Of a DNA stretch of 64,000 nt, positions 1 through 64,000 are shown one piece after another. Source of the stretch: Chiloscyllium plagiosum (taxonomy: Eukaryota); the NCBI RefSeq assembly GCF_004010195.1, contig NC_057718.1:52700498-52764497 (forward strand). Direction: 5' to 3'. The notes beneath the pieces were generated by a model. The model had not been told where the DNA came from. It did not search any database and worked only from the letters and a program-made list of their open reading frames with translations. Each line of letters starts with the position of its first letter. Within the stretch, counting starts at the first letter, position 1. Both the position numbers and the translations under genes were made by a program.

Positions 1-1048
1 GTTGGGGGCCGGGGAAACGGGAGTCTTGGAGGAGGTGGAGGGCGTGGGTGGTGTCTCGAACGTATGTGGGGAGTTCCTGGACTAGGGGGGATAGGACAGT
101 GTCGAGGTAGGTAGAAATGAGTTCAGGTGGAGCAGGAGCATGCTGAGACAATGGGTTGGCCAGGGTGGTCAGGCTTGTCGATCTTGGGAAGGAGATAGAA
201 CCGGGCAGTGCGGGGTGTCCCAGACTATGAGGTTGGAAGCTGTGGGTGGGAGATCTCCTGAGGTGATGAGCTTCTGTATGGTCTGGGAGATGATGGTTTG
301 GTGATGGGGGGTGGGGTCAGACCCCACCACCAGGGATATATTTCCCTCCCGCCTTCCGCAAAGACCATTCCCTCTGTGACTACCTGGTCAGGTCCACCCA
401 CCCTACAGCTCATCCTCCCATCCTGGCACCGTCCCCTGCCACCGCAGGAATTGAAAAACTTGCGCCCACACCTCCTCCCTCACCTCCATCCAAGGCCTTA
501 AAGGAGCCTTCCACATCCATCAAAGTTTTACTTGACATCCACCAATATCACTTATTGTATCCGTTGCTCCTGATGCGGTCTCCTCCACATTGGGGAGACT
601 GAATGCCTACTAGAAGAGTGCTTCAGAGAACATCTCTGGGACACCCGCACCAATCAACCACACTGCCCAGTGGCCCAACATTTCAACTCCCCCTCCCACT
701 CAGCCGAGGACATGGCGGTCCTGGGCCTCCTTCATCGCTGCTCCCTCACCACCCGACACCTGGTGGAAGAACGTCTCATCTTCTGCCTTGGAACACTTCA
801 ACCCAAGGGCATCAATGTGGACTTCAACAGTTTCCTCNNNNNNNNNNTATGCTACTTTCTCCCCCCCCCCACCCTCCTCTAGCTTATCTCTCCACCTCTC
901 AGGCTCTCTGCCTTTATTCCTGATGAAGGGCTTTTGCCCGAAACGTCGATTTTACTGCTTCTCGGATGCTGCCTGAACTGTTGTGCTCTTCCAGCACCAC
1001 TAATTACAAAGTCTGGTTTCCAGCATCTGCAGTCGTTGTTTTTACCTG
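1..1048 (+). mobile_element. Penelope-like element, family A, inverted structure (1-~320 minus; ~320-1048 plus: GIY-YIG region and terminus)
   Basis: Decayed GIY-YIG-type text (..CIRCS*CGLLHIGET..; VAQHFNSPSHSAEDMAVLGLL..RHLVEERLIFCLGTLQPKGINVDF) followed by the terminal motif CTGATGAAGGGCTTTTGCCCGAAACGTCG shared with other copies; strand switch near 320. Confidence 0.85.
916..951 (+). ncRNA. Minimal type I hammerhead ribozyme motif (PLE family A)
   Basis: ATTC-CTGATGA-A-GGGC(TTTT)GCCC-GAAAC-GTC-GATT: intact core, 4-bp helix II, palindromic ACGT helix III, GUC cleavage triplet. Confidence 0.75.
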
Positions 1049-1947
1049 GGCTTTAAGCAAAGCACATTGTATTCTTACAGGTAAAATACAAACAAATTAA
1101 AGAAACATTGGCATAACTAACCCTATTAAAAGACTTAACAAAATATTATTTAATGACTACTTAACTATTCCAACATAGTAACATCCCACACATTCTCGGC
1201 AAAGGCAAATTCGGCAAAACAGTGTTATTCTCACGCGTGATCTTTTCACTCTAATCCAGCAGAATGAAATACTGAAAGAAAAAAACCAGTCTAGTAACAG
1301 AGAGAGAACTCAAGCTTTTTTTGCAGCAGCAAAGAGAGGGCTTTATCTCTTAGCTTCAACACCATAATCCCAACTTCAACAACTGAAAGTAGAAACTCAA
1401 ACCCTGGGTCTGTGTGAACCTCATTCCACCCACACTTGCATCTTTATTCCAAATATAAAAAAAAACCTCCAAAACTGTTTACTCTGCTTTCCCTGGACGC
1501 AGGTACCTCACCACCAGGTTTAAAACGGTCATCTTCGAGACAAACAGGACCGAACAAATCCCTTTTAAAAGATGTATATCATTGCAATTGCTTGTCTGAA
1601 TGAACTGGTCATGCACATTCAGTCAGGCTAGGACAACCAGTTCCTCAGTCTTTGAGGAATGGCTGATGTTTCAGGATCTGCAGTTGTTAATTTGTACTCC
1701 ACCTGTCACCTAGGATTAATTCTGCTCTTCGGATGGTCTCACTGAAGTAGAGTCTCTGGAAATGCCATTGAAGAAAGTGCAAAAATCAGAGAGAGCTGGA
1801 ACCCCTTTTACTCTCCTCTTCACGACCTTCAAAAATTCTGTGTCTTGAGTCTAATGCTAGCATTGGATGGGGGCAGGATGACCCAAATAAGGTGACTGTT
1901 TTCTATATTTGGAGTTCATAAAACATAAGAGTTGAAGGTTCAAAACC

Positions 1948-2718
1948 AGATAAGTGTAGTCAGTGGCATTGTGCAAGCAAATGTGCCAGATGATATCCAC
2001 CACAACAAGTAATATGATGAAAGGCCAGGTGATTTAGTTCTGACGAGATTGGTCAAAGCTGGAAGAACTTTTTGCTGATTCTGAGAAATGCTCACTGTGG
2101 TCAGGTGACCTCCAAGATTGTTGTGAAAATATTGATATTTTTGCATGATCATGGCTTTAAAATATTTGTCATTGTGTCACTGAGCTGGTTGCCATCAGGT
2201 CTGCGCAGCATTCCAATAAAGCAGGTTCACTGAAGGTGTAAGCAATGTTTCACAATGAACCAATGTGGCCATTTATACCTGGCCTGTTGGTTTTTTGAAG
2301 GGCTTTTGCCTGAAATGTCGATTTTGCTGCTCCTCGGATGCTGCCTGAACTGCTGTGCTCTTCCAGCACCACTAATCCAAAACTCGTTGGTTTTAATGCG
2401 AAGCTGATTTTCCAAGGCCTGGCTGCATGAATACTGTTTGTTCCAGCTCTGCAGTTTGCACATCGCAGAGCCCAGAACTGTTTAAACTTGGCTTCCACTT
2501 TGAGATTTTTAAGCCGTGATCATGAAAATATGTCAATATTTCTATAACATTCCTGGAAGTCACCTGACCACTGATTATTTTTCTGTAACAGCAAAAAGTT
2601 CTTCCAGCTTTGACCAATATCAACAGAGCTAAATCACCTGGTCTTTCACCTCATTACTCGTCATGGTGGATATCATTTGGCATATTTGCCTTCATAATAC
2701 ACTGACTACACATATCTG
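1948..2718. repeat. Old long inverted repeat (arms ~1948-2163 and ~2500-2718), MITE/foldback-like
   Basis: Arms align as reverse complements over ~215 bp with scattered mismatches, e.g. ggtcaaagctggaagaactttttgctg vs cagcaaaaagttcttccagctttgacc. Confidence 0.8.
2296..2380 (+). mobile_element. PLE family A terminal fragment with decayed hammerhead
   Basis: tgaagggcttttgcctgaaatgtcgattttgctgctcctcggatgctgcctgaac, nearly identical to 924-1003. Confidence 0.8.
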
Positions 2719-4059
2719 TGAAGCATGTTTTGATGTCCAGAGATTGCCAAAGGCACCATCAGGATGCAGGTTTTTCTTCCTTTATTTATTTAATATGCAG
2801 TGATGAGTATGGAGGAGAGAAAATTGAAAGGCCCATTTCAGTTTTCTATAATAGCATCTCAGTATAATTTAAAGGCCTCTAAAAGTCATACCTCATCAAA
2901 CCACCCATTCCTTCAGATTGCCCATGCCACTCAATATGCCTTAACTAAATCATGGCAATTCCTAGCCACTTCCATGTCAACACATATATCCAATGCGACC
3001 AACCTGACATCCATTATGCACAGTCTCATAAGCCATGCAAGAAGGTTCATTGCAAGAAACAAAACTCTAAATCTAAACATCTTGACTTCTAATGTAATAA
3101 TATTGAATAAAATTTATGACAGTGTAAAAAAAAGACCTTTAAGAGCCTATTAGGTACATAAGTAAGCAAGAAATCACATCAAGGCATATTTACTCATTAC
3201 AGTCTCTTTAAAGTTTGTACGATTCTTAGATCAGTAGATCACCTGAGGGCTGAAGCCAGAAGAGCTTGAAACTCAGCCAAGCATTCACAACTTTCATAGC
3301 AAATGCTTCCAACTTCAGAAAATGTTAGAACAATATAGTATTGCACCTCCTATTGAAGAGAAAATGCCTGTTGGTCAAAAAAGAGCAGATGACAATTTTT
3401 TTTGCCCATTTCTCAACATGCTTTTTGTGTGACTATTTCACCCAGATACAATATTGATGTATCAATTGTCCCATCTCAGTTCCATTCAGCAGAATAAACA
3501 TTCTTCATTTTGAAAAGCACAACATGTTTTAGTTAATTTCATACTCCTAGGGGAAAGCCCAAGTGGATGCATCACTTCCAGAGAATAAGTCAATTCCACA
3601 GCTTGTCTGGGGTGAAAAAAATGTAAAGACAGCAATGAAATGCAGACAAAAAAGTTTTCAGTAAAGGACTGAATGGACTAACAACTGGTTGGCAGACAGA
3701 AAAGAAGAATAGTGGCAGATGGTAACTAGTCAAGGTTTCTTAGGTGTGGATTTGAGGCTAGGAACTGGAAGATAACATGCAAGGGATCAGTTCTTGTAGG
3801 TAGAAGTTAGAAAGAAAGCAATTTTTTAAAAAAATGACAGACTGTGAAATGGAAATAATACAATGATTTCATTTTCCAAGAATGGAGTGAGAGTGATGTG
3901 GATTTTAGGTTGGCTGTTACTCTGTATAGTCGTTGTTGCCTGTGAAGTTTTGCAAGTCAATAATTCATTCCTGATCGAAGAGAAGTTAGAAACATTTTTA
4001 ATTGTTGACATTTAAGACAGCTTTGCACAATTCCTTGGATGAAGAGAGAAAGAGGCACT

Positions 4060-5700
4060 AGGAAATGATGTTCATTCAAAGAGTCGGTGTCTGACATCAG
4101 TACTGGGGAAAAATATTGGAGTACAGAATAAAAGATGTAGTAGCAGAGCACTTGGAAGTTAGTGACAAGATTAGACAGAGTCAGCATGTATTATGAAGGG
4201 GAAGTCATGCTTGACATGCCTGCTGGATTGTTTTTGAGGATGTAACTAACAGGGTGGATAAGAGGGAGGCAGTGGATGTGGTTTACTGGATCTTCAGAAG
4301 TCTTTTGATTCAGGTCTCAGATAACAGACCAGCATATAAAATTAAAGCACATAGCCTGGAGCTTGAGTACTGACTGGACTGAGAACTGGTTGGCAGACAG
4401 GAAAGAAGAATAGTGGCAGATGGTAGCTAGTCAAAGTACAGCAACGATCAGTGCTTGGAGCCCAACTATTCATAATATACGAATAATTTAGATGAATAAA
4501 CAATGTGTCATAACTCCAGGTTGGCAGAAAACAGAGCTGAGTGGGAGGTTATGCTGTGAGGAGGATGCAGAGAAGTTTCAGTGTGATTTGGACAAGATAA
4601 ATAAGTGGGCAAATGCATAGCAGATGCAGTATAATCCATAGACTGGGAAAAGGAGGAGGCACAATGAGACCTAGGTATCCTCTGACATCAGTCACTGAAC
4701 ATAAATGTGCAGATACAGCAGGTAGTGATGTCAAATGGCATGTTCAACTTCATAGTGAGATGATTTGAATACAGGAGCAGGGATGCCTTGCTGCAGTTGA
4801 GCACGGCCTTGGGAAGACCACATCTAGAGCATTGTATGCAGTTCTGATTTCTTTATCTGAAGATGAATGTTCTCACTGTTAAAAGGGAATACATTGAAGG
4901 TGTAGTAGACTGATACCTGGGACAGTGGAACTGATGTACAGAAAAATACTGGACCGGTCAGGATGACCTTCACTGGTATTTAGATGAATGAGGGAGAAAT
5001 CTCAAATCTATAATATTCTAACAGGAAGTATGTTTAGATCAGAGTGGTGCTGGAAAAGCACAGCAGGTCAGGCAGCATCCAAGGAGCAGGAAAATCGTGG
5101 CAGGTGAGACAGGTCATGAGGACAGTGCTGAGCTAGAAGGTTGGAACTGGGGTGAGGTGGAGGGAGGGGAAGTGAGGAAACTGGTGAAGTCCCCATTGAT
5201 GCCATGGGATTGAAGTGTGCTGAGGCAAAAGATGAGGCGTTTTCCTCCAGGCATCAGGTGGTGAGGGAGTGACAGTGGAGAAGACCCAGGACCTGCATGT
5301 CCTCAGCAGAGTGGGAGGGGGAGTTGAAATGTTGGGCCACGAGGCGGTTTGGTTGATTGGTGCAGGTGTCTCGGAGATGTTCCCTGAAGCGTTCTGCAGG
5401 AAATATGTTCTATTCAGGGAGTCCAGAACTAGGGGTGGCAGACTAAAGATAAAGGATAGCCTTCTGATGAAGAAGAATGTATTCACCCAGAAAGCAGTGA
5501 GCATATGGAACCCTCTGTCACAGAAACTGTTGAGGCCAAAACGTTGACATTGCAGTTGATATAGTTTATAGGGTAAAAAGGATCAAAAGGATATGGAGAG
5601 AAATAGGTCTGGGACTACTGAGTTGGATGATCAGCCACAAACATATTGAGTGATGGATCAGGTTCAAAGGGCTGAATGATTGTACATTCTATCTATATTT
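4060..5700 (+). mobile_element. CR1 LINE ORF2 RT and 3-prime end, decayed, interrupted by a PLE
   Basis: Decayed QSQH..KGKSCLT-like and VDVVY motifs; CR1-type 3-prime end (gggctgaatg..). Confidence 0.8.
5035..5396 (-). mobile_element. PLE family A 3-prime fragment inserted in CR1
   Basis: GIY-YIG C-terminal text plus terminus; 13-bp TSD caggaa(g/a)tatgtt at 5022-5034 and 5397-5409. Confidence 0.8.
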
Positions 5701-6319
5701 CTAGGACTGATCAGTACAACTGTACCTGAGACAATACCTAAGGCAGACAACTAAACTTGCAGTAGTCATGAAAAATTGTTTTTAATTCATGTTTTGTTGA
5801 AGTCCATGCTTTAATTGGAGGTGGAACAAGACAATAGAGGTAATGAATGCAGAAACAGAAATTAGACTATTCATTAAAGTCAACCAAATTTAGTGTAAAG
5901 TCAAAATCCCTAATTAGCACACGTGACACTTGTGACTTGCTGCATTTATCATTTTCAGCCAGCCAATATCACCATTTATCCTCACTGGGTGGAACTGTCA
6001 TTTCCCTGCATAAAAAAAGAGTTATGTAAAATGCACGGTACATGTCCACAGTGAATTATTTCCAGAGTGGTTAAAATATAAAGGAGAGTTTTTCTTCAGG
6101 TAGAAAAATTGAAAATGTGCTTGCTCATCATGCACTGCTGATGCATGAAGGCGTTTCCAATATCCTGTTAAGTAACAATTCAATACCTCTTGTGTTAATT
6201 GCATTCTAAACATGTTTTGTGAAAGTCAGAGGTGCAATTGTATCAACCTGCTCAAAGGCTCAAAGGATTGAAACCAGATGGAACACCAGGCACCAGAAAC
6301 AACAACAATAAACTCAACT

Positions 6320-8990
6320 TTGTTGATCCTGCAAAGTTTCCCTTACTAAAATCTCAGAGCTCGTGTCAAAATTGGGACAGCTGTCTCACAGACTGTTCAA
6401 GCAACAGCCTCACAGTTGCACTTATGGAATCATGCCTTCGGACAATGTCCTGGACACCACCACTGAGTGTATCCTGTCCCAACACCATGACAGACCAGAC
6501 TGAGGTGGCAGCATAGTGCCAAACACAATCTGGAGTGACTTGCCATGGGACTCCTCAATGTTGACTTCAGACCCCATGATGTCTCATAGCATTCAGGTCA
6601 AATGTGGGTAAGGGAAACCTCTTGCTGATTATCACCAATCAGCCCCTCTTATCTGATGAATCAGTACTCTGCCCAATTGTATACCAAGTGGAGGAATTGC
6701 TGATGGTGGCAAGAACACAAATGTACTCTGGTTGGGGGCCTCTTATGATCTATCATCAAGAGTAGGTCAATAGCACCACTACTGACCAAGCTGGGGTTGA
6801 GCCTACATAGGATACAGCAGGTGAGGGAATCAACAAGAAGGAACCATATACCTGATCTCATCGTCATCAATCTGCCTGACACAGATGCATTTGTCTGTGA
6901 TACTACACATGGTGTGACACTACCATCATGTTAAATGGCATAGATTTTAGACAGATCTAGCAATTCAAGAATGTGCATCCATGAGACAGTGTCGGCCGTC
7001 AACAGCAGCAAAATTGTACTCAAAAATAATTTGTAACCTCATTGCCAACATATCCCACTCTAACACTATAAAGCTAGGGTATTGACATTGATTCAATGAA
7101 GAGTGCAGTAGGGTATGGCAGGAGCAGTACCAGGTATACCTAGAAATGAGATGTCAACCTAGGGAAGCTACCACCCAGGTGTACCTGCATGCAAAACCAG
7201 CATATATGATCAATGAAGCTAAGCAATCTCAGAATCGACTGATCATATTTATGCAATCCTGGCACATCCAGTCATGAGCTCAGTGGAGGAGAAGTTGATT
7301 ATACAAATATTCCCTTCCTAAAAAAAAAGGGAGAGGCCCACACCATTGCAAAAGATAAGGCCAAAACATTTTCAACAATTTTCAACCAGAAGTGCTGAAT
7401 AGATGATCCACCTTAGTCTGCTCCTGAGATCCTTAGCATTACAGATGCTAGTCTTTAACCAATATGATTAAGCCCATGCGATATCAAGAAAGCACAGAAA
7501 GTACTGGATATTGCAAAGGCTGTGGGACCAGACAATATTCCAGGAAAAGGACTGAAGACTTGTGGTCCAGATCTTGCCACACCCCTGGCCACGCCATTGC
7601 AATAGAGCTACAATACTGGCATCTACACAACAAAGTGGAAAATTTCCCAGGTATGTCCTGTCCACAAAGAGCTATACACATCCAACTTGGCCAAATACTG
7701 TCCCTTCAGTCTACTGTTCACATCATGAAATAATGGAAGAGGTCATCAACACTGCTATCAATTATTGCTTACTTATCGGAAATCTGCTGACTAACCCTCA
7801 ATTTGAGTTTCACCAGGATCAAATTGGCTCCTAATCTAGATGCAACAATAATGTTCAAACTCGGGCAAAACAGGTGAACTCCAGATGTGAGATGAGTGAG
7901 TATCTTCGAGGAGCCTCACCAAAACTGGAATCAAATAGGACTAAGAGAAAAACTCACTGGATAAACTGTTTGAAGTCATATGTAGCACAAAGAAAGATGG
8001 CTGCTGTAGTTGGAAGTCAGTTATCTTAGGTCCAGAACATCACTACACAAGTTTCTCATAGTTATGCTCGAGGCACAACCATCTACAGTTTCTTCAATGT
8101 GTTTCTTTCCATCTTAAGAGTCAGAAGTGGAATGTATCTTGATGATTGCACAATGTTCACTACATTCACAACTCCACAGATAATGAAACAAACTCTGCCC
8201 AAATTCAGCAAAACCTGAACAATATTTAGTTTAGGTCTGACAAGTGACAAGTAGCATTCATACCACACAAGTGCCAGGCAATGACTATCTGTAGCAAGAG
8301 GGAACCTGACCACTGCCCCATCAATTCAAATGGCATTCACCATCCATCATTATTAATATCTAGGTGGTTATGATGAAACAGAACTGGACTAGCCATATTA
8401 ATACTTTTACTACAAGAGCAAATCAGAGACTAGGAATCCTGCCACAGATAGCTTATTCCTTGGATCCCCAAATTCTATTCACCAGTCAGGAGTGTGATGG
8501 AGTAAGGTAAATGAATACAGCTCCAACAACACTTATGCAACTTGGCACCAGCTAAGACAAAAAGGCTGCTTGATTGCCATCACATTCATGGACATCCACT
8601 CCCTCCACCACCATTGCTCAGTAGCAGCAGTATATACAATGTATGAGATGCACAGTAAAAATTCACCAAGGCTCCCGAGAAAGCACCTTCCAAACTCTCA
8701 GCCGCTACCATCAAGCTCAAGGACAGCAGATACATGGGAACACCACCACCACCTATGATCCCTCCTCCAAGCGAATCACTATCCTGACTGGGAAACATGT
8801 CATCACACACTTATTGATTCATAATCCTCGAACTCCCACTTAAATGGCATTATGGGTGTACCGACACCACATAGACGGCAACAATTCATGAATGCAAAGA
8901 CAGCTTACCACTGCCTTCTCAAAGGCAGTTAGGCATGAATCACGGCTACTGATTCATCCAGTGAAATCCACCACCTCTAAATGAATTAAA
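6320..8990 (+). mobile_element. CR1/L2-group LINE ORF2 (APE endonuclease plus RT), heavily decayed
   Basis: Remnants NVLWLG.., EPTR..PDLIV.NLP, MYLDDCTMF (RT), gctccaacaacac..cttggcacca; same family recurs at ~9600-10930, 20820-22150, 25350-26370, 57330-58100, 62070-62790 (+) and 29950-32850, 60850-61360 (-). Confidence 0.75.
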
Positions 8991-9195
8991 ATAAAAGAAA
9001 AGAAAGGGATAATTTTGGTGACAGGTCACTTTACAGACTGGAGGGAAGTAAACAGGAGGAAATAAATCAGATAGATGACCCAGAAACGATGTAGGCACTA
9101 GAAATGAGAATGGCACAAATACACAGTAGACACTGCAAAGTTCTGCTAATTAATATCTAGAGACTGTGCCAAAATTGGGAGAGCTGTCTCACAGA

Positions 9196-9550
9196 TGTGG
9201 CATGCTGGCTCAGTGATTAACACTGCTACCTCAGAGTGTAATGGACCGGCGTTTGATTCCAGTCTTGGGTGACTGTCTATGTGGAGTTTGCATAATTTGT
9301 CTGTGTCTGTATGGGTTTCCTGTGGGTGCTCCAGTTTCCTTCTACAGTCCAAAGATGTGCAGGTTGGATGGATTGGCTGTGCCAGAAATTGCCCATGCTG
9401 TCCAGGGATGTGCAGGCTAGGTGGGTTGGCCATACGAAATGCAGGGTTATGGGGAACAGGTAGGGGCTTGGGTCTGGACGGGATGCTCTTCAGAGGGTCA
9501 ATGTGACTCGATCACCAAATGGCCTGCTTCTACATTGTAGGGATTCCATG
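9196..9550 (+). mobile_element. HE1-type tRNA-derived V-SINE
   Basis: A-box-like head, V-domain tgtggagtttgca..gggtttcc..tccaaagatgtgcaggtt, LINE-derived tail. Confidence 0.85.
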
Positions 9551-9599
9551 AGATGAGTTTAGCAAAAGCTTGATTACATTTATATTCATCAGATCACAC

Positions 9600-10930
9600 C
9601 TTTTGGTTAACATTGCAGATTCCTGCATCACCATCTCTGGGTATTTCCTGTCTCAATGGGAGGACAAAAACACCAGAAGTGGTGGTGCAGTCATATTTAG
9701 CTGAAAAGAATGACCCTGAATGACTTCAACATTGGCTATGGACATTGGCTATGGACACCAGTCTCATGGTGTCAGATCATAGATGGCCAAAGAAAGGTTT
9801 TCGTTAGCAACTACACACTCCTTTAATTGATGATGTGTTCTTCTATGTTGATTACCACTTGGTAGAAGCATTGAGGATGGCAAAAGCACAGAATGTACTC
9901 TGGTTGGGGATCTTCAAAGTCCAGTGCCAAGGGTGTCTCAATAGCATTTCTATAAATCTATGTAGTCCTTGAGGGGTATTTGACAAATTGGGCCTGTAGC
10001 CAGTGAGGAGAAAAAAGCGAATGAGTTGAAAAAAAAAAACTTGGCATCATTCTCACCAATGTGAACATCACAAATATATTCATCCATGACAGTATTGGTA
10101 TGAGAGACTACTGCAGAGAGCTTGTGGAGACAAAGTGCCATCTTTGACTGAAGCTACACCACACCACCAAGATGCGTGGCATCGTGATTATGATTTTTAA
10201 TATAGTGCCAGTTGGGATAGATTCAGAGCCATTTTACCCACAGAAATATGTTCAGTCATGATCTATAACTTAATGGACCAAAGAGATGCTGGATCTTGTG
10301 CTTCCCCATTCCACGATGTCAAGTCATGTTCGGAGTGTCATGGAATAATCCCACTTGTCTACATGAGAGCAGTCCCAACAACACAAGAAGCTTGACACCA
10401 TCCAAGACAAAGCCGACTGCTTAATTGATAACTCATCCAGTGCTTTGCACACCGGGACACAGTGGGTACTAGATATTGGATGCCTTACAGAAACCTATCA
10501 ATATTCTTTTATCAGCACGTTTCAAACCTGTGATACCAGCTAGAATTACAAAGGCAGAAGGTGCACGAGAACATAATTACCTGCAAGTTCCAATTTAAGC
10601 TATAGACCATCCATGACTTTGGATTGTATCATCTTTCCTTCAAAGTCCCTGGGTCAAATACCCGGAATGTCCTTCCAAAGCCCATGGTCTGAGTGTGCCT
10701 ACAACACAAGGACTTTATTTTCCCCAACTTATTGCGAGTTTTGAGAAGTTTTGAGAAGGTTTCCCCAACTCATGCAACATGGAAATTGCTGGCTTGCCAG
10801 CATATATTGCCCATGGCTATTGTCCTTGAGAAGATGTAGGTGAGTTGCTTTCTTGAACTGATGCAGCCCATGTCCTGTGGTTCAAGGCAACAGTTCACTA
10901 GGTGCTGTAGGACTGCAGTGGTTCCAGAAG
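9600..10930 (+). mobile_element. CR1/L2-group LINE fragments
   Basis: gcacagaatgtactctggttggggatcttcaa; cacaagaagcttgacaccatccaagacaaagc. Confidence 0.65.
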
Positions 10931-12419
10931 GGGCTCACCATCACTTTCCCTACTGATCTCAGCACACATATCTATTTGTTACCATGGAAGTTATAATTTC
11001 AGATTCAGATGCTGTTAACCTTTGGCAATGTTCTAAAGTTTGGGAGGAAAGTAGCAGATTTCAGAAGGATCAACAGACTGAAATTAACAGTGAACAGATG
11101 TATTTTGGAAGGAGGAATTAAGATGGACAATATAAACGTAACTGACCTTTTTAAAACAGTGATGCAACAACAAGTTGAGGAGGCTTAAAAATACAGATGT
11201 TTTTCTTTAGAAAGTAGAGGCATGACATACAAAGAGGGAGTGCGAAACTTTTATAAACCTCAGCTGCAAGTCTATGCATCACACGTTTAGAAGGATGTCA
11301 TGACATTAAAGGAGCTGCAGAGGGGTTTTACAAGAATGATACTAGGAAGGAAGGACTTCAGTGGAATGTTTAAAGAAAACTATAGACCACACTGTCCCTA
11401 CATCAACATGGATCAGAGCTGAGCACACAGACCCTGAAGAATCCCATCACAGCAGACACTGGAGGAACTGCCTGGAAAATTTAACTTTCTTCCAAGCAAT
11501 TGGAGACTTTCGATGGTTCAGATGAAATAGTTACTCAGAAAACATTAAACTACTAAATAAATAGACTAACTTGTGAGTAGCTATTGAACGGACTCCACAT
11601 TTGCCTCATGCACCACAATTATGTCATCCAGATCTTGATCTTACGTTCCTGTCTCAAGTCACAATGTCCCTGGCCCTAAGACCCAGCACCTCCCCCAGGA
11701 CATGACACCAACCCCTGGGGGCTCACCCAGTGAGTTGACACACCTTTACCCCCCTCCTGCTCACTCTGGGGCACACAAACCTCTGGGGACCGACAACATT
11801 TCACTTTCCAGGGGCACCCGCATATCTCCCTTCAAGACACATCCCAGTAGGCTTTACCCACACCCTTTCCTCAGGGGGTCCTAACACACCTCCTCCCGCA
11901 ACTCCTCAGGACCCCATCCCTACCTGGAACACGTCTTCCCCTCCCAATCATCCTGTCCCCCCACCCAGGACACAATACCACCCATAAACCCACTGCACCG
12001 TTCAATCTGTGAAGATCAGCACTCCGTAGAAAGTCTGATCCAATGATCTCACTCTGGGATTCTTCAACAAAAGAGATTTTAGGCCACATCAGGATCCATT
12101 AAAAAGGAACTTTTTAAATCGTCTGCAAAATAATAGTATTGGAACCCTTCACTGCATTAGTACAGGTCAGGTATAAATTACTGACAGCTATTTTGATTTG
12201 CTTTGTCCAAGTGACATAGCCAAGGGCTTGCATATGGTAGAGATAAATCTCACATCCAGGCTACTTAGTTCCCATGCATAATGACAAGACTCAAGCAAGG
12301 GATTACCAAGTGAGCTCTGGGACCATTCCATAATGGATGTGTGTAACTGGATTAACAGATCACGAAGTGAATGAGAATTCAAAGAGAGATGAGAGACCCA
12401 GAGACATGTCAAATGACAT

Positions 12420-12678
12420 AGAGGCTCAGTGGTTAGCACTGCTGTCTCACAACACCAGAGTCCCAGGTTCGGTTCTAGCCTCGGGCGACTGTCTGTATGG
12501 AGTTTGTACATTCTCTCCTTGTCTGCGGGTACTCTGGTTTCCTCCCACAGTCACAAAGATGTGCAGGTCAGGTCAATTGCCCATAGTGTTAGGTGCATTA
12601 GGTGGGTTACTCTTTGGAGGGTCGGTGTGGACTGGTTGGGCTGAAGGGCCTGTATCCTCACTGTAGGGAATCTAATCT
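12420..12678 (+). mobile_element. HE1-type SINE
   Basis: ggctcagtggttagcactgctg head, V-domain, tail gggctgaagggcctgt..aatctaatc. Confidence 0.9.
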
Positions 12679-12680
12679 TT

Positions 12681-13007
12681 TGGGTGCTACGGTGGCATCG
12701 TGGTTAGCACTGCTGCCTCACAGCGCCAGAGACCCCGGGTTGAATTCCCGCCTAAGGCAACTGTCTGTGTGGAGTTTGCACATTCTCCCCATGTCTGCGT
12801 GGGTTTCCACCAGGTGCTCCGGTTTCCTCCCACAGTCCAAAACTGTGCAGGTTAGGTGAATTGGCCATGCTAAATTGCCCCATAGTGTTAGGTGAAGGGG
12901 TAAATATAGGGGAATGGGTCTGGGTGGGTTGCTCTTCGGATGGTCGGTGTGGACTTGTTGGGCTGAAGGGCCTGTTTCCACACTGTAAGTAATCTAAATC
13001 TAATCTA
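12681..13007 (+). mobile_element. HE1-type SINE, full length, directly after the previous copy
   Basis: Complete head, V-domain and tail ending taatctaaatctaatct. Confidence 0.92.
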
Positions 13008-13189
13008 TAACCAGGACCTGGAATGACTGGAGTTAGACCACATTCAGTAACAGAAATGGCAGACTTCAGGCAGAGTGTCAGAAATGTTCCACTAATGACA
13101 AATAACAGAGGGAGTCAAAGAAAAACTCCTGAAGAGCTCAGTAGCAATGCAGTAAGCACAGACAGTGGAATGCTTCACATGTAGGATCA

Positions 13190-13645
13190 CTAGGATGATC
13201 CCAAGACAATCTTATGAAAGAAGGTTCAGCATATTGGGATTCAATGCATTGGAATTTAGAAGAATGAGAGGAGATCTTATTGAAATATACAGGATTCTTA
13301 AGGCTAGATGCTGAGAGGATGTTTTCCTTCATGGGGGAGTCTATTGTACAGGGCATAGTTTAAGAATAAATGGGTTGCTATTTAAGACTGAGATCAGGAG
13401 AAATTTCATCCGAGGGTGTGGTCCTTTGAAATCCTTATGATAAAGAACTGTGGAGGTTGAGTCCTTATGTATATTCATGGACGGAGATAGCTAGATTCTT
13501 CAACAGTAGGGAAAAACCAAGGGTAATGGAGAAAGGACAGGAAAGAGAACATGAGAAATGTTAGATCAACAATGATCCTACTGAATGGCAGTACAGCCTT
13601 GAGGGGCTGAATTGCTTACGTTCGATTCCTGTTTCTTATAGGTCT
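13190..13645 (+). mobile_element. CR1 LINE 3-prime fragment
   Basis: ttggaatttagaagaatgagaggagatcttattgaaatata (LEFRRMRGDLIE). Confidence 0.8.
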
Positions 13646-14172
13646 ATGACAAAGCCGATGTATTCCCAACAAAGAATTGCAAACTTAATCTGAGAAGAAT
13701 TAGTATGAAAGTATATAGGGAAAAACTGTTTCCGCTAACAGGTTGATTGGTACCCAGAGAGCATACATCAAACAGATTTTGGCAGAAGAACCAACAGATT
13801 TAATGTTGTTATGTTCTAGAATGTACAGCCTGAAATGGTGGTGGAAACAGGTTCAACAGTTGCTTTCAGGAGAAAGAGTTAGATGAATACATTAAAAAAA
13901 AAATAAAAATCAAATTTGGGATTACAAGTTCAGAAACATTCCACCTTCAAGATTTAAAATTCCTTTTGATTCCTTGGGAAGAAATGAATGGCAGAGTCCA
14001 GTACTTATGATACCTTTGTTTAATATGATAGTTTTCAAACCTCTGTGTCCACATACACAGCCACTTAGGCATATGTACAGGAAGCATTTGAGTAAATGAA
14101 GATTCTGTCAGTTACATTCTCTAATCAGTGGCAAAATACATAACGAGCATGCTTAGGATCAATCCATTCAAC

Positions 14173-14216
14173 CGTGGGCGGCACGGTGGCACAGTGGTTA
14201 GCACTGTTGCCTCGCA
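14173..14216 (+). mobile_element. Tailless 44-bp HE1 SINE head between perfect 25-bp direct repeats
   Basis: gtgggcggcacggtggcacagtggttagcactgttgcctc between two copies of catgcttaggatcaatccattcaac (14148-14172, 14217-14241). Confidence 0.85.
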
Positions 14217-15465
14217 CATGCTTAGGATCAATCCATTCAACAAGCTATTCTGTATCCACAGAATTTAGTTATAATCATGTCAGACATTGAATCAGCAGGC
14301 GAGAGGACTGATATTTTTGCAGTTAAGTAGAAGGTGTAAACAATTCTACCCACTGCTGCAGAAACCTACAAATTCATGTATGCCCTTATGTCTCTTTTAC
14401 CCCCAAAAGGGAATACAGACTCTTCAATAGTTACCAAGTATATTGGTTTATGACTAAAAGTAATAATACATCTCTACTGATGCTTTTAAAGAAATGCACA
14501 ATTTGGCAATGACCAGCTCTAAGGAAATAGACACGTCCATCCATTAACTCAACAGGCAACACTTGAGATTTGAGAGATTTTCAACTTCTGCTAACTTATA
14601 AAGTAAAAATATCCATATTCAAATATCACCTAAAAATTTCACTCTTATGACACTCATACACTGAAGAAACTCTTTCATGAGTGCAAAATTCAGTCAAGCA
14701 GTGAGTGTTGGCAATTTCATTGGACTTCTTTATTCACTCCGAAGGAGTTGGAAGGGAAGAAGGAACAGAGCAAGAACTTCTCCAATGGCAAGATCTTAGA
14801 AATTGGGGCACCGCACAAACATTTCGGTCATCATTAGTCACTAAAATAATTGCATTCACCAACCCATTTAGTCACTTGCAGTACAAATTCCACTAGATTC
14901 CTTATGTGGAATGTAATTCATAAGGATGCCAAGTTGGTAGAAGTGATGAACGCTCCTGCGTACAGGTGGCTGAAGTGGAGAAGGCTGATCCTGTGCAGAA
15001 ACAAAGGAAATATCAGACACTGAATTAAGTGTATTTAAAAAATGATCTTGCAGAACGACATGAGAAAAAAAGTGCTCTGCTAGTACATCTCATTTAAAAA
15101 TACTTCTCACAAGAAGTGCACGAGACAGAAGGGTTAGTGAGAAAATTTAATGTTTTCATTTGCCTCAATCAGTGAAGATTGCTTAACAGTTCAAGGCAAC
15201 TTGGACTGTGACAGCTGCAGAAATATCATCTTTCACAATATTGACCATTACTCTTAATGGTTGTGATTCGGAGATGCCGGTGTGGGACTGAGGTGTACAA
15301 AGTTAAAGATCACACAACACCAGGTTATAGTCCAACAGGTTTAATTGGAAGCGTTGGCTTTCGGACGTCGCTCCTTTATCAGGTGGTTGTGGAGAACACA
15401 ATTGTAAGACACAGAATTTATAGCAAAAGTTTACAGTGTGATGTAACTGAAATTATATGTTGAAA

Positions 15466-16620
15466 AATTGTCTTCATCCAGACGCAAGGAACAGCCATGG
15501 CACCCCAATATGCCAACATTTTCATGCACAGGTTTGAACAAGACTTCTTCTCTATGCAAGACCTCCAACCAACATCATACATCAGGTACATTGACAACAT
15601 TTTCTTCCTCTGGACCCATAGCGAGGAGTCACTGATAAGACCACACAGTGATATCAACAAGTTTCATCCTACCATCAAACTCACCATGGACTATTCTCGA
15701 CTATCTGTCTCATTCTTGGACACATGCATCTCCATCAAGGATGGACACCTCAGCATCACACTCTACCACAAACCCACAGATAACCCCACAATGCTACAGT
15801 TCTCTAGCTTCCATCCAAAACGTATTAAAACAGCCATCCCTATGGACAAGCTCTACGCGTACACCGGATCTGTTCAGATGAGGAAGAACGCGATGGGCAC
15901 CTGGAAGTACTCAGGGATACCCTCATAAGAACAGGGCATGATGCTCAACTCATTGACCAGTTCCGACATGCCACAGCAAGCAACCGTAATGACCTCCTCA
16001 GGAGATAGACATGTGCTGCAACCGCCAGGGTACCCTTCGTTGTCCATACTTCCCAGGAGCTGAAAACTGCACCATGTTCTTCATGACCTGCAACACATTA
16101 TCAATGAGGAAGAGCACCTCTCCAAGACCTTCCCCACACCTCCACTGCTCGCCTTTAACCAACCGCTAAACCTCGAACAGATCATTATTTGTAGCAATAG
16201 TCTGTCACGGTAGACACTGCAAGACGTGTCAGAGTGTGGACATGGATACCACCATTACACATGGGGACACCTTCCACCATGTATGTGGCAAGTAGTCATG
16301 TGACTTAGCCAACGTTGTCTATCTTATGCGTTGCAGGCAAGGATGCCCTGAGGCATGGTACATTGGTGAAACCGAGCAAAGGCTACAACAACGGATGAAT
16401 GGGCACTGCACAAAAATCATCTGACAGGGGTGTTCCGTCCCAGTTGGGGAACACTTCAGCAGTCCAGGACATTCAACCTCAGACTTTCGGGTGACCATCC
16501 TCCAAGGCGGACTTCAGGACAGGCAGCAGCGAAAAGTGGCTGAGCAGAGGCTGATAGCTAAGTTCTGTTCCAATAGGGAGGGCCTCAACCGGGACCTTGG
16601 GTTCATGTCACTCTACAGGT
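15466..16620 (+). pseudogene. PLE reverse transcriptase / GIY-YIG endonuclease pseudo-ORF
   Basis: ORF 15497-15928 has Penelope RT motifs with YIDD changed to YIDN; frameshifts and stops downstream; GIY-YIG at ~16300-16410. Confidence 0.88.
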
Positions 16621-16633
16621 GACCCCATTGCAC

Positions 16634-17050
16634 TATACACACACACAGACACTCCTACACAAACACGCCCACACACACACACAGGCACTCCTATGCACAC
16701 ATGTACACACAGACACACGGATACACAGACATGCACACAGACACTCACACACACAGTCCCACACTCACACATGCATCGTCTCACAGACTTAGACTACTTT
16801 ACACTCACACACACATATACACTCTCTTTCACAGACACTCACAACCCCCCACCCCAGATACACATACACATTCACACACACTCCTATAGACACACACACT
16901 CTCGCACTCACACATGCACACTCTCACAGCCTTAGACATTCTACACTCACATACAAACACATATACACTCTCTCTCACACTCACAACCCCCCACCCCAGA
17001 CAGGAAGACAGACACACACACAAACCCACATGCACACATATACATATATG
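16634..17050 (+). repeat. Degenerate (CA)n-rich simple repeat inside the PLE 3-prime UTR
   Basis: Runs of acacacac/actcacac. Confidence 0.9.
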
Positions 17051-17420
17051 TTTGTGGAGTGAATTTGTACTTGCAGAGTTACATTTACTTTACTCAAAAA
17101 CTGCATGAATCCATGTAAGATTCTGTTAACTCACTTTTTAGATTAGAATCAGTCTAAATATTATGGCACAGACAGGGAGCACAGAGTCTAACACCTTCAA
17201 CATATTATCTGGCTGACACCAACTGTTACAGTTAATCTGAAAATGTAACTTTTAAAAAAAAGTTTTGTGATTTACATATGAAAGAAGAGAAACTGTCATG
17301 GTATTCTAACAGATGAAAGACTCAACAAACAATCAAGGTATTTTTCAATGTATAATTTCAGTTACATCACACTGTAAACTTTTGCTATAATTTCTGTCTC
17401 ATAATTGTGTACTCAACAAC

Positions 17421-17455
17421 CACCTGATGAAGGAGCGTCGCTCCGAAAGCTAGTG
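17421..17455 (+). ncRNA. Minimal type I hammerhead ribozyme motif (PLE family B), intact
   Basis: CAC-CTGATGA-A-GGAGC(GTC)GCTCC-GAAAG-CTA-GTG: helix I CAC/GTG, 5-bp helix II, palindromic AGCT, CUA triplet. Confidence 0.8.
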
Positions 17456-17742
17456 TTTCCAATTAAACCTGTTGGACTATAACCTGGTGTTGTGTGATTT
17501 TTAACCTTATTGGTTGGTTATGGCTGGGGGAGTTGAACTCTAGAGTAATGGAAAGGAGGCAGCATTATATGCTGGATACAGAGATCTCAAGAACTCTATC
17601 TGAGGACATGCAGGATATTCAGCAATTCTCCCCCAAAGATTAAGTTGTTTTATATAATTTGGTACTGTCTGATTTCTTGGCACCAGTGGCAACTAACATC
17701 ATGATTCAATGCGGAATAACAGAACAGGAGGTAATTTCAAGG

Positions 17743-18023
17743 TGTGCGGCATAGTGGTGTGAGAGTTAACACTGCTACCTCACACTGCTAGGGACCCAGT
17801 TTCAATTCCACCCTCAGGTGACTGTCTTTGTGGAGTTTGCGCATTTCCTGTGAGGGTTTCCTCTACAGTCTAAAGATGTGCAGACTATGTGGATTATCCC
17901 TATGGGAAATGCAGTGTTACAGGGATAGGGTAGGAACGTGGGTCTAGGTTAGTTTCTTTTTGAAGGATTCGTGTAGACTCGATGGGCTGAATCACCTGCT
18001 TCCATACTATAGGAATGCTATGA
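17743..18023 (+). mobile_element. HE1-type SINE, older copy
   Basis: Head, V-domain and tail recognisable. Confidence 0.8.
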
Positions 18024-18294
18024 TAATGCTGAGTTAAATTCCACCTGCCACTCCTCAGCCAATTCGACCATCTGACCTAGACGTCGTTGGCTTTGGTTAG
18101 GACAATATCACCAAAACATTCTTTGCTTGATTCTCTTAGTTGCCTTTGTTGGTGAGAGGAATTCAGCTGACCAAGAAGAAAAATATCTGCCCTTCTTGGA
18201 ATTATTTCCTTGAAATAAGCACCATAATAAAGAGTAAACCATTCTTTTATCATATCGTAACCCCTCAGATGACACAAGTTTTATCAAAGGAAAA

Positions 18295-19950
18295 CGACAG
18301 TCACAGGTGAGGTGCCAGAAGATTGGAGGTTGGCTAATATAGTGCCATTATTTAAGAAAGGCTGTAAGCAAAAGCAAAGAAACTATAGACTGGTGAGCCT
18401 CACGTCAGTGGTGGGTACATTTTTGGAGAGGATTCTGTGGGATAGGATTTCCATGTGTTTGGAAAGGCAAGGACTGATTAGGGATAGTCAACATGGTTTA
18501 GTGCATGGAAGATCATGTCTCACTAACATGATTGAGCTTTTTTGAAGAGATGGAGAATCGACGTTTCGGGCATAAGCCCTTCTTCAGGAACAAAACGTCG
18601 ATTCTCCTGCTCCTTGGATGCTGCCTGACCTGCTGCACTTTTCCAGCAACACATTTTCAGCTCTGATCTCCAGCATCTGCAGTCTTCACTTTCTCCTTTT
18701 TTGAAGAGATGACAGGTTTGATGAAGGCAGAACGCAGACATTGCCTGTATGGTCTTCAGCAAAACATTTGATAAGGCTCCGCATTGTAGACTGATTAATA
18801 AAGTTAAATCACATGGGATCCATGGTGAGCTAGCTAACTGGATACAAAATTGGCTTGAAGGTAGGAGACAGAGAGTGATGTTAGAGGATTACTTTTCAGA
18901 CTGGAGCCCTGTGACTCCATGAGGTGCCACAAGGATAGTGCTGTATCTACTGCTTTTCACCACTTGTACAAATGATTTGGATGTGAATACAGAAGATATG
19001 GTTAGTCAGTTTGCACTTGACACCAAAATAGGTGGAGCAGTGGACAGTGAAGAAAATTATCTTGGAGTACAATGGCGCCTTGGTCAGATGGCCGAATGGG
19101 CTGAGGAGTGGCAGGTGGAATTTAACTCAGATAAATATGAGGTATTATATTTTGGAAAGGAAAATCAAGGCAGAACGTATACACTTAATGATACTGTCCT
19201 GTGAAGTATTGCTTAACAAAGTGACCTAGGGATGCAGGTACAGTGTTACTTGAAGGTGGGGTCACAAGGATAGAGTGGTGACGATAGTGTTTAGCAAGCT
19301 TGCTTTCATTGGTCAGAACACCATCATGATTCATCATCATGAGTATGGGAATTGGGATGTTATGTTGTGGCAGTATGAGACATTGGTCAGGCCATTTTTA
19401 GAATACTACCTATAGTTCTGGTTGCCCTTCTATAGGAACGATGTTGTTAAACTTGAGAGGGTTTAGAAAAGATTGACAAGGATGTTGCTGGGACTGAGGG
19501 GGTTTGTACTATAGGGAAAGGCTGAATAGGCCAGGGCATGTTTCTTTGGAGTGGAGGCTGAGGGGTGACCTTATGGAGATTTATAAAATCATGAAGGCGA
19601 TAGATCGGTGTATAGCCAATGTCTTTTTTCCCTAGAGTGGTAGAATTCAAAGCTAGAGGGCATAGTAAACCTTAATAGCTGAGAGGGGAAAGATTTAAAA
19701 ATTACCTGAGGAGTAACCTTTTCATGCACAGGGTGGTGTGTGTATGGAGCAAGCTGCCAGAGGAAGTGATGGAAACTGGTCCAATTGCAACATTCACAAG
19801 GCATCTGGATGGGTTTGTGAATAGGAAGGGTTCAGAGAGATATGGACCAAAAGCTGGCAATTGGGACTAGTTCAGATTGGGATGGATTGTCGGCATGGGT
19901 GAGTTGAACTGAAAGATCTGGTTCCATGCTGTATAATTCTATGACTCTGT
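18295..19950 (+). mobile_element. HER1/CR1 LINE ORF2 RT and 3-prime UTR
   Basis: PEDWRLANIVPLFKKG..NYRLVSLTSVVG..DSQHG..GRSCLTN; SQFALDTKIGG; tail ..ctgtataattctatgactct resembles the SINE tail. Confidence 0.92.
18553..18696. mobile_element. PLE family A inverted mini-insertion in CR1, with hammerhead on the minus strand (18556-18591)
   Basis: Minus strand TTC-CTGAAGA-A-GGGC(TTAT)GCCC-GAAACGTC-GATT; flanked by duplicated tttttgaagagatg. Confidence 0.85.
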
Positions 19951-20819
19951 AAACTTCATGGAGTCACAAGTATTCTGCATTCTGCTGAAGCTAATTGAGT
20001 TATTATAGTAAAAAGTATTGTTATCATATTCATGATTTTTTTGTTGAAAATTTAATATTCTAGAAGAATACAAAAGCTGTTTGTGGAATTTGACCCCTCA
20101 AAGGCATTTAAGCTTTCACTGATGGACATGCTATTCTGAAGGATTGTACATTTAAATTATGTAGAGCAGTCTAGTTTATAAAACTGTTGTATAGCTATAA
20201 TCTGATCAGTCAACACTGAAAGTCTTTCTCAAATAAGAACAAAGAATGCTGGAAACACCCAATAGGTCAGGTAACAAAGAAACAGAGTTAACATTTCAAG
20301 TTCAGATGATCTATCAGAAAGTGTTTGATGAAATTGTCTCCATTCTTTCTCAGCAGCTCTTTGAGACCTTGCTGTGTGCTCTTCATCTTTGTTTTCTTCA
20401 GTCTTTGAGGAGTCAACTTTCCATTCAGTCTGCTTTCCAGGAATTTCAATTTTGAAACACTTTTGCAGAGAAAAAGTCATGGAGGACACAACAGGCTATG
20501 TTCATTCATTGGACTTGAGAAGGCACTTGGATTTTCCATTCATTTTGCCAATGGAAAATTTAAAATTTAAAATTGGCAGTGATCCTTATTGCACATCCAA
20601 CCAAAATATTGTCGTCTTTTCAATATTGTCAGATGCCAACTTTTTTTGAACACTTCTTATTTCAAAGAGCTAGTCTGCTGACTGGTTCAGGGCTGACATT
20701 ACTGTGATGGAACCTATTATTGAATCCTAATGGTGTGCTCATTGATTACAAGAGTGATTCAAATGAGACAAAAACAAAATGATGAATGAGTAAAACCGAC
20801 TTAGAGTAATGTTTAATAG

Positions 20820-22150
20820 AGATGAAATCAACAGGGTAAGTCAGGGTGACTGTTCTTGATGTCAAGGTCGTATTTGACAAAGTATAGTATCAAAGAACCC
20901 CAGCAAAAAACTAGATGGAATGAGATTTGGGGGAAATATTTTCACTAATTGGAGACCTAGTGAGCAAAAAGAAAGATGGTCCTTTGTGGTTCTTCGACAT
21001 CAATCCTCTTAGCCACATGACATCACTGTAGACATTACTCAGGGTAGTGTTGTGGACCCAACTGTCCCCTACTTCTTTATTGGGGCATTCCTACCACCAT
21101 ATAAGGAGAAAAGCGAGCATGTTTGCTAATGACTGCATAAACGTTTAGCAACAATCATGACTCTGATACTGAAGCAGTCTGTGTTGAAATGCAGCAAGAC
21201 CTGAACAACATTCATTCTTCCGTTGATAACGTGGTACGTAACATTTGCATTATACAAGTGTCAGTTAATGACCATCTCCTACCAGAGAGCCTAACCATTG
21301 CCACTTAACATTCATTGGCAAAACCATCACAGAATCCTCCACTATCAATAATATCTCCCAGAAACGGAACTGGACCAGCCATATAAATACAGCTCAGAGG
21401 CTGGGAAATCTGCAGTAACCAACTCACCTCCTCACTACTCGAAGTCTGTCCACCATCTGCAAAGGAGCGATCAATGTGGTGGTATCTTCTTCACTTCCCT
21501 GAATGAGTGTGGCTCCAACACAGGCAGTCCAACATCATGCAAGACAAAATAGTCCACTTGATTAGCTCCCACCCAAACACTCTCTCCACTACTAATGCTG
21601 ACTGCCAGCTTTATGCCATCTACAAGCTGCAGTGAAACTCATGCTGGAATCTTTGACAGCACATTGCTCAACTCTACCAGCTAAAAATGACCAGGATACC
21701 AAATGTATAACAATATTCCCACTTGCAAGCTTGCCCCGCCACACCACCACCCCCAGCCCTCCATCCAAACCACACATCATCCTGACTTGGCACACTCTCA
21801 ACAGTTTTTGGTTAGTGGTGCTGGAAGAGCACAGCAGTACAGTTTTGCAACATCCAAGGAGCAGCAAAATAGATGTTTCGGGCAAAAGCCCTTCATCAGG
21901 AATAACAACAGTACTTCACTATTGTTGAGAGTCAAAATCCTGGAATTGCAATCTTGAGTTTATTTACCAACTATGGATTGAGAGTTGTCCCACAGAATAA
22001 TCAAGCAACAGCTGATGTTGTCATACTCAAGGAAACATACAGTGTCCCAGAGACCACCATACCCTCCCTAGGTTATGTCTTATCAGAGGTGAAGGAATAA
22101 TGGTCTATATTCAAGAGGAGATGTCCTGGGGGAGCTTCAATATTGACTCA
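20820..22150 (+). mobile_element. CR1/L2-group LINE RT and 3-prime fragments
   Basis: LDVKVVFDKV, MFANDC remnants; same family as 6320-8990. Confidence 0.7.
21806..21905 (-). mobile_element. PLE family A terminal fragment with decayed hammerhead (21868-21903)
   Basis: Reverse complement attcctgatgaagggcttttgcccgaaacatct..; caacagt duplicated on both sides. Confidence 0.8.
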
Positions 22151-22639
22151 GGACCTTGTCATCTGATCTGCTTTCATGAGCTGCTGTGTGATCATGGGGT
22201 TTAACCTTCAGCAGTGTATTCAAACTTGATAGGGTTATATTAGCGCCCACAACATAAGAACTAGTTTTTAAGAGCATGATACTGAGATATTCAATAAACA
22301 TTTATGACAGCTCCTGGTATCAGCATATAATTACAATTACAGGCATTTCAGTATCTGGGCTCATTAGAAGCAGTAAAATGGTTACACTGTATAACATTTC
22401 TCTCAGCATGTTATGCTGTAAGTGGTCACAATAAAATTGAAAATTGAAATCTTTCTAACTCTGGCCACATGCAATGGTGGTGCTATCATGAGTATGTTTC
22501 TGAAGGGTATATTGAATACTTACTCAGATGCAACACAATACCCCCGTATCTCCAAAGAAAGAGGTACATGTTTTCCATTTAACTATACAACAGGTAAAGC
22601 AATGTTAACAAGATCAGCAACTCAAACTTCAGTATAAAT

Positions 22640-24950
22640 ATTTGAGGTTTGACACTTCATCCTGAACTGGTGACAGTATACCCATCCGATGTCTTGCATG
22701 TTTTTTTCAGCTACTGTTGGTTGAGATTCAATCTCTCACTGCTGGTCGCTATCAAATGTATAATTGTGGTAGTTCTCTCCCTTCTTGCTGGTTATGCAAT
22801 TCTCAATCCCCTCTCATTGAAAAAGAAGGTCTTCTTTCTCAGAGCACTTCCACAACTGGCTGTTCAGCCAGGTTGTTTGCACTTGCCATCTGAGCAGAAG
22901 GTAAGATGTGGCTGGTTCTCTCTTCTCCACTGTTGTTGCAACAATCTTGAGTTACCATATAACACAACCTTCAAAATCGTAAAAACATGTTAAAATTGGT
23001 CTGAATGCAGTTATTTGAGTTTGTTGATTTACTTACTTGGTTTACAGAGTGGATGTTTTCTGCATCTCATTAATAGTTGCAAAACCAAAATCTGGACATT
23101 CTGATGTTCTTACTACTGCTGGACATTTGGTCTCCACCAGATTGAAGGCTTTAGGAAATTAATCTAAGCTTGCATATTGGCACTAGAGTGTGATGATACC
23201 ACTGCATGGAATTGGGGAACTCTTATACTGCAGGATAGTCTCCTGTCAGCTGTATCTGGGAGCACCACTCATGGGGACACATGTGTTTTAGGATGCAGAC
23301 TGGTGATATGTTGACCCTAGCTCTTGTTTTGATTTTAATTTTCAGCATGTGTGGCAGCTGACTTTTGGGGACATATTACCATTTAGCCTATGAAAGCTTC
23401 TGATCGCCTTAAGTCAATTGACATGGTCAGTGAGGTTGACAATACGAAAAGCTTGGGCACTTTCTGAAGCGTGCCTTTTGCATTTTTAGCTGTGTGCTTC
23501 ATTGCTAAATTTATGACTGTGCTCACTTTCAGTTCTGCCTGCTGCCAGTGAGTTGGCAATGGTCAGCTAATGTCTTATTCTGCAGTCTAGCTTGGCTGGT
23601 CAAGCCAGATTTTCAACACATTCCTGCCAAATGTCTTTGATGTGCAAAAAAAGCGCCAGACAAACTTTTTGACAGGTCTTATTTTGATGCACTTTGCTCA
23701 CTATAGCAATTGTATTTATGCAACTAAAGGATGCAATGGGTTTGACCTGCCAAATGGATTTCATTCTGACATCTGTCTTCAAGCAAGACTGCAATGGCAT
23801 GACACTTATTGCCAAAATCGTCTTCCCTATAGACTTTGATCAGTGTAGTGGCAATTACTAATGCCATTAGCCTCTCGGTGTTTTGCTGTGATATCTTGTG
23901 ACAAACATATGAATAGGCTCTTTTGACTTCTGGCTGGATGACATGAGAAGTTGTTAATGAAGTTGATTGGTATTTTGCACTGGTCTTCAAGTACATACCA
24001 GATATTCTCTGGATGTTTGTCTTATCCTGGAAAAGACCAGATAGATAATTCTGCGAAGGCCCTCTTTGCTGAGAGTAAGTTATTTTCATCTCATCACGAC
24101 CAATCTACCTGCCACAGATACACTTGTTTATGCTTGTATAGCTGCAATACAGTGAAGATATAATTTGCTGCTCAATCTATGCTTAATTGTTTGCCTTTCA
24201 TTTCTTGAAGATCTGGCGATTAATTTGTTAATTGAAGTAGAGTGGAGAACTTATTTGTTCTTTTCTTTTATGGGCTTTCTGTTCTGTTCTTATTTACATA
24301 TTTTGCTCCTATGTTACTTCATTTTTATCAGTTACTGCTTCTTCTGGGAACTTTGGGATTGTGCCTTTTAAAAAATGCAGGCCTGTAGTTCACAGATTTC
24401 AGCCATTAGATGACACTCCTATCAGATAAGGAATGATGATATCACACAGGTTTCCATCAGCTTTTGTGCCAAATGGAGAGAAAGGAAATAGTGAAACCAA
24501 TCAACCTCTCCACAAAGTGAAGCTTCTTTAGTTTAGAAGGTCATTACTTGGTGCTTAAAAAAGCCTGATTTTTCAAACTGGGGGGATTTGTTTTTAACCA
24601 AAAGTAGCCTTCAGCTGCCCTTTTTATATCTACGTTTGTAGCAGCTATGACATTGGGAAGAAGAGACTGTTTCTGGCCAGGTGTGACTTACATTTTAAAT
24701 AGAAAGAAGGCAACTCTGCTTCCTGACTTTTAATTCACAAGTCAGTACTTACTTAAAATAGTACCATTAGCCTTTCAAACGTTTTGAAGTCCAGGACTAT
24801 CTTCAGTGAGGGTTTCAAACATTTGCTATCAAGAACTTGGATTCTTTTATATGCAAGGTCCACTGCTAACCAAAGTGCTGTCACCTTGTTTTGATCTTGC
24901 CTCATAATCTGCCATCAATGTTGTAATGGGATTTACCTCCAGCACATTAT
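22640..24950 (-). mobile_element. Possible highly decayed Gypsy-type LTR retrotransposon pol (integrase region)
   Basis: Weak remnants in expected order on minus: RAFAELSIWSFPG (like RARxSVWWPG) ~24050, then PTHWQQAE (like HWPQAN) ~23550; no LTRs located. Confidence 0.3.
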
Positions 24951-27129
24951 TCATACTTGATGAGCTGACAGCTATGATAACAGAAAATCTGGACATGAGT
25001 AATGTGACATGACAAATGAAACGTTTAGATGTTTATGAGAGCTTCTGGTATTGACATATTACAATCACATGCACATATGTGCTGGGCTAATGCACAATTT
25101 AGGTCCAAACTGTCACATTTCTCTTAGTATATCATGCAGCAGGTGGCTTCAGTAAGATGGATACTGAGACCTTTAGTTCAGATATGGTGATAATCTCACT
25201 TGTTTCTCCCAAAGGCATATTGCAGACCTACTTTGAAAAATACAAAACCATGAACTCGCATGGCATTCAAAGAATGTTTTAAAAAATTAGTACCCCTTTG
25301 TGGAGCACTCAGAAGAAGCATTTAAGTTGGTAAAGACACAATATACTCACTGGAATATGTCAATATTCATAAGACTGACTCAGTAGCACTGCTACTGACC
25401 GAGTTGATTCGGACTGAAAAGACTTAAGGTTGCTCACCAGGGTCTGCAGCAATAGTAAAGGGGTTCATCAAGAGGCAAAAAAAAGTTATTTTCATGCCAT
25501 CACCACCAACCCACTTGTCACAGATGCACTTGTCCAAGATGACATCAGTAGGAGTGACCACTGTGGAAACACTGTCCCATCTTCACATTGAGGATACCTT
25601 ATTGTTGGGCACAATCAAAGTGCTAAATGGGACAGACCTAGCAACTCAAAATGAAAAAAAAAGGAGGCCATCTGCAGAATTATATTCAACCACAACTTGT
25701 AGCCTAGTGGCTCAGCAACTGCCCCACTTTTACCACTTCCATCAAGCTGAGAGGTTAAAGCAAGGTGGATGAAGACATGCTAGTAACAGCACCACGCTTA
25801 CTTAAAAATGAGGTGTCAACCTAGTGAAGGTAGACCAAGGGACTATTTACATACCCAACAACAAGCATAGCTGATGGATTAAGTCTAAGTTCTGGAACCT
25901 CATTAATGATGATGGATATTCAGAACAACTAACAGGAGGAGTCCTCCTTGATGATAGGGAAAACCAGCATTGCAAAAGCCAAGGCTGAAGGACATGCATG
26001 AATCTGCAGTGAGAAGTGCTGACTGAATAATCAGTCTTAGTCTTGCACTAAGATTTCAGCATCTCAAGTGCTAACCTTCAATCAATTCAATTCTTTCCAC
26101 ATCTTCCTTGATGCAGCTATTGATTAGAAACTGAACCTGTTATACAAATTCTGTGGTTAGGAATCATATGGGGAAGTAACTCACATTGTAATCCCAGTGT
26201 CCATTCACCTACATTGCACAAGTCAAGCGAGTCTTGAAAAACTGTCCTCTTTCCTGTCTGAGTGCAGTTCCAACATTCAAGAAGCTTGACACCATCTCGG
26301 GCAAAACAGCTGACTTTATTGGCACCTAATGTACAACTGTCAGCATTCACTCCAGAATCAGCTGTCACAATTTAAGGAGGCAGGATAGGCCATTTTGGAC
26401 TGAGATGAGGGTGAATTTCTTCACCCAGAGAATAGTGGTGAGCCAGTGGAATTCTCTGCAACAAGGCAGTTGAGGCCAAAATAATGATTGTTTTCATGAA
26501 GGAGTTGGAAATAGTTCTCAGAGCGAAAAGGATCAAAGCAAATGGAGCAAAACAGAAACATGGAATGGAATTGGATGATCAACTAAGATCACTTGAGTGG
26601 TGGAGCAGTCTTGAATGGCCAAATAGCCTACTCCTGCTCCTAGGTTCATGTTTCTACCTTTTTAATGAATTCGAATAAAATCATTTGGGATTGGATGCAA
26701 ATGTGACAACATTTATGTGGGAGTTCAGCTCCACTCATTTCATGAACAGTAATTTGAAAAAAAGTAACGTACAGAAAAAAAAAATTCTTTTTGCCAAAAT
26801 ATTGATATAGCTGCCTTCAGTCATCCTTGAGTTACTGCCCACTAAATAAATACCCCAGTTGGAATCCTACTATGCATGTGCATTTCTGGATGAAGACGAG
26901 AAGGAGCAAAGAATATTCAGGTAACATTAAAAAGGGAATGGTCCCCGCTTGAGAGCATCCTCCTTCAACAAAATAAACAAAGATCACATGAAGATCTTGG
27001 TGAGGAACTGTATGATAGCAGTGATGATATTTATAATGTGCTAATGGTTGAAAAAGAGTTTGTGACATCAAAATCTTGTAAGGTGCAATGTAAGTAAGTT
27101 ATATTAATTTTATATTAAAAGAATGTGCT

Positions 27130-27770
27130 TCAAAGTAGTAAGGTGCTCAGTTCTCGGCAGCTTATTTAAGGAAGAATGTTAAAGCCTGAGAGAAAGTGTG
27201 CAAATGATACTTATGAGAATGATACCAAGAATGAGGGATTTTAGATAGAAAGAAAGATTAGAGAAATTTGGCTTATTGTCGTTGGTGCAGGGAAGTGTAA
27301 AAGGTGACCTCATTGATGTGTTCAAAATGATGAACAATTTAGGCAGGGTAAAGAAGGATATTTTGTTTCCACTCGTTGTATGTTAGTAAATCGGGGTAAC
27401 AACTTCAAAGTTGTTAGCAACAGAGGTAAGAATGAGATAAAGTGAAAACAACAAATGTTGGAGACCATAGTGGGTCAGACAGCATCCATAGAGAGAAAGC
27501 AAGCTAGCATTTCAAGTCTTGGTGAGTTTTCATCAGAGCTTAAGTGGCAAAGTGAAACTTCTTTCTTCAAAATTTGGAATGCGCTGACTAGGAGAATGGT
27601 GGAAACCAATTCAGTAGGAGGTTTCAAAAGAGCTCAATAGGCAAATGAAAGTGGTAAATTCATAGAGCTACAGAAGTAGTGCTGGATAATGGGACGAGCT
27701 GGGTAACTCTTTCAGGAGCTGGTACAGACACAATGTGCTGAGTGGCCTTCTTTGTACTATGCAATCTCCC
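27130..27770 (+). mobile_element. CR1 LINE 3-prime fragment containing an old PLE-terminal insertion (~27449-27548)
   Basis: GDLIDVFKMM motif; insert reads gctctgatgaaaactc..gaaatgctagc on minus and is flanked by duplicated aaagtgaaa. Confidence 0.7.
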
Positions 27771-28612
27771 ACCTATTGCATGATGATCTGTCAACACATA
27801 ATGACACTGTTCTCTGTGATAATGAAGGTGACCACCTTATTTACTTTCATGGCATAGGCCTCTTTCAAACAGCCACTGGATTCTCTGCATACAGCAATAC
27901 TTGTGTGTATTCATCAGGCGATGGGAATTCAAATCTTTGGCATCGTTGGAAATTTCCCATAGGTTAGGACTGTCTATGTTTGTAGATTTATTGCTCAGTG
28001 TATAAGGTTATTCAGTCCAGCTTATTGTATCCATTTAGGGACTTCTTATCATTTAACCTTGCATCATCCAATTGCTTCTTAAATGGTTTCAGGGTTTTTT
28101 TTGTCTTTCATCTGGAATATTTACTGAAGATTAATAACATTGAGAGAAAAATTGTTTCCAATATCATGCCAACAATGACCTACTAGTTTGAAGTATATGA
28201 ATCCAATTCTATTTATATGAATACCTAACAATACTATCAGCCTCTGTATGATTACTCCATGCATGACTCCTATCAAGCTGACATACCTACATTATATTGT
28301 TGTGGTCTGCATGGAGACCAATAATCTAAAAGAATCAAACATTCCAAATGACTCCAACTGTAAAGATTAATGGGCAGTATTTGACTGTTTCAAACCATTT
28401 TTCTACTACTCAAACCTAACTCAACACAAATCAAACACAAACTAACAGGCAAATTGTATTTAATAGAAAATGTAAAACACACATACAATACCTGACAAAC
28501 AAAGATTAGGTCTCACAGATATAAAAAGTCCCTTCAGCATTAAGTCACAGAGGTCTTCAACATTTCAGACCCCCTTCTCCCCAAGTAGAGTTTCAGTTCC
28601 TTTATTCACAAA

Positions 28613-28817
28613 GTTAAAAATCACACAACACCAGGTTATAGTCCAATAGGTTTATTTGGAAGCATTTCCTTGTGGAGCGCTGCTCCTTCGTAAGAGGGTT
28701 GATTAAGGAGCAGCACTCTGAAAGCGAGTGCTTCCAAATAAATCTGTTGGATATAACCTGGTGTCGTGTGATTTTTAACTTTGTACACCCCAGTCCAACA
28801 CTGGCACCTCCAAATCA
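28613..28817. mobile_element. Palindromic mini-element made of two inverted PLE family B termini
   Basis: Arms are reverse complements; 12-bp TSD tttattcacaaa at 28601-28612 and 28818-28829; hammerheads decayed. Confidence 0.88.
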
Positions 28818-30455
28818 TTTATTCACAAATGTGTTAGACAATGAATCCCATCTGACAGTAGCTTTGCTAATCCGAATTCCATAGGAACAATTTCCACCAA
28901 TAGAACACTTCAATCTATCTCTCTGCTCACAGACCAGCATTTTCGGTATTCCTTTGTGCCACAAACTTTCTGTCCAACTGTTCTTGATCACACATAGTTC
29001 TCCATAGCCTGCCTGTGCTATTCTGATCATTGCATCAATTTCTCCCATCTAATCGGCTTCTGTTTCCCCAGCAACTGACTACCTTAAGGTAGTATTTCAG
29101 AATCTCATGTCACAGCCAGGAACCCCAATTTATAGCTCCATTTAGAGATCCAAGAAATTTTAATTTCTCTTTCAGTGAGTGAATGTTTTGTCAAAAAAAT
29201 GCTTCAAAATCTAATGTTATGGCACTCAAGTTGCAAACTGCAATTCATTACAGAATTAGTCTTTAGCTATAATTCAGACCCTTGACACTGGTGTACCACT
29301 TATCGAGCTCTCCACAGTACTGCATTCAGTATTTTAATGCTTCACATTTTTCTTAGTAACCAGAATTGGATGTGGTACTCAAGGTCCAATCTGATGCAGT
29401 GCAATACAGTTTGAGCATTACTTTCTGACTTTTACTGTGCTGTCTTGTTATGTAATTCAATGTTCTATTGGCTCTGTTAATTACTTCACTTGAATGCATG
29501 GCCAGTTAGTCAACAACAATTCCAAGATTGCTTTTAGCATCATTTTAGCCATTTCAACACCATTTAAAGAGTATGCATATCATTGATTTTGTTTTAGTGT
29601 AACTCGACACTCACCTAAATTAAATTTTTTCTACTTTTTCTGCCGAGTTACATATTCTGCTTAACTCATTTGAGCAAGATCAAGCTCTCATCTGACTACA
29701 TTTCCTCTTTTCCCTATTCTGTTGTAACTCCTCTCGTAAGAAGCTATCATATTCTACACATCACTAATATATTATTACTTCACAGAATTTACTGATTTCT
29801 CAAAACTTTATGGACACATGAATTCAACTTTTAAAGGAAATGTTCAATTTTTAGCCTTTCTAAACAAGAGCTAAATGAAAACTGGTCTCAAGAAAAGCAC
29901 CTTTATTCCTCGAATTCTTGAAATTGATCAATGCTTAATGCAAGGGCAGCATTCACTGACCAGCCCTAGTTGGCCTTAGAAGGTCATGGTGAGCCGTGGC
30001 CTTGAACTGCTATACTCCTTCTGGCATAAATACAGCTTCTCTCTGAGAGAGAGAATTCCAGCTTTTTGACCTAGTGACAGTGAAAGAATATTGCTATCGG
30101 TCTAAATCATGAAGGTGTGTAGTTTGGAGGGGTGGTTTACAAATGGTTAGCATGTCTGCTGTCTTGTCCTTTAAGGTGATAGAGATTGCAAGGTTGGAAG
30201 ATGCTATCAAAGAAATCTGGGCATGTTGCTATATCTTGTAGATGTTACACACTCTTGCACTGATGGTGGTGGGAATGAATGTTTAAAGCATGGACAAAGT
30301 GCTGATTAAGTCGCAGCTTTGTCGTAGATAGTGTCAATCCTCATAAGCGTTAATTGTGCTGCATTCATTCAGTTCAGAGGAAACTTTCGTCAATCCTGAT
30401 CTGTACCATATAAATAATAGGCAGGCTTTGGAGAATCAGATGGTGAGTTAAATTA

Positions 30456-30710
30456 CATTAGATTCCCTACAGTGCGGAAACAGGCCCTTTGGCCCAACAA
30501 GTCCACACCAACCCTCTGAAGATTAACCCACCCAGACTCATTGCCCTACTCCCTCTTAATGCACCTATCACCGTGGGCAATTTAGCATGGGCAATTCACC
30601 TGACCTGCACATCTTTGGATTGTGGGAGGAAACCTACACAGACACAGGGAGAATGTGCAAACCTAGGTCCCTGGTGCTGTGAGGCAGCAGCGCAAACCAC
30701 TGAGCCACCA
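30456..30710 (-). mobile_element. HE1-type SINE
   Basis: Reverse-complement tail gattccctacagtgcggaaacaggcc and head cactgagccacc. Confidence 0.88.
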
Positions 30711-31289
30711 TTCCATCTACTAATTGCAACAGAATTTCCAGTTTCCAATCTGTTTATGCAACCCTAATACTAACATGGCTGGGCTAGTAAAGATGCTGGA
30801 TAAAGATAACTCTCCAGGATGTTACTGGTGGGAGTTCCAGTGATGGCAAGTGGAGACTGTTAAATTTGCTGTAGTAGATGACAGCATAGGTCATTGTCTG
30901 CCTCGTGTGACATGCATGTTATTTGTTTTATGATCTTCATGGAGTTCCATAAACCAAAATTACTTAACTTTCCTCAAAAAAAAACATTTTCGAACTTTGT
31001 TTCGACACACATTAGAGTCAATGTAAATCTTTTAAAGATGAGCATTTTACATCATCTATGAATTACATGTAGGATAGCAGATTCAATAGTTCACACAGAC
31101 TAGGGTTTCTTATTATCCAAATATTAGAATCGATCTTTTTTACAAGTGATGAACTCTTAAAGGACTTATTAAAATTTGAAATGACTATTAAAAGGTTCCA
31201 GAAACATTTAAATAACTACAAACTTTCCTTAATGTTACTGCTTCTGGTTCAAGATCATCACATTTACTACTTAGCTGCCTAAACATGAG

Positions 31290-32850
31290 TTTTATCCAGG
31301 TCTCATGCGTACAGCATCTGAGAAGGTTAGAATAACATTGAACACTGTGTAATTGTCAGTAAACATTCACATTTATAACATTATGATGGAGGGAAGGTCA
31401 TTGATGAAGCAGATTGAAGATGTTTTGGTCAGGGGCACTACCCAGTATAACTCCTGCTGAGATGGTCCTCCAAAAACTGCAACCATAATCTAGGTATGAT
31501 TCCAAACATTGAAGAGGTTTCTAGTTTCTCACTAATTTCAATTTTGCTTCGGTTTCTTATGTCAGGGCAGTTATCTTGCCTTCAATTCAGAAATTTATTC
31601 ATTTTGCTCAAATTTGATTGTAAGCTGTAATGAGGTCTGGACCTGACTGGTCCTGGCAGAGTGTAATCTGACCATTTGTGGACAAGTTATTGCTGAGTAA
31701 GTGCAGCTTGATTGCACAATCAGCAACATCCTCCGATACTTTGTTAATGATTGAGTTCAGAGAACTGTGAAGATGATTAGCTGGATTCATTTGGGCCTGT
31801 TTTTGTGGATTGATGGACTAGTTTTTCACATTATCGGATAAATGTCATTGTACAACTGTACTGGAACTGCCTGGCTATGGGCATGGCCACACTTGTGCAC
31901 AAGTTCATTGAGTACTGCTGTTTGCATGTCATCAGGACCAATGGCCTTGCTGTATTTCATATCCTCAGATGTTTCTTAGTATCTTGCGGAGTGAATTGAA
32001 TTGGCTGAAGACTGGCATCTGTAATGCTGGGATTCTCGAGAGGAGGCCCACACTGAACAACCTTTTGTCACTTGAGGCTAAAGGGGGTTATAAATGCCTC
32101 AGTCTTGTCTTTTGCACTGAGCTCATTATTAATGATGGATGCCTTCAATGTGGATGAGGAAGTTCGTGAAGACTTCTCATCCACCTCATTATTTACTTAT
32201 CCAGCACGGTTCATAATTGGAAGTGGCAGTACTATAGTGTTTTGATCTGCCCTGTTAGCTATGGAATCTCTCGGTCTACAGACTGCGCCTTCTGCTGACT
32301 CGCATTCATGTTGTCATATATTGTGGCTACACTTCATTTCTTGTCTCATTTATAGGTTTGCCTATTCATTACCTCATCATCTATTCTTCTCATTGAGCCA
32401 GGATTCCTCTGGCCTGATGGTAATAGTAAAGTGAAACTTGTCCTAAGCCATGAAGTTACAGATTGTAGCTGATTGCAATTTCTTCACTGCTAATGGCCCA
32501 TAATGCTTCATGCCTGCCCAATTTTTAGTTGCCAGATCAGTTCCAATTCAACCTCATTCAGCACATGGGTTTCACAAATTGGCATAATATTTACTCATTG
32601 AAGACTTTGGAATTTATCTCCAATCTGAGAATGCGGTGGTGACTCTTACCACTCTGATGTGAACAGGTGCATCTGCAGCAGGTTGATTTATGATATCAAG
32701 ATCAAAATTTAATATATCCATCTTCCCAGAAGGCCAGTCTGGTAGTAATTTTGCTTCAGAATTCAGTCAGCTTTGTCAGTAAGTGTGCCATTGTTAGTGA
32801 TGGACATTGAAATTCACCAGTGTATTTCAATGCTACTATCACTGCTTCTA
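31290..32850 (-). mobile_element. CR1/L2-group LINE fragment
   Basis: Reverse complement of the 6320-8990 family. Confidence 0.6.
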
Positions 32851-33389
32851 ACAAGGGCACCATGTCGTTTACCATTCAGAAGCAAGCAATATACCAAGCA
32901 TACCCCTAATCAATACATAATTCACATGTTGATTTCAAACCCAGTATCTGTAAAAAAGAAAATTAAATGCAATTTTTTGAATTGCTACTGGATTTCATTA
33001 TTTGAACTTCAAGAGTACAGTCAGTAAATTGGTTAAACACCCATCGAGCATTGGGAGTGGTATTCAGAAAAACATCAAGAGTTTCAACATTATGTCCTCA
33101 TCACAACTTGTATTTTTCAAGGAAGCTTCATAGCCTTTCTTTGTTCTACATTTCTGTGTGCTACAAAATGTCTATGCTCACCCAAAAACTGTCTTATGCT
33201 TAATCACCGGACCCAAAATGGCAACTCTGCTTTCTCTCCACAGATGCTGCCAGACTGACTGAGGTTCACCAGCAATTTTTGATTTTACTTCTGATTTCCA
33301 GCATCCACAGTTCTTTTGGTTTTTTTTATTCAGTTGGACAAAGATGATGAATGTGGTGAGTTTCCACATTAGAAGGCTGAGTACTGTTA

Positions 33390-34030
33390 GATTATTGGGC
33401 TAGCGTAAGGTAATAGGGACACATAGGTTCTGGGGTAGCAATTAGTGTCCAGGGTGGGTCCAGTGCTGAATGTGTCCAGTGCAATCTGCTTTGCCAGCTA
33501 TGCATTTCCCTTCTCTGGAGGAAAATTACTACCACAAAATAGCTGGACCAGCACAAGGTGGGAGGAGTAAGTGTCAGTTTGATGGCCAAAAGCATGATGA
33601 TGTACATTTCTAGGACATTTACATCATAGTGAACAAAGCATGAACATGCCATTTGCAATGTGCAGGACATCGAATTTGCAATTACTGCATTGTCAATTTC
33701 ATATGCGTTCCGTTTGAGATGTTGAGGTGTCAGATACTGGTCAAAGATTATTAAATGCAAACCATTGGTGCTTGCAAATTGAATCATGTCAAAAATGTTG
33801 AAGTTAGAAGCAGTAATGATATGAAAGGACACTGTTGGATGAAGGAAATCCATAGTTCGTACAACTTTCAAGGGTCACGTGCGAGGAATGCAAGTTTGAG
33901 TGTTCGTCTGCAATACAAGGGTCACAGTGTCTGTGCTTGAAGGCAGTGAGAAGCTCAGCAATTGATGTGGGTGGAGAGGTGGTATTGCACGTGAAACAGT
34001 CCTTACTCGCTGATATATGGTGGTCCTTCA
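33390..34030 (-). mobile_element. Decayed RTE-like LINE fragment
   Basis: FDQYLTPQHLKRNAYEIDNAVIANS loosely resembles RTE F.YLGS....IDxEI..RI. Confidence 0.35.
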
Positions 34031-34997
34031 GCCGACACAGCTAAAAGCTAAAACAAAAGGTCCAGAATCTTTCATCAGAAAGCTTAATGTACTACACCGT
34101 GAACTTTATTTATTCATAAACCTTTCAAATGTAAATAATAACCCATTCTTTTTGGAAGCTGTCTATTTGAAACTATTTTAAAAGAAATCACCGTGGCTCT
34201 AGAAAGACTTGCAATGTAATCATTAAACTCATTCAGATGCATTGAAAAATCATGTCATTAGTTCAAATTCAAAAATCCAAATGAAAAATACATGTCGATA
34301 AAGTGCATAAAAATGAAAAACCTTACATCACACATGGCATTCAAGATACCCTGTGTAGGTCATTCAGCCCTCATGCCAGCTCTGCCATTCAATAAGACAT
34401 TCCTCACGTCCACTTTCCTGCCCTTTCTCTGTAATCCTTGATTCTCCTATTGGTGAAGGCTCTTGTATCTCAGCCTTAAATATACACAAGGACTCTGCCC
34501 TTCAGCTCTTAGTAGCAAGGATTTCCAGAGATTGACAACCCTTTGAGAGATTAGCTTTTCTGAATAACATCTGACAGAGAGAAGAGGTTTCTGATACAGG
34601 GACTTGGATAGAATCTTGCTATTGATGTTCCTGTCAATGATTGATGTAGCATTCTGGAGAGTTTCTCGTGGGATTCCATGCTGAGGAGGAAATAAGTCTT
34701 GTTGATTTGCTCTTTTTGGTCCATGATGACTGTGCCTTTACAATGCTGAGATTGGCTGAAGAGAGCAGGCTTAAAGAATTTAAGAAAATTACAAGTTTAA
34801 AAAATGATGGGGCTCAATGTCAGGTGGCAACTCTCTTGGGAAATTGTTTATTCAAATAAAAACATAGAATGCAGAAGAAGCAGTAGCCTATTTGGTCCTT
34901 TGTGTCTGCTCCACCATTCAATATAATCATGACTGATGTATAGTTCATGTTTTTCTTGTGTCATAAATAGATTAGAATATTTATTAATCAAGGAAAG

Positions 34998-35220
34998 GGC
35001 AATCGGTTTAGCTCGGTTGGCTGGTTTGTTGGTTTACAGAACAGTGTGATGCCAACAGCATGGATTCAATTCCCATCATTGGTTTGAGGTTACCATGAAG
35101 AACTCTCCTTCTCCACCTCTTCCTTCACCTGAGGTCTGGTGGACCTCAGGTTAAATCACCACCAGTTGATTCTCTCTAATGAGTGCAGCCGCTACGGTCT
35201 GGTAAGACAATGGTGACACA
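34998..35220 (+). mobile_element. tRNA-head SINE of a second family (also ~37565-37895 and ~54225-54400)
   Basis: tagctcggttgg A-box, ggattcaattccc B-box, shared body cacctgagg..ctcaggttaaatcaccaccagt..tctctaatgag. Confidence 0.75.
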
Positions 35221-36179
35221 ACAGCAATCAAATTGACAAAAATGGTGGAAAGACTTATTACAGACACCAGAAAAGGATTTAAACATACACTACTCAACTT
35301 ATCCTAGTAACACCCTTTGAAACACAAAACTCCAGTGACAATGTACACCATCTTCACACCAAGACATCTTCTGTAGGCTGACAGCTCTAATTAGCTCCCT
35401 TCCAGCAAATTTCTGTGCATTTATTTGATGCCTTTTTTTCTTCGGCTGATAACTTTTCTCAAGACATCGAAAGTAAATTGCATTTTAAACTCATTATTGC
35501 TTTATCTTAAAAACAAACATAGAAGCTTCCTCAACTCAGTTTACAGCAGTCTTTCTTGGGAGCACACCCACTGACGGTCCAACTGACATTAAGATTGTTT
35601 CTGTCTCTATGTGTATCCCTGGACATCTGTTGCTATACATGCTTTTTTTTTAATGTACTAAATTACCCCTTCTTTTTTTACTTCAAAAGTTGTAAAACCT
35701 CTTTAAAGTGAATATCAACAGACATGTCGTCAGACCTCTCATGCTAATCAGACAAAAGCAACTCTTAAATGGAATGCAATGATTTCCCCCCTTCTTAACA
35801 TGCTAAATGCAAAATATAACTTGCTCTTAATAGATTTTAATTATTCAGATTGTCCCATCTCAGTTCAAGAGGCAGCCTATTCAGCACTCACCTCATCACT
35901 AGGCAACTTTACCATGACTACATTGGAGAGCCGTCCTAACCTGCTTCCCTGGCATTTCATCAACCCAGCAACTGCCCCACACTGTCATAGGAGAACTGAT
36001 AAAATTATAGGCATTGTTCTTTTTCAACCACTTTATACTGACAGAATAAATTATCAGCTGTACTGTGTTTGTCATGAAATCATTGAGCACTTTAAGTTAA
36101 CAAAAAAACATTTATATACTTTTCTTGAGTAAATCATCATCATTTATTATATCTTTGATCTGTTCTCAACATTGAAGGT

Positions 36180-37190
36180 AAGTATGGTTTGATTAGACAA
36201 AATGGAAGTCAGCCAAGTAAAACTAGAAAAGTACATTCTAGAGTTGCTCGGAGAGCAGGTTATTGTAGACGAGGAATTTTGCAATGACATTGGATTAATT
36301 AATAATCTCCAAGTGAAGGCAGCTCTAAGTAGCAGCAACTAAGATTGCATTTTACATGCAGTTTGAGGGAACAACGAATGGGTCTAAGACTAAGTTTTAA
36401 GAAATAAAAGCAAGTAAGAGGGCATGGGCAGAAGCTAGAACACAGCAAAGAATGACCAGAGAAGTAAATTGTTGGAGTTGTGAATTGACTCGTGCCTGGG
36501 TCCTGATAGACTTCATCCGAGAGTCTTAAAAGAAGTAGCAATTGAGATACTTGAAATCATGGTTTTAATTTTCCAAAATTCCCTTGATCTGGGGATAGTC
36601 TATTAGATTGGAAGATCGTGAATATAACTTCTTTATTCAAAGGGATGGAGACAAAAGATAGGAAACTACATGCCAGTTAGCTTAACATCTGTCCAAGGAA
36701 AAAAGACGCTTTTGGAATTTGCCTATTGGAGAAAATATAAACAATTATAGGATTGATATGAAAACTAAAAGGTTGCAAGAAAGAATGAACAGAAGGGGTC
36801 TCAGAGAAGAATGAAGGTGACCTAATAGACCTAATTTATAAATTAATGTTTGTGTATTTGTAAAGGTAGGTTTATAAACAACGTTTCCATTACGGGGAAT
36901 CCCAGCTCGGGTTGATAAATGTAAGATAGTCTCTAATAAATTAAATGAGAAATTCAGGAAAATTTTATTGACACAGAGAGAGATTAAATCATGAAAGTTG
37001 CTGCCATACGGAGGAGTTGAGGTAAATAGCATTGATGCATTTAAGGAGATGCTAGGCAAGTCCATGAGGTAAAAAGGAATAGAAGGATATGTTGATGGAG
37101 TAAGATGAACTAGTTTGAAAGGAGTTTTACATGAAGCATAAATTCCACAGGTCAGCTGGGCAGAATGACCTGTATTTATGTTGGTATTTC
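36180..37190 (+). mobile_element. CR1 LINE fragments
   Basis: LDWKIVNITSLFK..GNYMPVSLTS remnant and CR1 3-prime end. Confidence 0.75.
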
Positions 37191-39439
37191 AATGTATTTA
37201 TATGTAATAATGATGACTAATGCTTTCATTGCACAAATTATTTATTTCTAAGTTTGATTGTGATTGCTGAACTAAATATAGAAGATAAGAGTTTTTGTTA
37301 TTTATGAGGAAGTTGCACTATGTTTGGCAACATCCATGAAAGTGAGGCTATAAAATCATATATGTCAAAGTAATTTGATATCAACTGCATTCATGGATAT
37401 TTGAAATATTTGTAAAGTACTTACTAGATTTGCTATACTTGCATTCCTGATGCTGATTTGTAAAGATTTAATGAATGTATTCAGTCTTCATTAAACCTTA
37501 CTACAAAATGGCATTTTGTAAACATTTTCTGCACCGATTATCTTACATTTCTATTTTAACTCAGGTGGTGGTTGGGCTTGGGGATCAGTCGACTGGATGG
37601 CTGGTTTACAATCCTTCTATTCCTTTTTACCTCATGGACTTGCCTAGCATTTCCTTAAATGCATCAATGTTATTTGCCTCAACTTCTCTATATGGCAGCA
37701 ACTTCATGTTTTACGATGCAGAATGATGTCAACAGCATGGGTTTAATTCCTATATTAGCTGAGGTCATCATGAAGGCTCTACCTTCTCAATATTGACCCG
37801 CACCTGAGGCATGATGACTTTCAAATAAGACTTTGGACCTGTCATCTCTGTCTAATGAGAGAGCAGCTGATTAATCTAAGGGACTATGACCATGTGACCA
37901 TCACGTTTGTCTGAACCACTAGTATTCTATCATATTGGCTAGGCGCTGGAAATGTCCTTCCATAAATAGGTCAGAGTATTCAAATATGATGTCCATCAGC
38001 TATGACTAAATAGCGGCGTGTACTTGATGGGCTGATTGGCCTTATTTCCATTCCTATGTCTTACGGTCTTATGGGCTAAGATATTAATACTGAAATTATA
38101 CATTTTTATAAATGTTTCACTCTGTTACTACTTGAACAATGTTGGACACTTCTTTTATTAATACTTGGGAGATGGGTTTTGCTTGCATGACAAATATTTA
38201 TTGCCTATTTGTACAAGTGTCGCAGCAAAATTTATTAGATTCCAATCTTGCTAGAGCTGTGGAGGAGATTTAAAATTGAAACCTCCCCGATTTGAATTTA
38301 TGCTGGAAAACAGGGAAATGACAGCCAATCCCTTTTATCTACGGCAGTCACTAGAACCCTGCAGCAGAATCAATATTATATCCCAGTCTCCTTGTGGGAG
38401 GCTGTCTGATATAGATCAAAGCACTAATGGTTTCCTGCCAAACAAATTTATGTAAGATTGATCTTGGGAAAATTGCCCAGGCTCATGTGGGATACTTGGG
38501 TGAGTGGAAGTTCCATTCTGTGACACTTTGACTGCATTGCTGCCAAAATGGAAAATCTCACCTGTTGCCCATGATGAAAATATGAAGTGCTTTGTAGTTT
38601 TAGATACCCTGATAAGGTATACTGTTGCTTTTGATGTCTTGAGCTTTATCAGGAATCATCAGTAAAATATAGAGATTGTATTTCCTTACAAGCACAGTGT
38701 CTTCTAAAAGTTTACATTCATCAATGTAAGGAAAATTAATATAAGTCAGTAGATTGGAAAGCACTTTCACTTCTCACCTACGCTTCAGCAAGAAGAAGAC
38801 CATGTGCAGAATACAGCTATATTTCAAACAATAGATCAATTATTATTGCTGAAAATATGATAATCTTACCCAAGTACTTCTAAACATCTAGAATATGATC
38901 AAACTTACATTCTGGTTATTTTCGGTTTTATTGACTACATTATGGCTTTTGGTTGCTCCAGTCTTTTTGTTGACTTTTCTTGGCTTAAAATGATAGCAGC
39001 AACCTGAATATCAATGTTGTTGGTGAGCAATTGCTGTGGAGGAAAACAATTATGGCCAGCAATACTGAGAGTGAAGTACAATACTCAATCACTGACATTA
39101 TTCACCTAGGATGACATTGCCTGAAGAAATTTGAGTTTGGATGCTGATGCTGAAGATATCCAATAGGTAAACCTAATTGAAACATGCAGTTAAGAATGGA
39201 AAACATCTTATGTTGTCATTATAATATAGAGTTTGACAATTCATCTCACTCAAATTGAATAGCCATTACTTCAAAGGCTGAATTTGGAGTTTTTATTTAA
39301 GTAGAGATGCTGCTTTTATTTACATATTCCATGATTTCTGCAGACTATGGATAGTGATTTGGAATTTTTAGTTCAACATAAATGTGTCAAAGCAGAATCT
39401 TTTGCCACCCACATATCAGGCTTGAGGTGCCAAAACAGA

Positions 39440-39735
39440 TGCTGGGTGCACTGGTTTCCTCCCATGTTCTGAAGATGTGCAGGTTAAGTAGATTAGCCAA
39501 GCTAAATACCCATCGTATCCAGGGATATGCAGGCTAGATAGACTAGCTGTGGGAAATGCTGGGTTACGGGATAGGGGATAGGGGATAGGGGATAGGGGAT
39601 AGGGGGTAGGGGATAGGGGATAGGGGATAGGGGATAAGGGATAGGGGATAGGGGATAGGGGATGGGGATAGGTAGAGGGTAGGGGTAGGGGCTGGCACTG
39701 GGGCTGGGTGAGATGTTCTTTGGAGAGGCAGAACC
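39440..39735 (+). mobile_element. HE1-type SINE with internal tandem expansion
   Basis: V-domain ggtttcctccca..aagatgtgcaggtta followed by a (GGGGATA)n run. Confidence 0.8.
39568..39691 (+). repeat. (GGGGATA)n heptamer tandem repeat
   Basis: More than a dozen near-perfect units, degenerating into GGGTA. Confidence 0.95.
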
Positions 39736-40901
39736 TCAAGAGGGAGAACTAGAAGCTACTGCCCTGACCCAAGCTAAACTACCTTCTAAACACAGAACAG
39801 GGTCCTCCACAAACAAAAACTAACAACAGTCTTTTTCTTACTGTTTAATTGTTTTGCTCCCATCAGAACCACACCCAGGACAATTTCTCAGATAAAAGCA
39901 AATTACTGACAATGTTCAAGATCTCAAATAACAAACAGAAAGTGAAGTAACAGATTGAAGAAACTCAGGAGATCTGGCAGCAACTGTGGAGAGAGACCTT
40001 TCATTTTACTTCTAGGCATACTTCATTTTCTCTAATCCCAGGAACTTTGGTAGCAACTTGGCAGAGCAATCTAAGCAAATTCAGGAAAGGTCTGCCTATT
40101 ATGTAAATTGGAATTGAGATTATACTGCTGAGCCCTGGCATACAATTGCACGTTGGATCGATTGTACCAGCCAGAACTAATTAATGGAGATGCACTTCTG
40201 GAGGTGAGATTTAGTAATGAGGCAGTGAGAAGGCAGTGCTGTCCTTCAGACAACATCTATTTAACATTGCCGATGGCATTTAACATCAGTCTTCAATTCA
40301 TTTGACTCTTTCCTTGCTCCTACCGAGAAAATGTGCCGTACCAGCTTATTTATTGACCACAGTTATAACAAGGAGATCAGAAAATCAGTAGGGCCAATGA
40401 TTTTAGCCTTTTATCTGTTGCTGAATCACAGAAGGAAAGCAGAGGTGTACAGCACTGTAAGCATTTACAGGTGCATTTCCACATGCATAAGGATTATGAT
40501 GCATATTTCCACAGTCTATAATGAACAAGAAGGAAAATTTCAACCTTTGGAACTTAAAGGAAGAGCAAAGTTGTGGTTAAATTGCTAGATCACTAATTCT
40601 AATTCCACATGCATGTAAAGTTAAATTCAGCAAATTTATGAACTAGTTTATTAATTATTTTTTGTGATTGACAGGTACCTTCCATCCTTAACTACTAGTA
40701 TGATTACAACTCCACAATATAATGTTGACTTTTATGCTTCTGGAGTGACATAGCAAACCATTCAGTTGTTAAACCACTGCTGAAATGGTAAGACAGGAAA
40801 ACTATAAATGCAATAATTGCAGGTGTTATCAATCTCCTGGAACAAATATATAAAGTACGTGATCACTGACACAATCAGGTAAACTGAATACTGTTTCTCC
40901 A

Positions 40902-41200
40902 AAGTTAAAAATCGCACAACACCAGGTTATAGTCCAACAGGTTTATTTGGAAGCACTAGCTTTCAGAGCGCTGCTCCTTCATCACGTGGTTGTGGAATAT
41001 ATAGGACATAGAATTTATAACAATAACAAGACTTTTGCTATAAATTCTGTGTCTTACAGACTTACACTCCACAACCACCTGATGAAGGAGCAGGGCTCCG
41101 AAAACTAGTGCTTCCAATTAAACCTGTTGGACTATAACCTGGTGTTGTGTGATTTTAAACTATGTTACACCCCAGTCCAACACCGACATCTCCAAATCAA
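40902..41200. mobile_element. Palindromic mini-element of two inverted PLE family B termini, each with a hammerhead motif (40954-40988 minus; 41076-41110 plus)
   Basis: 10-bp TSD tgtttctcca at 40892-40901 and 41201-41210; plus motif CAC-CTGATGA-A-GGAGC(AGG)GCTCC-GAAAA-CTA-GTG. Confidence 0.9.
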
Positions 41201-41403
41201 TGTTTCTCCAGATGCTCTCAGCATGGTTTCAATTTATGATGATTTTCTATGCCACCCTTATTTGAAGAAGATGAAGGAATGGACCCCAGCGAGACCACGG
41301 TTATTCTGCAATAAAATAATTAAAACATATTGAGATATTGAAATTATGTTGCATATTTATGTCATGATCAAGATAACCATACAAAACAAATTTTGCCCTG
41401 GAA

Positions 41404-41421
41404 TAGCTGCCATCTGCTGCA
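41404..41421 (-). promoter_or_regulatory. Candidate CTCF-like site
   Basis: Minus strand TGCAGCAGATGGCAGCTA resembles CCASYAGRKGGCRS; lies in non-repeat-looking sequence. Confidence 0.3.
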
Positions 41422-44400
41422 TTATCCATATTGGCAGGAGAGCAGAACTCCAGCAAAATAAAACATTGAAAATTCCATTAATGGTATTTAACTCCCTTAT
41501 GTTTTCAACATTTTCTATTTTTTTTTCAGTTTTTGCCAGCCTTACAGATGGGCTGGAATGTGGGAGAGTCTTCCCATTGCCATGATATTTCAAAAGCAGG
41601 AAGGAAGATAGGGATAGCTCTGTTTCCTAGAGATCATTTGTGCCACTTAAATGGCCAATTAAGGGCCTTTTGCCATTCCCACTGATGTTTCACCAGCAGA
41701 CTAAGGAATGTCTGGCATTGGGCTGTTCAGGTCAAGGCTCAAATCCCACCTGCCTGGGTTATAACACGTGTGAGCAAGTTCTTTTAAAATATTTAGGTCT
41801 TCTGCTGCATGGGTAGATCACCTGGTTAACTCTAATAGTTAAATGGGTTCAGGTGTTGCAACCTAATTAGGCACTCTGTATCCCATGAGAGGCAACCTGG
41901 TGGTAATGACTAGCCCAAAGCCAACAATCCCCTTGATTACACCGAACACCAATGCAGTTTGTAGTTTTCTCCGTGTCAACCTACATCACAGATAGTTGTG
42001 TTCTTGTTGAAACAGATATCTTGAAGTTTATGAATGACACTATGATTCCCATGTTTACAATATTGAAGGCTTACCCATTTGGTCTAAGTTCCATGGTTGT
42101 GCTGAGACTGTGCAATGTGTATATATAACTGAATGAAGATTCTTCACAACATTTATGAGAAGGTGAAGGTGACTAAAGGTGAGGCAGCTAACTTCCTACT
42201 GAAGCTTCACACGATATGATTTCATGTAACTGGCTTAAATGTACATTCAGATCTGGTCTGGATTCTGTGCCATAAATTATACTCCAATCTTTTTGTTTAA
42301 GTATATGAACCATTTTTCTGATGAATGCGTTGATATATGGAGCAGAATTTCCCAGCCCCGGAACAATGTGGACATTGACAAGTCACTTGGGAAGACAGAG
42401 TGGGATTAGCAGAATTGAGATTCTCAGTATCAAAAGGGAAAACATCCAATTCTGCAACCAAATCCTGAATGATGAAATATGAATCTCTCTCACCGAGCAG
42501 TGAGGGCCTATTTGCATTTAATAGCGTACAATTATTACTTAATCTTGTCTCATGCAGTTTCCCATTCTCCCACCCCCTAGTTAAAAACGAGATGTCAAAC
42601 ATTCCTAAGATGAACGTCAGTGTGGGTACCTAGCACCTGCAGCTCTTTGCTTGCTCCTTTGAGCTCCTTCTTTGGCAACAGTCATCAACATCTCAGGGCA
42701 CTCTCCAAAGTCAGTGACTATCGGCACCCCTGCCCTCTACAACAGGTCAGTATTGGACATCTATCAGTCCTCATGGCGCATTTTTAATCCACTTAAAACA
42801 CAGTTCTGAACTTCAAAGCTGCGCTTTGGACTGCATGATGACTTATCAATGTAATGCGGCTGACAGGACACTTCGAGCACAAAGGTGAGTACCGATTCAT
42901 GGACTGGATCAGGATGCATCTCAGGGCTCCTTACTTGCTCTCTTAATGCTACCTTGTCTTACTTTTTAACACTTTGATCTCTCAACCAGATCTTAAAGGT
43001 TCATAGCACTTCGGTCTTGATTTGCATTTAATACAGTCACAATGCAAGCAGCTTGTATTTGTTGTCAGCTGTGATCAGTCAAAGGGTTGCTGGGTAACAC
43101 CATGTGTCCTGACATATTGCTGCTTAGCATCATGGTACATCAATCTCACACTTGCACCATTTGCCAGCAGCTTACATGACAAGCACATTGCTTGCGTTCA
43201 AATAAATGGCCTTGCCTCAAAGTCTAAGGGATGTAGGCCTCAGTCAAGCCCAGGGAGTCTATCTTCAGTCAAAAAGACCCAGCACACTAAGTCAGGAGCC
43301 AGTGTCTGATATCAATCCACTATTTGAGGTGTCTCAAGTCAGAGGGTCTATAACGCAATAGGATGGGAAGAGAGCCAATTCTGTAATCCAGTGCAATCAA
43401 TCCAGGGAATTGTGGTTAGCAAGTCAGGGAATTGCAAAGAGATCAGTCAGCAATCTGGTCACTTATCAATCAGGGCTGTGCATCCAAGTCAGTTAGGGAG
43501 TGGACCAGGGTCAGTTCTGGAAGGGGCAGCTCAATAAAAGTAAAGGTGGGTTGTTTTGTGTAACTGCTGTGGTAGGGAAGTTGGAGAAGTCAGTCCAGGA
43601 TTTGAAGCAGCATTTGATGTAGAGGGAACAGTAATTTTGAAGGGGGATACTCAATGTTTAATGTGGGAGAAAATAGTCCTTTGGGGGGCATGGGTTCCTG
43701 CAGGAGCTGGGCGTGTCATTGATGGTCATAGCCACTCTAGATTCAATGGTTTGATAGTGCGCCGTGATGGTTGGCATATCTAAGCTGTAGGACCAGGGCT
43801 CAGATAATAATGTCAGGAATTGAAGCTATAATACAAAGTGGTGCATGGGGATACTTGGTATTTTACTAGAGATTCTGAACAATGAGGGCAAAAAAGAAAG
43901 GGACATGGAGGTTTTGGGGGAGGTCCTTGGTTACCAGACTCATCGCTGAGCATGACTTCCAACTCATAAATGCTCCCTGAAAATGGAAAATGGCTATAAC
44001 CATACCCGGAGTGGGTGGAGTCAGTGTTTTTTTGTCTGTCAGAGCACAGATAGCCCCATGTGTCAGAACGTGAGGCCTTTCAGGTTGCAGTTTCATCAAT
44101 TAGGCACTTTCATAGTATAGGTCAAAGTCATCAGTAACAATAGCTGCCTGCATGTGAAATACAAGCAGTGTCCAACTGTGTGGGATACATATCCTGGTCA
44201 CGGGTGAGCTTGACCAAATCATTGATCACCTCAGAATGAACATTGCCATCTTTGTGAAGACTAAGTAATCACAGGTCACCTTAAATTTGGCCACTGTTTG
44301 CAAAGACAATCCAAGATATTAGAGACTGCTCTAGGGCACAGAGTTGACTTCCTCACACCTTGAACCATAAGTATTTGCAAACATGCTCTTATGTGTAATA

Positions 44401-44711
44401 CTGTCTTTCCTGGGTGATGTAGGGATGGGAGGATAAGGAATCTGTAATAATGCAGAATGACAATCTCCTACTGTATTTATGTGACACATCTTGTACTGCA
44501 GGAAATCCGAACAAGTTCTCGAAGTCAAAGGTTCATTCCGTGGCCCTTTTTTTCAGGGTCTTTAATGTCCCAACATATGAAGGAGAATGAGTGATATGAA
44601 TATTGACTTCTCACATTACTAAGAATCAGTTCCGATTCTTATATTCACTGTGCAGATTCATTGGAAGTGTGACTAATTGATCAATCCAAAACAGGAGTTA
44701 TTCTCACAGAA

Positions 44712-45100
44712 TCAGAGAGTCAAAGAAATGTACAGCACGGAAACAGACCCTTCAGTTCAACTCGTCCATGCCAACCAGATATCCCAACCTAATCTAGTCC
44801 CATTTGCCAGCACTTGGCCCATATCCCTCCAAATCCTTCCTATTCATATACACATCCAGATGCCTTTTAAATGTTGCAATTGTACCAGCCTCCACCACTT
44901 CCTCTGACAGCTCATTCCACACATGCACCACCCTCTGCATGAAAATGTTGCCCCTTAGGACCCTTTTATATTTTTCAACCTAAACCGATGCCCTCTCATT
45001 CTGAACTCCCCCAACCCAGGGAAAACATTTTGTCTATTTACACTATCCATGGCCCTCAAGATTTTATAAACCTCTATGAGGTCACCCCTCAGCCTTTGAT
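44712..45100 (-). mobile_element. HER1/CR1 LINE 3-prime end
   Basis: QRLRGDLIEVYKILRAMD; reverse-complement tail tacagcacggaaacagacccttc. Confidence 0.9.
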
Positions 45101-46888
45101 GCTTACAGATGCTCCTGCAAGCCCAGGCCCAGCACAAACCCAAGCAGCAGCCAAACATCCTCCTCATGAAGCTGAGACAGCTGTAAATTCCCTCAGGATG
45201 TGCAGGAAGTGCATGAGTCTTGGTATCTATTGTCCTCAATGCCATTTCCTCCAAATGAAATCACCACAAGTAAACCACATCCTGGGATTCTATCACAGAA
45301 CTACATCAACTGCTGGAATGGGACCTGCGTCATGAGGAATAGATGGCCATCCAATCCTGGTGGCCATCGAGGTGACAGCTGCATTAGGCTTTTATGCAAA
45401 AGGCTGTTTCCAAGCATACACAACAAACCCGTGTGCAATCTCACAACCATGATTCACAAATGTATCAAAGCTTTTGCTGTGCAATCTTTGCCAGATCATG
45501 CCACTTCATCTTGCTTTTGGCCGACAAGGTCAGTGTAACAGTATAACCAATGTAGCTGGTCTTCCCCAGAAGCTGGGCTCCAGAGACTGTACTCACATTG
45601 CACTGAGAGCACTGCAGCATCATTCAGAGCGTAGTGCTGGATAGGGACAGCAGGTCACGCCGCATCCGAGGAGCAGGAGAATCGACATTTTGGGCATAAG
45701 CCCTTCATCAGGAATGAAGCTTGTGGGTCGGGACTGCGAGATAAATGGGACGGGGTGGGGTTTGGGGGAAGTTAGCTGAGAAAGCAATAGATGGATGAAG
45801 GTGAGGGAGAGGGCGATAGGTCAGAGGGAGGAGTGATGGACAGGTCTGAAGGGCAGTGCCGAGTTGGAGGCTTGGGACTGGGATAATGTGGGGGGAGGGA
45901 AGTGAGGAAGCTGTTGAAATCCACATTTATCCCATGTAGTTGCAGGATTCCAAGACGGAATATGAGGCGTTGCTCCTCCAGGTGTCGGGTGCTAACAGTT
46001 TGGCGCTGAAGGAGGCCTAGGATCCACATGTTCTTGATGGAGTGGGAGGGGGAGATGAAGTGTTCAGCCACAGGAGTGGTGAGATTGGTCAGTGCGGGTG
46101 TCCCAGAGATGTTCTCTGAAATGATCCGCAAGAAGGTGTGCTATCTCCTCGATGTAGAGGAGACCACACCAGGTGCAATGGATGCAGTAGATGACATTGG
46201 TAGAAGTACAGGTAAATTTCTGACGAATGTGGAAGGATCCCCTGGGGCCTTGGACGGAAGTGAGGGGGGAGGTCTGGGTGCAGGTTTTGCACTTCCAATG
46301 GTGGTAGGCGAAGGTGCCAGGAATGGGGTGTAAGCTGCTGCGGGTGTGGACCTGACGAGGTAGGTTGTTGGTAAAGTTGAGGAGGTTGAACAGTTCATCA
46401 ACTTTACCAATACCTTCCATCCCAACCTCAAATTCACCGGGACCATCTCGGAAACCTCCCTTCCTCGACCTCTCTGTCACTGTCTCTGGCGACCAACTAA
46501 CCACAGACATATACTACAAGCCCACCGACTCCCACAGCTACCTAGACTACACCTCCTCCCACCCTACCACTTGTAAAACACCATCTCTTGTTCCCAATTC
46601 CTCTGCCTCCACTGCATCTGTTCCCAGGATGACCAATTTCACCTCAGAAAGTCCCTGATGGCCTCTTTCTTCCATGATCGCAACTTCCCTTCCCACGTGG
46701 ATGATGATGCCCTTTAGTGCATCTCCTCCAATTCACGCACCACTGCCCTTGAACTCCACCCCTCCCAACGCAACAAGGACAGAACCCCTCTGGTCCTCAC
46801 CTTCCACCCCACCAACCTCTGCATACAACGCATCATCCTCCATCTCTTCCGCCACCTCCAAGCAGACCCCTCCACCAGAGATATATTT

Positions 46889-47641
46889 TTAAAATTTGGG
46901 TGAAGATTTGTAGCTCGGGTGCTCGTTGTTGTGGTTCTGTTCGCCGAGCTGGAAATTTTTGTTGCAAACGTTTCGTCCCCTGTCTAGGTGACATCCTCAG
47001 TGCTTGGGAGCCTCCTTTGAAGCGCTTCTGTGGTGTTTCCTCCGGCATTTATAGTGGCCTGTCCCTGCCGCTTCCGGTTGTCAGTTTCAGCTGTCCACTG
47101 TAGTGGCCGATATATTGGGTCCAGCTCGATGTGTTTGTTGATGGAGTTTGTGGATGAGTGCCATGCTTCTAGGAATTCCCTGGCTGTTCTCTGTTTGATT
47201 TGCCCTATAATGGTAGTGTTGTCCCAGTCAAATTCATGTTGCTTGTCGTCTGTGTGTGTGGCTACTAAGGATAGCTGGTCGTGTCATTCATGCGGATCCA
47301 TGAACATCAACTAGCCACAAAACAACACAACCAGCTATCCTTAGTAGCCACACATGCAGACGACAAGCAACATGAATTCGACTGGGACAACACTACCATT
47401 ATAGGGCAAGCCAAACAAAGAACAGCCAGGGAATTCCCAGAAGCATGGCACTCANNNNNNNGGCCACTACAGCGGACAGCTGAAACTGACAACCGGAAGG
47501 GGCAGGGACAGGCCACTATAAATGCCGGAGGAAACACCACAGAAGCGCTTCACAGGAGGCTCCCAAGCACCGAAGATGTCACCTAGACAGGGGACGAAAC
47601 GTTTGCAACAAAAATTTCCAGCTCGGCGAAAAGAACCACAA
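46889..47641. mobile_element. PLE family C inverted insertion nested in family A
   Basis: RIHEHQLATK..LSLVATHADDKQHEFDWDNTTIIGQAKQRTAREF.EAWHS (GIY-YIG C-terminus) on both strands; 13-bp TSD cagagatatattt at 46876-46888 and 47642-47654. Confidence 0.9.
46964..47003 (-). ncRNA. Minimal type I hammerhead ribozyme motif (PLE family C); mutated partner at 47567-47606 plus
   Basis: GCA-CTGAGGA-T-GTCACCT(AGAC)AGGGGAC-GAAAC-GTT-TGC: helix I GCA/TGC, helix II with one mismatch, palindromic ACGT, GUU triplet. Confidence 0.75.
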
Positions 47642-48083
47642 CAGAGATATATTTCCCTCCCCACCCCTATCAGCATTCCGAAAAGACCATTCCCTCTGTG
47701 ACTCCCTCGTCAGGTCCACACCACCCACCAGCCCACAACCCACTCTGGCTTCTTTCCCTCCTATTGTAGGAAGTGCAAAAACATCAATTCTCCTGTTCCT
47801 TGGATGCTGCCTGACCTGCTGTGCTTTTCCAGCACCAACTCTCTACTCTGATCTCCAACATCTGCAGTCCTCACTTTCTCCTACACCATCCTTCAGTTGA
47901 CTTCATGAATAGAAAATGATGCCATTCCATCAAAGTCAGCTGTGATCATCAGCACCACATCTTAGAAGTCTGTGCCAAGTATCCGGGGAGTTGCCGTTTA
48001 TTTACATGATATTTACATCCTTCAGAGCTCTCATGCTCCTGCTTCAGTTCAAGGGCTGATCAAGGGTAGTTATTGGAAAATAA

Positions 48084-49395
48084 TGGCATTATTCAAGGAG
48101 GGGAAATTTCACACGGATTGCCACTCCGGCTCTTCTATTTTATGGAATAAGGGAGATCCTCATTTCTAAGAGGAGATTCTGATCTAAGCTCCCTCAGAAA
48201 TGTGGTGGCATACTTCAATTCTAACAGTTCATTCATAATGCAATAGTGTCAGGGAAAGGGAAACCATGCCTTCTCTTTCACAGCAATCAACTGCTGTATT
48301 CTGAAATTTAAAGGAGCTGGCAGCTACTTTGCTAGCTGCTGTCAAATGTTAATACTTCAGTGAAGTGTGATGTTAGAGTGCTGGGACAGTAGGGTACCAG
48401 GTAGGTCAGCTGTCAAATGAATAGGGATAGGGTGCTTGGTAAGTGGGGTGCCAATGGGAAGGGTGGCAACTGGGGTAGAGCTAGAATGCCAGATGCATAA
48501 GGGTAGGATGCCAGGTAGGTAGGATGTAAGGTGGGTAGAAGGGCACAGTGCAAATATGTAGAATGCCAGTCATTTTAAGGGTAAGGTGTCAGATGGGTAG
48601 TATGACAAGTGAGAAGCAGGTATGGTATAAAATTGATACAATGCTTTGAGGCTATGTGAGAAGGTAAGAAATGCAGTGTTTACAATAGGTTGAGGTGGAT
48701 GAGAGAAATTGGGTCTGGTGGGATGTGAAGATGGTGCATTTCAGATCTGGGGGAGTTGGGTGACTTTCTGAAGGGAGGGATGTGTACTTGGTTTCCGGTG
48801 GCAGGGGTGACTACACCGGATGCTGTTGGGTGGAGTCAGGTCTGAAGGGAGTGGGGGGAGTGGTGTTGGTTCTGATTTGGTAGATGAGTTGGGGGTTGGG
48901 AGTTGTTGAGGTCAGATCAGGGCAAGGAGAGTATGTCCTGTCTGATGATGGGGCAATATTGGCATCTTGTCTGATGAAGTCAGATTAGGTCCAGCAGAGG
49001 GAAATGTGGTTGGGTCCTGGAGGTGTATCAGCTTGTGGTGTGGGAGGGGTACAAGTGCATCAGTGAGTGGGGTGGGGGTAGGGGTCAGCAGTTTCATTTG
49101 GGAAAGTGTGAGGTAAATATTTGGTCAGATTAATAATTACTCAAGATTAGACTATGCATTTTATTGTCAACATTTCCTGGGTGAATATTTCACTTAATTT
49201 AGTTGGAACCCTCTGAACTCTCTGATGTAATTGGAGAAGTTTGGAAGGTTCCAGGTGTAGAGGAGTTGACTGGTAGAACATTCAATTTTTCAGGCAATTG
49301 CATTGGAATCTGCTGCATTGGGGATTCTTCTGGGTTCTCGTGTGAAATAACATCTACTCTGGAGTTAGCATGTCTGACCATTGGAAACTCCAGGC
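48084..49395. mobile_element. 1.3-kb insertion with TAA duplication, probable non-autonomous Harbinger-type element with G-rich interior
   Basis: TAA at 48081-48083 and 49396-49398; removing it restores LLENKGYPL in frame; right end ggaaactccaggc, left TIR not recognisable. Confidence 0.55.
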
Positions 49396-50414
49396 TAAGG
49401 GCTACCCTCTGCAATGATGGGTGACGACTCCAGTACGCCAACCCATGACTGAGGATGAAGCGTAGATAGAAAGTGACCCATTTTTTGACCAAGGGTGTAG
49501 TGGAGCAGATGTTGACCAGCTGAAGGTGAGATTCTTCTGCTTGGATCGGTCTTGAAGGGCCTTGTGTTCATCCCTACACAGGGTGTGTCAAATACTCATA
49601 GCATGCTGTGCTTTCCTAATTAGTGAAGACAAAGAGGGGATAAATGCTGCAGAGATGGGAGAGTGGGAGCAGTATTCCAAGGGCAAGGATGAGGACACTG
49701 AGTCGGAGGAACATCAGTACAGCAGTGACGAGTGCAGTAAGCCAGACAGGATTTACTATTCACTTACAGTGGATGTGAGCTTGGTGCAGTGATCAGTCAT
49801 TAACTGTAAATTTGTTGCAGCTCAAAAGGCAAGCAGTCGCTGTCTGTACCCAGAAGCAAATGCAGCTTCTGTTTGTTTTTTTGTTTTCTCTTTGCTTTGT
49901 CTGTTGGTGAATAAAAAGTTCACGTTTCAAACGTTTGACGACTTCTTCGTGTCTGATGGCTGTACAATGAGGAACAATGTTCCCTCTTCTTTTCTTTCTG
50001 GCTGCACATACCTCCGAAGCCCACATGTGGCAGCGACTTCAGAGTCAGAAAACAATGCCAAGACGAGTAAGCCAATGCCAATCACAGTGCAGGGAACCTT
50101 GGAATGGTTGATTGCGTTCACAGTTGCAGAACTTAAAGGGAATGATGAAAGATGTTTGGTGACACTGAGCACTGGGGAAAGAGTAGCACTCCCTTAGACA
50201 GGCTTCAAAGGTGGGCTGAGGCCAAGGACAGATTACCTACGTGGTTTGATTCTTAAATAATTTACAAATATAAGCTTGGATTTGTAATAAGGCATGAATG
50301 GTGCCACCAAATGTGCTCTGAGAACTGTTTGATTTTGGTTCCCCTTCCACTACGTGTAGTGTGAGGGGCAGCTCCTGACTGACAGCCATTGACCTGATAT
50401 ACACCTGATGCCAC

Positions 50415-50533
50415 ATTCCTGATGAAGGGCTTAAGCCTGAAGCATCAATTCTCCTGCTTCTCGGATGCGGCCTGACTTTTCCAGCACCACGCTCTTGGCT
50501 CTGATCCCCAGCATCTGCAGTCCTCTTTTTTCC
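50415..50533 (+). mobile_element. PLE family A terminal fragment with decayed hammerhead
   Basis: attcctgatgaagggcttaagcctgaagcatcaattctcctgc.. Confidence 0.8.
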
Positions 50534-50901
50534 TAACCACTGACCTGGTATACCATAAAAATGGTGCTGGTGCCAGGAATTACAGGCTGTACCAGCAGTG
50601 AAAAGCACTTTTTGGCAAGAGGGAGAATAAAACAAGTGAGGCCCATTAGAGGCATGGTGTATCAGTAATGAGGTGGTTTCACAGAACAGTATAGAAAATC
50701 TCTCCAGCTCACGGATAGAAACTCTCCAGGTAACTTGCCAAAATTGATTTCGGGTAAAATTGAGCCCTTACCTCTACACATTCAGACGAAGCCTTGGTGG
50801 ATGTATGACACAACCAGATTTTGCTCTTATACAGTTATTATGACTTGGTAATGTAGATTCACTCTGTGGTGTGCTGTCTACTTTTACGGATAAATGTACT
50901 G

Positions 50902-51184
50902 TTAGATTCTCTACAGTGTGGAAACAAGCCATTCAGCTCAACAAGTCCACACCGACCCTCCAAAGAGTAACCCATCCCGACACATTTACCACTGACTAAT
51001 GCACCCAACACTATGGGCAATTTAGCATGGCCAATTCACCTGAACTGCACATCTTTGGACTGTGGGAGGAAATCCATGCAGACACGGGAACAGTGTGCAA
51101 ACTCTACATGGACAGCTGCCCAAGGCTGGAATCAAATCCAGGTCCCTGGTGCTGTGAGGCTGCAGTGCTAACCACTAAGCCACC
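50902..51184 (-). mobile_element. HE1-type SINE
   Basis: Reverse-complement tail, V-domain and head. Confidence 0.88.
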
Positions 51185-51699
51185 AAGCCCCCCACCGTAC
51201 TGTGGCCTGTTGTCAGACACCAGGATGTAACATGTCCTTGGATGTGGAATATCAGGCTCAAACTTGTACAACAAGTCTCAACAACTATATTGTGGAGACT
51301 GATGAAGTTCACATGTTTCACATGATGAGATTAATTGAATGATGTGCTTGCTAATGTAAACCAATATGCAGTATGAATTCATATGCCATTCTCCCAGTTT
51401 TTCCATTCAGGTAACTTAAATGCATGTAGTCCAGCACACCTTGACATAATACTTGCAGAATTGCCTCTTGCTCACTTTGAAGGTTACATTCCCAGAGAGT
51501 TGTTGTTCAACTCTGACTGATCAGAAAGACCAAATGAGCTCAGGGATATGTTGGGTATATTTAACCTGTCTGCTCTTGATGACCTTCTTAGGTATTTGCA
51601 GCATATCATTATCTGCAGCATATCATTCCAGTTTGCAACATCTCGTTCATTTTAGCTTGGCTGTGACCAAAATGAATGAGATGTTGCGACTGGAATCTT

Positions 51700-53700
51700 T
51701 GTGGTGGAAATGATATATTTGTTCCCTCATGCATTGTAATAATATGTCGATCTGTGCATGCAGACAAATGATGGAAGCCCACACTGTATCAATGATATAC
51801 AAGATTTCTGGAATCCATCCTGGAATCTCACATGTCGTGGTGTATGCAAATGTCCTAAAGGTACAGAACTATCTGGTCTGGAATGTGGATACAACACTCG
51901 CCTTATTGGTCCCAGTAAATTGAGACACAACAAAACCTGTTGAAAAAGGTGGCATCTTCTCAGCTGGATGCAGTCCCAGCTCTGGGCACCAATCCAATTG
52001 ACGAGCTGCTAACCCTCCAATTGTCTGGCAGCTCTTGGAACTAAGCACTCATCCCTTAAAGGAACATGAGCCTCAATCACAATTAATTGGTTACAGGCTG
52101 AACCTCAGATGCAGTTAATGTTTTTAGTCCAGTGACCGTTCTTCATATGCTGTGAGACTGCTGAGTTTCTCCAGTAATTTCTGATTTCCAGCATCTGCAT
52201 TTCTTGCTTCATACCAATAAAATTTAGCTGATAGTCCCACAAATGGACGATGCAGATTAACCCCAGCTTTGAGCATGCCATTGCGGCTGTTGCTCCCTTC
52301 ACTGAATTCAGCCCAATGTTAGCAAAGCAAAAAGATGGATTCAAGAAAAAATATGGAGATAACCTCATCTTTGTGAAGATCCAACGAAAGGACAATTGCC
52401 AACAATAACTGAATGAAGCCTTCTGTAACCTCACAATGATATCAATATTGAGGCTCTGTAGGATTGCTGATGCTGGGACTATAAAATAAACTATAAACTC
52501 CTCTCCACCTCCACCACATACACTGTTGTGATTGTGATTGGAAGCATTTATGAAGGCATTTGTGCTTACCAGATAGATGCACAAGATGCTGGTGAGCTCA
52601 TATTTGGAGGCGTGCAGACAGTTTTGGAACCCTTATTTCATTAGAGTCCATTCAGAGAAGGTTCACCAGGATGATCCCTGCAATGAAGAGGTTATCTTAT
52701 GAGCAAAGGTTAAACAGGTTGGGATTCTATTCACTGGAGTTTAGAAAAAAATTAACAAGTTGGGTTCTTAAGGGGCTTGACAGGGTAAATGCTGGGAAGA
52801 TGGTTACCCTCATGGGAGAGTCTGGTACCAGAGGGCTTGGGCTCAGAAGCAAGAGAAATCAACTTAAGACTAAGATGAGGAAGAATTTTTGGAATTCCTT
52901 TGGTGTTTTTGGAAGTCCTTGCCATAGACAGCTATAGGTGCAGAGTGCTTGTATATATTTTAAACTGAGATAGATAAATTGTTGATCACTAGGGAATCAA
53001 GAGATATGGAAAAAGCACAGGAAAATGGACATGAGGAATGTCGGATCAGCCGAATGGCGCTGTTGTTCCATTTCGTGTTGTCTTGTTCTTATGGTCTTAT
53101 GGTATTGAACTTTGAATAAGTCAAGGTAGGTCTAACAGAAGAAAGCTCTTGACTTCACCATATCAGGAATATGGAGCACAGACAGCAGAAAAGGGAAGGT
53201 GTGTGCAGAAACAGAAGGCTATATCAGGCTTGCATTCAACAAGTGTTTGCAAGGAACATTTCTCGTGTTGCCACAACAGCCAGGAACAATATCTGAGGCA
53301 GTTATATTTCCCCAAGGAGCTGGTCAATGATTTCCAACAAACCGACAAAGCTATACAGCAGTGTGCCATAAAAATTAACATCAGCCTCAATTCCTGTAAA
53401 AACAAATCCTTCCAGGCAAAAGCAAGAGATATTGTTTGACATTTTCATGGTTCACAGTTTATTACCAAATTGGAGAGGTGCCTAAGACTCGGTATGCCAG
53501 AAGGTGACTTCAGAGTTTTCAGTCTTGTGAGAGAAACAGGCAGGGCAATCACATGCCTTTGCCAGGCTAACTGGATATGTTCAATGGCATGCTGTTGGCT
53601 GTGAGTCCTGAATATTAACGAGTACATGCCAAGGGCTACCATTCCATGAACAGTTAGCATGCAACCCTGCCCAACATAGCCTCTTGATGAATGCAAGTAC
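51700..53700 (-). mobile_element. Decayed RTE-clade LINE, interrupted by a CR1 fragment (~52565-53100 plus)
   Basis: TISL..PG and IIDQL remnants ~53300-53450, then AILQSLNIDIIVRLQKAS (like ID.EI..RLQKAS) ~52430. Confidence 0.5.
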
Positions 53701-54404
53701 CTTTAATAGCAACAATGGTGTGCTCATCCTATTTCAGTCAGCTGTAGCCACCATCTTCAGGGCACCATGAAAATCTAAGAGCTAGCTGCTTTACAACAGC
53801 CTCAGTACATACTTCTGTTACCTGCTCTCACACGGAGAGTGCCACCAGGAACCAGAGGAGCTAACTATTTGAGTTCTGCCATCTGGACATCAATGGGGCA
53901 CCCTCCAATTTTTATCAGACTCTGTCTCAAACCTTGTGCTGTTCTGCTTAGCACTCCACAGCCTTGCTGTCGTAATGACACAATCATGCTAACAAGCCTC
54001 TGGAGGACACCTTCAGAACAAGAAGGAGGTGGAGGAGGAGAAAGCAGGGCTAAAAGGGAGGTGGCTTTCAGGAAGCCTTTACTCCAGGCAGTGACAAGAG
54101 TAAATTGAACCAATTGAAGTTAGTGACATACAGATAGAATGCATTGATTGCATGTTATTTGAGCATATATAAGACTGGATTAGTGTAAAAAATAAAAATA
54201 TTCAAAAATTTTAAAAATGACTAGGTTAGTTAGCTGAGATAGCAGGTCAGCAATATAGAAGGTTTGCAAAAATGTGGGTTCAACTCCCACACTTACCACG
54301 AAGGTCCTGCCTTCTCCCCTTACCACGCACCTGAGACATGGTAATCCTCAAGTTAAACCATCACCAATTGTCTATCTCTAGTGAGGGAGCAGCCCTGTGA
54401 GAGA

Positions 54405-54665
54405 CCATTTCAGAAGTGATGAAGTGGTAATTGATCGACTAATCTAGAATCCCAGGCCAATATTCTTGGTACATACATTCAGGTCTCACTGTGGCAATTG
54501 GTAAAATTTGACTTAATTTTTTAAAAATTCAAAGCGTACATAGGCAGTGTTGATGATGTAATGGTAATGTCACTGGTCTAGTAATCGAGAACCCCACCCT
54601 CAGGTTGAGAAGCATGCATTCAAATCCCACCATGGCAGATGGTGAAACTTGAATTCAATAAAAGG
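54405..54665 (+). mobile_element. Two adjacent tRNA-like SINE/LINE heads (another at ~57600-57710 minus)
   Basis: gtaatggtaatgtcactggtctagtaat..ttcaaatcccaccatggcagatggtgaaa. Confidence 0.6.
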
Positions 54666-55559
54666 AAATAATGAACATGGATAAGTGGAATCTTATGGTG
54701 CAGTTGTCATGTTTAACAACATAGAAAACTAATTGAGCATTGGTAGTGTCTCTACATCTGGATTCAAGCCCTGTCTATCGCAATGCGTGGTATTACATGT
54801 CTGGACAGGTTGATTAAAAATAATTAAAATAACACTTACTGACACAAACGTAGAGTCAGGAGGTTATTTATATATAACCCTGCGATGTTTTGTTCTGTGA
54901 ATAAGTATACTCCAAATAATGTCTGGTTTCTTCCTTCACCAACTGCGTATTAGGAGAATTACAATCAGAGAATCTGTGACAGACTTACCAATGCACCAAG
55001 CATTTTTGTGTGCATGCCCATAGCGTTCTCCTTTATGTTGCTCTACTGGATTCCTCAAATGCAGCAGAACTTATCGGCACTTTCCCCAGTGGCATACAAG
55101 GTGCCTTTTCACCTCTGCCCTGACTGCCTGCTCATGCCTGGTGACTCACCCATATGCTTATTCAAATCGATACAAGTCTGCAGAGTAGTAGAGAGTAGAG
55201 TAGCATTTATTTGTTTTTTCTACCATATACAACTGATACAGTAAAAACGTTCCTCCAGTACCGAGGGTGCTACAGTGACAGCGCAAACTACACAATCATA
55301 CACGGCATAAAATGTATTAGGGACTGAGAAAAGAACAAGAGGTGTGGCAGCGGCACTAAAAAAAACACTTGCACTGTCTTTACCAAGTAAAATGAAGTTG
55401 CACATTTCATGGTGAAAGAGTAGTTGGTGCAAGATCTTTAAAATTGGAGGCGGATGTATTGAATTGGCTGTTTTACTTAAAGTTGATAAGAGACTAGGAC
55501 CAGATGTAACGCACACAAGAATACTGAGGCAAGCAAAAGTGGAGCAACAAATCATGCTT

Positions 55560-57235
55560 AACTTGCCTGAGTTTTTTTTTCACTATGGCAGCTGAGAGAG
55601 GGTTGAAAAGAATAATGTTAATGATGTGTTGTCCATAGACATGGAAAAGCATATGATAAGGTACCACACAATAGACCTGTGAGCTCATGGAATAAAATGG
55701 AGAATAGCAACATGGATAATAAATTAGCCAAATAACAGAAAAGTAATGGTGAGTAGTGGGAAAACTGATGGAGGCGATAATATGGGATAAGGTAAATATG
55801 CACTTAAAGAAAAATTAAGACAATACTAAATAGTCAACATAGATTTGTCAAAGGTAGGCCATGTCTAACAAATTGAATTTAATTATTTGATGAGGTGGCC
55901 TAGGTGAGGGTTGTGCTGCAGATGTTGGTTATTTGGATTTTCTGAAAACAAATGATATGGTGCCACATGGCAGGTTGGTTAGCAGATTAGGGAGTATGGG
56001 ATTGATGGGTCCTTGGCAACATGAATTTGAAGTTGGCTAAAATATAGGAAGCTGAAACTTTATTGCTGGAACAGCACAGCAGGTCAGGCAGCATCTAGGG
56101 AACAGAAGATTCGACGTTTCGGGCACATGCCCTTCTGTTCCCTAGATGCTGCCTGACCTGCTGTGCTGTTCCAGCAATAAAGTTTCAGCTTTGATCTCCA
56201 GCGTCTGCAGACCTCACTTTCTCCCCTAAAATATAGGAAACAGAGGGTAGATTTAGGTGGGCATTTCTTATACTGGAGACAAGTTGAAAGTGGTGTTCCC
56301 CAGGGACCAGTGTTGAGACCCTGCAAACTGTTTGGAGTTGGGTATTGAGGGTAAAATCTCTGAATTCGCAGATGATCCTATGTTAGGGAGGATAGTGAAT
56401 TGTGAAAGATGCTGAGAAATTTCAGACAGACATTGACCAGTTGACCAAATGGGCAGACACCTGGCAGATGAATTTTAATGGAGAAAGATATAAGGGCATG
56501 CATTTTGGTAGCAAAAATGCAGAGACACAATACAGGCTTGATGATGCAACTTTGAGGGGTGTACAAAAACAAAGGGACGTTGGGGTTCATGTATATGATT
56601 CTCTGAAGGCGCCAAGGAAGTTGAAACAGTTGCTAAGAAGGCTTATAGGATCCTTGAGTTTATAAATAGAGGCATAGAGTGTAAAAGCAATGCAGTGATG
56701 GTACACCTCTACAAATCATTGGTCAGACCATATTGTGTTCAGTTCTAGACATCTTACCTAAGGATGGATATTAAAACCCTGCAGAGAGAATGGAAAGGAG
56801 ATTTACTAGAATGAGGGATTTTAGATACAAGGAAAGATTAGAGCAATTGGGCTTACTCTCCTTGGAGCAGAGAAGGTTTACCTTACTGAAGTGTTCAAAA
56901 TTATGACAAGGGTATAGAAAAATATTCTGTTTCCATAAGTTGGTCCGTCAGTAACTGGGGGTCACAATTTAAAAATTGTCAGCAAGATAGGTAGGAGTGA
57001 TATGAAGAGAAACTTCTTTACTCACAGAGTTGTTAGGATTTAGAATGTGCTGCCTGGGAGTGTGGCGGAGGTGAATTCCATAGGAGGTTTCAAAAGAGCA
57101 CTGGATATATATTTGAAAATGATGAATTTAGAAAGCTATGGAAATAGGCGAGACAATGGACTAGCTTTTGGGAGCTGGTACAGACACAATGAGTTGATTG
57201 GCCTCCTTCAATGCTGTAAAATTCTATGAATCTAA
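55560..57235 (+). mobile_element. CR1 LINE ORF2 RT and 3-prime end
   Basis: SGVPQGPVL; SEFADD; DIDQLTKWADTWQMNFN. Confidence 0.88.
56051..56225. mobile_element. PLE family A hairpin mini-insertion with a perfect ~60-bp inverted repeat
   Basis: Arms 56049-56108 and 56132-56191; loop holds the helix II-GAAACGTC half of the hammerhead; 14-bp TSD ctaaaatataggaa at 56037-56050 and 56226-56239. Confidence 0.92.
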
Positions 57236-58104
57236 GACGAACGGTAAATTGTTGCATTTCAAATTAGCATCATTTGGTTCTCCATGAATACTGAACCATT
57301 TCAAGTCCATATACCACCAGAACAGGGCAACATCCAGGCTTGAGCTGATATGTGACAAGTACTATATATTGGCACACATGGTTTTGTTTTATTCATTCAC
57401 AGGTTGAGGGTATTGCAGGTTGGTCAGCATTCATTGCTCATTCCTCTTTGTACCAAGGGCATTTTAAGAGTCACCCACATTGACTAGACAAGGTAAGGAT
57501 CACTGATTTCCTCCCTTTTGGCATTAATGAATTAAATTGATTTTTAAATAACAAACAGCTATGGTTTCCTTTAGGGTACCTTTCTTTTTCAGATTTTTAT
57601 TAAATTCAAATTTCAACATCTGTCATGGTAGGATTCAAATCCTTGTCTCCAGGACATTAGACTGGAATTCTGGATTACTAGCCCAGTGAATTCCACAATA
57701 CCACTGCCTCTCCAGGCAGTGGCTATTTCTAACAATAGGAGTTGAGCCATCACCCCTTAGAGATGTTTAACGGTATAAATGCAGCTCCAAGAACATACAA
57801 GACACTTAATACCATTCAGGACAAAGCAGCCTGGTTGACTGGAACACCATCTTCCATGTTCTGCAATCTCCCATCATTGCCAGCGTACTTACTTCTGCCA
57901 CTGTGTAATCTATAAGATGCATTGCAACAACTTGTTAATTCTTGTTTGACCACCTAGAAAGACAAGGATAGCCAAGCAAGGGAGCAGGTTCCTGTCCAAG
58001 CCATAGGCCATCCTGTCTTAGAACTATGTTAGCATTCCCTCATTGTCTCGAGATCAGTATCCTGGAATTCCATCCCTAATAGCATACTGAGTGCATCGAC
58101 ACCA

Positions 58105-59350
58105 AATGGGAGCTTGACAGGATAAATCCTGAGAGGATGTTTCCCCTCATGAGAGTGTCAAAGATCAGAAGGCATAGTCTCAGAATAAAGAGATGCCAAT
58201 TTCAGATTGGAATTTCTTCTCTCAGAAGATTGTGAGTCTTTGGAACTCCTTGCTACAGAGAGCGGTGAGGCAGAGTCATTTTGTATATTTAAGGCTGAAA
58301 TAGATAGATTCTTGATCAATAGGGGAATCAAGGGTTATGAGGAAAAGGCAGGAAAACACATGCAAGGAGTGCTGGATCCTATTGAAGAGCACAGCAGGCT
58401 CAAAAACTGGACAGCCTACTCCTGTTCCTATGCTTTTTAAGGTCTTATGGTCTTTTCTGGAATACACAACTGACCTAGACATTTCTGGATAGTGCATAAT
58501 TTCAAAAGATAGAAACTTTGTGAGTTGAATACAGAGTAGTGTATAACTTCAAAAGGATCTGGATAGACGGGTGGAATACACAGACCAGTTACTGATATAA
58601 TTTAGTGCAAAAAGAGTATGAAGTGATTGATTTTGCCTGGAAGAATTCAAAGAGATATTATAAAATTATGGCCATAATTCTAAAAGGGTTTCAGGACACA
58701 GGTGTGCACAATTCATTGAAGGTGCCAGGACAGATTGAGAGACTGGTTAATAAGCATAAGACATTCTAAGCTTTATTAGTAGGTCCATAGAATACAAAAA
58801 AATTGGAATTTTTGTTAAACTTGGAAAAAAAATTGGTCTGGCGATAAGTTGAGACGTGTCATTACACTTTAGGAAGGATATGAAGACATTGTAGAGAACA
58901 CAGGGTAGATTCAGAAAATGTTTCCAAGGTTGATGAACTCAAATTACATAGATAGATTGAAGAAGTTGGGACTATTTTCCTTAAAAAAAGACAAAGCTGA
59001 GAAGAGTTTTGATTCAGGTATTTAAAATTATGTGAATTCTGATTAGAGTAGTTTGGGAAAAACTGGAACTTCTGGTGAAAAGATTCAGAATGAAAGGGAA
59101 CAGAAAAGGTAACTAACAGAAAAAAACGGCAATCTGAGAACTATAATTTCTTTATGAATGGAGTGGTTTGGATCAGGAATGGACGACCTGACAGTATGGT
59201 AGAGAAAGTTGAAATTGAGTCGTGCAATAGGGAATTATATGAATGAGCAAGGCTACATGGTAAAAGCATTGGATACATAAAGTCCCTAGTGCAATTGATA
59301 CTAGACATAGACATATCAAGCCAAATTATTTCCTTCTGCACTGTAATTAT
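58105..59350 (+). mobile_element. Two CR1 LINE 3-prime fragments
   Basis: IFKAEIDRFL motif and CR1-type tails. Confidence 0.7.
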
Positions 59351-61389
59351 TCTGTTAAAACAAGAATAAGAGACAAGATAGATTGACCAAGGTAAAGCAA
59401 GGAGCAATGGCTTGTCATATTATTGTCCTGGGTGCTGTTGCCACTATTGACTAGATTTGTGGTAGCAATCTTACATAAAAGGTATTGATTCATTTTCTGC
59501 TAAATCAATCTCACTTTATGATTTTTAATTGGGAAATTTGAGTCACCAAGACTGGTATGGGATTAGCATGGAGTTCTAAAAAAAAAGACATTAATGCTGA
59601 AAGCACTTCAGTGCATAGAACACAAAGAAATTTCTTTTACAGCAGCTTTAAACTATTATGAATGATTTGTCAAGTGTCTCAACTATGAGACTGTAAGGTG
59701 GCTGAAAAATTAAAGGATTTGCTCTCTATTTCTTACTGTGAAATAACATTAGGCTCTTGTGACCTCTCAGACTTGCCATTTGAAGTGAAGGATGGTGTGG
59801 AAAAATGACACAAACCTAATTTACTACAAATGTATAAGTCTCAAATAACTTTTTAGCCTGAAATACTTAGAAAATCGGCTTCATAGTACTTGTTAAGAAT
59901 GAATGAATACTGATGCATTAAAATTAAAGCTTTCAATCTAAGAAAATCAGTTCTGAAATGTTCAACTGTTGGTGAGTCAGATTACTTGTATTTATGTACT
60001 ATCAACATTACTGAGGAAAAGCTCATCAAACACATAAAGAAATGGAATACTTTGTTCCCCACCATAGATTGAAACATGCATATTTCCAATTGCCATAGAA
60101 TGGGACTTTCTTTTGATAAAGGCCAGTAAAATCCTGAATTGCAGTATTCAACTTTTGCAAGGTTTCTTGAACAATCTGACCTCAAGGTCAGTGCATTCAA
60201 TGTGTCTATCAGGTTTTAGAATTACAAAAGAACTGAAGGTTAGGGATAAAACCATATTTTTTCAAAAAGCAGCATTTATATAATGTTAAAATGAGAAAAT
60301 GTGCATGCTTAAATATCTAAAATCGTTCTAGTATTTGATAAATTATGTCATGTTATATTTGTGAACACAACCTAATAATGTAATATTCCTATATAATTTT
60401 GCACGATAATTCAATCAGTTAAGAGGAAGAAGTCAAGTTTCCCTTACCATACGATTGAATTGTCAGTCGCCAAAACAAATTAAATGTTAGAATAATTGAA
60501 CTGGATGATTTTTGATAAGGCACCTTGCTTGAAACAGTGTACACCAACATTTTCTGACAATGAACTGGAACTCTTTGTATGATGCATAATAAAAAGCAAA
60601 GGCATATACTCAGGATGCAGAGAGAAAAGGAAGCAGTTGATGTTCATGTATAGGTCTAGGAAAACAAGCAGGATGCAAGAAGTAATTTACTGACTTAACA
60701 TGAGTTGTCAAAATGAGTGAGTTCATTCTACAGTTGACAAATCCCTATAGTTGACAAATGTGGAATATAGCAGGAGAATGTAGGAAAGGAATGTGAGACA
60801 ACATGTGTATTTAAACACTCATCGATGAAACAGTGTTGGCCATCATGAGAAGGGGTATCATTGAGGCTGTGGGCGCTGGAGGGTTTCTTAATGACACTAC
60901 GTGCATAAATAATTTTCTTTCTCTTATTTCACTTCTTCTCTAACCCAACAACTCTCTTGATGCACAAGTTGCAGGTGGCATAAGTTTTCAACTCTTGAAT
61001 CTCTTCTTTTCCTCCATGACAATCCAGTTGTTGTTCCTTTTAAACTTCCCAATGAATAGAGAGATTTTCAGCCAGGGAAGGAAGAGAGACGTTGCAATGA
61101 AGATAAAGAGAGCTCATCAACCTCATCTAAGTGCAAATCCTAATAAATTTCTAGTCAATGATGACCCCAGGGAAGTTAATATTGGAGGATTCAAAAGTTA
61201 GTGATGCCATTGAATGTCAAGGAGAGCTTATACTTTTTTTTGGTAATTGCTTGATACTTGTGTTCTGTAAATCTTTATGTCAATTCTCAGCCGAAGCCTG
61301 AATGTCCTTCAGGCCTTATTGCATGCTGACATGAATTGCTTCATTATCTGAACACTGCATGAACTTTAACAATTATGATAAAGGAGGAA

Positions 61390-62030
61390 GCTGCAATGGT
61401 GAGACACTGAACACAAGTGTGCAGAAGTCAGACTAAGAGGAGAGGAAAGGCAGGTGACAACTCATTAAAAGGTATGGTTGCACATTTGTTCTGAAGTAAA
61501 GGACACAGATGAGGATTTCAAATATTTCAGGCTGCAGAAGAAGATTGACAGATATGCATATGGAAAATCTGCCAGAAACCTTGTGCACAATGTCAAAGAG
61601 TATGGAAAAATTTAGCTCCAACTTGGCACTAGGTTTTGCACAAGTCGCTTGATCAGGACATTTGTGGAATTCTTCATAATGTCTTCAATCATTAGCTTCA
61701 ATCACACATCCAAATGCCACATTGGAAGCTCACCCTGTTACCATTATAATTTGGAATGTCAGGGGTCTAAAGGGCTTCCAGGGAATCATAGCAGTTCAAC
61801 AACTGTCGCATCTGCAGAACTGAAAGATGGTTGGCGAAGTACCTGGGAGATCTTCAGTGGTTCCATGGACCAGAAGCTTTCTGTTTTCTCTCACAATTAT
61901 AGCAGTCATGTTCTCATCCCTACAATTGTGCCAGTGCTCTTGTTGCTGCCTGTCATCCAATCAACCAGACTGTTGCAGATCAGTCTGTGATTGTGCACAC
62001 TCAGTACATGTAGACCCTCAAAAACCTGAT
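61390..62030 (+). mobile_element. Decayed RTE-like LINE 3-prime fragment
   Basis: Loose resemblance to RTE C-terminal region (GWRSTWEIFSGSMDQK..). Confidence 0.3.
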
Positions 62031-62829
62031 GTCAATGCATGTGTATTGTTTCTGAACAACTAATCACAACAAGCATGAGGAAAAAGGGACAGTATGCATT
62101 ACAGTCTCTCTCCCTTTTTCTTCACTTCCTTGTGCACTTCCTGTTCCTCTCCTCTGGCTGTATTTATAAACAGATGTGTTCCAGAACTAGCCATACCTTT
62201 GTCAAGTCCTTTTAGTGAAACTACCCAACAATTGCATCCACTTGACAATGTGAAATATTGTCCAGGTATGCCCTGTCTGCAAAAGCCAGACATCTCCAAT
62301 CCACTCTGTCAACTAATGCTCAGTTACCAGCAAAAGAGTATAGGAAACCATTAACAATGTTTTCAAGTTGCACTTACCAATAATCTGCTCACTGATATTC
62401 AGTTTAAGTTTCCATGGTGATAAACATGTTACAGTCCTTATGACTGCCATGGTTCAAACATAGACAAATTTGCTTAATTCCATCTCAGAACTGATGATCA
62501 GAAGTGAAGATGTCCATTGATGACTATGCAATTTTCTGTTTTAGTCACAAATCTTCAGACAATAAAGCAGCCCATCTCAGCATGCAGCAAGGCCTTGGTA
62601 ACATCCAGGATTGAGCAGATGAGGTGACAAGAAAGATTTTCAATATTCAAGTGCCAAATAATAATCATCTTCAACAAGAGAATATAACTCTTCCTCTTCA
62701 CCTTACAAGACATGACTATCACTGGAAACCCCAACATCTATATCCTAGAGGTTATCATTGACCAAATAAAAAATTTAGTTTGATCAGCATATAAATTTAT
62801 AGAAAGAATAACAATCAATGAATTGTAAA

Positions 62830-63580
62830 CATTTCAAATTAGGAAAAGATCAATTTTAATAAGTTGAGGTGGGATTTACTGAAAGTGGACTGGAAACAGT
62901 TTATTGAAGATAAATCAATATCAGAGCAGGTGGGAGGCATTCAAGAAGGAGAAAGAGAAGTTCAGCACAAAAACATTTTCACAAAGAAAGTGAGTATCAC
63001 TCCCAAATCTAGCCACCTCTAGAGATCAACCAGAGTGGGTGGGATAAGGTACAAAGGGAATTTTATGTCAGATACTGAGAGCTCAGCCCTTCAGAGAGCT
63101 GAGAGAAACATAAAAGATGCAGGACTGACATTGAAAATAAAACCAAGAAAGCAAGGGAGGACATGAAAAGATATTGACAAGTGAAATCAAGGAAAATCCC
63201 AAAGATATTTTATTAATACATAAAGAATAAATGGATATCAAAAGAAATAGTAGAGTCTATTAGAGGTCAAAGAGGGAATATGTATATTGAGATGGAATAC
63301 CTGCCTATAGCTCTGAATGAATGCTTGTGTCCGTCTTCACAAAACAGTGAGTGGCTGCATTCATTGCAATTAAAGAGGAGTATATGATGTTAGAATGAAA
63401 GTGAAGGTGGTGCAAATGTAAATATTCACAGATGTAGCATCTTGGAAAGCAACAAAATGGCTAGGCCATTGATGAAATGTATCTTAAGTCCACTAAAACA
63501 AGGTTGAAAATAATGGAGACGCTGAATTTAATTTTTCAATCCTTTCTAGCTACAGACATGGCATTGGAGGACTGCTGTTA
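62830..63580 (+). mobile_element. CR1 LINE ORF2 linker region
   Basis: IKENPKIFY.YIKNK motif, ALNE..SVFT remnant. Confidence 0.75.
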
Positions 63581-64000
63581 TATTTGGGTTAAGTTACTGT
63601 TTATCTTACTTTTCTGATTTATCCCTGAGCAATGCAGAGGTGATTCCACATGCAAACAGTTTGTTTAAAGAGCTTTAGGGATTTTTGATCTTACAGAAGT
63701 TCAGAATCCCCGAGTTGTCAAGAACTCCTTGTAAAGTCTGCCATGTGACTCAATACTTCCATGCAATGTAAAATGATTAGTGATCAGACTTACATAATCT
63801 TATGTGAAAGAAAGCAAACCAGTAAACACAAACCTAACATCATGCCATTGATTAAAATGATAATGTATTGAATTGAATTGAATTTATTGTCACGTGTACT
63901 GAGGCACGGTGAAAAGCGTTGTCAGGGACCAAGGGGTAAGCCAAGCTTTTAGAGGCTGGTCAGTTGAAACTTTCTGGCCAGGTAATTACTGGGAAAAGTA

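Follow-up and report, generated by a model that had tools for sequence, protein, structure and literature searches.

Penelope-like elements (PLEs) carry minimal hammerhead ribozymes of a described kind. As set out in PMC4209133, these have a type I topology with the consensus CUGANGA-H-G...C-GAAA-N-N-U-H, an extra base between position 9 and position 10.1, a G10.1-C11.1 pair, a palindrome at 15.2-16.2 and a short helix I. According to the same source, they occur mostly as solo copies or opposite-strand pairs, with several families per genome, and their monomers are inactive whereas their dimers are weak and slow. The motifs that we analysed in a shark are real and belong to this class: they are minimal hammerheads at PLE ends.

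The window, i.e., the whole stretch of DNA that was analysed, comprises 64,000 nt of Chiloscyllium plagiosum (GCF_004010195.1, NC_057718.1, positions 52,700,498-52,764,497, forward strand). The five motifs listed in the preliminary description were all found where it had placed them: 916-951 (+) and 18556-18591 (-) for family A, 17421-17455 (+) and 41076-41110 (+) for family B, and 46964-47003 (-) for family C. Our structural descriptor required the core, a helix II of at least 4 pairs, the palindromic N-N, UH and helix I. Four copies passed it in full (C3 at 920+, 17424+, 18587- and 47000-), and 300 dinucleotide shuffles of the window gave no match (0/300). Fuzzy matching recovered 15 copies that keep most of the motif (7 A, 6 B, 2 C), which agrees with the "about a dozen" first estimated. 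One motif sequence had been given for both B copies, and this holds for 17421-17455 but not for 41076-41110, which reads GAAA-ACUA instead of GAAA-GCUA; its palindrome is broken (ACUA), so it fails the descriptor. An Rfam scan of the window matched no hammerhead model to these motifs at E<=10. The miRNA matches it returned were rejected, as they correspond to PLE inverted repeats. The features are as follows.

1-837, both strands: broken family A ORF fragments (translations); inverted RT N-terminal piece 1-330 (-), linker and GIY-YIG C-terminus ~320-837 (+)
916-951, +: minimal hammerhead of subfamily A1 with an intact core; cleavage predicted at 947/948 (GUC)
2296-2393, +: A1 stub truncated inside the core (sequence match)
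5041-5402, -: family A fragment with GIY-YIG piece and pseudo-LTR (pLTR) end, ribozyme deleted (translation and match)
15264-15468, -: B inverted 5' pLTR; ~35-bp tail 15264-15298, decayed hammerhead 15351-15385
15464-16623, +: B ORF, 5'-truncated and frameshifted; RT C-terminal part (YIDN), CHGRHCKTC linker, GIY-YIG (YIGET)
16624-17050, +: (CA)n-rich simple repeat within the B 3' region (repeat analysis)
17421-17455, +: intact B minimal hammerhead with an AGCU palindrome; cleavage predicted at 17452/17453 (CUA)
17462-17502, +: B poly(A) signal region; AUUAAA 17462-17467, poly(A) sites 17479 and 17482, GU-rich element 17483-17502
18553-18697, both strands: A2 short inverted stub; intact hammerhead 18556-18591 (-), 3' half and tail on +
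21799-21905, -: A1 stub, core intact, palindrome (at 21868) and helix I broken (CAUC-UA) (descriptor)
28608-28817, both strands: B head-to-head pair, decayed pLTR ends and tail; target duplication 8 bp
40900-41199, both strands: B head-to-head pair, 40954-40988 (-) and 41076-41110 (+) both damaged; tail on one side; target duplication 9 bp
45631-46888, continuing at 47643-47882 beyond the family C insertion, both strands: older family A inverted element (translations and matches)
46889-47642, both strands: C head-to-head insertion into the family A ORF; tail on left arm only; target duplication 12 bp
46964-47003, -: C minimal hammerhead, intact; cut site 46967/46966 (GUU)
47567-47606, +: C partner hammerhead, U4C, core broken (sequence)
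50415-50539, +: family A stub, decayed hammerhead (sequence match)
56049-56224, both strands: palindromic A3 stub whose ribozyme breaks off within the core; target duplication 13 bp

In each family the motif sits downstream of an RT/GIY-YIG ORF, although all copies seen are broken or partial. Inverted 5'-truncated copies with flanking inverted repeats were found at 15264-17508, 28608-28817, 40900-41199, 46889-47642 and 56049-56224, with an optional tail of 30-40 bp at one end in families B and C. The upstream ORF, the inverted ends and the target duplications together identify the elements as PLEs. The Pfam matches agree, if at times faintly: RVT_1 (E=6.8e-8, protein P0001) and GIY-YIG (E=2.5e-4, P0002) in family A, RVT_1 (E=2e-9) with a YIGQT endonuclease motif in C copy L078, and RVT_1 (E=0.0065) and GIY-YIG (E=0.0012), both under the gathering cut-off, in the B ORF. 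The A ORF fragment of the window is 79% identical in amino acids to A copy L012, which itself matches GIY-YIG weakly, and both arms of the C insertion hold GIY-YIG C-terminal fragments. The older A element into which it inserted retains a decayed hammerhead (45680-45715, -), a GIY-YIG piece (-) and an RT piece (+). The A2 stub lies inside a LINE-type RT, with a target duplication of 14 bp. A PDB sequence search with P0001 gave no match at E<=1.

The assignment to clades follows the linker between RT and endonuclease. A CX2-5CxxC zinc-finger linker is present in A and B (for A, P0002 and the L008 DNA have CHRRNCKTC, while in the window copy it has decayed), which fits Neptune but also Nematis, and it is absent from the four family C proteins examined (4/4). 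Judged by this motif and not by a tree, A and B are probably Neptune-type, with Nematis possible for both, and C is probably Poseidon-type. This matches the Neptune and Penelope-Poseidon clades as described in PMC8557442, which share the C-terminal GIY-YIG, the inverted 5'-truncated copies and the 30-40 bp tail, with the linker as in A/B or without it as in C. The three families had been called unrelated, but this is true of their DNA only: they are homologous PLEs, with protein identities of 27-42% between A and B and 26-31% between C and these two. Their common architecture is the published PLE consensus, and hence there is no surprising convergence. The proposal that PLEs carry them and that they are dimer-type minimal hammerheads of type I is upheld by the ORF link and by that consensus (PMC4209133).

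The details of the motifs bear this out. All 4 intact copies have the extra nucleotide between 9 and 10.1 and the G10.1-C11.1 pair, and helix III is a palindromic 15.2-16.2 without loop 3 (AGCU in family B, ACGU in the other two). The core CUGANGA / GAAA / UH is conserved in the PLE motifs tested here. Canonical type I hammerheads have a looped helix III of 1-2 bp and a 6-bp helix I with a loop-loop contact; here there is no loop 3, and helix I has only 2-4 bp. Pairing was said to be kept in every family, which is correct for helix II, where the single A.G mismatch of family C had already been marked, but not for helix I of the A copies in the window (C-G, U-A, U.U, A-U), whose third pair is a mismatch. 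Among the rows of Fig. S3 examined (PMC4209133), none is from a shark; those of Nematostella(2) and Clonorchis(2) are very similar to families A and C. A literature search, with Repbase and Dfam outside its reach, found no description of a shark minimal hammerhead or of a pLTR poly(A) signal.

Genome-wide counts show how common these motifs are. Strict patterns found 69,589 copies of A, 12,186 of B and 12,637 of C (94,412 in total) and none in the controls of each family, while a relaxed pattern gave 236,241 matches against 3,862 for its reversed control (~232,000 net). The genome holds about 100,000 intact-looking copies. The motif density is 26-65 per Mb, and the very high density anticipated from the window is real. 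It is several-fold above that of the published genomes compared, with the caveat that descriptors differ. Could these be chance matches in repeat DNA? The core is short, and the reversed relaxed pattern does find thousands of sites, but the shuffles, the excess over this control, the empty strict controls and a compensatory lineage refute the idea, to which we give practically no weight. This lineage comprises 1,082 copies, nearly all in one background, with a compensatory A-U at pair 10.2-11.2 of helix II, against 1,947 copies with a single mismatch, whose background is mixed. Furthermore, the A1, A2 and A3 majority sequences differ at none of 25 core or paired positions, but at 11, 15 and 8 of 57 downstream positions (Fisher p = 0.016, 0.004 and 0.10). 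Lineage covariation and core conservation beyond the flanks, set beforehand as a test, were therefore both found, in few lineages and with one of three comparisons not significant. Within-family decay rates were left unused, since the choice of copies was biased and 27 of 88 anchored copies were dropped as out of register. Likewise, no pair counts were drawn from a MAFFT alignment of 10 motifs, which was out of register in helix II.

We conclude, with a probability of about 0.85, that the motifs are minimal hammerheads in the pLTRs of three endonuclease-bearing PLE families, of which A and B are Neptune-type and C is Poseidon-type, and that the fold was selected in the master elements while the genomic copies are most likely inert. 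Selection would have acted on the replicating masters. A tandem transcript with two pLTRs could bring two motifs together, as could the protein that the element encodes, and the 4-nt palindrome would then pair them into a double hammerhead that cuts slowly, late in the cycle. As helix I would then form between the two copies, each family could pair only with itself; complete pairing for a double hammerhead was found only between copies of one family, with subfamilies A1 and A2 cross-compatible. Reverse transcription may begin at 40-100 nt beyond the cut and in many cases stop early, so that nearly every insertion would hold one or two passenger ribozymes. The observed end-points past the cut lie at +55 and up to ~+90 in B and at ~+40 and ~+72 in C, and the A1 element at 916-951 runs on for ~98 nt. 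Once inserted, the copies, mostly solo or head-to-head, most likely decay neutrally and are inert. Two points count against this account. No full-length element with two direct pLTRs turned up: the two candidate same-strand A pairs (L091 and L092, 2.4-2.6 kb apart) are separate short insertions, and neither (0/2) has an ORF in between. Moreover, the lowest-energy dimer from ViennaRNA is never the double hammerhead, the tertiary energy of the core being outside the model.

The motif could instead be kept in the masters as a structural or protein-binding signal (for RNP assembly, the start of reverse transcription, or the context of an ORF start or 3' end), or as a pLTR parasite, with cleavage now irrelevant. 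In family C, A9-U-G10.1 (46994-46992) is an AUG whose frame stays open through the tail, and the stop of the upstream ORF (46986-46984) falls at the tip of helix II; the conservation of this motif could thus stem in part from coding, since an ORF start and end overlap it. The B motif adjoins a poly(A) signal. The A1 monomer favours an inactive rod whose core is base-paired to the cut site. In addition, catalytic mutants of PAc, a Poseidon of Anolis carolinensis, insert normally in vitro (PMC11167929), and Naiad PLEs without canonical hammerheads reach high copy number (PMC8557442). Yet PAc cleavage depends on C3 and G8 (PMC11167929), and every catalytic position, along with the NUH rule and the palindrome, is retained in lineages whose proteins are only 26-42% identical, which exceeds the needs of a generic binding hairpin. 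We regard this explanation as unlikely.

The preliminary description further suggested that intact copies could cleave transcripts passing through them. Dimer cleavage of PLE hammerheads was reportedly described by Lünse et al. in 2017. No intact same-strand partner lies close to any of the intact copies in the window, and most of these belong to head-to-head hairpins; of the 5 pairs folded, 4 gave hairpins that are 83-92% paired. RNA reads showed no pile-up of starts or ends at the A2 and B cut sites, and they cross the B site at a depth of ~1,850. This is a weak test, because poly(A) selection hides cut products, but together with the solo or head-to-head arrangement it leaves the suggestion unsupported. 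A broader version holds that a measurable share of dispersed copies cut host transcripts as double hammerheads, in one pre-mRNA, in trans or aided by a PLE protein, within introns or at 3' ends, with B shedding its own tail. The numbers lend it some appeal, as among 69,589 strict A copies chance alone would put two on the same strand within 5 kb in ~3,300 cases (two such pairs were observed), and A1 can pair with A2. One of nine Xenopus dimers cleaved strongly, but the other 8 did not (bioRxiv 10.64898/2026.07.22.740005), and for PAc no RNA-seq ends are reported at the cut site (PMC11167929). The published monomers do not cleave and the dimers are slow (PMC4209133). Nor was a host gene recognised: of the 90 ORFs with at least 85 aa, 52 were selected for a Pfam search and none matched such a gene, three other long ORFs gave no match (0/3), and no host exon was seen, although short exons would escape. 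The broader version is thus improbable in our view.

Family B RNA, which has a sense bias and receives its poly(A) tail 27-30 nt beyond the cut (one polyA run), is relevant to the same question. The predicted cut lies 9 nt ahead of the AWUAAA signal, which is AAUAAA in other lineages, and the element ends at 17508. In polyA run X19, 516 and 620 reads switch from the reference into poly(A) at 17479 and 17482; they come from copies of the family in general. The unique flanks of this B copy have zero depth in that run, a point against host cutting. Internal oligo-dT priming was rejected as the source of the tails, as an A8 run is present there in 0 of 40 copies. A single expressed locus was likewise rejected as the origin of 292 reads whose loose 5' end falls at 17421; they reflect a second B lineage (5,610 matches at <=2 mismatches). 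The hexamer is present in 46 of 51 B copies and, by eye, in 99 of the first 100 matches listed; only this listing was used, as the genome count of 7,955 seems to lack one common variant. The B DNA copies extend past both the cut and the poly(A) site, which suggests a template made by read-through, or a multimeric or circular RNA. At the speculative end, the genome could hold the densest latent ribozyme set among those compared (~10^5 motifs in family-specific pairing classes), with a B cassette, in which the poly(A) signal and the GU-rich element accompany the ribozyme, spread to ~10^4 loci and acting as a conditional, family-coded deadenylation switch on host or element RNAs. RNAs ending at the cassette could then lose their tail once a second B copy or the element protein completes the double hammerhead. 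We think this very improbable.

What is new here are the genome copy counts, the 1,082-copy compensatory lineage and the B cut site beside a used poly(A) signal. The analysis adds shark members to a described class and raises its reach to 26-65 motifs per Mb, providing a large natural variant set for covariation work. The copy number suffices to test cutting in vivo and host selection, e.g., by intron strand bias or cyclic-phosphate ends, and the position of the B signal bears on the transcript ends and RT template of Neptune-type elements.

Published counts for PLE hammerheads are ~9,000 in Xenopus tropicalis and ~4,000 in coelacanth (PMC4209133), against 94,412 strict matches here, obtained with different descriptors. 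In PAc (PMC11167929), as in family C, the ORF starts at the foot of stem II, the cut site lies ~26 nt beyond the ORF start, and two copy end-points ~34 nt apart in an AC-rich stretch define the tail; C differs in that the upstream ORF stop is also within the motif, and it is a predicted ribozyme whereas PAc is a demonstrated protein-assisted one. Non-LTR retrozymes (PMC7229834; bioRxiv 10.64898/2026.07.22.740005) also carry type I hammerheads in PLE-related repeats, and these studies report both retrozymes and PLEs in the one chondrichthyan genome sampled. Retrozymes form head-to-tail arrays (PMC7229834), with repeats of 50-1000 nt that each hold a hammerhead, unlike the shark window, where none was found at tandem periods up to 500. 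The same studies give up to 120,000 motifs for the axolotl; these are of the canonical type, and in a genome of 28 Gb they amount to ~4 per Mb, compared with 26-65 in the shark. Finally, the rodent Clec2 3'-UTR hammerhead (PMC6765202) resembles B in that its cut site follows the stop codon and precedes the poly(A) signal. It differs in being active and split and in residing in a host gene, whereas B is a minimal motif, predicted to depend on dimers, in a retrotransposon.

The minimal hammerhead motifs of the Penelope-like element (PLE) families A, B, and C, with copies starting at 916 (subfamily A1), 18556 (A2), 17421 and 41076 (B), and 46964 (C), are real and were correctly identified by the preliminary description, all five lying in the window sequence where it had placed them. 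Four copies, with C3 at 920 (+), 17424 (+), 18587 (-), and 47000 (-), match a full descriptor that combines the core, helix II, the palindrome, UH, and helix I, and this descriptor found nothing in 300 dinucleotide shuffles of the window. The copy at 41076 cannot form the palindrome because its sequence there is ACUA. The estimate of about a dozen intact or decayed copies also holds, since the motif is largely preserved in 15 (7 A, 6 B, and 2 C). In the window, the third pair of helix I in family A is a U.U mismatch; other A lineages are fully paired at this point (AUUC/GAAU at locus L092, GGAAUC/GAUUCU at L038). Older, decayed A-related lineages lie at 33204-33324, 52112-52205, 39961-39994, and ~20240-20300. 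The same lineages, with a 5-bp helix II of the GGGUC/GACCC type, occur at five other loci (L086, L010, L063, L080, and L035), and they have a tail motif in common with family A.

The preliminary description had proposed a very high density of such motifs in this genome, and a search of the whole assembly (3.556 Gb) agrees, giving 26.5 motifs per Mb by the strict patterns and 65 by the relaxed one. The relaxed core pattern had 236,241 matches versus 3,862 for its reversed control, and the strict patterns matched 69,589 times for A, 12,186 times for B, and 12,637 times for C, whose pattern ends at U16.1, with 0 in the controls. The window count (4 in 64 kb) is typical of the genome density. Comparison with the counts of other genomes is only rough, because the descriptors differ: the coelacanth is credited with ~4,000 motifs and Xenopus tropicalis with ~9,000 (PMC4209133), Acropora with more than 6,000, and the axolotl with up to 120,000 of the canonical type (PMC7229834).

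The window is rich in repeats, and no host exons were recognized in it. Three of its features are listed first.

15264-17508: family B insertion, in which an inverted PLE terminal repeat (pLTR) with its tail is followed by an RT-linker-GIY-YIG ORF truncated at the 5' end, then by a (CA)n tract and the 3' pLTR
46889-47642: family C insertion, head-to-head, flanked by a 12-bp target duplication and lying inside an ORF of family A
9199-9546, 12423-13007, 17765-18016, 30449-30710, 39443-39590, and 50902-51189: ~300-bp dispersed family with a tRNA-like head

The dispersed family presumably resembles the shark HE1 SINE. A GGGATAG heptamer array (15-19 units, 39568-39691) adjoins one SINE-like copy, and an Rfam tRNA match at 54224-54298 (+; 35.1 bits, gathering 29), where ARAGORN finds none, is probably a pseudogene or a SINE head. 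Two inverted-repeat pairs, 1947-2163/2505-2718 (82% alike) and 36985-37088/37611-37713 (92% alike), are MITE-like and show no relation to PLEs. A LINE-type RT fragment at 18300-18900 (RVT_1, E=5e-4) is split by the A2 stub.

The layout of 15264-17508 is that of a typical PLE insertion, and target duplications of 8-14 bp surround five insertions in the window. For family A, translation revealed a GIY-YIG C-terminus encoded at 538-837, just 5' of the motif at 916. The closest protein relatives of family A are in Chiloscyllium punctatum (83-93% identity), followed by other sharks and rays, which makes the preliminary description's assignment to a shark reasonable. Loci related to the family C insertion yielded RT (E=2e-9) and endonuclease frames. 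The CX2-5CxxC linker, a diagnostic that separates PLE clades (Craig et al. 2021, PMC8557442), is present in A and B and absent from C; by this diagnostic, A and B would be of the Neptune type, with Nematis a possible alternative, and C of the Penelope/Poseidon type (PMC8557442). Protein identity is 27-42% between A and B and 26-31% between A/B and C, and the core is the sole sequence shared by the three pLTRs. Hence, of the claim of three unrelated families, the unrelatedness at the DNA level stands and the unrelated origin does not: these are homologous PLEs, with proteins 26-42% identical.

Their shared architecture is the published PLE consensus, and both sides of its pairs change between families. 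Helix I begins with C-G,U-A in A, with C-G,A-U,C-G in B, and with A-U,C-G,G-C in C, and the palindrome is ACGU or AGCU, depending on the family. The three A subfamilies comprise 36, 21, and 4 copies, the 61 that were retained out of 88 anchored. Between their majority sequences, none of the 25 core or paired positions differs, as against 2-3 of the 5 free positions and 11, 15, and 8 of 57 downstream positions (p = 0.016, 0.004, and 0.10). At pair 10.2-11.2, A-U replaces G-C in a lineage of 1,082 copies, nearly all of one background. Copies with a single mismatch at this pair number 1,947 and are of mixed background, and we estimate that chance double hits would account for some tens of copies. 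Covariation and core conservation beyond the flanks, whose lack the preliminary description had named as a refutation of its reading, are thus present in the A subfamilies and in the compensatory lineage.

How could such small ribozymes act? Cervera and De la Peña defined the same motif and argued for a double hammerhead as its working form; in their experiments, monomers gave no cleavage and dimers gave little (PMC4209133). In such a dimer, each helix I would be built from two copies. Within families, the required pairing can form in full (A-A, also between A1 and A2; B-B; C-C), and every cross-family pair fails. However, ViennaRNA always favors dimer folds other than this one, and for the A1 monomer it predicts a rod burying the core, both of which are points against double-hammerhead pairing. 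The fold was probably selected in master elements, with the genomic copies as passengers.

The proposal that some intact copies could cleave transcripts passing through them is unsupported. No intact copy in the window has an intact same-strand partner of its family there, and long hairpins hold most B and C window copies. Raw material for paired copies exists, since ~3,300 strict A copies are expected by chance to have a same-strand neighbor within 5 kb and two same-strand A pairs, both separate insertions, were found. Read starts and ends did not pile up on 17340-18720 in X19, a single-cell polyA RNA run (~2% read; 5,689 reads aligned at 88% likeness), a weak test because RNA that had been cut would escape polyA selection. 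No more than 165 of its reads reach 99% likeness, and depth is zero on the unique flank 17528-17762, so the run gives no evidence of transcription from this locus itself.

The same run revealed sense-biased family B reads (depth 1,582 versus 272 at 17434-17480; one sample) and poly(A) departures from the reference at 17479 and 17482 (516 and 620 reads), next to two pLTR elements.

17462-17467 (+): poly(A) hexamer AUUAAA, family B pLTR
17483-17502 (+): GU-rich tract, family B pLTR

From the hexamer position and these reads of one run, 17462-17502 (+) holds a complete poly(A) signal, 9 nt past the predicted ribozyme cut site, that is used in family B transcripts. AUUAAA or AAUAAA is present in 46 of 51 family B copies and, with the hexamer position left free, in 99 of the first 100 copies listed (counted by eye), and a genomic A run at the poly(A) site is absent from all 40 copies inspected for it. 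Mixed diagnostic letters suggest that several loci contribute. A literature search whose reach excluded key papers and supplements returned no earlier description of this arrangement. A second family B lineage (L093 and L094; 5,610 matches) differs in the stretch just before the ribozyme, in which a U-rich tract plus AG could act as a pLTR intron acceptor, by analogy with Drosophila virilis Penelope.

The motif is of a known kind, and its shark members add to a described class; what is gained beyond this is modest, namely the high motif density and the poly(A) signal of family B, which make in vivo tests practical. In family C, the extra U belongs to an AUG at the base of stem II, whose frame runs open through the tail, and copies terminate at ~+40 and ~+72. 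The motif at 46994-46984 (-) is read in three ways, as ribozyme, as initiation codon (through the extra U) of the ORF copy that follows, and as upstream ORF end (…STEDVT-stop); its N7 variants, G and U, encode Glu or Asp. The AUG at stem II and the two copy end-points repeat the layout of the Anolis Poseidon element, whose ribozyme requires the element's own protein for cleavage and is dispensable for in vitro insertion, with no RNA-seq read ends there (Frangieh et al. 2024, PMC11167929). In family B, the predicted cut is followed by the poly(A) signal, the order described for rodent Clec2 (PMC6765202).
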